Assembly (NCBI GenBank): GCA_001275005.1
Contig: JWZX01003119.1
Coordinates: 1-46,254, forward strand
DNA from: Chrysochromulina tobinii
Taxonomy: Eukaryota
Reading direction: 5' to 3'
DNA: 46,254 nucleotides
Shown here: positions 1 to 46,254 of the stretch, one piece after another
Layout of the letters: each line of letters starts with the position of its first letter
How positions within the stretch are numbered: position 1 is the first letter of the stretch
Made by a program: the position numbers and the translations under genes
Notes under the pieces: generated by a model
Seen by the model: only the letters and a program-made list of their open reading frames with translations
Databases searched by the model: none
What the model was told of the DNA's origin: nothing

Positions 1-275
1 CCGGCAGCGACGCAGAACGGGGCCAGAACGGTGCGCATGAAAAAGTTGGTTAGTGGACCCCGGAACGCTCACAGAACGGACGTTGTGATACCGCGAGATA
101 GACGGGCCAGCACCGGGCGCCCATTCAACTGTATCCGACAGTCTCCGGTGAGCCCCGCCAGATTTTGCACGTGGATGAGATGGATCTTCCGCCTCTCGCA
201 CCCGCACCTCTCGCGGCCAACGCCTGACGCGACGCTCGTCCTCGCAGTCCTCGCGCAATTGAGGCACGCGTTGGT

Positions 276-1295
276 CTACGCTTTCACGACGCGGTAGTAC
301 GTGGTGCCTTCGCTCATGAAGCTCTTATCGTCAGTGTACACGTACGTATCGGTTGTGGCCGCGAACGTGATCTTCTTGTACTCGTTCGTGTACGTGAACG
401 CCTCTTTGACCGAGTCCCATCGATAGATGTCATATGTGGCACCCGGGGTCAGTTCATAGGCCGTGAGCGTGCCAGCGAGCGGTTCGGGCTTCTCACCGCT
501 GCGCGTGTCAGGCTCGCGCTCCCACGGTTGGATCTTCAGCGCCGCTAGCTGGTAGGGCTTGGGATCCTGGGTGAACCCCTTGGCCGCCCAACCAAATCCG
601 TAAGGGTTGCCCACACCGTACGAGTACTCGCCGCAGTCAGCGGGCTTGCCCATGCCGGCCCACTTACACGGGAGGGTGGAGATGGGCCGATGGACGGTGT
701 TGACGCCGCCATCGGTGAAGTGGACCACCACGTCGTCATCGTAGACGGTCGTGTCGTTGAGCGGGTGGTTTGACTGGATGCCAATGACGGGCTCGACGTG
801 GCCATACATACCCGCCGGCGGCACGAGATTGTAGATGGGATAATCCTGGCCGCTCCACATAATCATCCACGCAACCACGTGGCCCTGCACGAGCTGCGCC
901 TTGAGCCACTTGGCATACGCGGCAGTCTGCGGAACTGGCTCTTTGTTAAAATCAAAGGCGTCGTACTCGATCTTCAGGTTCTTCCAAGCCTCATCAATAT
1001 TGCAGGACAGGATCTCGCTATCGTGCCCACCGCAGTTGTGAGTATGGTCGCGGACCTGCTGCTGCGAGATCCAGGCACCTTTTGACAGGACGGCGCGCTG
1101 CGTCGCCCAGGAGCCGCAGTAGCCGCCCGCGTCATTCCATTGATAGCCGGGCTGAATATCTGCAATCCGCTCATACATCGAGTTGGGCTTGTTGCATTGG
1201 CCGTTCGCGCAAAGGGTGGTCTCGTTGATCCACGACGGAAACGGCATCGCGACCGCGCCGCAGAGCAGCGTGAGGTACACTGGCAACATCATCAT
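276..1295 (-). CDS. Secreted protein with a papain/C39-like cysteine-peptidase fold
   Basis: Intronless ORF, first ATG at 1295. Hydrophobic signal peptide (MMMLPVYLTLLCGAVA). Motifs QWNDAGGYCGSWA and GHVEPVIGI have the Q..CG / GH..V.G layout of papain-like C39 peptidases. Confidence 0.6.
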   Translation of the reverse strand: MMMLPVYLTLLCGAVAMPFPSWINETTLCANGQCNKPNSMYERIADIQPGYQWNDAGGYCGSWATQRAVLSKGAWISQQQVRDHTHNCGGHDSEILSCNIDEAWKNLKIEYDAFDFNKEPVPQTAAYAKWLKAQLVQGHVVAWMIMWSGQDYPIYNLVPPAGMYGHVEPVIGIQSNHPLNDTTVYDDDVVVHFTDGGVNTVHRPISTLPCKWAGMGKPADCGEYSYGVGNPYGFGWAAKGFTQDPKPYQLAALKIQPWEREPDTRSGEKPEPLAGTLTAYELTPGATYDIYRWDSVKEAFTYTNEYKKITFAATTDTYVYTDDKSFMSEGTTYYRVVKA

Positions 1296-1599
1296 CAATC
1301 CAGTTGGTCCTTTGTCCAACTCTTTGTCCCCCTGACACTATAGCCGCGCGTCGGAAGCGCCGACGAGACCGACTTCTGTGAATTGGAAAAGCGCCCCGTC
1401 CGAGGCGCGGCGCCTGGGTCGTCCTTGCCTCAAACAGCCTCGAGGCCTGCAGCCTGTTTGGGTTAAGGGGTGAAGCGTCTCTGGCGCGCTGTGTTGTCAA
1501 GTATTGTCGCCCCGCGGTTCGAGTTCAGCAAGCCCCGCCTTTCCTTCTTGGGTCTCGTGTTTTTATTGCTGATTCTCGCGTCTCCCTCTGCACTCGACA

Positions 1600-3268
1600 A
1601 TGAGCGACCGGAGGAGCGGAAAAAGCGTGCAACAGCTCTGGCTGTCGAAGCAACTTCATAGCACGATGCTGCAGAGCGATCTGTCAACAGACAGTGTCAG
1701 CGAGACAAACGATACTAGTATAGTTTTGGAGCCTGTCAAGGAGCATGCGCGATCGCTGATGGGGCGCACACTGAGCAGTCTCACCTTTCGTCGAGTCGCA
1801 GTCTCATCTTTCGGCTTTGCCAGCAACGACCCCGAGCATCCACCTGGGGATACTGATCCCGAACGATTACATCGGTCGATTTCCATGCCGCTGGCTGGAC
1901 TGCGACTCTCGCTGCGTGCCTCGCCAGCCAGGAGTCCCATGCCAACGAATTCGGCGCCCTCGAGCGTCGGCGGCGAGTTCGGCGGCAAAACTGTGCCCCC
2001 GAAGCTGTCCCCTAAGATCGGGGGCGCATTCGATGTGACGCAGGCGATGCTGCTGCGGGAGGCACAGGAAGCGCGCCAGCGCGCCGAGATGGAGCACGAG
2101 GCAGGCCTGCACGCCATTGCCGAGCTCGATGCGGAGCTCGAGGCGATGCACGCACGGCTGAAGGCCGAGCGTGAGGCGGCCGGGGCCGAGCTTGAAGCGA
2201 CACGCAAGGCGAGCGCGGCGCAGCTCGCGGCGGAGAGGAGCGGCACGAGACTGACGGCCGAGCAGAACGCTGCCAGTCACGAGCAGCTCAAGGCAAAAGT
2301 GGCGGAGCTCCAGAGGGCTCTAGAGCGGACCGCCCGGGCGGAGGCGGCCAAAGTGAAGGAATTGGAAGCCACCGATCGAGACGATGCGGCGTGGGAAGCT
2401 GAACGCTGAGAGGGAGGCGATGAAATGCGAGGCGGTCCTGGCCGCGGAGGTGGCCAGACACAAGGACCGGGTGGCGGAGCTGCAAAAGGCTTTCGAGGCC
2501 GCCCGGGCGGAGGCGACCAAGGTGGAACACTTGGAGGCCACCATCGAGGCGATGCGGCAGAAGAGATTTAGCGTGGAGATGGAGGCCATGAAACGCGAGG
2601 CAGCCGCTGCCGCAGAGGTGACCGCCCTTATTAAGAGCAAGGAGCTGGCCGATAACATGTACATGAACTCGCTGCGCGAGATTATGCGCACGTCCGCCAA
2701 CGAGGCGCAGCGCGACAAGGATGCTGCCATCGCAAGCCTGCGCATCGAGTACGAAAAGAAGTTCAATTTACTCAAGACGCGCGTGCGGACGATGATGCAT
2801 CAGCGCGAGGTGGGCTCAGCAGGTTCTTATCGGGGAAGCAGCAGCCCCTTTTCGTCGAGAACGTCGACGATCGCCGACGAAGATGATCTGTTCCTCATGT
2901 TGGAGGAGGAGGCGCCCTCTGCCGCCCAGCCCTCCGCCGCCGAATCCTCCGTCGCCCAGCCCTCCGCACGGTGGCAACATGGGTGGCCCTCCGCTGCCCA
3001 GCCCTCCGCCACCCACGAGCCCTCAGCCACCCAGCCCTCAACCCAGCCGAACATTCAGGTGTGGGCAGGCAGCTTCGTCCCCGGGATGCCACGCCCTATT
3101 GTGCAGGAGATGAATGAGCGCGGGGAGCTGGAGCATCCCCCACGTGGGCTTGCCCACGAGGAGGAGTCCGCCTCTGCGTCCTCAGGTTCGAGCCCGGCCG
3201 CCGCCTTCTTCTATTCGCTCGGCGTGCCGGGACTATCCAGACCCTCGCTCGGGCTTACCGGCTTATAG
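1600..3268 (+). CDS. Coiled-coil hypothetical protein, split by a +1 frameshift near 2374
   Basis: ORFs 1600-2409 and 2384-3268 are both E/A/K/R-rich coiled coil. Removing the G at 2374 restores the internal repeat ARAEAAKVKELEATIETMR, matching ARAEATKVEHLEATIEAMR downstream. Confidence 0.65.
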
Positions 3269-3788
3269 CATGCTTGAGACCAGCATATCATCATCATGCG
3301 GTATCAGCATGCCATCACAAGGGCTTCAACTTGTGAATTAGTGATGCGTGCGGCTGCAGGACAGTTTGGACAATCACACAAGCTTGACCGATTCGCATCC
3401 TTGGAACATTGCACAATCTCGCTGAATAGGGACCCGCAGTAGGGAGTAGCAGTAGGCAACAGCCGGTCCATTGCGGCGGTCAGACGTCAGTCGACTCCGA
3501 GGTACACAAGGAGCAGCAGCAGGAGAGGGAGGAGTGTCCATAGAGTCCAACACGGAGAGTCCATTACGGGAGTTTAGTGCTTACATTGCGCCGATCAGAT
3601 ACAACGTGTTTTAGATCGAGGACGCAGCGGGGCGGAGGCCAAAAAATCGTTCGATTCGAAATCATACAAATGCGCTTAGCGGTATACTTTGAGTAGGATC
3701 GATTTCATAAGTAATTCCCAGTAATTCCTCAAAGAATGGTGAGCTGCTGAGAAACTCTCTGTGTCTGAGCTCGAACAGAAACCTCGCG

Positions 3789-4435
3789 ATGCTTCGATGT
3801 GCAATTCTTGTTGCCGCCGTGCTGCCTCTGGCCGAGGCGTTCGCGCCCGCGGCCCGTGCGCCGCTCCGCCTCGCGCGCGCCCGGTCGGCAGCCGCCTCTT
3901 CGAAACCGCTCATTTCGATGAACGACTCGGGTGAGGGTGCGGGCTTCTCGCTGCCCTTCTTTGGTGGCAAGCGGCAGGCTGGTGAGAAGGAGGTGGCAGG
4001 CTGCGGAGGAGGAGAAGATGACGATCGAGAAGGTGGCCTCGTTCGGCATCGCTGGTGTGCTGTCGATCGCCGTCGCCGAAACGGTCTTCTGGGTGCTGTC
4101 CTTCCCGACCTCTGAGCTGCTATACTATTCGTCCACTGGCGAATGGATTGATCTTCTGACGCAGGAGGGCCAGATAAAATTCCTCGCTTTCACGGTGCGC
4201 TCAGCGCCGTGCACGAGCACGCCCACGTGCCATCGCGCCACTCCTCTGCATGCAAACACTCACGCGCTGCGTGTCTGCCAAGTGGACGCAGGCGGGCTGG
4301 GGTGCACTCGGCGGTGTCATTGCGCAATATCGCACCGTGCTCACCGCCGCGGCGATGACGCCCTGGATGGACAGGGTCGTGGTGCAGCCATACATAAAGC
4401 CGGCGCTCGACAAGATGAAGAACAAGGATGCGTGA
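3789..4435 (+). CDS. Small plastid-targeted membrane protein (intron 4195-4291; +1 frameshift near 4000)
   Basis: Signal peptide ending AEA-FAP followed by an R/A/S-rich transit peptide. Hydrophobic segments (FGIAGVLSIAVAETVFWVLSF; FLAFT/AGWGALGGVIAQ) join in frame across the GT-AG intron 4195-4291. Confidence 0.7.
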
Positions 4436-4621
4436 GAGCGCGTGTGCACCCGGCCGCATGCGAGGAGAGGTTTGCATGGTGCATCGCCTATCGGCGCCCG
4501 TCTCTCAACCCTCCAAAGAGCCGCCACAGGATGTGCGTCTCCAGTAGGGACACGCCTAGTAGGATGGGGGTGTTTGTACTGTCCGAATCGTTGCGCAAAA
4601 ACGCTCGAGACGGCGTTTTGC

Positions 4622-6673
4622 ATGCCGCGATCGCATTCGTGGACACCCGTGGCGTGGCTCTTGCCGTTGGCGGCTTTGGGGCTTATTGCGTCGGCGAGCG
4701 CGCAATTCACCGTGCAAGTATTGATCGAGCCCACCATCGATGCGTCCAGGGTGCAAGCCGCCGTTGTTACGCTTTCCGGTCCGGGCTCCGACCCTATGAT
4801 GAAGTGGCCCACGGGTGAGCGCTTTCGCGACGGTTTCATCGACGGGTCCAAGGGGCTCGTGCGCTTCAACCGGCCGCTCGGCATCGCCTCCGGACCAGGG
4901 GGTGTGTACGTGGCCGACTCGCGCAATCATGCGATTCGTCAGGTGTTCGACAGCGGCAGCACCAAGACCATAGCTGGCGGCCGAGGTGCCGGCTTTGCCG
5001 ACGGTTTGGGCGAGAATGCGAAATTCTTCAACCCGTGCGGTATCGCCGTGGGCCCGATCGGCGAGATTTACGTGGCCGACACGGGCAATAACGCTATTCG
5101 GAGAATCTACCGCGGCAGAGTGACGACGCTGTACAGGGGCGTGACAGGTTACGGGGTTGAGAGCGGCTCGGAGGTGCTCTCTGCGGGAGCGGAGTCCCGG
5201 GCGGTGCACGTGAACGGGTTGGCCGCAGCGACGTCTCCCCCACCCACGTCGTACACGTATGGAGATCCGACCTCATTCGGCGAGCCCAGCACGCCGCCGC
5301 CGCCGCCGCCGCCGCCGTTGCCTGATGAGCGTCCTCAGGGGCTCTGGAATCCGCAGGGGGTCGCCGTGTGGCCGCAGAGTGCGCACGGCGACGTGGTCTT
5401 GCTGGTGGCCGACACGGACAACCACCGGGTGGTCGCGCTCACGCCACCGCGCGGGTGTGTGGCCGAATCACCCTTTTGCATTCACAGTGAATGGTCTGCG
5501 TCTCTCTTTGCTGGCAGTGGCTCCGCGGGATTTGCAGACGGCATGGGGCCGGCGGCGCAGTTCCGCTACCCCAAGGGCATCGCCCTGTGCCCGTTCGAGG
5601 GGCAGTATCAGCTGCTCGTGGCCGACTCAGGCAACAACGCCATCCGTGTGGCGACAATGCCCTCGTCGACCGTGTATGACTTTGACCAGTTCCTAGGACC
5701 GCCCCCGCCCTCGCCTCCGCCGCCGCCAGTCTCGTCGCCCCCACCGCCGCCCAGTCCGCCGCCGGTGGCAGTGGTGTTTTGCCTGCCGCTCTTCACCGCG
5801 AACGGGACCTTCCTCAACCTGACCGTAGCGTACGCGAACCTCTACGCACTGCGAGCCGCAGCTCAGCGAGGCAACCGCACTGTGCAGACAGCCCTTTTGA
5901 GTGAGATCGAAGCTGCCGGCCCGCGAGGGGCTCGCTTCACTTTCGTCAACGGCACCGAGCTGTTCCGGCTCAACTTCTGCAACAACGGCACTGGCACCAT
6001 CTGCACCAACGTCAACGGCAGGCCCGTCTGCTCTGTGCTTCCGCGGCCGAATGTAACGGTCGTGCCGCCGATGCGGCCGCCGTCCATGCCGCCGCCACCG
6101 CCACCACCGCCGGAGCCTTCTCCGCCGCCGCCGCCGCCGCCGGCCAGTGTGGGTACCGTGCGCACCCTCTCGGGAGATGGCGCCCCTGGCGACCTCGACT
6201 CACGCACTCGGCGCGAGAAGCCCCGGGCTTCGTTGCTTCTCGTGACGCGCCTCGCCGCGCGCTTTGCTCTACCCAGTGGCGTCGCGTGTGACGCGGGCTA
6301 TGGCGGGGCGATCGTCGCCGATTACGCCAACCATCGCATACGGCAAGTGAATCGAGAGGGAGTCACTGTGACTGTGGCAGGCTACCGAGCCGAGGGTGAA
6401 TCCGACGGGCGTGGCGCAGGTGCACGCTTCCGCGGCCCCGCAGCCATCACGCGACATGCTGGCAAGTACCTCGTGGTTGAGGCGGAAAACGCCGACATTC
6501 GACTCGTGTCGCTTCAAGAAGGCGAGCTCCGCGAAGGCCAAGCATCGACCACCACGTCCGTAGACGTGGGCATGATCACCGGGAACATCATCTGGCCGCT
6601 TTTGCTCATCGGTCTGCTCGCGTACGCCTATCTACGCTACGCTGCGTGGAGGAAGGCGAGGTGGGACTTGTAA
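4622..6673 (+). CDS. NHL-repeat, Pro-rich single-pass membrane protein
   Basis: Signal peptide (WLLPLAALGLIASASA), repeated F..P.GIA...YVAD..N.AIR NHL motifs, poly-Pro linkers, and a C-terminal TM helix (IIWPLLLIGLLAYAYL) with a basic tail. Confidence 0.85.
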   Translation: MPRSHSWTPVAWLLPLAALGLIASASAQFTVQVLIEPTIDASRVQAAVVTLSGPGSDPMMKWPTGERFRDGFIDGSKGLVRFNRPLGIASGPGGVYVADSRNHAIRQVFDSGSTKTIAGGRGAGFADGLGENAKFFNPCGIAVGPIGEIYVADTGNNAIRRIYRGRVTTLYRGVTGYGVESGSEVLSAGAESRAVHVNGLAAATSPPPTSYTYGDPTSFGEPSTPPPPPPPPLPDERPQGLWNPQGVAVWPQSAHGDVVLLVADTDNHRVVALTPPRGCVAESPFCIHSEWSASLFAGSGSAGFADGMGPAAQFRYPKGIALCPFEGQYQLLVADSGNNAIRVATMPSSTVYDFDQFLGPPPPSPPPPPVSSPPPPPSPPPVAVVFCLPLFTANGTFLNLTVAYANLYALRAAAQRGNRTVQTALLSEIEAAGPRGARFTFVNGTELFRLNFCNNGTGTICTNVNGRPVCSVLPRPNVTVVPPMRPPSMPPPPPPPPEPSPPPPPPPASVGTVRTLSGDGAPGDLDSRTRREKPRASLLLVTRLAARFALPSGVACDAGYGGAIVADYANHRIRQVNREGVTVTVAGYRAEGESDGRGAGARFRGPAAITRHAGKYLVVEAENADIRLVSLQEGELREGQASTTTSVDVGMITGNIIWPLLLIGLLAYAYLRYAAWRKARWDL

Positions 6674-6988
6674 CATACGCTCGAGGCTAACCTCTGTCTC
6701 CTCTCCTTCTCCTCCTCGGCTAGGCCATGGGCTGTGGGCGCATACCTCCTCCAATCCTCCACCACTTCGCGGTTGATCTCCGTCTCTGTGCTCAACGAGA
6801 AGAACGCAGCGCCACACCGAGAACTTAGTTAATAGTCGTTACGCAATTCAAAATGGCGATTTCAAAATTGTAGACCGAACGATTGTTCAGGTTCGGTTGG
6901 GTGACGTCAAGTTTCATCACCACCCCCGGACCCCTTCGAGAGCTTAGCCCCACACCGCCGAGCCCAAGTGTGCACAGCACAACGGCCA

Positions 6989-7666
6989 TCACGCGTTCCC
7001 AGCAGTCCCACTCTGTTTGTCAGGCGGAAGATCGCGGAAAATGACGGCGAGCCTCCGCCCCGCTCGCACAGGCACCGCTGCTCTGCTGTCCGCTGGCCAC
7101 CACTCCGCTGCATCCCGTGGTATGGCGTGCGCCCATTCATACCGTGCCTCCCCATGCAAGACGTACAGCGATCGCCGCGGCAGCCAGAGCGGCAACCACA
7201 CCTGCTGCTCCTGATCCTTCTCCCAGTGCAGAGTCATAACCGCGTCACTGAGCAGAGACAGCCCGACGATGTACGCGCCTGAATACTCAATGTGGTCCAC
7301 GTGTCGCCGAATGAAGCCCGTGGGCGCGAGATCAAGCAGGTGCGCTGGCTGCAGCGTGCAGTCCGCGGGGAAAATGGCGGCCGTCAGGCGCTGCAGTGCC
7401 GTACGTGACGTTTCCGAAAAGGAGCTCAGAGACTTTTGCATCTCGCGATAGCCCACAATCACGTTGTCAAAATGGCCTTCCTCAAAGGCCTTCCGCTTGA
7501 AGAAGCGATCTGCATCCGCTACGAGTGCCGCCTCCTCATCGGTGGTCACGGCGTCGCGATACACACGCAATGGCGGCGCTTGCCGCACACCGAGCGGGCG
7601 AACCGCACCGATCAACGAGGCGTCAGGCTGGGCGGTGACAGTGAATCGGCGCACACGCTGCCGCAT
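6989..7666 (-). CDS. ALKBH7: AlkB-family 2OG-Fe(II) dioxygenase, ALKBH7-like
   Basis: GHFDNVIVGYRE, HVD...GLSLLSDAVM, SLYVLHGEARYEWAHAI and RRLAVIFR match ALKBH7 motifs. First ATG at 7666. Confidence 0.85.
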   Translation of the reverse strand: MRQRVRRFTVTAQPDASLIGAVRPLGVRQAPPLRVYRDAVTTDEEAALVADADRFFKRKAFEEGHFDNVIVGYREMQKSLSSFSETSRTALQRLTAAIFPADCTLQPAHLLDLAPTGFIRRHVDHIEYSGAYIVGLSLLSDAVMTLHWEKDQEQQVWLPLWLPRRSLYVLHGEARYEWAHAIPRDAAEWWPADSRAAVPVRAGRRLAVIFRDLPPDKQSGTAGNA

Positions 7667-7850
7667 GCCCGGGCCGACGCTACGCGTTTTGTAGTACTGT
7701 TTTGTAGTGTGAAAAGGTGTACTTTTGACAGCATCTTTTTGTGTGTTTGAGTCACATCCTCCAGCTGACCGTTTGGTGTGCGCAAAAACGCCTACCACGA
7801 CGCGCCACCTAAATTGACTCTGAGCTCATTTACGCAGATTCGCCCCGATA

Positions 7851-8444
7851 ATGCTTGCGCTCTCTACTTCTGCCTTCGCCTTCCAGGCGCCGATGCTGCA
7901 GCCGACACGCGCGATGCGTGCCGCTGTCACGATGGGCGTGGCCGATTTGCCGGGTATCTCGACCGAGACCGGCAACAAGTTGTGGGACCCGCTGAAGCTC
8001 TCGGAGAAGATGGATGAGTCGAACCTCAAACTCGTGCGCGCTGCAGAGCTCAAGCACTGCCGTGTCGCGATGCTCGCGACGGTCGGCTGGGCGTGGACGG
8101 CGACGGGCACCCACTTCGAGGGCATGCTCTCGTTCAACCCGCCCGTTTCCTTCGCCGACGCTGCCGCTGCTGGCAACCCGCTGCTCGCGGCTGCCATGGT
8201 GCCTGGCTTTGGCATCTGGCAGATGATCCTCGCCATCGGCGGGCTGGAGATCTATTGGGAGAAGAAGTACCCCGCGACCGAGTTCGGTGGCAACTTTGGC
8301 GTGCCCGCCGTTACGCAGGACCCGAAGAAGCTCAAGTTCTTCCAGGACGCCGAGCTCAAGAACGGTCGGCTGGCGATGATCGGCATCATCTCGTTTGCTA
8401 CCGCGGTGGCCGTACCGGGCTCCGTTCCGTTCTACCCCTTCTAG
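7851..8444 (+). CDS. Light-harvesting chlorophyll a/c (fucoxanthin) binding protein
   Basis: WDPL, ELKHCRVAMLA and ELKNGRLAMIG LHC motifs; short signal peptide with SAFAF plus a transit peptide. Confidence 0.96.
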   Translation: MLALSTSAFAFQAPMLQPTRAMRAAVTMGVADLPGISTETGNKLWDPLKLSEKMDESNLKLVRAAELKHCRVAMLATVGWAWTATGTHFEGMLSFNPPVSFADAAAAGNPLLAAAMVPGFGIWQMILAIGGLEIYWEKKYPATEFGGNFGVPAVTQDPKKLKFFQDAELKNGRLAMIGIISFATAVAVPGSVPFYPF

Positions 8445-9019
8445 ATCACAGGCTCGTGACGATGGGTGCTCGCCACGACCGATAGGAAATGATGACTCAC
8501 CCCCATGCATGGGGGCTGAGAGCCCACCGTCGGCCCTCGGGGCTCGAGGATGGTCGCGTCCGAGGCGGTCCATATCTGGGCCTGGCGAGTGCCGACCGGT
8601 GCGTGTACTGTTGCGCAGCGTGCGCTGGCCTCACGTACTGATGTCTTTCTCATGCAACGCATACTAACAAAAGTCAAAACCGCGCGGCGGCATTTAATGT
8701 CGGCCGCGCTCAGAGTGCCGTAACCGCTCCAGCACGAGGGACCGGACTGGGACAGGAGCAGGACCGTTCGAGGTTCGTCTCCGCTCCACGAGGGACCGGA
8801 CAGAACAGGACCGATCGTCTCGACGAGGGGATAGCAGAGCGCGGTTCGCGGTCAGGCCGAGCCGAAAGAGCGCGGCGTCCCGAACGAGAAAGCCGCATCC
8901 AGGCTCCCTAGGCCGAGTAGTGCCAGGCGCACTGCCCGCACGAGCCCGGGGGGATAGGGGGGGTGGGGGTATGCCACTTGTCGAGTTTGTGTGTCAGTTG
9001 CTCATCTCACGCGATCTCA

Positions 9020-10066
9020 TCAACGTGCCTCCATCTGACGCGTCATCGCGAGCTTCTGCTCGTATTTGTCGGCGGCGGGGTCGTGGAGAGCCTTCGTGCC
9101 CAGCATCTTGCCCGTGGGCACCGCCGACTTGAAAGTCTGATCGGAGATCCATTTCTCCCGGTCGACTTCGCGGTCGAGCGACGCGGGTGGCGGGTGGTAA
9201 CCGACGCCGCCTGTGTGGACGGAGCCAGGGTAAACGAGGGGCCGCTTGCCAGTGGCGGTCACAAAGTCCTCTTGGGCCATGCGCGTCGTCTTCGAGAGCC
9301 ACTTCTCCTGCCGCTCCTCCTGCTGCATCTCGGGATATGTGGCCTCGTGCATGTTTCGCGGCTTAATGGGCGGTAACGAGCCGACGGGCACGAGCTTCTT
9401 CTTGCGCAGCTCCGTCTTGATGAGCGGGCGCACGGCGTTGCGCAAATGGTCCTCGACGGGTACGCCGAAGGCCGTCGGGTGGTAGCCGACGTGGTAGGGC
9501 GAGTTGTAGATGCCCGCGCACGAGGCTGTCGAGCGCAGGTGGTGCAACCGCGTGGCGAGTCGGGTGACCGTCTCGCGCCCTTTGGTCTCCTGCTGCTGCG
9601 TGATCTCTGCGACCTGCTGCTCGAGGGAACGCTGCAGCTGCCCCTTGAGCGATTCGCCTTTACGCAAGACCGCGTCCACGTACGCCTTGCGCGCGTAGAA
9701 ATTGTGCAAGTACTTTCGCGAGTGAAACCCTCGGAAGCGCAGCTGGATGGTGGTGGCGAAGGAGTCGAAGAACTCGCGCTGCAGCTGCGTGTCGCGCTCG
9801 ATGCGCAACCGCCGCGCACGCTGCCGCCCAAGGTGCCCCCGCGCTATCCGCTCGACGATGAGCCCATGGTGCGCCCAGTAAGCGATGAGCACCCGCGTCA
9901 TGCGGCCGCGCCACGCAGACTGCAGGCGCGTGCACGCGGCCGACTCGCGCGGCCGCATGGACTCCGCCAATGCCGTCTTCACGTAGAAGGCTTCGCTCAG
10001 CTCCGCCTCCGCTCCCGACCGCTTTGCCCGCATCCACGCGGCAAAAGTGCTCGAGGCGGCCGCCAT
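9020..10066 (-). CDS. IQ-motif calmodulin-binding protein, SPATA17-like
   Basis: IQ-like motifs LQSAWRGRMTR, VERIARGHLGR and IQLRFRGFHSRKYLHNFYARKAYV. Likely ATG at 10066 (ORF open to 10156). Confidence 0.7.
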   Translation of the reverse strand: MAAASSTFAAWMRAKRSGAEAELSEAFYVKTALAESMRPRESAACTRLQSAWRGRMTRVLIAYWAHHGLIVERIARGHLGRQRARRLRIERDTQLQREFFDSFATTIQLRFRGFHSRKYLHNFYARKAYVDAVLRKGESLKGQLQRSLEQQVAEITQQQETKGRETVTRLATRLHHLRSTASCAGIYNSPYHVGYHPTAFGVPVEDHLRNAVRPLIKTELRKKKLVPVGSLPPIKPRNMHEATYPEMQQEERQEKWLSKTTRMAQEDFVTATGKRPLVYPGSVHTGGVGYHPPPASLDREVDREKWISDQTFKSAVPTGKMLGTKALHDPAADKYEQKLAMTRQMEAR

Positions 10067-10244
10067 AGAACAGCGCCTCCCTAACAACTCCTGCCCGTCC
10101 TGTGGGGAAATATGAAACCGACAAAAGATCGCTACGGAGCTGATTCGAGATCCCATTCCCTCTTACATGTATTTGCGTGGGCAGGGAGTGTGGTTTCTGA
10201 TGCGGTTTTGCTTGTTTTCGTAACGTGAAGTCGCGGCGCCGCGC

Positions 10245-13200
10245 ATGGCTACAAGTAGCTCGCGGGGTATTCAGCGCGCCGGAGCGGAGCGCCTCTTCAG
10301 TCGTGCGCTGCACGACCTGCTGCTGCTGCCCGATGGCGTCGGCGGCTGGCACGAGCTCACGCCAGTGCAGGCGTGGCGGCTGCGCGACCGGCTCAAGACA
10401 GTGGCAGCCGCACTCGTGCTCTGCCTCAACGTGGGCGTCGACCCGCCAGATGTGATCAAGCCCGACCCGTGCGCGCGCCTCGAGTGCTGGCTCGACCCCG
10501 CATCGATGCCCGCGCAGAAGGCGCTCGAGGCCATCGGAAAGGCGCTGCAGGCACAGTACGAGTGCTGGCAGCCGCGCGCGTCCTACCGGCTGTGTGCCGA
10601 CCCGACGCTCGAGGAGCTGCGTAAGGTGTGCGTCGGGCTACGGCGCAATCACGGTGGCCGCGAGGAGCGGCTGCTTCTGCACTTCAACGGGCATGGCGTG
10701 CCGCGCCCATCGGTCAACGGCGAGCTGTGGGTCTTCAACCGATCGTTCACGCAGTACATCCCTGTGTCGGCGTACGATCTGCAGCTGTGGCTGGGCTCGC
10801 CGTGCATCCTGGTGCTCGACTGCTCGAACGCGGCGCGGGTCATCGAGGCGCTCGGCACCATGATGGCCGCGCCCGCCGCGGGCGGTGCCTCGGCTGGCGG
10901 CGCGGCTGGCGGCGCGAGCGGCGGTGCGAGCGGCGCATCGCCTGCCGATGGCGCTGGCGCAGGGGTCGGCGGCACAGCCAGAGGCGTGACAGGCGCGGGT
11001 GGTGGCAGCGGCGCTGGCGCGGCGGGCAGCGGCGGCGCGCTCGGAGCCGGCGGCGACGGCACCACCGGAGCAAAGGGCCCCGCCGTGGGCTCTCCCGGTG
11101 AGGGCGGGGCGGTGCTCGGCAAGGACGTGATTGTGCTCGGTGCTTGCGACTCGACGGCGCAGCTGCCGACGAACCCGGAGTTTCCAGCGGACGTCTTCAC
11201 GTGCTGCCTCACCACGCCGCTGCGCATGGCGCTGCGCTTCGCCTGCCGCAACACGCTGCTCTACCTTCCCTCTGGTCCGATCGATACGCTTCCGGGTGCA
11301 CTGGGCGACCGTCGCTCGCCTCTCGGGGAGCTGAACTGGATCTTCACGGCGATCACGGACTCGATCGCGTGGGACGTGCTGCCGCGTGAGCTCTTCCGCC
11401 GCCTCTTCCGCCAAGACCTGCTTCTCGCCTCTCTGCTACGCAACTTTCTGCTCGCGCAGCGCATCCTCTCGCGCGCGGGCCTCTACCCCGTCTCCGCACC
11501 CGCGCTGCCGCCCATGCACCACCACCCACTGTGGGAGTCGTTCGACCTCGTGATCGAGGCGGCCATCTGCGACGCGAACGCGCGGCGCGGGCGCGAGGCG
11601 CCGCCGCCGCCGCCCTCGCCCTTCTTCTCAGACCAGCTCACCGCATTCGAAGTTTGGCTGCGGCTCGGCTCGCGTGGCACGCGCCGTCCGCCCGAGCAGC
11701 TGCCCATCCTATTGCAGGTGCTGCTCTCGCCCACTGATGGCCGCTGATTGCTACTGATGGCTTCTGACTGATTGCTACTGATCGATTGCCACTGATTGCC
11801 ACTGATTCGGGCAGATGCTGCTCTCGCCCGATCTTGACGAACCTTTGATTGCCTCCCTCATCAGGTGCTGCTCTCGCCCACGCATCGGCTGCGCGCGCTG
11901 CTGCTGCTTGGCCGCTTCGTGACGCTCGGCGCGTGGGCGGTCAGCGAGATGCTCTCGGTCGGCATCTTTCCCTACATTCTCAAGCTCCTCCTCTCGGCCG
12001 CTTCCGAGCTGCGCCCACCCTTGCTCTTCATTTGGGCCAGAGTGCTCCTGCATGACTCGTCGTGTCAGGCCGACCTTCAGCGTGACGCGGCGCACGCCTT
12101 TTTCATCGACATCCTGCGCCCGTCGGCCACTGCTGAGACGACGCGCTCGGGGCAGACGCCGTCGTATGGGTGGGTCGAAGGGATGGGCGCACCGACACCC
12201 CCCGTGCCACACTGCCTACTGGCCCTCTTTGTACTTGCCGCCGTGTGCCGTCAGCAGCCGGAGGGGCGCGCCGCGTGCCTGCGCCAGAACCTGCCCGAGT
12301 TGCTCGCTCAGCAGCTCGATCTCGCCCTCGATCTCGATCTCGACGGCGATTGCGACGGCGGCGGCGACGGCGGCGGCGATGGCGGCGATGGCGGCGGCGA
12401 TGGCGGCGGCGATGGCGGCGGCGATGAGCGACGCGAAGCAGCGGCAGAGGTGGCGGCCCGCTGTGGGCTGGACAGCACGGTCGGCTCGCTGCGCTCCCAG
12501 TGGATCGTGTGGATCTGCCTGTGCACCTCCCAGCTCTGTGAAGAGGACCAAGCCGCTCAGGATGCCGTGCATGCATGCCGCCTTGACCAACGGCTGCTGC
12601 GGGTGCTCCAAGAGGTGGAGCCCGAGGCGCGCGCGGCCGCACTGTACGCGCTCACGGCCGTGTGCTCGAGCATGGCTTCCTCGGGCGCGCCCTCAGCGCC
12701 CACGACAACGCCAGCCTCGGGCGCGCCCTCAGCGCCCACGACGACGCCAGCCTCGGGCGCGCCCTCGGCGCCCACGACGACGCCAGCCTCGGGCGCGCCC
12801 TCAGCGCCCACGACGACGCCAGCAGAAGCAGCGTGTCCGGTACCAGTGGGCGCTGTCGTGGGCGCGTCTGTGGCTTCGCCACCCTCCGCCGCCGAGGACT
12901 GGCGGCTCGAGCTCGGAGCCGAGGCAGTGCTCACGATCGCGGACGGCTCTCCCATCGTGCGTGCGCAGCTCTGTCGCCTGCTGCTCACGCTCACGCGTCG
13001 GCACCCAGGCCGGTGTGCCGATGGGTGCCATCAGCTGCTCTGGCTCCGCGCGCAGTCGATGAGCACTTTGGGCTCCGTGCACGGCGGCGGCGGCTTGAGC
13101 AGCGGTGGGATGCTGCCCTTTTCATCCAGTGCGCTCGGAGCAGGCGTCTACACCACTGGAGGGGGGGGCGAGCTCGCGAGGGGAAGCGCCGCGCCGCAGC

Positions 13201-16200
13201 TGGCTGGACGCCCTCCCCTCCCCGGCGCATCAGATCTGTCGCAAGGGTACACGCGCCATCTACTCTCGCAAGGGTACATGCAGGAGGCGCCCGGCGCGGG
13301 CGGCGCCGGCGCCGGCGCCGGCGCCGGCTCGAGGAACAGCAGCAACAGCAGCCTGGATGCATGCGGCTCACCCGGCGGAGTTTCGATGGGTGGGGCGGCC
13401 GTGGGCACTGTCATGGGCGCTGTCGTGGGCACTGGCGGGGGTGAGGGCGTTGTCGTGGGCACTGGCGGGGGTGAGGGCGTGGGCAGCACCGGCGCGGAGA
13501 GCGTCGAGGGCATCGAGAGCCGCGTATCGCTCACTTCGCTCACTGGTCTGCCAAGGGGTATGAGCACGAGCGCCGGTATGGGCTCGAGCTCGCGCGAGCT
13601 CGACACGACGACCGTCGTATCGGGGCTGACCCCGACCCTCGGCCTCGGAGAAGCGTTTGCGAGCCATGCGATCATGATGAAGCATGCCATGGTGCTCGAG
13701 CCACGGATGATTGGACACTCTCTGGCGACCGCCGCTGAGCTCTCTGCGACCCTCTTTGCAGCGGCCATGAGGGTGACGGCCTCGGCCGCGAGCATGGCGA
13801 CGCCCACGGCGACGCCCAAGCTGTCGGCGGCGCATGGTGGCCAAGAGCAGCCGCCCCTGCGCGCCCGCGCCGTGCTGAGCGCTGTCCACGGAGGCAGCGC
13901 CCCCCGCCCCGCTGTCAAAGCGCCGCCTTCGCCACTGCGCGGTCAAAGCCTCTCGCCACTGCGCGGTCCAAGCATCGTCAATGAGGCGTTACAGATCGCC
14001 GAGCGTGTCACGGCCGCAGCGCGCGATGTCGCCGCCGCCGAGAGCGATGCCGCGGATGCGGCGGCCGCGATGCTGGCCGTCGAGGGCGGCGCCGTGGCGG
14101 CGGCGACAATTAAGCTGTGTGCGGCACTGATCCTGATCGCCCGGGACTCGGTGCCGCGCATCGCCACGCGCGCGCAGCAACAGTTGCGTGCCCTCGTGCC
14201 ACTCGCGTCCCTATCCTCGCCGATGCATCCCACCGCCACACCTCTATTGCCGCGCGCCGCCCCCACGCCTGAGATGTCGCGGCGCGCCGGCGCGAGCGGC
14301 GGCGGGGCTGGGTGTGTGCCCACGTCGGGCAGTGAGGACAGCGGCGCCGAGCGCAGCGGAGCTTTTTTTGGAGCGCGGCTGCAGCGGCCGATGGCGCTGG
14401 CGCTGGGGTCGGCGGCCGGTGGTGCCGGCAGTGCTGGCGCCGAGAATCTCGACGAAACGAGTCATCCGGGCATACCGCCATACACGGGAGCCATTCACAC
14501 GGGAGCCATTCACACGGGAGCCATTCACACGGGAGCCATTCACACGGGAGCCATTCACACGGGAGCCATGGCCATGCCACGTGGCGCTGTGCCGGCGCGT
14601 TCACTCACTACGACGCCGTTTCGAGATGGTACGCCGCCGGTGGCGCTGACCCCGGAGCCTCCTATGGGAGGGATTGCGAACGGTGCGGACGCGTTCGCTC
14701 AGCTGATGCCACGCGCCGAGCTGAGCGCCGAGTTGCCCCCTCCGCTCGAGCTGGGCGGCGACATGTACGAGTGGGCCACCCAGCAGCTCCACAGGGGCTT
14801 TCCTACCATCAGCGATCGCGGCGAGATCCAACCTCCCCGCGGGCAAGAGAGGCGTGCCCACCCATTTTTGGCTGTCGCGGCGGCCCTTGTCGACCCCGCC
14901 GTCGCGGCGGCGGCGGCGGCGGTGGCCGATGCCGCCAACGGCGGCGCGGGCGCCATATCGAGCGCCAACGGGGGCGCGGGCACCGGCGACGCCGGCGTCT
15001 CGACGCCGAGCACACTGGAGCGCCCCGCCAGACCCACGAAGAGCTATACGATGGCTTTTGGGGGGCTACGCATCGGCGGCGGCGACGACCGTGAACGGCA
15101 GCAGGCGGTGAGCCTCAAGTGTGAAGACCAGCTAGCAACCCTTGACAGCGGCTCCCCGCGCTGCTCGTCGCTAGCGCTCCATGCGAGTGAGCCGCTCCTG
15201 GTCGCCGCCTCGGCACGTGAGGAGGTCTCTGTGTGGAACTACAAGACGAAGCAGCGCATCAATGCCTTTGCCAACGCGAACCCGGCCGGCTCTCGCTGCA
15301 CCTCGATGCACCTGCTCGAATCGGCTGGAAGTCTCGTCAATGGGCATGCGTCCGGCTTACTCCTCGTCGGCTCCAGTGAAGGCGCCGTGCGTATCTGGCG
15401 TCAATGGGCGTTGCCTGGCGAGCAGCAGATGGTGGGCTCCTTTTTGGCAGCGGACCGGTCCGCTGCTGCCACCGAAGCAGCGAGTCTGCACGACAGTCGA
15501 CTGTTCACTGCGTACCAGCCTCAGGGTGCGCTCCTCAGCGTCGCGGCGAGCACCTCGAATGTCATCCGCCAGTGGGACCTGGTCGCCGAACGGTGCGCGC
15601 GCCAGCTCACAGTCGACGTGGCCGACGCCTTCTCCGTGCGCGCTCTCGCCTCGGACCAGCATTCATCGCTTCTCGTCGTGGGGGGTACCGACGGCGCGAC
15701 ACGTATTATCGACCCGCGACTTCCCTCCGCGGATTGCACCGTGGCCACGGTCGGCGCTTTCGCGTCGCGCGCGCACATCGCGCAGCTGACCCTGCAGACC
15801 TCCGATCGTCCCTGGGTCGCTATCGCCACGCATCTGGGCGACATGGGCGTGTGGGACCTGCGCCGCGCCGTATCGAGCGCTTCGGCCCTTCCCCACAGCT
15901 CATCGTCGGCCGCGCCACTCGTGCACACCATCACCTCGCACAAGTCTGGCCTCTCGGCCCTCTCGCTGCACGACCACCTGCCTCTGCTCGCCTCGGGCTC
16001 TCGCAATCAATTCATCAAGCTCTTCGACCTGACCGCGCTCCGCGACAACGCCGGCCCCGCACGTGAGCTCTCGACGATCCGTTACTTTGACGGCTTCCTT
16101 GGAGCCCGTATCGGGCCCGTCACGTGCCTCGCCTTCCACCCGACCAAGCCCCTCCTCGCCGTCGGCGCGACTGACTCCGTCGTCAGCATCTACTCATCGT

Positions 16201-16202
16201 GA
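10245..16202 (+). CDS. RPTOR: Regulatory-associated protein of TOR (Raptor/KOG1); exons 10245-11717 and 11865-16202
   Basis: RNC domain (WRLRDRLKT..ALVLCLNVGVDPPDVIK, LLHFNGHGVP, PADVFTCCLTTP, LGELNWIFTAITDSIAW), PPEQLPILLQ|VLLSPTHRLRAL across the intron, and a C-terminal WD40 region ending IRYFDGFLGARIGPVTCLAFHP. Confidence 0.96.
11718..11864 (+). other. GT-AG intron of Raptor with a duplicated splice junction
   Basis: Removal restores LLQ|VLLS. CAGGTGCTGCTCTCGCCCAC occurs at 11715-11734 and 11862-11881. Confidence 0.9.
12680..12823 (+). repeat. Coding 36-bp tandem repeat x4 (SGAPSAPTTTPA) in Raptor
   Basis: Four near-identical CTCGGGCGCGCCCTCAGCGCCCACGACGACGCCAGC units. Confidence 0.9.
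14483..14569 (+). repeat. Coding 15-bp tandem repeat (TGAIH) x5-6 in Raptor
   Basis: Repeated CACGGGAGCCATTCA. Confidence 0.9.
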
Positions 16203-16657
16203 GGGCGTGTGTCGCCCCGCGACGCGTGGCTTCGCATCAAGAGCGTCTCCAATTATAAGTGGCTGCCGCGAGCGGGGCTCGTGAGGCGCGTAATACTAGT
16301 AGAGAAACAAATGGCAGTACGCACGGATGTTTCTCTTTTAACCTAGTGCTGCATGGACACTGTGACACCCAACTCCCAAGGCGCGGAAACGTCGTACCCC
16401 CGTCCGTGCCGTGGCCCGTGCCGGTTCCCTGCCGGACGAGCGCACCCCGACCCCGGGCGCCGGAGCCGGAGGGGCGTTACTTAGTACATAGTAGTACGCT
16501 AGTACCGTGGTTCTATTTAAATAAAATGACAGTCGCACTCTGTCAGCACTCTGTGGTGTGACGTTGACGCATTGCGTGGAAACGAAGTTTCGTCAGACGA
16601 AAACCACCATCATATTCATCTAAAACTCCGCCACGCTTTTATTTTATATTTAGGTTT

Positions 16658-17536
16658 TTAGCAGTGGTCGTCGTGGAATTCCCACTGCATGTTGCGCGTC
16701 TTCTGCCCCTGCGACATCACTACGGTCGAGTCGTTATCTGGCGGGCGCTTCTTCGCCTTTGCGGAGGAGAGCATCGAGAGCAGCGACAGCGACAGCGACT
16801 TGACATCGGTCTTCGGGTCCCAGTCATTGTAAAGGATGTTGAGGCAGATCTTGCCGTCTGAATAGATGTGCTCGTGCACGGGCGCGGGGCGCATGAAGGT
16901 GACCGTGGGCGGCTGGGTAGGGTAGTCGGCGTGGAAGCGCACGCGCAGCCGGTAGATCTCGCCCTCGTAGATCGTGCCCGGCGCTCCCACCATCTTGACG
17001 ACCCAATCCGTGATGCATTCACAGTCCTCAACCTCGATGCCAATCTCGGGACCGTCGCGCTTCATGATGCGAAGGTCCTTGAGGACGCGCATACGCGAGC
17101 CCGCCTGCAGCTCTTCCTCGTTGAGCTTCTTGCGCTGCGTGCGCCAGCTCTCGTCGTCCGGCGCGAACCCGCACATCTTGCTGCTGTCGCCAAGGATGTC
17201 CTTCTTCGCCTCGTTCTTGGCGTAAGAGTACGAGGGCGACAGCAGCGAGAGCAGCATCTTCCAGAGCTTCACGAGGCCGCTAAAGCACGTTGGCTGAGCT
17301 AACGCCGAGCTTCCGTCCTCGGGTGACGGCAGCGTGTCGCTCGCTCCTGCTGCTGCTGGCGGCACGCTGGCCGGCAGCGTATCGCCGTCGACTCCCGCGC
17401 CGCCACGAAGCGCGAGGAGCGCCGATCGCCGCCCGGACGGCCGTGGTATGATGCGCACGGCGTCGGTAGCAGCGCTTAGCAGCAGCAGCAGCAGCAGTGG
17501 CGACGTGGGCAGGCGCAATCGTGCGTCTTCACGCAT
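16658..17536 (-). CDS. UBE2W: E2 ubiquitin-conjugating enzyme, UBE2W-like, with an N-terminal signal peptide extension
   Basis: UBC core GTIYEGEIYRL..F..DYPTQPP and HEHIYSDGKICLNIL (catalytic Cys). The C-terminus RPPDND...WEFHDD is typical of UBE2W. N-terminal LLLLLLLSAATDA. Confidence 0.85.
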   Translation of the reverse strand: MREDARLRLPTSPLLLLLLLSAATDAVRIIPRPSGRRSALLALRGGAGVDGDTLPASVPPAAAGASDTLPSPEDGSSALAQPTCFSGLVKLWKMLLSLLSPSYSYAKNEAKKDILGDSSKMCGFAPDDESWRTQRKKLNEEELQAGSRMRVLKDLRIMKRDGPEIGIEVEDCECITDWVVKMVGAPGTIYEGEIYRLRVRFHADYPTQPPTVTFMRPAPVHEHIYSDGKICLNILYNDWDPKTDVKSLSLSLLSMLSSAKAKKRPPDNDSTVVMSQGQKTRNMQWEFHDDHC

Positions 17537-18057
17537 GATGCAAGCGCCACCTCAGCTCGAGAGTCCAATGCTCGTCCTCAGCTCGAGTGTTCAAAACAAC
17601 GCGTACGAAGCCTCATACACCGTACTCTACGGACTCCCGTGCACAGGAGCCACTATCACTATGGGCGGAGATGTGGCCAACACAACCTGTTTGAACATAG
17701 GCCGTTAATCGGCAATGCGTGGGGGTCAGAGAAAGCCGGCATGCCGGCTAAACAGCGATCAGCGCTGTACTTTTCTCGGTGTAGTCTGCCTCTCTGGACT
17801 CAGAAAGGGGATGCACCTGGGATGACACATGGTTAGTGACATGGGACTGGGGTCTGGGGACCATGCACTCGAGTATTACTGCTGCGCACCTACACGCTGC
17901 TCTGTACGACTGACGACTGTATCGGTATGAGGACTCGCACCTATGTGCGATAGAGGGGGGCATTCCCCTCCATCGCCCCCACCATCCCCTGGACGGGAGC
18001 ATGGCCGCATGCCCCTGTCCTCCCGCGAGAGCACTCCGAGGAGACATGCGAGGCAAC

Positions 18058-18729
18058 CTAATCCATGATGAGTGATGGCGATGTGTTTGTCTGGGAGTTG
18101 GAGTTGAACATGAGCGCCGCCGGGGAGCCAACGCGCGAGCTGCTTCTGCTGTTCATGCTGCTTCTGCTGTTCACAATCGTGACCGGCGAGCCAGGGCGCG
18201 AGTCGCTGCTAAAGAAGGACCTCGTGCCGAAGTCGGGATCAAGCGTGTCATCGACCTTGTATGCGCCCCGCTGGAGCACGTTATCCAGGTGTCCGGGCGT
18301 CCATTGGACCGGCGATGAACGGCCGGTGTGGCTCGTCACAGGCCTGAACGAGAGCCGGGAGGACGAGCGGCTGGGCTCATACCGCCACCCAGGCTGCCGC
18401 GGCTCCTTGTATGCCCATGGCGGTGGAAGGGGCGTGAGCATAAAAGCCTTCGCCGTGTACGTGTGCGGCTCGGGAAAGCGATTCCTGACCGGCGAGCCGA
18501 ATTTCGGGCCAAACTTGGTGCCACACCCGCCGCGCGAGGCGGGCCGATATTTTTCCGCAGGCGGGACGTCGTAGTGCTTGGCTGCACCGTCAGGCAGGGC
18601 CCCTAGCGGAAGTCGGATCGAGCAGCTGCCGGTGCCTGGACCCCTGAGAGGACCGAGCGTTGGTGAGGAGAATGAACGCTCGAAGCCAGAAATGCCGCCG
18701 CCGTTGCGTGGGAGCGAATTTTGCGGCAT
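18058..18729 (-). CDS. Hypothetical P/S/G/R-rich protein
   Basis: 223-codon ATG-initiated ORF filling an otherwise empty gene-sized interval; no recognisable domain. Confidence 0.4.
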   Translation of the reverse strand: MPQNSLPRNGGGISGFERSFSSPTLGPLRGPGTGSCSIRLPLGALPDGAAKHYDVPPAEKYRPASRGGCGTKFGPKFGSPVRNRFPEPHTYTAKAFMLTPLPPPWAYKEPRQPGWRYEPSRSSSRLSFRPVTSHTGRSSPVQWTPGHLDNVLQRGAYKVDDTLDPDFGTRSFFSSDSRPGSPVTIVNSRSSMNSRSSSRVGSPAALMFNSNSQTNTSPSLIMD

Positions 18730-19009
18730 CGTCGTCAATCAGATGGCGGCGGCTTCCTGGGAGCAGCTCGACGAGGTAGAGGGCGATCCCGAACCCGAAC
18801 TGCGATGAACGTCAGTGATGATTCCAAATTGATGCAACTTCTTTACATGTACATCTCGTTTTGATGACAGTGCCACATGACAGTGCTCGAGTCGATGGGT
18901 ACGTCGAGGACCCTGGGAGGTGCGCGTGATTATTGTTTGCTACCTTCCTCCCTAAAAAGGGCTCCCAATTAATTGGCATCAGGATTCTTTCATTTTCTGT
19001 GCGACTTCG

Positions 19010-20606
19010 ATGAAATCAGCCGACGGCGGACGGATGCCTATGGAAGCCGCATCCTGCACTGCGATGGACGCCATCACGGCGCCGACCCAACTTCTCGATC
19101 TCACCATGGAGTTGCGGCCGCTCACCTTCGTGGGTCTCACTCATGCCGATTTGGCACGCGTCGCCAGGGTGTGCTGGGCGCTCTGCACAGCCGTGGGAGA
19201 GGCGCGGTGTTCTTGTGGGCAATTGAGCATCGAAGACGTTGGCCAGCCAGCGATCCACTTGTCATCGTCGAGAGGGGCGGCTGCGAGCCTTCGCGGGTCG
19301 GATGGGTCGTTCGATTGTGCGGGCACGTCGCAACACGAGACAGTGCTGATGAGCGTGGCTCGAATCGCAGGAACAGACGATCCTTGGGATCATGTACCGC
19401 GGATAGTTTTCCGCGCCCTTCTCTCTCTGCCGAATCTGCTCGAGCTGCGCCTGAGCGGCCTCGTGGGTCTGACGGACACGTGCGTTTCGTCCGCCCTCAC
19501 ACCAGCGCTCACGCACTTGCCACGTCTGAGCGTGCTTGATCTCAGCCTCCACGGCTGTCGGCACGCTTGGCGTGCTCAGCCTGCGTACATTGGCGCGCCT
19601 CGAGGAGCTTCACCTCGTCTACTGTGCTCTGGTCTCATACGCTGCGGTGCTCTGCCTGCGCACCGCATGCCCGAGGCTCCGGCTCATCCGCCGGCTGCCG
19701 GCGTGGGCCTGCGGCACCTTCGAGACGCCGTGGGGTGAAGAGCATACGTATTGGCCTTGCGGCGCCTTCAGCTTCCGCCGCACGCTCCAGTCCCGTGGCT
19801 TTGTGGCGCAGCTGCGAGTGCGCCAGGGCACTGGCATGCTCGAGGAGTACGTCGAGGATCGACTCGTCTTCGTCGACCTCGAGCCGGATGAAGTCGCCCT
19901 CAACGGTCGCATCGGCGTGTGCCTGCGCCCGCTGGGCGTGCCTTCTATCCACACGGCGCCCGACACGGCGCGGGGCGTGCCTTCTATCCACACGGCGCCC
20001 GACACGGCGCGGGGCGTGCCTTCTATCCACACGGCGCCCGACACGGCGCGGGGCGTGCCTTCGAGCCACATGGCGCCCGACACGGCGCTGTTCATGGGCA
20101 AGGCGCCCAGTGTGCTCGTGTGGCAAGACCGCCATCTGCCGCAGGAGATTTTGGGTCCGCGCCTGGGCCCGAACATCCCGCCGCAGCTCGCCTCGGGATA
20201 TGCGGTGCCGGCGCCTGGCCAGTCGGTGCAGTTGGGCCCCTTCCTCGTGTCCACCATGATGGTCCGCCCACTCCTGGATTCAGGCCACGCCCACGACAGC
20301 GCCGCGCCGCCTGCCGAGCTCGACGCGCGGCTTCGTCACTTTTGCCTCGAGTCCGCCGACCCACACCCTCCGGTGCATCCGCCGGGGGCCGTACCGATAA
20401 GTGTGCTCACGCGGGGCCATGCGGAGTCGGTCGCGTTCTGGTCCATTCAGGGCGAGGCCGCGATCCTACGGAATATTTCGGACGATGAGCTCATCGTGCT
20501 CAGGGCGACCAAGGACCGTGAGCTCAAGGAGACGCTCGAGCGCCGAGTCGAGCAGTGCTTCAAGAGCGCCGTGGTGGGCGATTATTTCGATGATGTCTCA
20601 CGATGA
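19010..20606 (+). CDS. F-box-like / leucine-rich repeat protein, +1 frameshift near 19547
   Basis: LLDLTMEL...F..L...DLARVARVC is F-box-like. LRRs LLELRLSG..GLTD and LSVLDLS continue as LEELHLVYC...CPRLRLI after removing one C at about 19547. Confidence 0.65.
19935..20088 (+). repeat. Coding 39-bp tandem repeat x~4 (GVPSIHTAPDTAR)
   Basis: Three perfect copies and one degenerate copy of GGCGTGCCTTCTATCCACACGGCGCCCGACACGGCGCGG. Confidence 0.9.
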
Positions 20607-20950
20607 TACGGAGCGCATCTGCGGGTGAAATGTCTCTAGAACGTCGAGGTTGTGGAAATACCCGGTGTCTATGTGTCGAACTTTCACCTTGGGCTGTGAA
20701 CACGCGCGAGATCGTTGTGGGAAGCAATTCCGTGAAACGCGCCGTCACTTTCGTTGACGCTCTTTGAAAAACTTATGAAAAACGCGTCAAAGAAGAGGCC
20801 ACGTGCAGTCTCGCTGTTGCCGTGCGGTATTGAGTTTTCTCATGGGGTTTTCCAGGTGTTAAAAAACAATGGATGTGAAATCACACTGTGTGTCTTCATA
20901 TGAACACGCCTCCTGTTTGCGTTCAGTCAGACGATTCAAAAATTGCGAAC

Positions 20951-23900
20951 ATGGCGAACGCGACAGGCGCACGTCCTGCGACCGCCCCTTCCACCACCGA
21001 TGAGGGCGTGACCGTGGCTGTGCGCATCCGGCCGCTGCTCGCCCGCGATAAGGCTGAGGGTGCGCGCGAGTGCCTGCGCAAGGTCGCCGGCGAGCCGCAG
21101 GTGCTCATTGGCGCCGACCGCGCGTTCACCTACAATCACGTGTACGACCTGGCGGCCTCTCAGGAGGCTGTCTTCGACGGCTGCGTCAAGGGGCTCGTGG
21201 AAAGCGTACTCTCGGGCTACAATGCGACCATCTTCGCGTACGGCCAGACTGGCAGCGGCAAGACGCACACGATGGGCTCGAGCTGCTCAGCCGACGCGGA
21301 GATTCCCGAGGACACTGCGCTCACCGAGGACTCTGGGCTGATCCCGCGCGCGATCGCTGCGCTCTTCGCCGGCGCCGCGGCGACCGAGGGCACCGAGTGT
21401 CGCGCGACTGCCGCCTTCATCGAGATCTACTGCGAGGAGGTGCAAGATCTCCTCCAGTGGAATGCGGAGGAGAGCAAGCTCACGACACTTCCCATCCGAG
21501 AGACTCCCGACGGCAGCCTGACGTTGAGCGGCCAGAAGCGGCGCGCCGTGAGCTCGGTGGCCGAGGCGATGCGCGTGCTCGCCGACGGCTCCCGCAACCG
21601 CGCGACCGGCTCCACGGCGATGAATGCGACCTCGTCGCGCTCGCATGCCATCTTCTCTCTCGAGCTCGATCTCAAGGTGCGATGTTGGCCATCGGAGTGA
21701 CATCGGAGTGCCAACGGAGTGACTTCGGAGTGCCATCTGAGTGCCATCTGAGTGTCATCAAGTTCCACTGACGGGCAAGATGATAGTCCGACGTGTGAAA
21801 GGCAAGACCTTCTGAGTATGACCACTGATGGCCACTGATGACCACTGATGTGATGACCACTGATGTGATGACCACTGATGACCACTGATGTGATGACCAC
21901 TGATGACCACTGATGACCACTGATGACCACTGATGACAGGTGAAAGGCAAGACCTTCTCGCCCAAGCTGCACTTTGTCGACCTGGCAGGCTCTGAGCGTG
22001 CGAAGCGGACCGGGGCGAGTGGAGAGCGCCTCAAGGAGGGCATTGAGATTAACAAGGGTCTTCTCGCGCTTGGGAACGTCATCAACGCGCTCTGCGAGAA
22101 GCACTCTCACGTGCCCTACCGCGACAGCAAGCTCACGCGTCTGCTCCAGGTGAGTGCCCCTGATTGCGCCCCAGTGCTCCTGATTGCCACTGATTGCAAC
22201 CGAGTGCCCCTAACTGCAACTTGATTGCTTCTCGTCGAGAGCCGCTGATGGGTACTGATGTGCGCTCGTGCCGGTACTGCAGGATTCACTGGGCGGCAAT
22301 TCGAAGACGCTCATGCTCGCGTGTGTCTCGCCCGGAGATGCCGATCTCGAGGAGACGCTCAATACGCTCAAGTACGCGAACCGCGCGCGCCAAATTAAGA
22401 ACAAGCCGGTTGTCGCGCAGGACCCAATGCAGGCGCGCCTCTCCGAGCTGGTGGAGACGATCAGCACGCTGCAGACGCGCCTGACGCACTACGAGGCGGG
22501 CGGCGCGCCGCTGCCTCCCCTCGCGCAGCTGGGTGCGCTGGGGACGAGTGCCGCGGGCGGTGCGAGCGGCGCGGGCGCGGCCTCAGCCGACCAGGTGACG
22601 GCGTTGATGAAGCGCCACTGATCGCCACTGATTGCCACTGATTATGGCCACCGATGACCACCGATGACCACCGATGACCACTGATGGCCACTGATGGCCA
22701 CCGATGACCACCGATGACCACCGATGACCACTTCCTGATTGGCGCAGGTGAAGGCACTGATGAAGCGTGTGGCGCAGCTCGAGAAGGAGAATTGCATGCT
22801 GCGAGAGCGAATCGCACAGCATGTCGCTCCGCTCAGCGGAGTTGCGGGCGCGGCGGCGGCGGCGGCGACGGGCGAGGTGGGCACGGTGGAGCCAGCCTCG
22901 GAGGCGGCGGAGGGCGACGAGGGCGGCGAGGAGGCGGCGGCATATGCGGCCGAGGCGATGGAGGCGGAGCTCGAATTCCAGACCAAGCAAGGTGATTGGC
23001 GCTGAGTGCCACTGATGATCGCTGAGTCTCACTCTTGATAGTGCCACTGATGAATATGTCCTCTGATGAATATGTCAACTGATGATGGCTGCGTGCCACT
23101 GATGATCGCGAAGTCTCTCTCTTGATGGCGCCACTGATGATGGCGATGAATGTCCACTGATCCTTGCTCCACTCATGGCGCAGGTGAGCTGTCCGAGCAG
23201 CTCGAGACTCTGAATGCGTCCCTCGCCATCAAGCAGGCTCTCCTCGCGGCGCAGCGCGAGCGCGAGGGGCGCGGCAGCTCGGCTACTGAAGGCGGCGAGG
23301 GCGGCGTGGACCTGGCCGGAGGGGAGGGCGGCGTGACGGAGGATGTCAACTCACTGCAGCAGCAGCTCGCGAGCCTCGAAGTGAAGCTCGCCGCCGTCGA
23401 GACCGAGCGCGATGCCTTGGCCATGCGCCAGGTGCGCGCGTCGTCCCGAGCGCACATCACGGCGCTCTGAGAGCGATCTCGAACGAGCTCGATCGAGCTC
23501 GAGCCCGATGCCCGATGGAGATGATGTCGGCAAACATAATCTATCCCACTGACCGACTGAAAAGTCCTCATGATAGACGACCACTGCTCGCCACTGATCC
23601 ATGAAGCACCACCCCTTGCTTCAGCTCCCCACCCCTTCCCCTTTGCCCCAAACCCCTATCCCGTACTCTCACCGCCTTCCCTCACGCTGACCGTGCCGTG
23701 AACGGCGGTGCTGTGCCGGGTGATGCTGTCACGGGTGCAGGCGAGCGGGAAGGCAGCCGACGCGCGTAAGCTCGAGGCCCTCGAGGCGGAGATCGCGAGA
23801 TTGCGCCGGCAGCACGCGCAGCAGGCGACCGTCCTCCAGGTGAGTGCCACTGATGGCCTTTGATGGCCTCGGAGCGCCTTTGATCGCCACCCTTTGGTGC

Positions 23901-26858
23901 TCCAGGCGAAACGCGAGGCGGCGGAGCGCGTGGCGCAGCTGCAGAACGAGATCGAGCTCATCAGGGCCCAAAAGGCCGAAATCGGGCGGAGGCAGCGGGA
24001 GGAGGCCGCGTCGCACCGGGCACACAAGGTGGCGCGCGAGCATGAGTTTCGTCAATTGCAGCGCAAGGAGGAGCGGACGGCGTCGCAGCTCGCGAGGCTC
24101 GAGCTCGAGTACGAGAATGACGCCGTGATTGTGCCGTGATCGTGATTGTGTCGAGATTGTGTCGAGATCGTGATTGTGCCGTGATCGTACAATCCCTCTG
24201 CGGGGTGCCTCTTGATTGCCGCGGATTCCCTCTTGATGACCTTTTGGTTGCCTCTTGATAGCCGCTGATGCGCACTGGCTGGGTGCGCGCAGATACGCGA
24301 AGCAGGCGAGCGTGCTCAAGCGTAAGCAGGAGGAGATCGTCGCCGCGCAGAAGAAGATGCGCTCTCAGGAGGAGATGGCCAAGGCGGCGGCAGCCCGCCG
24401 ACAGGGAGCCCCCAGTGCAGCAACCGCCGGTCCGGGCGGCGGTCAAGGCGGCGGTCCGGGCGGCGGTCCCGGCGGCGGAGGGGGCGTCAACGGCGGCGGC
24501 ACGACTCCACGAATGCCTCTCGGGGGTTCGAACGGCAATGGCGCTCACAACGGCGCCCCGCCGCTCTCGGCACGCGGCACCAAGCCCGGGGGGGGGCTGG
24601 GGGGATCCTCGGGGTCTACCCGCCCGAGCGTCTCGATGGCCACCACGGCTTCGATGCAGGCGAAGCAGGAGGGTAAACGCGCTGATGAGGCCGACAAGGT
24701 GCGCGGGGTGCATCTCTCTGAGGTGGATCCTCTTGAGTGCATCTCTGAGTGCGCCTCTGGGTGTGCCTCTGATGACTTCCCTGATGACCTATCTGATGAC
24801 CTCGGTGAGCATTTTCGCTGAGCTTTTCGCCGTGCTTGCAGGCGGTGTCGGCGATGGCGGCGCGGCCCGCGGCATGGCTCAAGGAGGAGGTGACGGCCGT
24901 TACAGCAGGCCAGCAGCTTCGGGAGCAGGTGAGTGCGATGATTGGCACTGAGTGCTATGGATGGCTTCGGATGGCCACTGAATGCAACCGTTGCGCTGCT
25001 CCAGGTGGCAATGACGATTGAGCTCCGTCGTCAGTGTGCCCTCAAGCTGCAAGCCATCGAGCTGCGGGCGGAGGAGGCGTCACAGGCGATGACAGCCTAT
25101 GAGGGCGGCGACGCGAGCTCATCCGCGGCCGAGGCGGCGGCGGAGATGGCGTCACGCCAGGCGGAGGCAGAGGCCCTTCGCCTCAAGGTCGCTCATTACT
25201 CGTCGGAGCTGGTGAGCTTGCAGACGAAACTCGTTCACCAGGAGTCGTCGGAGACGGCGGTGGCGAAGCTCGAGGCGGTACCCGACCTGAAGCAGGCTAA
25301 GGCGATGCTCAAGGCGGCCTTCCCACAGGTGATTGCGACCGATGGCCTCTCGTCGCACTCATGGCGCTACTGATCCCTACCGATCCCTACCGATGATGGT
25401 CTGATGGGTGCAGATTGCGACTGCTTGCGACTGATTGCGGCTTTGACTCATTTTTCTCTCATTACGACTCATTGCGGCTATGTCCTCCTTGTCATCCATT
25501 CCACAGCTCGTCAACCTGCAGCTGAGCGTGCACAAGCGCGAGCAGCAGCTCGAGGCCAAGGCGCGCGAGGTGAGCGATGCCAGCTGATTGCTCATGATTG
25601 CTCATGATTGCAGCTGGAGGCCAAGGCGCGCAAATGAGCGACGCAGTTGAGCTCGCCTCGTGTGCAGCTGATTGCGATTGACTCGTCTTTCATGCGTTGC
25701 ATGCAGGTGAGCGACGCTGTCGAGCTCGCCTCCTCACTGCGTGTGCAGCTCGTGCGTGAGCGCAAGCAGGCCGACACACGCTCACACGAAGCACACACCG
25801 CGATGGCCCTCGCCGACGAGCGCGCGCGAGCGCTGCAGCGTCAGCTCGAGGCGCTGTCGCGCGCGAACGGGGCTGCCCAGGGCGGCGCGGCACAGGACGC
25901 GAGGGCTGCCGTGGCTTCAGAGATGGAGGCCGTGCCGCCGCTTCCCGCGCTGAAGAGCGATGTGGGCAGCTGTGCAGACCTTGACAAGAGGCTCGCGCAG
26001 ATCAAGGCGAAGCATGCTGCGGCACCGAGCTTTGCACTGCCCATCGCCCCTCCGCCAGCGCCAAAGGGCGCGGCGGAGGCGGCGGCTCTGAAGGCCGCGC
26101 CTGCGGCCGCTTCGTCAAAGCAGGCTGCTCGTCGTCTGTCTATGATCAAGCTCGCACGCAAAGGGGGGGAAGAGGAAGAAGAGGAGGAGGACGAGGAGGG
26201 GAGTGAGGATGAAGAGGACGAGGAAGAGGACGAGGAAGAGGAAGAGGACAGCGATGTCGATTGGGAGGAGACTGAGGAGGCTCAGATGGTCACCTCGAAG
26301 CGAGAGCGTTCCAAGGCGAAGGAGGCCGCCCCTGTACCGGTACTCGAGCTCGGACTTCGCCCGCGCCGTGGCGGGCGCCGCTCCGCCGACCAGGCAGAGG
26401 ACGCGGGGGACAAGCCCGCGCCGCCTGATGAAAAGGGGACGCCCGCGGAGGTTGGGGGGGGTGGCCTGACGAAACTGGAGGCGAGCTCCGCCGCCAATCC
26501 GGGCGCATCACAACCGACGCCGCCGAACGCGCGACCGTTTGCGCAGATGCAGTCCAAGGAGGCGGGAGATGCGGGCGAGATCGAGCTCACGAGCCTTGAG
26601 AACGTCAAGGGTGCCGCCGCCGCCAAGAAGCTGGGCGCGAAGCCGCGTGCGCCCACGACGACGCCTTCCGCCGCCGCCGCCGCCAAGCCGCGCGCCGCCT
26701 TGGGGCGCATCGATGGCAACGCCGCCGGTGCGGATGTTGCGGGTGGGTTCTCGAAGGCGGTGACGAAACCTGCATCGGCCAAGGGCGAGGCGGGTGGCAC
26801 TCGTAAGTTGCTCAACACGACGCAGGTGGTCTCGGTCAACTTGGTTGACAACGAGTGA
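20951..26858 (+). CDS. Kinesin-4 family motor (KIF4/KIF21/KIF27-like), 12 exons
   Basis: Motor motifs [68 protein letters not shown], then a long coiled coil. Exons 20951-21676, 21940-22149, 22283-22594, 22748-22991, 23184-23431, 23741-23839, 23906-24108, 24293-24698, 24842-24928, 25005-25328, 25507-25569, 25707-26858; all GT-AG and frame-consistent. Confidence 0.9.
21818..21937 (+). repeat. Intronic 10-bp array (GACCACTGAT)n
   Basis: Tandem GACCACTGAT units running up to the acceptor of kinesin intron 1. Confidence 0.9.
22614..22731 (+). repeat. Intronic 10-bp array (GCCACTGATT / GACCACCGAT)n
   Basis: Tandem 10-mers filling kinesin intron 3. Confidence 0.9.
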
Positions 26859-27564
26859 GAGAGGTGGCACAAAGACGATGCTGAGGCTGTGGGGGAACTC
26901 AAGGGCTGAGGTGGGTGCGCACGGCACGGGGCATAGGGCTGCGGGAGACGAGCCGCCGCATGGGGCGATGGTAGCTGCGCCTCGAAAGGGGGATTCTCTC
27001 GGATGGATGAGAGTGATAACAATGCCCGCGGCCGCGAGTGGTGGGCCCCGATCGAGTGAGCGCTCCAGTGGCAGTGCCAAAGAATCTGGAACCATGGAGA
27101 TGGATCTTCTGTGCATGAGTAGTGCGCTGACTTCTGCGTTCTGGGTAGGCACCCGTCACTAAGCCCTGTGAGTTGTTCCGGATCGGACGCATGTGCATTG
27201 TGCTGGCCCTTCGCATGAGGTGAGTTACTGAGTGTGTACACTCTGAGTTTGAGTCAAACTGGCAGTTACGATTTTGGAGGTAACGAACGTGGAATTAAGA
27301 TCTAAGACGTCGGAACACGGAAGGGGGGAAGGCGGAAGCTCGGCTGCTCGGGCGTCGGGGGGAAGCGGCGAAGCGGGAGGAACGAACTTGGCAGCGAAAG
27401 GGGCCTCGCTCGCACATGACCTGAATTGACGTTCGTGGTCGACGGTCTGTTTTGAAATCCTGGTACCGGGCTCCGGCCCTTTTCGTGCAAGGTTTTAAGT
27501 TTCGTTATGAACTTTCTTCACAATTATCGCTGAGAAGAAAGGGAAATCGATTCCAGTCAGAGCT

Positions 27565-29796
27565 ATGCAGCGCAGCCTCTCCGACGAGACTGCGCTCGTG
27601 CACACCGAAGGCGAGTGCGTGCCAGCCGCGACCGCGGAGCACGGCCTGCGGAGTCTGGCACACACGGGTCTCGGCAGGTTTCCGCTCGCACCGGATGCCA
27701 CGCGTGCATTGGATGTCGTCGTCGACGAGATCGTCGACAAGGTTCTAGAAGGGGACATGCTTCGCCGTGCTGCGGAGATGGACGAGGATAGCACGTTCTT
27801 TCTGGGTGGCGGCCGTTGGACGTGCACTAATGCTCACATCTCGACCAACATGTGCTACGTCTATGCGGAGAACGAGGAGGCCCTCGCCCTGTTCGACCCA
27901 TTCGCTGACAGTGTCATCCAGTGCCTCGACCCATCCGCGGTCGCGGAGGGCAGGGAGCCACGTCTCAAGCTGTACGGTGCACACTTTGGCGTGGCGGGCC
28001 CGCCGGGCGTGCGTGAGGCCACGCCACATCTCGACTGGGAGGTAGGCCTGCCTCGCGGCGCCGCGTTCTCTCTGATCACACCGCTGCGCCCCTTTTCTTG
28101 CCGGCTTGGTGGTGGTCTCGAGTACTGGCCGACGGGCGGCGTGGATGTGCCATCGCATCGGGAGCCTGGCTGGAGCGTGCGCTATGCAGTCGGAGAGGCC
28201 GTCGTCTTCGACGGCGGTTCCATCGTGCACCGCACCCAACCATTTTATGGAATTCCCGAGTGCGAGTTCCCCGCCTTCGGCTCCGAGGGTCGCCGCCTCC
28301 GCGTGATCGTCCAACTGCTCGTGGCGCTCTCTGAGGAGGGCGGCAGCGGTCGCTGGTGGTCGAGCATCAGGCGTAGCCTCCTCAAGCAGAGTACTGGCTG
28401 GTTCCGGGGTCCACTGCGAGGCGACCAGTGCCAATGCTGGGGCGAGAGCGGAGCGGCCAGCTTGCAACAGTGGGCGCTGCACAGTACTTCGGACCCAGCC
28501 AGCGACGAGTCGTGCCCGGTCTCTGAAGGTCGAGCGAACGGTGCGCCTCCACTGCATCCAGCCGCGGCGCATGCCGATCTGTGCTCGCAGCCTCTGAGCG
28601 GCAGCATCGTGCCCGACACGGCGCCCGCCAAACCCGACGAACCCGAAACCGACGAGTGGCGCCGGTCTCGCCAAGTGGCACTGCAGGCTGACTTTGACTT
28701 GGACGTGCCCGAATTCTCGTCGGAGGAGGAAGCTGAGGACGAGGCGGAGCATGCCGCGGAAGAGCTCGAGCGGGCTCGGTGCGCCGCTGCCGACCCAAGG
28801 CTCCTTGATGAAACCTTGAATTTGGCGCCAGGCAAGGCTTGCACCCTCCTCGTCCCTGTTGGCTGTGGCGAGGAGGCGTGGGACCTGTGGGGGCTCGGCG
28901 AGGTCTTACCGGCTTCTCTCGAGTCGGCCGGCACAGTCGTCTTCTGCGCGCGCTCGGACCCCCGTAATCTCCGCTCGCTCGCCGCATGGGCGCCCGCTGC
29001 GCCGGCCCTCACGCGAGCTCTCGACCACGCGCGCGAAGCCGACGGGTACGTGACGCAAATCTACGCCTCCACGCAGCTCTACGCCTCCTCGCAGGCCCCT
29101 AGCGCGACGGTGCGGCCCACCGCCCGCCCCCTCGCCGTACAAGAGCGGACGGACGGCGAGAGTACGGGCTCGCTCGTCTGGCCAGGCGTCGAGCCGTTGC
29201 GAGCGCTGCTCCCCCTGCTCGACGTGCCGGGACGGCGCGTCCTGGAACTCGGCTCTGGGGTCGGGATCTTGGGGCTCGAGGCGGCGCGACTGGGAGCTCG
29301 GGTTCGGCTCTCGGACACGGCCCGCTACAGCCGGCAGTACCTCAACTTGCAACAGAATGTACAGCGCAATGCCGCCGCGGTTGCGGCGGCAGGTGGCTCA
29401 GCCGAGGTGGTCGACCTCGATTGGGTGGGCACGGCCTTCACACCCGAGCTCGTGGAGGATCTGGCGGCGGAGATTGTGGTGGGCTCTGATGTCCTTCACG
29501 TGGCTTCGTTGGTGCCCGCGCTGCTGGCGACCATCAAGCGATGCATGCGCCCAGACGGCGCGTGCTACCTCTCCTCGCAACATGGACGGGAAGGTAATGA
29601 CTGTGTCCGATCGATGTGCGCTGAATACAACCTCGCACTCTCAGAGGTGATGGTACCGCAGTTGCAAACATCTTGGCAGCTGTTTCGGCAGATGCACGGC
29701 TACTCTGAACTTGATTGTGCTGTGCGCAGCACGTTTGTCTGGAGACTTGTACATGTCGTCGTCCCTGCTCCATCAGCTGCAACACCGATCGGCTAA
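27565..29796 (+). CDS. 2OG-Fe(II) oxygenase-like domain fused to a METTL21-type (seven-beta-strand) lysine methyltransferase
   Basis: N-half: PHLD...GGGLEY...GEAVVFDG..VHRT...R. C-half: TGSLVWPG, VLELGSGVGILGL, LDW, GSDVLH. One uninterrupted 743-aa ORF. Confidence 0.75.
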   Translation: MQRSLSDETALVHTEGECVPAATAEHGLRSLAHTGLGRFPLAPDATRALDVVVDEIVDKVLEGDMLRRAAEMDEDSTFFLGGGRWTCTNAHISTNMCYVYAENEEALALFDPFADSVIQCLDPSAVAEGREPRLKLYGAHFGVAGPPGVREATPHLDWEVGLPRGAAFSLITPLRPFSCRLGGGLEYWPTGGVDVPSHREPGWSVRYAVGEAVVFDGGSIVHRTQPFYGIPECEFPAFGSEGRRLRVIVQLLVALSEEGGSGRWWSSIRRSLLKQSTGWFRGPLRGDQCQCWGESGAASLQQWALHSTSDPASDESCPVSEGRANGAPPLHPAAAHADLCSQPLSGSIVPDTAPAKPDEPETDEWRRSRQVALQADFDLDVPEFSSEEEAEDEAEHAAEELERARCAAADPRLLDETLNLAPGKACTLLVPVGCGEEAWDLWGLGEVLPASLESAGTVVFCARSDPRNLRSLAAWAPAAPALTRALDHAREADGYVTQIYASTQLYASSQAPSATVRPTARPLAVQERTDGESTGSLVWPGVEPLRALLPLLDVPGRRVLELGSGVGILGLEAARLGARVRLSDTARYSRQYLNLQQNVQRNAAAVAAAGGSAEVVDLDWVGTAFTPELVEDLAAEIVVGSDVLHVASLVPALLATIKRCMRPDGACYLSSQHGREGNDCVRSMCAEYNLALSEVMVPQLQTSWQLFRQMHGYSELDCAVRSTFVWRLVHVVVPAPSAATPIG

Positions 29797-30067
29797 TCGA
29801 TATGTCTTTGTTTCACCAGCGGTATGTTGAGGTTCTGGGTTTCCTAAAGAAGGATATACAGTCCGCAATCGTGTGGCCTGTGCCACGGCGGACGCGGACT
29901 CGCGGAAACCGTCGGAATCAGGCGCGCACGCCACCACGTCGCCGCGCACGTCCCCGGGGGTCCTCGTGTTCACGTCGTCGTGGGGATGCTCTTGATCATT
30001 CACATTCTGTGACAGGGTGACACATCGTGACGGCTGACACGTCGGACCATAAAAGGGACAAAAGGCG

Positions 30068-33000
30068 CTAACTCCTCCTCCTCGACCTGGCTCCTCGCCT
30101 GTCAGCGCGCTCCTGATCGCCCTCGTCCCCGGTGGCGGCCGCGTCCCCGCCCCCGCCACCCCAGTGCTCGGGCTCCCGCTCGAGCTTCCACACGGCCTTG
30201 ACGGTGTGCACCCGCGCGGGCATGCTCTTGGCGAATCGCTTATGCTCCGGCGTGCCCGGGCGTGTGCCCTCCGAGGCGGCCTTGAGGGCCTTCTCCTGCG
30301 CGCCCGCGTCGGGCAGCCCGAGGGCCTGCAGCGCCATCGCGGCGAGATACGACACCTCGGTCGGCGTATCGGCGCCGTGGTGGGCGTTCTCATCGAGCAG
30401 CGTGGCGAGCGCCGCGACGGCGCCCGCCTTGAAGGCCGCCTCTTTGGACGCCTTGTTGCCTTTGACGAGCGAGGCGAGGCAGAGCGCGGCGTTCTGTCGC
30501 AGCTCGAGCGCATCCGGCGTCTCACTCGGCGCGTCGTCCTCCGCCTGCTGCCGACGCAGCTCGGCCTCCTCCTCCACCTCCGCCTCACTCAGCAGCGGCG
30601 CCGTCGCGGGCGCCTCTGCCGCGAGCTCCGCAACGGCAGCCGAGAGTGCTTGGACTTCGGTCTGCTGGATCTTCTTGAGGGCCTCCGCGCGCTGGGACTG
30701 CTGGGACTGGTGCTTCTGCCAGCGTGCGTCGGCGAACCCCTCCGCCTCGTCATCCACAGATCTCGCAGTGGACGAGATCGCGCGGCTGCCCTTCTTGGCG
30801 CGCGCCGTGGTGGGCGCGGACGCTGCGGCGGACGTGGACTTCGGCCGATCTCGCTCGGGGAGATCACGCTCGGGGTCGTACGGGCGGATCAGGTCGATGA
30901 GCACCTCGAAGACGCCGGCGACGCGCGCCTCGTCCTGCGCTTCGGGCGTGTTCTGCGCGAGCACCTCGAGGCAGCCAATGGCATTGAGGGTGCCAATGTC
31001 CAGGTGCCCAAGCCGCATCAACTTCACTAGACGCGGCACGGCCCCCAGCTTGATGATCTGCTTGCGCGCCGCGTCGCCCGTCCTGGCTAAAGAGTCGAGG
31101 ATGAGCGCCGCGCGGCGGGCGGGCTTGCGCCCGTCGCCCTGCAGTTGGCGCACCAATAGGACCGCACCGTCCTGGGCGTCGCGCATCGAGCTCTCGATCT
31201 CGGCGATGAGCATTTCGTCACCGCGCTGCATGAGCGCGCTCAGGACGGCGTCGGCCGCCACCCCAAGCTTGCGCGTCGCCCCCTTGACGAGGATTGCGAG
31301 CAGGGGCAGTGCGCCGAGCCGTCGCAGCTCCGCGCAGCTCGTCGCGTCGTTCTCCACCGCCGCGGCGAGCGCCTCGCATGCATTCGTCTTGAGCCCATTC
31401 GGTGCGACTTTCGAGGCCAGTAAGCCGACAAGGCTGGTGAGTGCGCCCATCTCACGCAGCTCGGCCGCGAGGGCGGACGAGCCCGTGCAGAGCGCGCCCA
31501 GGCAGTTGCACGCGGCGCTCGCGGTCGCGGCCGTCGCCGCCGAGCCACCGAGTACCCCATCAAGCAATGGGAGCGTCTCCTGCACCGCCTTCGCCTCGAG
31601 TGCGCGCCGTTGGGCGTCCGAGCCCACGAGTGGATCTCGTGTGAGCGAGGCGATCGCCGAGCACGCCGAGTGCGCCGCGAGCGAGTTGGCGCCGCGGCTG
31701 AGGAGCTGCACGAGCAACGGCAGCCCGCCCCCTTCGAGCACCGCGGCGCAGCAGGGCGGCTCGAAACGCACGAGGATCGCAAGTGCCGCCGCCGCCGGCT
31801 CGACGGATGGGGTCGGCATCCCCGGACGCAGGCAGCGCAGCAGTGGCGGGAGCACCCCCGCCTCGCTCACGAACGCGCCGCGGCAGGGCTTGTGGTCCAC
31901 GAGCGAGCGCACCATCTGGAGCGCCGTCCTAGCGAGCTCCGGCTGCGACGAGCCGACGAGCCGTACGAGTCGTTTCGGCCCATTCGCCTGGACGAGCTGG
32001 GTCAGCAGCGCGGGATGATGCATGCGATTCGCGGCGAGCGCCTGCAGGCTGTTCATGACGTCGAGGAGCGAGCGCGTCGCGAAGGAGTCGCGGTCGAGCA
32101 GCGCGACGATGCGTGGGAGCGCACCCACCTCCGCCAGCCGACCACACCGCTCTCCATCACGTGCACACAGGGCGGCAATCTGCAGAGCGGCCTTGACGCA
32201 AACGTCCTCGTGATCGGACAGCAGAAGATCGCTCAGCGGCTCGAGCTCGACGTTCTCGGCGTGCTTGTCGATGCGCTTGAGCTGCGAGGCCTTGGCCTCG
32301 AGCTCCTTGGCTGGTGCCGCCGGTGCCGCCTTACCGGCCGGTGCCGCTCTACCGGCGCCAGCGCCGGCGCCGGCTCCCTGGGCGGAGGCCGTGGGCGCCC
32401 CCTCGGTGCTCAAGATGACGCTGGCGGCGCCGCCACCGCCCGCCGCGGCGCGCAGTACGTCCTCCTCGATGCCAAAGTCGATCTCCTCCTCGGGCTTCTT
32501 CTCCTGCGCCTTTTCGAGCGCGAGTTCGAGACCCTCCGCCTTGGCCTTCCAATGGTTTGCCGCCTTGACGAGCTTGCGCATCGCAAACTGCATCTCTTCC
32601 GCGAGGAGCTCGCGCTCCTCCGCGAAGAAATGATCGCGCACCTCGGCGTCGTCAAGCACGAAGCGCGCGAGATCGTCCTTCTCGAGGACGGTCGCGTCGG
32701 GCGCACCACCGTCCAGGATGAGTCGCAGCCGCTCGCGCTTCTCCTTGCGGCTCATCGTCGAGCTCCGGTGGCGCTCGGCCGACGCGGCGGTGCTTTGGAG
32801 GTCCGCACGCTTGCGACGCACGGGGCGCAGCCCATGGCGCGCGCGCTGGTCGACGTTCCATCGGTAGATTGGCTCGCGGTCGAAGGGCGGCGGCCTGTCC
32901 GAGAGCGAGATCTGCAGCAGCACGCCGAGAAGGCCCTGAAAGTCTTCATCGCTGCGGCACTTTTCGGCGAGCAGCCGCACGTGCGCCCAGAAAGCCTGGT

Positions 33001-33070
33001 CGATCTCGCCATCCTTGCCGCAGGCAATCTCCCACGCGGTGGAGAAGACCTCACCCAACACATCCTGCAT
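30068..33070 (-). CDS. Armadillo-repeat protein
   Basis: 1000-aa ORF with repeated GALPRIVALL, GGLPLLVQLL, GALTSLVGLL, GAVPRLVKLM and GAVAALATLL ARM motifs. The start codon could be further downstream. Confidence 0.85.
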   Translation of the reverse strand: MQDVLGEVFSTAWEIACGKDGEIDQAFWAHVRLLAEKCRSDEDFQGLLGVLLQISLSDRPPPFDREPIYRWNVDQRARHGLRPVRRKRADLQSTAASAERHRSSTMSRKEKRERLRLILDGGAPDATVLEKDDLARFVLDDAEVRDHFFAEERELLAEEMQFAMRKLVKAANHWKAKAEGLELALEKAQEKKPEEEIDFGIEEDVLRAAAGGGGAASVILSTEGAPTASAQGAGAGAGAGRAAPAGKAAPAAPAKELEAKASQLKRIDKHAENVELEPLSDLLLSDHEDVCVKAALQIAALCARDGERCGRLAEVGALPRIVALLDRDSFATRSLLDVMNSLQALAANRMHHPALLTQLVQANGPKRLVRLVGSSQPELARTALQMVRSLVDHKPCRGAFVSEAGVLPPLLRCLRPGMPTPSVEPAAAALAILVRFEPPCCAAVLEGGGLPLLVQLLSRGANSLAAHSACSAIASLTRDPLVGSDAQRRALEAKAVQETLPLLDGVLGGSAATAATASAACNCLGALCTGSSALAAELREMGALTSLVGLLASKVAPNGLKTNACEALAAAVENDATSCAELRRLGALPLLAILVKGATRKLGVAADAVLSALMQRGDEMLIAEIESSMRDAQDGAVLLVRQLQGDGRKPARRAALILDSLARTGDAARKQIIKLGAVPRLVKLMRLGHLDIGTLNAIGCLEVLAQNTPEAQDEARVAGVFEVLIDLIRPYDPERDLPERDRPKSTSAAASAPTTARAKKGSRAISSTARSVDDEAEGFADARWQKHQSQQSQRAEALKKIQQTEVQALSAAVAELAAEAPATAPLLSEAEVEEEAELRRQQAEDDAPSETPDALELRQNAALCLASLVKGNKASKEAAFKAGAVAALATLLDENAHHGADTPTEVSYLAAMALQALGLPDAGAQEKALKAASEGTRPGTPEHKRFAKSMPARVHTVKAVWKLEREPEHWGGGGGDAAATGDEGDQERADRRGARSRRRS

Positions 33071-33328
33071 GTAAACGGTTCACGCGGAATTCGACACCCT
33101 GACTTGTAACCTTTGGCAGATATTCGCGCATTCAGCCCCCATTGAGGGGTATTCTTCTGGAACCAGAGGGACGCTCGATTCCGATTTCCGATAGGCGATC
33201 TCGCCCGGTGTCGTCAACAAGCTCGCCAGGCACTTCATTAGTGTCCTTCGCCCCCGAACAGCAGCCGCCGCGCGGCAGGGTCGCTGCCGACCCGTGATCA
33301 AGGTATTGAAAAGACCGAACGAGCCCCA

Positions 33329-34606
33329 ATGAGCTCGTCAACACGCCCTGCTTCCGCTTCGCTGCCGCTGCTGTTGAGTCTGACGCTGCCGATGCTCCGT
33401 GGCGCCGCTGCGGCATTCCAGTGCCAGCAGCCTGCCACTACCACCACCGTTGCCCGCCACCTCCACCATCACCAGCAGCAGCAACGCCGGCGCTCTGCGC
33501 CGGTCATGCGCACGGGCTCCGTGTTCGAGCGCCTCGGCCGCGAGGTCTCCACTGAGCTCATGAAGACGCTGTCACATGAGGAGAGGCCGAAGATCGACTG
33601 GTCCTTTCTCGATGCTGTGTTTCTGATCACGTGCCCCAAGCCCGACGGCAGCAATCCGCGGCTGGAGACGGCGCTCAAAAGCCTCAACGAGCTGGGGCTG
33701 GGTGAGCTCTGCGAGGTGCGCAAGTTTGCCACCGACGACCAGGACCGCGTGCGAGGCTGCTACAACTCTCACATCGCGGTGCTCGCCGAGGCGCAGGCGC
33801 GCTTCGCCGACCGCCCGACGTCGGAGCCGCTCAACGTGCTCGTGCTCGAGGACAACCTGTCCGTCTCGCCGCGCATCGCGCAGCCCACGCTCGACGCCAT
33901 CCGCGAGTTCCTGGGCGGCGGCCATCGCGTACTCTGCCCGGGCGGCCGCTCCCCCGACATGGTGCACCTCGCGTACATCATGTATGTGCCCGGTCTGTCG
34001 GTGGAGAGCCTCGGCAAGGATGGCGAGGGCGAGAGCTGGCGCAACTCGATCCTGCGGCTGCGCTGCAACGCCGACAGCGTTCTCGGCACCACCGCGTACG
34101 TCATCTCGCGCTCGGGCCTCGATAGCGTGATGGCGGAGCACCGGCGGACCGGCTACGTCGATGCGATCCCGAATGTGATGGCGCGCCTTTTCCCCACCAG
34201 CCGTTACGCTGCGTTCCCGATGCCGCTGCACCGCGCCGCCACCGTCAAGTCGCTCGTCAACGGCCAGCTCGACACGCTCCGATCAGCCCTGTTCCAGCCA
34301 CAGGTCTACACGTGGTGGGAGCGTCTCCTAGTCAAAACGGGCCTCTCCACCAATATCCTCTTCCCCGCGCTGTGCGCCACGCTCGTCGTCGGCGCGTTTG
34401 CGGGCGGCAGCGAGGCGCTCTCGGCGCTGCAGGCGGCCGCGCGCGGCGAGGACGTCGCCCTCGTGCTACCGGTACTCTCAGCCGCAATCTCATTCAGCTG
34501 CCTTGCCGTCATCGGCTACGGCCTCATGCTGGCCCCGAGTCCGCAGCCAGCGATGCCCGCGGCGCCCGAGCCTCGGCCGGAGCTGGAGACGAGCGGCAGG
34601 TCGTGA
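33329..34606 (+). CDS. Glycosyltransferase family 25-like protein with a presequence and C-terminal TM helices
   Basis: GCYNSH..VL, VLVLEDN and TTAYVISRSG resemble GT25 motifs. N-terminal hydrophobic signal ending AAAF; two C-terminal hydrophobic helices. Confidence 0.65.
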   Translation: MSSSTRPASASLPLLLSLTLPMLRGAAAAFQCQQPATTTTVARHLHHHQQQQRRRSAPVMRTGSVFERLGREVSTELMKTLSHEERPKIDWSFLDAVFLITCPKPDGSNPRLETALKSLNELGLGELCEVRKFATDDQDRVRGCYNSHIAVLAEAQARFADRPTSEPLNVLVLEDNLSVSPRIAQPTLDAIREFLGGGHRVLCPGGRSPDMVHLAYIMYVPGLSVESLGKDGEGESWRNSILRLRCNADSVLGTTAYVISRSGLDSVMAEHRRTGYVDAIPNVMARLFPTSRYAAFPMPLHRAATVKSLVNGQLDTLRSALFQPQVYTWWERLLVKTGLSTNILFPALCATLVVGAFAGGSEALSALQAAARGEDVALVLPVLSAAISFSCLAVIGYGLMLAPSPQPAMPAAPEPRPELETSGRS

Positions 34607-35215
34607 TGAGGGGACCTCGATCTAGCTGCAGCCACCTGGCGTGCAGGCGGCACACGCAGGCGTGTAGGCGTGCCTCCAGGCACACGCTGCGGACGTCGGC
34701 CCAGGGCGAGGCATTTGGCACCTCGATGTGGACTGGATGTCCGTATGGATGTCTCGCGCGCATGCCCTACGATGTGCTGTGTTCCCTGTGTGGTGTGCGC
34801 GACTCCCTCTCCGTGGCAGCTGCCCGGGCGGACGAGATGTGCCGGGTAATCGAATAGCTACTGATTCGTAACTGATTCGCAGTTCGCACAATTTCTGAGT
34901 TCGCAGCTTCGCACTATCCCGCTAATTTGAAACAGACAATTTCGCAATGCGCGACAACCCAATGCGACAACCCAATGCGACAACCGTTGTATGAATGGGG
35001 TTGAAAGTGGGCGATCCGCGCCCACCGCGGGCAAATTTCCCCGCTGACTGTACCTCCGCGCCCTAATGTGATATGAGGGGTGAGGGAGTACGTGCGCGGC
35101 AGACCCATTCACACTCGCTCTGAACCTGTGAAACTCAAACCGGCGTCGCGATTCGCAAACGCATGTCACATTCAGCACAGCCTTCTGCGCCGCTGCGGCG
35201 CCTCGACCCTGAGAA

Positions 35216-35950
35216 ATGGAGTTCGGAGACGATGAGGACGCCTTGCCACGCGTGGATCAGACTCCGAACATGGGAGACGAATTCGACGCGCCCCTGACGA
35301 TGCCTGGGATCGGCATCGAGGAGCCTCCGCTGGCAGACACATACGTGTCCGGCACCTACGATGGATTGGCGGATGACGCTGATGCCGATCCGCTCGCTGC
35401 CGGCGGCGACTTCGATGATTTCACGCCGCCTGCGGCTGACGCCAAAGGCTACGGCCACGATGTGCCGTACGACTTCCCGGGCGAGCCTGAGTCGCCCATG
35501 CTCAACCGCTCATCCGCCTCGGTGGGCCTGGGCGCGTCGAGCGGGGTCGTCGACGAGGAGATTGACATTGATACGCACGGGCTGATCGACGAGACGATGC
35601 AGCGCCTCTCGTTCGTGCACGGCGTGTTCGGCGTGCTCATCGTCGACAAGGACGGACTGATCGTGCGCGCGACGATGCCGCTCGAGGAGGCGGCCAAGCT
35701 TGCCGGCCCGACGCTCTCGCTGCTGCAGCGCGCCAAGAGCTGCGCCGCGGTGCACGAGGGTGACGAGCTGCAGATGCTCTGCGTGCGCACGCGCAAGTAT
35801 GAGCTGCTCATGTGCTTGGAGGCAAATGGCGCCTTTGCCATCTGCGTGTTCCAGGACCCGTCGCCCGAGACGGTGACGGATGCGACCGACGCGCCGGTGA
35901 CAAGCGCCGCGCGCTCCGTGCTGCGAGCGGCGGCTGGCACCGTCTTGTGA
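35216..35950 (+). CDS. Roadblock/LC7-domain protein (dynein light chain roadblock-like) with an acidic N-terminal extension
   Basis: IDETMQRLS..HGVFGVLIVDKDGLIVRATM...DELQMLCVRTRKYELL...VFQDP matches the Roadblock/LC7 pattern. Confidence 0.85.
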   Translation: MEFGDDEDALPRVDQTPNMGDEFDAPLTMPGIGIEEPPLADTYVSGTYDGLADDADADPLAAGGDFDDFTPPAADAKGYGHDVPYDFPGEPESPMLNRSSASVGLGASSGVVDEEIDIDTHGLIDETMQRLSFVHGVFGVLIVDKDGLIVRATMPLEEAAKLAGPTLSLLQRAKSCAAVHEGDELQMLCVRTRKYELLMCLEANGAFAICVFQDPSPETVTDATDAPVTSAARSVLRAAAGTVL

Positions 35951-36305
35951 GCGCGTCCGCGAAAATCGTTGCTTTTTATCTGGAAAAGTCTGTTTGCGAC
36001 CCTGTCTCTTAAAACACGCCCGGGCGACCGCGCGCCGCCGGCGGGGCCCCGCGCGCCGCGGAGCGCTTGCAAGACCGCAGTGCGCAGCTCCGAGTGCGCA
36101 GGCCGCAGTTCCTCTGCTGAGCGTGGAGGCTGCGACTCTGCTCACGGACTCTGCGCGGCGGACGACATCTCGCAAATCGGGCCAAAGGTCGTGCTGCTCA
36201 TGTCGTGTTCGGCTTGCGCAGCAGCTCCAGCACCAGAGCTACGCGGCCGTGTAAGAATAGCCCCGCGGCCTTCGGTGGCCTCGAGTGGTTCCCCTGAGAG
36301 CTTCG

Positions 36306-39108
36306 TCACTGGAGGCGCGCGGCGGGCGCGAGCAGCCGGATGGCATGGAGCAGAATCTGCGCCATCAGGTAGCGCCCCGCGTTGAGGTAGTGGAATGCCG
36401 AATTCTTGGCAAACTTGATCGCATGCGGCGTCTGCTGGAAGACAGCATCGTAGGTGGCAGGGTAGTTGTCGACGTACACCATACCCGCCTCCTCGACGAG
36501 AGGGCGCATATGGCGCGAAAAGGCCGCCTGCTGCCGGAAGGTGTTGACCGGGTCGAAGTTGAACGCGGGCGAGCGGAAGATGGTGAGCGTGCGTCGGCCG
36601 AGGCATGCATCTGAAGTGCGCAGAGCCGCACGCATGCCGCCGAGCGTGCTCCTCCATGCGGACGCGCCGTGGAAGGCTCCAAACTGCGGTCCAAAGATGA
36701 TGGCGTCGGCGCCGTAGCCGACGGACTGTGGGGAAGGGGGGGGGCGCGCCGTGGTGAGCACTTGCATGCAGGGCTGCTGGGTCCACATTGAGGCCGCCCA
36801 CCTGTGGGCCCCACGTGCGGAAGGTCTCGTCGAGCAGTTCGGATGTCTGCCCATCGTACAAGTAGAGCATCGACATGGATGGGTGGCCTGTGGGGATCCA
36901 ACTTTTGGCGGACTCGAGCGCATCGGCCCATGTGCGTCCAACGCAAAGCATCGCCGTCGCGCGGCACGTCCATGCCTGGTCAACGGGCTCGCGGCACGGA
37001 CGATGGCCCTGGCAGCGCCCCCGGAAGGCCCAGCAGTCGTCGTAAAACGGCGTGAGCTTCGGCCGGCTGATGCCGTACCCGAGCAATTTGCTCTTCTCAC
37101 CCAGGGCTGCTTGGAACGCACGCGCCGCCTCGACCCAAATCGCCGAGCCAGGCGCAAACGGCTTGCACACGTGTCTGCCGCGGCACTCGGGGTGGCGAGC
37201 GCAGGAGGCGATCTTGCCGGTGCACTCACACGCCTTGTCCTCGCAGAAGCCGTTGAAGGACTCGCGCTCGCCGTGATAAGTGGGGAAGTAGAGCCAGGCG
37301 TTGGGCTCCGTCGACGAAAACACCTGCCGGCGGCGCCTGCGTAGGCCGCCGGCAAGGGCGCTAAGGGCGCTACCCACGCTGCCCGCGCCCGCGTCCCCGT
37401 AGCGATCCGCAGGCTCCTCTTCATAGTGGACGGAGACGTTGGCCATCCAATGGCGCGGCTCTCCGAGCTTCTGCTTCCACTCGGGCGTCGAGAAGAAGGC
37501 CTCGAGCTCACGTAAGACGCGCGCGCGCACGCGGGTCGCCAGGCCGCTACCGAGCCCCTCAGCCGCCGTTGCGCCAGCGCCTCCACCGCCTCCACCGCCT
37601 CCGCCGCCTCCACCGCCGCGCCGGCGGCGCCGCCTTTCGGTCGTTCCTGGAGCCGTGCTGGCGAGCAGCGCAGCGCCGCCCGCGATGCCTTCGGCGCCCG
37701 GAGGCACGTACAGGACGCCGTCGGGGTGGGAGCCCGCCCAGGAGAGCGTGCGCAGCCCGCACTGCATTGCCGTCTTGCCTGCGTGCTGCATCTGCATCGC
37801 GGCCAGCTCCTCCGCCGGCACGAGCAGCCGGAAGGAGACTAAGGGGCGCCACTCCCGCCCGGCCCATTTTGTACTACGCCAGTTGCCTAATATGGGCTCG
37901 GAGCCGCCGCCGCCGCCGGGATCGCGCCACTGATGCAGCCGGCCCGGGTTGAAGACCGAGTGCGAGTCCTTGAGCCCACAGATCGGCTCGGTGTGCGGCA
38001 TCGAGAAGCGGTGCTCGCCGGTGGTCAGGTCAACTGTGAAGAGCTGCGACGCGTGGTAGCCGCGGGTCATGTTGTCTTGGTCCCAGATCCACGAGCGCGC
38101 GAGCGCGTTCGCGTCCTTGAAGGTGGGCACCTCGACGTCCGTGAAATTGTTCAGCTGCCGGTGCGCCGCTGGCCCAGCGAGCAGATCGAGCAGGGTGTAC
38201 ATCTGGCGACGTACCACCGAGTTACCGAAGAAGACCAGATTCTTGCTGCCGAGGAGGCAACGGGTCTCTGCGGTGCCGACCCAGCGCCGACCGCACTCGC
38301 TCGCCGACGGGGAGGCGGATGACGAGCCATTGTAGGCCCCGATCCCGGCACCACCGCCCAGCGTGGGCAAGGCACGTGCGCCGTCGAGCTTCGCCGCTGG
38401 ACCTTCGAGCCCCGGCGCAGCGCCGTCGATCGTCGCTGGTGGTGCGTCGACGAGACCCTCCGCGGTCCAGCGCGCGTCACCCGCCCGGCCGAGGCACGTG
38501 CGCGTGCGGAGCGAGAGCTGCGACATGTCCACCTGCCGGAAGGGCGCGCACACCGCGCCCGCTGGCAGCGGCGCCACCGGCAGCTGGAGGTGGCGGCGCA
38601 TCTGAAGGCCGATATCTGAATTGTCGATCATGCTCGACTCCTTCTGGAGGCAGTCGGCCTGCCGGTCGAGCTCCTCCTTGCTCGCGAGGGACGCCTCCTT
38701 AGGCTTCGGGCAGCCGCCCTGGAACTGCTGCAGCTTCGCATTGTCCTCAGCGATCACTGCGAGCTTGTGGTCGCGGTACATCTTGGCGCGCACCTTCTTG
38801 TAGAGCGTCTGCAGCCGGGCGAGCGCGTCCTCGCCCGCACGCGTCGCCGTGAGGATGGCCGCCTCGTGGTTCCGCAGCTCAGGAAGCGTGAGGGACGCGT
38901 CGATAGCCTCCTCGCTCGGCACTTGCGCAGGGATGCTGCCACCTGCCGCGCCGGCCAAGCTGGCCGCTGCGCCGGCAAAGACGGCGCTCCCGGCCATGCC
39001 ACCCGATGATGTCCACTCGGCGTGGCTCGCGCGGCCGCCGCGACCGCGGCCACGGCCGCGGCCACGCCAACCGCGCCCTTTTTTGATGTAGTCGATTGAG
39101 TTCGGCAT
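36306..39108 (-). CDS. Hypothetical protein with SGNH/PC-esterase-like motifs; exons 39108-36802 and 36725-36306
   Basis: CLLGSKNLVFFGNSVVRRQMYTL resembles the GDS..R block. The C-terminal exon has TIFRS, VYVDNY and SAFHY...LMAQILL. The 76-nt GT-AG intron 36726-36801 joins the two long ORFs in frame. Confidence 0.65.
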
Positions 39109-39264
39109 GGGTTCAATCCGCGTGTGAACCCGTTTTTCCTCACGAAATTTTTCACACCGTTCGCACTCCAAACACAAAAACACTCACGCATGGTATGGTT
39201 TCCGTCCGGGTGTGGACGTGCGGTCGCACCTGCCATCGCGCCGGGACCCGGGATAAAAGATCAT

Positions 39265-42200
39265 TTACGAGCTGCTCATTCCGCCGTCCGCGACGCCGCT
39301 GCCGCTCCCGCCATCCTTGCCGCCGCCGCCGCCGCCCTTCTTATGGCGCTTCTTCGGCTTTCCGCCCTTGCCCTTCCCTTCCGGGATCGGCGAGACCTCA
39401 CTGGCGGGGCTGCTTTCGTGCCCGCCGATTCCCCCGAAGGTGCGCGGCGCGTCGCTCCGGGCACTCGGTGAGGCGGCCAGGAAGCTCTGGTCGGCCGCGT
39501 TGGGCTCGATGTCGGCGAAGAAGGAGTCAATGAGCGCGTTGAAGACCGTGTGTGGCCCCTCGGGCCACGCGAGCATCGAGAACCCCATCTCCGTGAGCTC
39601 CAGAGTGTGCACCTGATGAAGGGGACACTCCGTGTCGATCAGATGCAATCAGATGCAATCTGACGCAATCAGACGCAATCGGACGCAATCAGACGCAATC
39701 AGATGGCCCTGACCTGATGAAGGGTACACTCCGTGTCGACAAGATGCACTCAGACCCAATCAGACGCAATCAGACACAATCACCTACTTGTCGATCAGGT
39801 GCAATCAGACCCAATCAGATGGCAATCAGATGGCCCTCACCTCAGCCTTGCCCGGCCCGGCGCGCGTGATGAGAAGGTCGCATCGAAACGCGACCGTTGG
39901 CTCGGCGCTGCGGCAGCGTAGCCACGTGAGCCAGTGGCGCACGAGCCGGCTCGCCTTTCGCTCCGCATCCTCCATAGCGACGCTATCGTTCGCGAACCAG
40001 GTCGAGATTGCGGCAGATCGCTCGAGCTTTACAAAGTCGCGTAGGTAGCCGTCCGGATCCACCCGCTCGCAGGTGGAATAGATCAGGTGTTCGATGCGCC
40101 CGTTGACCACGAAGCAGCGTAGCTCAAAGTGGTTCTTGCAAAAGTCCTGCACGAGGATTGCGGTGGACTCCACACCCTGGGTGGTGACCAGTCCTTGCAT
40201 AGCCTCGGCGAGCTGTGCTTCCCCCCGGAAGATGCGTACCTAATTAGGGAGGCACTCGCAGGTGCTCAGAGGCCATCAGAGTCCATCAGAGGCCACCAGA
40301 GGCCATCAGAGTCCATCAGAGGCCATCAGAGGCCATCAGAGGCCATCAGAGGCCATCAGAGGCCATCAGAGGCCATCAGAGGCCATCAGAGGCCATCAGA
40401 GGCACTCAGAGGCACTCAGAGGCACTCAGAGGCACTCAGAGGCACTCAGAGGCACTCAGAGGCACTCAGAGGCACTCAGAGGCACTCAGATGGCACTCAA
40501 TGACACTCAGAGGCAATCAACGGCGCTAGAGGCACTCAATAGCAATCACCTCGCCCTCGCGGATCAAGATGAAGGAGACGCCCGGGTCGCCCTCCCGAAA
40601 GAGGAGATCACCCTCGCTGAAGTCGACCGACTGGAAGGCGTTGAGCACCGTCTCACGCTCGGATGAGGAAAGGTACCTGTGGGGGGACACAGCGCCGTCC
40701 TGAGCACTTGCATGCTGGGCCGTTGCACGCTCGGATGAGCGGAGGAGTCCCGAATGAGGGGCGCCGTCCTGAGCGCGCCCTTCATGGAACTTGTAATCGA
40801 GCCATCAGGCCAATCAAGGGCAATTACCGAAAGAGGGGCGCCGTCCTGAGCGTGTCCTTCATGATCTTGTAGTCGAGCTGCAGCTGCAGAGGGCCGAGGA
40901 GCTTGACGAACTCTTCGCGCTCGAGCAGGATGGCCGTGACGCGGCCCAGAGCGATGCAGTCGGCGGCGCGGGGTTCGTCACGGAGCAGCGCGCGCTCCCC
41001 TGATGATGGAGGCAATCAATCATCAGGCGCACACAGCACACAGGCGCCATCAGACGCCAACAGACGCCATCAGTCACGCAGGGTTCGTCACGGAGCCGTT
41101 CGCGCGCGCTCACCAAAGTACTCCGATGGCAATCAGACGCAATCAGACGCAATCAGACCCTCACCAAAGTACTCCGACGGACCATAGGTCTTGACATGCT
41201 TCTGGTTGACGAAACACTGGACCTCGCCCTCCTTGACAATGAAGAAGCTGTGCCCCGGCTCGTTCTGACGGATGATCACCTGGGATCCGGAGGAGGGCCG
41301 TCGAGTTTCGTTACAGCAGCCGTCGAGTTTCGTTACAGTCACAATCACAGGGCCATGCGAGGCTGTGCAGGGCTTTCGAGTTTCGTTACAGCGGCAATCA
41401 CAGGGCCATGCGAGGCTGTGCAGGGCTTTCGAGTTTCGTTACAGTCACAATCACAGGGCCATGCGAGGCTGTGACTATCACAGTGCCATCAGTGCCATCA
41501 GTGCCATCAGTGCCAATGGCAACATAACTCAAATTTGCTCAGAGGCCATCAAGGGCACTCACCTCGCCCGGCTGGTACTCGCGGTGGGTGCACTCCTCCA
41601 AAATCGCCTCCCGTTCATGCTCGCTCAGATGGGACAGGAGCGGTACGTTGCTCAGCACCTGTGTGGGGAAGTGGGCGCGCCGTGGTGAGCGCTCGCATGC
41701 GGGGGGCACAGGAGCGGCACGTTGCGCTCGCGCCGTGGTGAGCACCTCGCGCGTAAAGGACATCTCCACCAACTCGGTCAGCGGGCCGGTGATCTCAATT
41801 AACGTCTTGCGCTCAATCTTGGCGAGCACAACGGGCGTCGTCGCGAGCACGTCGTACGCGCGGGGTTCGTCACTTAAGAGCGAGCGCATGCCGAAGTAGT
41901 CGCAGCGCTGCAAGGTGCCCATCACAACGCCGTCGGGGAGGACCTGCCAAATATGGGAACAAACATATGGTTCATCAGCTCAGCTCGGCGCCCGTTCAGC
42001 TCGCCGTGGATTCATCAGCGTAGCTGCCTAATATGGGATCAAACATATGGTTTCGTCAGCGTACCTGGTTGATGGAGCCCTTGAGGATAATGTAGAGGGC
42101 AGCTCCGATCTCGCCGTGCGAGACCACCTGTGGGGGAAGGGCGCCGTGGTGAGCACTTGCATGCAGGGTACTGTTGAGGGCAGATCCGATCTCGCCGTGC

Positions 42201-43876
42201 GAGATCACCTTTTGGCCTGCCTCGAAGTGCATCTCGACGAAGGCGTCCGCAATCTGGTCGAATCTCGCCTGCGTACAGTCAATCAGTGGCAATCAGTGGC
42301 AATCAGTGGCAATCAGTGGCAATCAGTGGCAATCAGTGGCAATCTGGTCGAATCTCGCCTGCTCGAGCCCCTTGAGGATGCTGATGGCCTTGAGGGCGCG
42401 GCTTATGGCATTGCGCGTATCCATCGCGTCGGTGATCGAGATCTCGCGGTACACCTGACGAGGGAGGCAATCAGAGGTCATCGGAGGTCATCAGAGGCCA
42501 TCGGAGGTCATATGAGGTCATCCTCCGAGGTCATATGAGGTCATCCTCCGAGGTCATCAGAGGTCATCTCCGAGGCCATCCGAGGTCATCAGCGAGGTCA
42601 TCAGCGAGGTCGCGCGAGATGCACACCTTGCGAGGGAGCGCCCATAGCTTCGCCGTGTCCGACGAACACACAACTGATGCCTGGCGCGGCTGATTGTACC
42701 TGATGACGGAGTTCATCACGAACGCCATCAGAGAGGCCATCCACGGCAAATCCGAGAGGCAATCCGAGGTCATCAGAGGTCATCAGCCGCAATCAGCCGC
42801 AATCAGCCGCAATCAGCCGCCATCAGAGAGGCTATCCACGGCAAATCCGAGAGGCAATCCGAGAGGCGATCAGAGGTCATCAGCCGCCATCAGCCGCCAT
42901 CAGCCACCATCAGCCACCATCAGCCACCATCAGCCGCAATCAGCCGCCATCAGCCACCATCAGCCGCAATCAGCCACAATCAGCCGCCATCAGCCACCAC
43001 CATCAGCCGCCATCAGCCGCCATCAGCCTCCATCAGCCTCCATCAGCCGCCATCAGCCGTCTTCACATTCACAGCATACATGAGCCCGAGCTCGCCGAAC
43101 GCGTCGCCCCGCTCACGCATCTGGACGAGCTTCACATGCTCCGAGTCCTCCCACGACGAGAAGCGCGAGACCACCGTCTTCACATTCACAGCCTCGGGGC
43201 GTAGATTCATCTTCGATGCGAGGCTCTCGGAGATTGCGTCGGAGATGGCGGGAGGTTTCCAGCCAACCGCGTGGTTGTTGGCGCGCATGTCGCGGAAGAT
43301 GTGGAAGGTGCCACTGTCCACGACGTAAAAGTTGTCGGTCGCGCCGCCGGAGAGCATCTCGCCTTGCTGGATGACGACCTCATCGCGCGTCGTCTGGACG
43401 GCCACCATCACGTCGATGGTGAGATCTCGCTGGCTCTCGGACATCTCGTTGAACAGGATGCAGCCGTCGATCGCTTTGCGGAGCATCGCGCGTGTGGCTG
43501 GGTCCTTGGCGCCCTGGGACGCTGTGTCCATGAGCACGCGCGTCGACTGGCGGCTCACCATGGCGGACGTATTCTCGCCCACGACGCCCGCGCGGCGCCC
43601 GCGCGAACCTTGACGTTCCAGCAAGCCCTCGATCACCTTGTCGTCGAGCGTCTTCTGGCTGCGCTCGTACGAAAATGTGGTGGTCGTCTGACGCTTGGTC
43701 TTCCTGAAGGAGCTGCTGGAGGAGACGACGGGCCTCTCATCACCCGGAGAGGACAACGGTGCCGCTTTGGCGGGAACGCTGCTTCCGCAGCCCCTGCGCA
43801 CGAGTGTCAGCCAGGGCGATTGAGCAGCGGCAATCGAGGAGCGTGCAACAGGAGCCAGCAGCAGGAGTGCCGACAC
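39265..43876 (-). CDS. Multi-cyclic-nucleotide-binding-domain protein (PKA-R/PKG-like N-half) joined to an ATP-grasp-like C-terminal domain; 12 exons, start codon unresolved
   Basis: RGRRAGVVGE hinge; CNB cassettes FGELGLMYNQPRQAS, FGMRSLLSDEPRAYD and FGERALLRDEPRAAD; partial fourth CNB; then ILVQDF..FELRCFVVNG..FRCDLLI..LELTEMG. Exons (minus) 43876-43080, 42699-42627, 42454-42359, 42268-42209, 42127-42065, 41943-41746, 41658-41563, 41279-41165, 40999-40828, 40676-40550, 40239-39841, 39612-39265; all frame-consistent. Confidence 0.75.
40262..40512 (-). repeat. Intronic 10-bp satellite with two blocks, (GGCCATCAGA)n then (GGCACTCAGA)n
   Basis: About 24 tandem 10-mers with a unit switch at about 40400. 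Confidence 0.95.
41304..41473 (-). repeat. Intronic ~53-bp tandem repeat x~3
   Basis: GAGTTTCGTTACAGTCACAATCACAGGGCCATGCGAGGCTGTGCAGGGCTTTC repeated within intron 41280-41562. Confidence 0.85.
42281..42344 (-). repeat. Intronic perfect 10-bp array (AATCAGTGGC)x6
   Basis: Direct reading; fills a 90-nt GC-AG intron. Confidence 0.95.
42770..43058 (-). repeat. Intronic 10-bp array (CATCAGCCGC / AATCAGCCGC)n
   Basis: Direct reading; intron 42700-43079. Confidence 0.9.
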
Positions 43877-44153
43877 CAGGCACAGCGAGCACGGTTGGCG
43901 AGTCCCGGGAATTTCTCGTACATTGAACAGTTTTCTCAGGATCTATGAAGTACAAAACTTCCAAGCGTGAATAACTGGAAAGTGTGAATGTGGACCCTTA
44001 CGAGTGGACTGAACACAAGACCACCTTGTGTTCTCAGGCGCACATGCCTCTTTCGCGCGCGAGCCCGAGCGTCGAGCTCAGCATGTTTGTAGATGAGGAA
44101 GCTCAGCCACTGATGAGACACCCAACGATGAACCCAGACGTGCCAATGCCGAG

Positions 44154-44933
44154 TCAAGCTGCTGGATGCGCACGCAGCCATGTGGCTGCTTCCTCCTTTG
44201 CGTCGTCGGTGAGATCAACGAGCGAGGCGCTCGCCACCATCGAGTAGTAGCGGCGCGCCATCGTCTCGTCCTTCGGGAAGCCCCAGTCGCCATCAGCGTA
44301 TGCGCGCCCCAGGATGTAGCACGCGTATTCACTGCCGCGTCCGGCGGCGTCCATCAGCAGCGTATTGGCACGCATGGGGCACTTTGGCACGCCATCACCA
44401 TGCAAGTAGCACTCGCCAAGGCAGCCAGTCCCACTTGCATCCCCAGCCTCGTGGCTCTTCTTGTACCACTCGAAAGTCTTGGCCTTGTCCTTTGCGAGGC
44501 CCTTCTGACCATGCTTGTACCAAACTCCCAGTATGAACATCGCCACGCCATGACCAGCCTCGGCATCACGCAGCATCTCCGCCACCTCCCCCTCCTCCTC
44601 CAGCTTCAGCTTCCACGCGTCCACCTTGTCGCCCGTGAGAGCGCCCGAGGTGACCATCGTGCGGATCATGTTCTTGACCTGCAGCGCCGGCTGCAGCCTC
44701 GTGCCCATCGCCAAGTTCGTCACCGGGCTCTTGTGCTGCTGCTTGAGCCACTCCTCGATGGCCGAGCGCTCGTACACCTTGCCGTCCTCCGCCGTGACGG
44801 GGTCGACGGGCAGCGAGAAGGTGATGGGGCAGACGAGCTCGGCAAAGGCCTCCTCCGTGGCGCTCTTGTGTCGGCGCAGCTGCACCGTCGCGTCCTCGGC
44901 CACGGTAGCCTCGCGGCCGCGCTTGGGCGGCAT
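44154..44933 (-). CDS. U-box + Sel1-like repeat protein (putative E3 ligase)
   Basis: ELVCPITFSLPVDPVTAEDGKVYERSAIEEWL...SPVTN (U-box), followed by AMFILGVWYKHG..G..KD...FEWYKKS-type Sel1 repeats. ATG at 44933. Confidence 0.92.
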   Translation of the reverse strand: MPPKRGREATVAEDATVQLRRHKSATEEAFAELVCPITFSLPVDPVTAEDGKVYERSAIEEWLKQQHKSPVTNLAMGTRLQPALQVKNMIRTMVTSGALTGDKVDAWKLKLEEEGEVAEMLRDAEAGHGVAMFILGVWYKHGQKGLAKDKAKTFEWYKKSHEAGDASGTGCLGECYLHGDGVPKCPMRANTLLMDAAGRGSEYACYILGRAYADGDWGFPKDETMARRYYSMVASASLVDLTDDAKEEAATWLRAHPAA

Positions 44934-45056
44934 TTGCTTTCTTGTCGCGGGAACTCTCCTGGCGAACGTAAAGATTTCAAATTTGAGCCATTCTGTAGAG
45001 GAGTGGAAAGCCTCGAGGAACCGCTGCACTTTTGGTGTCTTTATTTCTGATTAATT

Positions 45057-46254
45057 ATGCCCGAAGAGGCGATTTCGGGATGTGTGACCCGACTTCCCTT
45101 CGCCCCGCGACCCCCGACGCCTTCGATGCCATGGGGAACGGCTAAATCCACGCAGGGATCGCCCTCCCTGCCGGCCCTACCGCCGCCAGCAGCGACGAAC
45201 AACCCACGTACTCCGCCGCTGCCACTGCCGTCGACTGGCCCGTACTACGTCTACTCTCCTGGGATGTATGGAGCACCTTCAGCGCCGACGGGCTCTGGAC
45301 GTCGCCAGCTCAGCGGGGTGCTTCCCTCGGGAGCGCGGCTTCGCATCCTCGATCACGAGCACTTTGATTTCGACGTCGTTCAATCTCGTCGCCGTGAGCT
45401 GCAGGGGTCATTCCAGGCTTGTACAGAGGCCGTGAGAATCGTCATCGCCTCGCCCACACCTGCAATCGGCGGCATGGCTGCTACTCACGCTCTCTTGGTG
45501 TTGCTCAACGAGACGATTGCGGCTCTTGCTATTGTATCGTGCCCTGGTTCGACGTTGAGCATGAGCGTCAGCGTCCAAGCTCAGGTTGCCATCGATCCCT
45601 CTGCTGCAGTGCCAGCGGGAATGTCGGTCACGATGTCGCCTCCGCCCTCTCCGCCCTCTCCGCCTCCCTCACCGCCCTCACCGCCCTCTCCGCCCTCTCC
45701 GCCCTCTCCGCCTTCTCCACCTCCGCCCTCTCCGCCTCCGATGCCACCTGCCCTCCCGCCATCGTTGCCGCCGGCGTCGCCGCCACCTTCGGTGCCGCCG
45801 CCCAGCCCTGAGGCTCCTCCTCCTCCAGATCTCCCTCCTCCAGAGCCTTCACGGCCGCCGCCGCCAACGCCAGATCGCCCCCCTCCCACGATCTCCCTCC
45901 TCCAGATCGCCCCCCTCCAGATCTCCCTCCTCCAGATCTCCCCCCTCCGCGTCCACCACCCGGGGCGCCGCCAGCCTCTCCTCCACCGCGGAGCCCACCG
46001 CCTTCTCCCCCGCCACCTCCGCCGCCACCGCCGCCGCCACTGCCGCCTCCGCCGTCGCCACCCCCTCCGTCGCCTCTGTCACCCGAGCCTTCACCTCCCC
46101 CGCCTCCGTCGCCGTCGCCACCTTCGCTCCCGCCAATGTCGCCTCCGCCGCCTCCACCTTCGACTCCCCCACCGCCGTCGCCGCCCCCGCCGTCGCCGCC
46201 GCCGCCGCCCGCTCGCCCGCCTTCGCCTCTACCGCCGTCGCACCCCCCACCATC
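45057..46254 (+). CDS. Pro-rich (extensin-like) protein, truncated by the window end; probable frameshift near 45888
   Basis: Open frame from ATG 45057 through RRQLS/RRRELQ into SPPPSPP and PDLPP repeats. The PDLPP register shifts at about 45886-45890. Confidence 0.55.
   Translation, partial: MPEEAISGCVTRLPFAPRPPTPSMPWGTAKSTQGSPSLPALPPPAATNNPRTPPLPLPSTGPYYVYSPGMYGAPSAPTGSGRRQLSGVLPSGARLRILDHEHFDFDVVQSRRRELQGSFQACTEAVRIVIASPTPAIGGMAATHALLVLLNETIAALAIVSCPGSTLSMSVSVQAQVAIDPSAAVPAGMSVTMSPPPSPPSPPPSPPSPPSPPSPPSPPSPPPPSPPPMPPALPPSLPPASPPPSVPPPSPEAPPPPDLPPPEPSRPPPPTPDRPPPTISLLQIAPLQISLLQISPLRVHHPGRRQPLLHRGAHRLLPRHLRRHRRRHCRLRRRHPLRRLCHPSLHLPRLRRRRHLRSRQCRLRRLHLRLPHRRRRPRRRRRRRPLARLRLYRRRTPHH

What the first reader, a model, noticed from the sequence alone, without database searches (positions are those of the whole stretch)
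11715..42362. Introns built around duplicated splice junctions: apparent recent intron gain by local exon duplication
Seen: in three unrelated genes the intron begins with, or contains, a copy of the adjacent exon. Raptor: 20-bp perfect repeat at 11715-11734 and 11862-11881, plus a third copy at 11812-11829. Kinesin: 21795-21813 equals exon start 21940-21958 (19 bp), and 22592-22614 vs 22745-22767 match at 20/23. cNMP gene: 42249-42272 = 42339-42362 (24 bp perfect); intron 42128-42208 opens with a 34/37 match to the next exon; 43057-43075 = 43174-43192. Established: duplicating an exonic AG|GT yields both a donor and an acceptor (tandem-duplication model of intron gain), and introner transposons use short target-site duplications similarly. 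Inference: repeats of 19-37 bp are longer than typical DNA-transposon TSDs and still near-identical, which points to an ongoing duplication- or repair-driven intron-creating process.
Basis: partly seen in the sequence, partly recalled or inferred. Interest (0 to 1): 0.88.

Follow-up and report, generated by a model that had tools for sequence, protein, structure and literature searches.

The report
Algal introns carrying copied exon starts
In a freshwater haptophyte alga, many predicted introns contain a 17-83-base copy of their own gene's neighbouring coding sequence joined to pieces shared with other introns, a pattern that likely marks introns built by copying an intron end into an exon during DNA repair, although later rewriting of older introns is not excluded.

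Summary
All six repeat pairs are exact as reported. Ten of 25 modelled introns carry a copy of their own gene's exon; 8 beat 300 control windows. It is not plain tandem duplication. Copies make up 5-55% of each intron, four introns start with the next exon's first 17-44 bases, and none ends with more than 7 bases of the previous exon. The rest is shared intron material: sense-only 10-base arrays or a ~45-base acceptor module. Best reading: an intron 3' end is copied in just after an AG|GT site, the duplicate supplies the donor, and rounds repeat. Distant haptophyte orthologues mostly lack these introns, but part of that search favoured intron-poor genes. The Raptor and cNMP-intron-6 sites recur in distant lineages. 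Intron 6 is in 29 of 29 close relatives, so not every case is recent. No RNA junction was shown for a copy-bearing intron. The scan noted a similar footprint elsewhere in this genome and in other genomes.

The parts
10245..16202 (+). Raptor (RPTOR) gene, 1936 aa, one modelled intron
   Evidence: one open frame after splicing; Raptor homologues
11718..11864 (+). Raptor intron, 147 nt, phase 0: starts with 17 nt of exon 2; 10-mer array; inner copy at 11811-11829 whose GT is mutated; acceptor end shared with cNMP introns 2 and 8
   Evidence: 4 in-frame stops if read through
20952..26858 (+). KIF4/KIF21-type kinesin gene, 11 modelled introns
   Evidence: one open frame of 1356 aa; homologues
21677..21939 (+). 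Kinesin intron 1: inner 19-nt perfect copy of the exon-2 start at 21795-21813 between two arrays
   Evidence: RNA contig X13 record 4 stops at 21674 with 25 letters left; no intron here in L001 DNA
22595..22747 (+). Kinesin intron 3: starts with a 17/20 copy of the next exon, then arrays
23432..23740 (+). Kinesin intron 5: no exon copy, no array; site shared with relative P0002
   Evidence: 58-aa in-frame read-through at the same site in P0002
24929..25004 (+). Kinesin intron 9: no exon copy; site probably shared with P0002
   Evidence: P0002 runs into non-homologous sequence and stops just after this site; RNA contig X13 record 6 starts at 25002
25570..25706 (+). Kinesin intron 11: inner copy (25610-25669) of the JOINED junction, -25..+44, with the inner AG|G destroyed
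   Evidence: 55/60 aligned bases
36726..36801 (-). Intron of an unrelated gene carrying the ~45-nt acceptor module without an exon-start copy; its last 7 nt equal the upstream exon end
39264..43923 (-). Multi-cNMP-domain gene, 11 modelled introns
   Evidence: one open frame of 862 aa; orthologue P0213
40677..40827 (-). cNMP intron 9: inner 83-nt copy (40720-40802) of the JOINED junction, -51..+29, inner GT mutated; ends in the acceptor module
   Evidence: 70/80 aligned bases
41000..41164 (-). cNMP intron 8: inner 53-nt copy (41077-41129) of the JOINED junction, -16..+33, between arrays
41659..41745 (-). cNMP intron 6: copy of the next exon's first ~28 nt, interrupted by a piece of the module, then the acceptor module
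   Evidence: simpler copy-plus-module form in sister-lineage ORFs
42128..42208 (-). cNMP intron 4, 81 nt: 44-nt copy of the next exon start plus the acceptor module (42128-42168); 3n, no stop
   Evidence: 39/44; module alignment
42269..42358 (-). cNMP intron 3, GC donor: 20-nt perfect copy of the next exon start merging into a 10-mer array over 6 shared bases
42700..43079 (-). cNMP intron 1: 19-nt perfect copy (43057-43075) of exon sequence 94-113 nt upstream; the array unit also matches the reverse complement of the next exon's +2..+14

Best explanation
These introns were likely built by templated insertion: the 3' end of an existing intron is inferred to have been copied into an exon 15-45 bases after an AG|GT (or AG|GC) site, with synthesis then likely resuming back at that AG|G, so the bases in between appear twice. 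The first copy supplies the donor and the 5' arm. The imported piece (a 10-base array with its acceptor, or the ~45-base acceptor module) supplies the likely branch region and the acceptor, and splicing would restore the old reading frame exactly. Later rounds of the same copy-switch-return event inside an intron would leave the inner copies of the joined junction, and their inner splice signals then decay. Shown: the copies, their one-sided geometry, the shared modules, the short homologies at copy ends. Inferred: splicing of these introns, the order of events, that the event created the intron rather than rewrote it, and the enzyme (microhomology-guided repair synthesis of the polymerase-theta type is recalled knowledge, not tested).
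For: Geometry: intron start equals next-exon start for >=15 nt in 4 of 25 introns; intron end equals previous-exon end for >=15 nt in 0 of 25; controls 0 of 600 each. Own-exon copy is 5-55% of each of the 10 copy-bearing introns, and the rest aligns to other introns. The acceptor module sits at the 3' end, in sense, in 4 introns of 2 unrelated genes with a near-fixed 5' start, and 3 of the 4 carry an exon copy before it. It has no donor of its own. The array motif occurs 77 times in sense and 0 times in antisense in 4,222 intron bases, and 18 times in 42,032 other bases. Overlap between copy end and intron-library sequence averages 2.6 nt over 10 of 17 scorable ends against 1.03 +-0.32 in the null, 0 of 2000. 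The inner GT or AG is lost in 3 of 4 inner junction copies. Absence in relatives: six full-length kinesin ORFs on 5-18 kb contigs run through all 11 sites. L001 DNA, found with exon 2 alone, has no intron at kinesin sites 1-3. The window nests among these rows (95/94). The closest relative P0002 shows introns only at sites 5 and 9, which have no copy. Raptor: 2 of 2 close haptophyte-like ORFs on 12-14 kb contigs cross the site. cNMP sites 3 and 4 are crossed by 4 of 4 informative distant orthologues, two of which show intron-like read-through elsewhere (read by eye). The sister lineage has the simpler copy-plus-module form of intron 6.
Against: No spliced RNA junction was seen for any copy-bearing intron; cNMP introns 4 and 6 are 3n without stops. 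The kinesin protein search took only ORFs of 423 aa or more, which selects for absence at sites 1-3. A vertebrate exon boundary lies at the Raptor site (P0133, P0127). A distant haptophyte ORF (P0259) reads through an intron-like segment at the cNMP intron-6 site. A distant eukaryote locus has an intron at kinesin site 2 (L009; 1 of 59 classifiable loci of 80). No intron-less allele: intron 6 is present in 29 of 29 informative ORFs (34 listed of 78 cluster members) and the Raptor intron is implied in 3 of 3. Two copies (kinesin 1, cNMP 1) do not touch a splice site, so the copying also acts inside existing introns. Copy ends were set by alignment, which inflates the microhomology (my estimate about 0.4 nt per end), and 7 of 17 ends could not be scored. 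The sample is 25 introns in 5 genes of one window.
Confidence: 0.5

Rival explanations
1. Old introns, rewritten. The positions are older. Local template switching between the two AG|G ends replaces an intron's 5' part with the start of the next exon, or inserts nearby exon sequence, while arrays expand and homogenise. The relatives found are intron-poor through loss.
For: Raptor site equals a vertebrate exon boundary; intron-6 site shared with distant P0259; kinesin site 2 shared with L009; copies that touch no splice site; intron 7 keeps its position but changes its 5' sequence between window and sister lineage; cNMP intron 11 has duplicated itself internally (sequence); no intron-less allele found.
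Against: Needs repeated independent loss of most introns in at least four haptophyte lineages. Intron-bearing relatives (P0002, P0236, P0259, P0289) mostly have their introns at other sites. Inner joined-junction copies are simplest from an uninterrupted template. AG|GT sites are hot spots of parallel gain (43 of 90 Daphnia gains were parallel; PMC4202315 abstract).
Confidence: 0.25
2. A short non-autonomous retroelement (or excised intron RNA) is inserted by target-primed reverse transcription, which makes long, variable target-site duplications. It is an introner that carries its acceptor and takes its donor from the duplication.
For: Variable 20-46 nt direct repeats around inserts; fixed 3' end with short homology to the target (3 of 25 introns share >=6 nt with the upstream exon end vs 10 of 600 controls); module with near-fixed 5' start; marine Chrysochromulina MAGs are listed with up to 827 introners (PMC9860276 supplement); an earlier scan note reports over a hundred repeat-flanked introns of one family in lake metagenomes (e1-2577349, unchecked).
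Against: Inserts differ in kind (several array units, the module) and units often resemble local sequence; copies from 94-113 nt away, inverted matches and nested copies are not a target-duplication pattern; no A-rich tail; no partner reverse transcriptase was looked for.
Confidence: 0.15
3. Plain tandem duplication of an exon segment containing AG|GT, with arrays expanding afterwards inside the new intron.
For: The repeats include AG|GT or AG|GC in the introns that start with a copy; the mechanism has in vivo support (PMC3443670 passages); exons here also hold tandem repeats.
Against: It predicts an intron made wholly of downstream plus upstream exon sequence. The upstream part is 2-4 nt in these introns and never above 7 nt exact in 25; copies are 5-55% of the intron; perfect copies stop abruptly at shared modules.
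Confidence: 0.05
4. The three inner joined-junction copies are patches copied from spliced mRNA or cDNA into existing introns.
For: They reproduce the exon-exon join without intron over 49-80 nt of CDS.
Against: None spans a second junction; two successive DNA events explain them; in cNMP intron 8 the copy has GT where the present exon starts GG, i.e. it looks like the pre-intron or donor state, not today's mRNA.
Confidence: 0.04
5. Assembly artefact at repeat arrays.
For: Short-read contigs break at the arrays.
Against: Copies are diverged and interrupted, not exact; X8 contigs carry them with unique flanks; 29 database ORFs from close relatives read through the intron-6 copy.
Confidence: 0.01

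Closest known systems
Break-repair neointrons of Daphnia pulex (Li et al. 2014, PMC4202315; abstract, outline and passages seen)
   Same: [quoted passage not shown]
   Different: Daphnia repeats are 4-12 bp, here 20-46 bp; the filler here is recognisably shared intron material (arrays, acceptor module); Daphnia introns are polymorphic for presence, none was found polymorphic here.
Introner-like elements of Symbiodinium and Polarella glacialis, classes 4/5 and 6/8/10 (bioRxiv 10.1101/2020.10.14.339549; passages and section 5 read) and introners in general (PMC9860276, PMC12130899; passages)
   Same: Element carries the 3' splice site and takes the 5' splice site from the target duplication; strong phase-0 bias (20 of 25 here).
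   Different: Their duplications are short and fixed per class (3-9 nt) and the whole intron is the element. Here the duplication is long and variable, forms the whole 5' arm, there are no terminal inverted repeats, and the introns are mosaics. The figured Chrysochromulina introner has 4-bp duplications and carries its 5' site, the opposite arrangement.
Intron gain by tandem genomic duplication (Yenerall and Zhou 2012, PMC3443670; passages seen)
   Same: A duplicated AG|GT gives donor and acceptor context, and the coding sequence is unchanged after splicing.
   Different: Only the downstream part is duplicated and 45-95% of the intron comes from elsewhere.
10-11-bp strand-biased intronic tandem repeats of Emiliania huxleyi (Read et al. 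2013; recalled only, paper not held; not found by searches)
   Same: Short-period, sense-strand repeat arrays concentrated in haptophyte introns.
   Different: I recall no link there to exon copies or intron birth; unverified.

Membership tests
Introner (TE-derived intron family) | Similarity between unrelated introns reaching both intron boundaries | tested here: not met
   Shared part is the 3' ~45 nt or internal arrays; 5' arms differ; criterion from PMC9860276 methods passage
Introner (TE-derived intron family) | Related copies in unrelated genes | tested here: met
   Module in 4 introns of 2 genes; array motif at least twice in 18 of 25 introns
Introner, DNA-transposon type | Short fixed-length target duplication (3-9 nt) | tested here: not met
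   20, 23, 24 and 46 nt
Introner, DNA-transposon type | Terminal inverted repeats | tested here: not met
   Longest terminal inverted match 1-3 nt in 5 of 5 inserts
Introner / non-LTR retroelement | Autonomous partner (transposase or reverse transcriptase) sharing the element's ends | not testable with these tools
   No whole genome held
Non-LTR (target-primed) insertion | Variable-length target duplication with fixed 3' end and variable 5' truncation | tested here: inconclusive
   Variable duplication and fixed 3' end met; the module's 5' start is near-fixed rather than variably truncated; only 4 copies
Tandem genomic duplication intron | Duplicated segment contains AG|GT | tested here: met
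   AG|GT in 3 and AG|GC in 1 of the 4 introns with terminal repeats of 15 nt or more
Tandem genomic duplication intron | Intron consists of the duplicated downstream plus upstream exon sequence | tested here: not met
   Copy is 5-55% of intron; upstream part 2-4 nt
Break-repair neointron (Daphnia type) | Direct repeat of exon terminus at the other intron end, above background | tested here: met
   4 of 25 vs 0 of 600 controls at 15 nt or more
Break-repair neointron (Daphnia type) | Absent from outgroups | tested here: inconclusive
   Absent in most haptophyte orthologues found, partly by a biased search; Raptor and intron-6 sites recur in distant lineages
Break-repair neointron (Daphnia type) | Presence/absence polymorphism among close relatives | tested here: not met
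   cNMP intron 6 in 29 of 29 informative ORFs; Raptor intron implied in 3 of 3; other introns untested
Spliceosomal intron | Removed from RNA at the modelled sites | tested here: inconclusive
   X13 RNA contigs stop at or within 6 nt of four modelled kinesin boundaries with unmatched letters beyond; no joined junction among the 15 joints shown of 251; cNMP and Raptor junctions have no RNA check

The most novel reading that the evidence does not exclude
Ordinary intron 3' ends are themselves the mobile template in haptophytes: with no dedicated transposon, they are copied (from DNA or from excised intron RNA) into exons behind AG|GT sites, a 20-45-base duplication supplies the missing donor, and each lineage spreads its own 10-base repeat this way. 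That would be a genome-scale, self-feeding route of intron gain that introner screens miss, because the introns are mosaics and low in complexity.
Probability: 0.25. Interest if true: 0.85.

Novelty: new variant of a known kind. Interest (0 to 1): 0.62.

Why it matters
Where new spliceosomal introns come from is a long-standing question, and most gained introns keep no trace of their source. Here 10 of 25 introns in one window keep readable copies at several ages, including nested rounds and decayed inner splice sites. If the gain reading holds genome-wide, it joins two known routes (break-repair duplication and intron-end copying) in a culturable alga. It would also be a route that the published introner screen could have filtered out, since that screen required similarity to both intron ends and removed low-complexity families (PMC9860276 passages). 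If the rewriting reading holds, it is a warning that exon-like intron ends do not date an intron. Either outcome can be decided from existing haptophyte genomes.

Tried and rejected
No whole genome is held, so no genome-wide count. Read laying on 10200-27000 at 88% likeness was swamped by genome-wide repeats: 15 of 251 joints shown, none an intron. The cNMP stretch has no RNA result, so those junctions stay unchecked. Protein search with cNMP exon 1 gave 1 weak hit. The single metagenome scan with kinesin exon 2 read 6 of 64 parts and gave one haptophyte orthologue among 80 loci and no close strain. Motif scans for more DNA of this lineage: 1 chimeric hit in viral contigs, 0, 0 in prokaryote genomes, 4 hits of which the one read (L085) was bacterial; related-locus scans in viral contigs were empty. 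Most of the 150 cNMP hits are paralogues and were not used for intron positions. Rejected: assembly artefact, DNA-transposon introner, plain tandem duplication. Literature searches returned no description of exon-copy introns in haptophytes; the library lacks most subscription journals. In the PMC9860276 spreadsheet (cut when stored) 'tobin' occurs twice, both in the table of surveyed genomes, and a 10-base piece of the module had no hit; its PDF supplement and bioRxiv supplements could not be read and may bear on novelty.
Full report
Setting. The window is eukaryotic DNA of 64.4% G+C. The best named protein hits are Prymnesium parvum (57% for kinesin exon 1, 78% for the Raptor region), and runs holding the stretch are mixed cultures and freshwater metatranscriptomes. 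It is therefore a freshwater haptophyte. A Chrysochromulina tobinii-like species is my inference: that genome has 63.4% G+C and about one intron per gene (PMC4580454 passages). No whole genome is held.

Observation. All six repeat pairs are in the sequence at the stated coordinates, and the 34/37 match holds. I modelled 25 introns in five genes; each gene gives one open frame, 20 of 25 introns are phase 0 and one has a GC donor. Eight of 25 match their own junction region better than all 300 control CDS windows, and a ninth has p=0.013. A tenth copies exon sequence 94-113 nt upstream. The signal falls steeply with distance: 16 of 100 windows within 60 nt, 2 of 149, 0 of 404, 2 of 2062, and 18 of 10410 in other genes.

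Anatomy. The repeats are one-sided. Four introns start with 17-44 nt of the next exon. None ends with more than 7 exact nt of the previous exon, and controls give 0 of 600 either way. Own-exon copy is 5-55% of each intron. The remainder is shared among introns. One kind is 10-base arrays, whose core motif occurs 77 times in sense, never in antisense, and 18 times in the 42 kb outside introns. The other is a ~45-base acceptor module at the 3' end of four introns in two genes, with a near-fixed 5' start and no inverted ends. Copy ends overlap the shared material by 2.6 nt on average (10 of 17 ends scorable; null 1.03, 0 of 2000), with some inflation from how ends were set. New here: kinesin intron 11 and cNMP introns 8 and 9 hold inner copies of the joined exon-exon junction. 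Counting the Raptor inner copy, 3 of 4 inner junctions have lost their GT or AG, as expected if the outer sites are the ones in use. Copy identity runs from 100% to about 85-90%, so the events differ in age.

Are they spliced, and are they real? RNA contigs of run X13 stop at 21674, run 23900-24108 and start at 25002, each with unmatched letters beyond, close to four modelled kinesin boundaries. No joined junction was among the 15 joints shown, and only intron 1 of these is copy-bearing. The cNMP and Raptor junctions have no RNA check. Eight of the ten 3n introns have in-frame stops; cNMP introns 4 and 6 do not, but orthologues have no matching insertion there. DNA contigs of X8 carry the Raptor and kinesin copies, though X8 may be the source. 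Independent ORFs from relatives read through the intron-6 copy.

Relatives, for gain. Six full-length kinesin ORFs from 5-18 kb contigs cross all 11 sites. That search needed 423 aa or more, so it selects for absence at sites 1-3. L001, found with exon 2 alone, shows at DNA level no intron at sites 1-3. The window nests among these rows (95/94). The nearest row, P0002, reads through an intron at site 5 and stops just after site 9, both copy-free in the window, and crosses the other seven sites it covers. Two Raptor ORFs at 88-89% identity cross the Raptor site. cNMP sites 3 and 4 are crossed by P0213, P0234, P0236 and P0259; the last two show intron-like read-through elsewhere (by eye).

Relatives, against. 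A ray isoform skips a segment ending exactly at the Raptor site and a coelacanth entry starts there, which implies a vertebrate exon boundary (P0133, P0127). P0259 has an intron-like segment at the cNMP intron-6 site; it begins exon-like and continues as a peptide repeat that a 10-base array reproduces. L009 has a 159-nt intron at kinesin site 2. These may be old positions or parallel gains at AG|G sites. Intron 6 is present in 29 of 29 informative ORFs (34 listed of 78 members): 18 of window type and 11 of a sister lineage at 86% identity with a simpler copy-plus-module form. Three of three strain-level Raptor ORFs start at exon 2. So there is no sign of polymorphism, and at least one copy predates a lineage split.

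Mechanism. The simplest single process is copy, switch, return. A strand copies 15-45 nt past an AG|GT site, switches by short homology to the 3' part of another intron, copies to its AG, and returns at the upstream AG|G. The duplicate gives the donor and enough length, which the donor-less module needs; a second round gives the inner junction copies without any cDNA. This is inference (0.5). The same switching could rewrite an old intron's 5' end (0.25), and copies that touch no splice site show that it does act inside introns. Target-primed reverse transcription of a short element or of intron RNA would give a similar product (0.15). Plain tandem duplication (0.05), mRNA patches (0.04) and artefact (0.01) fit poorly.

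Known systems. It works most like Daphnia break-repair neointrons, whose junction repeats are 4-12 bp (PMC4202315), and like dinoflagellate introner classes that carry the acceptor and take the donor from a 4- or 8-nt duplication (bioRxiv 10.1101/2020.10.14.339549 section 5). It fails membership of DNA-transposon introners (long variable repeats, no inverted ends, no full-length similarity) and of plain tandem duplication. Introners are reported in marine Chrysochromulina MAGs (PMC9860276). Nine searches found no account of this pattern in haptophytes, within a library that lacks most subscription papers. Earlier notes of this scan report a 15-bp-flanked intron family in the same genome and exon-copy introns in other eukaryotes; they are unchecked leads, not support.

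Verdict. The feature is real and enriched, richer than reported, and a new variant of known intron-gain footprints. Gain is favoured but unproven, and 'recent' does not hold for every case. Interest 0.62.

Noticed in passing
window 39613-39840 (-): cNMP intron 11 is an internal duplication of itself: an inner acceptor-like end is followed at once by a GT near 39713, giving twin introns that could be removed in one step or two.
   Followed up: no
window 39264-40240 (-): After intron 10 (310 nt, almost all 10-base array) the cNMP gene continues in frame into a domain unlike the orthologue P0213; a true fusion, or a join at the array.
   Followed up: partly
window 42700-43079 (-) and 22150-22282 (+): Inverted matches to nearby exon: the array unit of cNMP intron 1 equals the reverse complement of the next exon's +2..+14, and kinesin intron 2 has a reverse match to -70..-43. 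Could be snap-back copying or chance.
   Followed up: partly
window 41944-42064 (-): cNMP intron 5 ends in a third kind of acceptor module, twice within the intron; the sister-lineage ORF P0209 translates the same end.
   Followed up: partly
window 4195-4291 (+): The only intron of a small membrane-protein gene holds a decayed form of the ~45-base acceptor module, so the module may be old.
   Followed up: partly
window 19546 and 19116: Three runs (X16, X15, X8) lack one base at 19546 and read T for G at 19116: probably errors in the window's assembly, the first shifting the frame of the gene there.
   Followed up: no
window 12315-14569 (+): In-frame tandem repeats in Raptor exon 2; strain-level ORFs are 1389, 1403 and 1406 aa against 1445 here, so local duplication is active in exons too.
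   Followed up: partly
L081 2740-3060: A viral contig ends in a haptophyte-like stretch with the acceptor module; likely a chimeric contig end.
   Followed up: no
L085 4935-5005: A bacterial contig has a similar 10-base array between two genes; read as coincidence.
   Followed up: no

Follow-up and report, generated by a model that had tools for sequence, protein, structure and literature searches.

Copies of their own splice junctions in introns of a cGMP-dependent-kinase-like gene of Chrysochromulina tobinii

Introns 8 and 9 of a cGMP-dependent-kinase-like (PKG-like) gene of Chrysochromulina tobinii each contain a decayed, non-coding copy of the sequence around their own splice junction. Copies of flanking exon sequence are recurrent and lineage-wide within our sample of 30 introns, half of which retain them in readable form within a repeated plan: a donor taken from an exon, an acceptor taken from a shared cassette, and a filler of decamers. 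These introns were probably born by local DNA duplication of a segment that was then intron-less, and were remodelled later. The window analysed is the whole stretch of 46,254 nucleotides (contig JWZX01003119.1), which is eukaryotic DNA of about 63% GC; the closest named homologs of its kinesin are those of Prymnesium parvum and Emiliania huxleyi. The coordinates of the features are collected in Table 1.

Table 1. Features of the window, with the evidence on which each is placed
Feature	Positions	Strand	Evidence
PKG-like exon 8, ends ...EYF G, phase 1	41165..41279	-	RNA joints in 4 runs; L001
PKG-like exon 9, cNMP domain end, ...TAPLF R	40828..40999	-	RNA joints; L001; domain match
PKG-like exon 10, the gene's last exon within the window	40550..40676	-	RNA joints; L001
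Intron 8, GT-AG, 165 nt: donor, decamers, junction copy, decamers, acceptor cassette A	41000..41164	-	RNA, alignments
Junction-spanning copy in intron 8, mRNA -16..+33	41077..41129	-	alignment
Intron 9, GT-AG, 151 nt: donor, decamer-like filler, junction copy, acceptor cassette B	40677..40827	-	RNA, alignments
Junction-spanning copy in intron 9, mRNA -51..+29, 83% identity	40720..40802	-	alignment
Acceptor cassette B in intron 9, common to 4 other introns of the set	40677..40719	-	alignment
PKG intron 6: degenerate junction-spanning copy (-7..+40, GT deleted) and cassette B	41659..41745	-	RNA joints, alignment
PKG intron 4: next-exon copy of 44 nt at the start, followed by cassette B	42128..42208	-	RNA joints, alignment
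PKG intron 3, GC-AG: identical next-exon copy of 20 nt at the start, followed by decamers	42269..42358	-	RNA joints, alignment
19-nt identical pair: intron 1 (43057-43075) and exon 1 (43174-43192)	43057..43192	-	relatives compared
Kinesin intron 11 (predicted): junction-spanning copy at about 25610-25669, AG/GT changed to AA/AT	25570..25706	+	ORF continuity, homology
Raptor-like intron (predicted): 17-nt next-exon copy at 5' end, cassette A	11718..11864	+	alignments

The host gene, its introns 8 and 9, and their alleles

Both introns lie in a minus-strand gene whose homologs carry the name cGMP-dependent protein kinase. The transcript contig L001 encodes four cNMP domains (four stretches matching PF00027) and a kinase domain (PF00069, E 2.8e-70), which is the layout of the cGMP-dependent protein kinase-like class, with tandem cNMP-binding domains and then a Ser/Thr kinase domain. 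The initial annotation had spoken of a "cNMP gene", a name that fits the domains and can now be made more exact. RNA evidence was taken from contigs of 4 runs, out of 14 RNA runs listed. Splice joints at 40673->40825 (cut +3, CT..AC) and 40998->41164 (cut +1) were present in all four, and give exactly the two introns that had been proposed from the sequence, 40677-40827 and 41000-41164. L001 matches the spliced window sequence at 100% over 1490 nt; nine introns of the gene are each backed by 3 or 4 RNA runs, and the spliced reading frame is open for 571 codons.

Positions 36-88 of intron 8 (window 41129-41077) align to the mRNA across the intron's own junction with a score of 67, and positions 26-108 of intron 9 (window 40802-40720) do so with a score of 95. 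A stricter junction score, which demands alignment on both sides of the junction and for which the null maxima served as cut-offs, came to 27 and 23, respectively; the highest value among 550 cross-gene intron/junction pairs was 11. The copy in intron 8 was thus confirmed as first described; the one in intron 9 also spans its junction, but is 6 nt longer than the 40726-40802 given originally. The copies cover 53 of 165 nt in intron 8 and 83 of 151 nt in intron 9, and both are direct, frameshifted relative to the exon reading and interrupted by stops in some frames. The core of the intron 8 copy runs from 41081 to 41126, with the copied junction between 41114 and 41113, where it reads G-T-GAG against G-G-GAG in the mRNA and carries a 4-nt insertion. 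The GT at this copied junction is a potential cryptic donor, the use of which would meet a stop after 10 codons. The intron 9 copy is noisy for about 10 nt past the junction, and the GT at its copied junction is now GG.

Divergence of the copies from the exons is about 17-22%, while exon 9 shows 1 and 3 differences per 172 nt between alleles; the copies are therefore either older than the alleles or the product of an error-prone polymerase. In L002, both introns are identical to those of the window, copies included, and the copies of introns 8 and 9 are also present in L003 and L004. DNA contigs from another study cross the intron-9 copy (X15 40702-40851) or reach into the intron-8 copy (X15 40881-41096 and X18 40960-41094). 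As the copies recur in other alleles and in DNA metagenomes, they are not assembly artefacts. Local duplication has gone on in the alleles: intron 8 of L003 and L004 contains a duplicate of the exon/intron boundary in which GT is changed to CT, and half of the copy in intron 9 of L004 is tandemly duplicated. At the copied junction of intron 8, the window and L002 read GT and L003 and L004 read TT, with GG in all exons. No sufficiently close ortholog was found for deciding the silent-site ancestry of GGT versus GGG.

It is extremely improbable that the copies were produced by chimeric cDNA reads during assembly or represent duplicated alternative exons. The window does seem to be misjoined nearby, within the decamer array at 40240-40549, but the copies, diverged from the exons as described, are found in three other assemblies with allele-specific changes as well as in the DNA contigs of the other study. 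They are also frameshifted and have no exon-like flanks, and the RNA shows canonical junctions. The probable contig misjoin itself is seen as follows: the kinase exons after exon 10, present in L001 and in genomic L004, are missing from the window, where an unrelated gene follows (39400-40239, no Pfam match); the repeat unit switches in the middle of the array, and L002 ends inside it.

None of the alleles seen in this lineage is intron-less: both introns are present in all of them and in the DNA runs. Four unlabelled runs are DNA with all introns; their joint table consists mostly of repeats, and no joint at a splice site is among the 15 joints listed, out of 339, for the DNA runs. A metagenome scan over 22 of 64 parts yielded at least 7 loci, of which two, L006 and L007, encode distant kinases with about 28-30% identity and did not count as evidence of gain. 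Neither viral contigs nor GTDB contigs gave a match in motif scans for further DNA of the lineage.

Two other differences between the loci were observed. Intron 7 (window 41280-41562) is 283 nt long with 53-nt repeats, and its counterpart at L003:49-129 consists of 81 nt of decamers; as the exons are about 99% alike, intron turnover must be very fast. At L001:1570-1580, about 85 nt of L004 exon 12 are missing between two short repeats ending in GAG. The ends of this gap are not GT-AG, so it reflects an assembly or reverse-transcription skip and not splicing.

Flank copies and shared parts in thirty introns

The survey covered 30 introns in 6 genes, all belonging to one lineage. Of these introns, 16 are transcript-backed, 10 of them being in the window and backed by RNA joints and 6 being L004 introns delimited by comparison with L001; reading frame and homology served to predict the other 14. 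Among the predicted ones, the donor of kinesin intron 7 and the acceptor of kinesin intron 5 are uncertain. Copies of the intron's own junction exceeded the null maximum in 6 of the 30, as opposed to 0 of 550 cross-gene pairs. These are PKG introns 6, 8 and 9, L004 introns 10 and 14, and kinesin intron 11 (5 of the 16 transcript-backed introns). The junction score of the Raptor-like intron is 8, the null maximum being 11. When flank copies of any kind were considered, 15 of 30 introns exceeded the null maxima. Direct copies scoring at least 28 occur in 12 introns, inverted ones in none of the 30.

The 5' end of the intron is a copy of the next exon in 7 of 30 introns (5 at the cut-off used for the 3' count), and the 3' end is a copy of the previous exon in 1 of 30 (p=0.07 against even odds). 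The introns form a graded series, from a 5' copy only (introns 3, 4, L004_i12 and kinesin 3), through a 5' copy plus an internal one (Raptor and kinesin 11), to an internal copy only (introns 8 and 9). Intron 4 is the plainest form of the architecture. The GC donor of intron 3 derives from its perfect 20-nt copy of the next exon. The Raptor-like intron has a second, internal copy at 11811-11829, in which GT is changed to AT; altogether, 6 internal copies belong to introns followed by an exon that opens with GT, and 5 of them no longer have this GT at the copied junction. L004_i14 contains a clean junction copy of 41+14 nt at 91% identity.

The remaining intron sequence is largely made of common parts. 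Decamer cores occur 71 times in sense and 0 times in antisense orientation within 4.8 kb of introns, and 9 times in the remaining 42 kb; to judge from its CTGAT motif, the core may supply branch points. Shared 3' cassettes end 6 (cassette A) and 5 (cassette B) of the 30 introns, and positions 109-151 of intron 9, which constitute cassette B, align to introns 4, L004_i12 and g36. An exon-derived acceptor above the null was found among the 30 introns in L004_i15 only. The depth of related DNA is in the thousands at 42088-42189 and 42394-42495, the shared cassettes and decamers being very abundant. Intron 8 is situated at TG/GG and intron 9 at CG/GT, while 14 of 30 introns are at AG/GT. The boundary repeats of introns 8 and 9 measure 1+1 nt and 3+1 nt, respectively; across the set, such repeats range from 0 to 24. 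Only two sub-threshold chance matches were returned by Rfam.

Shared cassettes of such abundance, together with reports of introners in Emiliania and in the MAG of a marine Chrysochromulina sp., would fit an origin of the introns as introner (transposon) insertions with unusually long or later extended target-site duplications. This origin is very unlikely. Of 435 intron pairs, just 2 can be aligned from end to end, and neither of these includes intron 8 or 9. Scores for terminal inverted repeats (TIRs) are at background across the 30 introns. Internal copies of 20-80 nt are unlike target-site duplications (TSDs) of 4 bp. The Chrysochromulina introners described so far are reported to carry a 5' site and co-opt a 3' site, the reverse of the present pattern.

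Two side observations concern neighbouring genes. The Raptor-like gene (10245-16200) has one intron in about 6 kb and the adjoining KIF4-like kinesin (20951-26858) has 11 predicted introns, showing that intron density is very uneven between genes. The intron at 39613-39840, in the gene next to the PKG-like gene, repeats its 3' end internally (about 70 nt, 89%) and thus has two candidate acceptors, the distal one of which is used in one RNA run.

Age of the introns and source of the copies

To place the introns in time, ORFs that end or begin in intron read-through were taken as presumably intron-blind calls on genomic DNA. Among the PKG orthologs of this kind, no insertion is present in P0131 across window sites 1-13, in P0132 across sites 1-9, in P0133 across sites 6-15 and in P0139 across sites 6-9. 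The intron-8 and intron-9 sites are insertion-free in all four, with P0139 frameshifting just past the latter. P0133 belongs to a 5-row clade with the window (support 99/99), and P0131 and P0132 fall outside it; this tree omits P0136, P0139, P0141 and other matches, and the junk tails of P0131, P0132 and P0007 were trimmed. The kinesin relatives, placed by a quick tree only, include four without an intron at sites 1-2 (P0010, P0011, P0014 and P0017) and P0018, in which 7 of 9 covered window intron sites are empty, site 9 is shared and site 5 is probably shared.

Intron gain in this lineage appears to be the simpler reading of these protein-level comparisons with distant orthologs: four likely-genomic ORFs are empty and all close alleles are intron-bearing. 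Against it, the orthologs that have no intron there are remote, sharing about 56-62% identity over the query, and are taken as genomic on account of their junk tails; P0128, the closest ortholog, is callable neither as genomic nor as a transcript. The initial annotation had regarded the copies as fossils of the pre-intron state, and most likely they do record that state, as likely-genomic ortholog ORFs are intron-free at the very sites. It had also proposed multiplication of the segment, which is a likely route, and had held that a junction-spanning copy needs an intron-less allele or mRNA as template, a requirement that the data do not bear out in this form. The 7 introns that start with the downstream exon provide a junction-like template in DNA, and L003 and L004 show that an exon/intron boundary can be duplicated inside intron 8.

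If the introns were indeed born by local DNA duplication, error-prone local copying, either by slippage or by synthesis-dependent end joining at a break, would have repeated 20-80 nt in direct orientation, once or several times. The insertion would also have gained sense decamers and one shared 3' cassette with branch point and AG, likely from other introns, and its donor would usually be the GT or GC that opens the duplicated downstream exon. Survival would be limited to insertions that are spliced out cleanly. The internal junction copy could stem from the same multi-copy event or from a re-duplication of the exon/intron boundary (exon end plus next-exon start). Internal splice dinucleotides would then mostly be lost, perhaps under selection, and the 5' copy would be eroded by decamer turnover. 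RNA is not needed for any of this, as many introns open with copied next-exon sequence, the boundaries themselves are duplicated, and exons are hit as well.

That exons are also hit can be seen in exon 1. The 19-nt piece shared with intron 1 is absent from exon 1 in 6 of 6 relatives and is at the start of intron 1 in 5 of 6, and exon 1 of the window reads PEAVNVKT where six relatives have PEEAKT, a change in protein length of two residues. Likely, then, the piece was copied from intron to exon in the window. Relatives have in-frame duplications of their own in exon 1: a 7-aa repeat in P0002-3, and in P0004-6 a repeated GEMLSGG with patchwork filler between. The duplications in P0002-P0006 could be either tolerated insertions or young introns that are read through. 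Being far from junctions, such exon 1 duplications indicate that local copying is not tied to junctions.

Several observations speak against birth by DNA duplication. Introns 8 and 9 are not at AG/GT and have boundary repeats of 1-3 nt only. Kinesin intron 5, which is apparently older, has a weak copy of the upstream exon (score 25, 68% identity); as it is probably shared with P0018 and yet flank-copied, flank copying can postdate birth. Most copies have an imperfect junction, such as would result from jumping over an intron already in place. In that event, the introns would be older, and a DNA polymerase would later have copied the exon end and jumped the existing intron through microhomology between the intron start and the next-exon start, with no intron-less template involved. 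The intron 8 copy can be read in this manner as exon end, GTGAG (the intron's own donor) and next exon, joined at GAG, and local copying after birth, in the alleles and in kinesin intron 5, is in keeping with it. We nevertheless consider such jumps an unlikely source, because they leave unexplained both the 7 of 30 introns that open with the next exon in register and the ortholog ORFs without these introns, and because the junction copy of L004_i14 is clean.

A spliced template would also yield junction-spanning copies. Thus, RNA- or cDNA-templated repair of breaks in pre-existing introns might have inserted a piece of spliced mRNA, junction included. RNA-templated break repair is known in human cells, where, according to PMC12065846, it yields whole-intron deletions. 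For the present introns, this route is rather improbable and received no positive support. Copies of neighbouring junctions, as an mRNA could supply, passed the cut-off in 1 of 48 adjacent tests and 1 of 320 tests of other junctions in the same gene. The lone adjacent case, in intron 4, was rejected, since a colinear DNA alignment scores 28 and the mRNA 12. There were 0 inverted copies, and duplications of a similar kind lie within exon 1, distant from any junction. Moreover, mRNA would presumably prime the downstream broken end, which should leave upstream-exon copies at 3' ends; the opposite is seen, 7:1. It is equally improbable that spliced mRNA is routinely written into its own introns during break repair, so that introns would archive junctions as a heritable, genome-wide scar that adds sequence. 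If this were true, the scar of RNA-templated repair would add sequence rather than delete introns.

Comparison with known routes of intron gain

For most gained introns, the literature at hand gives no traceable source, and beyond introner bursts, exon-derived introns are documented there only sporadically. Birth of the present introns by local DNA duplication would come close to intron gain by tandem duplication (the Rogers model; PMC3443670 and PMC4974935, in the portions available), with which they share flank-derived sequence, direct orientation and a donor from the duplicated exon. Unlike in that model, no duplicated AGGT serves as both donor and acceptor, the acceptor coming instead from a cassette common to unrelated genes. 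Nor does the whole intron consist of duplicated exon, as the copy makes up a third to half of it, and the present introns hold internal junction-spanning copies. In a potato case of an exon-derived intron, too, the acceptor signals are described as intronic and not exonic. As to frequency, the tandem-duplication review (PMC3443670) reports, in its accessible text, 188 events over seven taxa, and surveys of Drosophila and a mite (PMC2809761, bioRxiv 051292) mention in theirs one or no such case, the Drosophila study having a single reminiscent event; here, 15 of 30 introns carry flank copies.

Break-repair introns of Daphnia, as far as PMC4202315 is accessible, resemble ours in being insertions with direct repeats and in continuing internal duplication while young (61% of 90 young introns). 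They differ in that their exon repeats are 4-12 bp long and situated at the ends of AT-rich introns, whereas here copies of 20-80 nt are often internal and accompanied by a shared filler. Templated insertions made by SD-MMEJ / polymerase theta likewise copy break flanks, possibly in several rounds; by the available account (PMC7407515), this pathway gives direct or inverted repeats, whereas the present copies are direct only.

Introners (PMC9860276, PMC12130899, in their accessible portions) are alike in comprising many apparently lineage-specific introns with sequence common to non-homologous introns. In contrast, the sharing here is confined to cassettes of 19-40 nt and decamer tracts, with no end-to-end families, TIRs or fixed TSD among 30 introns. 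Introners are described from other haptophytes, including families in the Chrysochromulina sp. MAG (bioRxiv 2022.06.06.494994, PMC9860276), and in the accessible part of the PMC9860276 supplement, the two assemblies of cultured Chrysochromulina are named nowhere but among the genomes searched. Haptophyte terms do not occur in the accessible text of PMC12130899, and that of the C. tobin genome paper mentions "intron" once. In the literature searched, we found no report of haptophyte introns with flank or junction copies; papers under subscription, the genome paper of Emiliania and supplements on bioRxiv lay outside this search and may describe the decamers.

If the pattern is genome-wide, it would constitute a way of gaining introns in large numbers without transposons, in a living population that has been sampled, and birth, remodelling and selection on cryptic splice sites would become countable, the alleles still being different from each other. 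If birth by DNA duplication holds, the lineage would be a rare readable record of the origin of new introns. Such introns allow a direct, genome-scale test of DNA versus RNA as the template. They are also a source of error in assembly and gene prediction, to judge from the probable misjoin at 40240-40549. Compared with the systems above, the C. tobinii introns represent a known route of intron gain in a new form, one notable for its frequency and its patchwork design.
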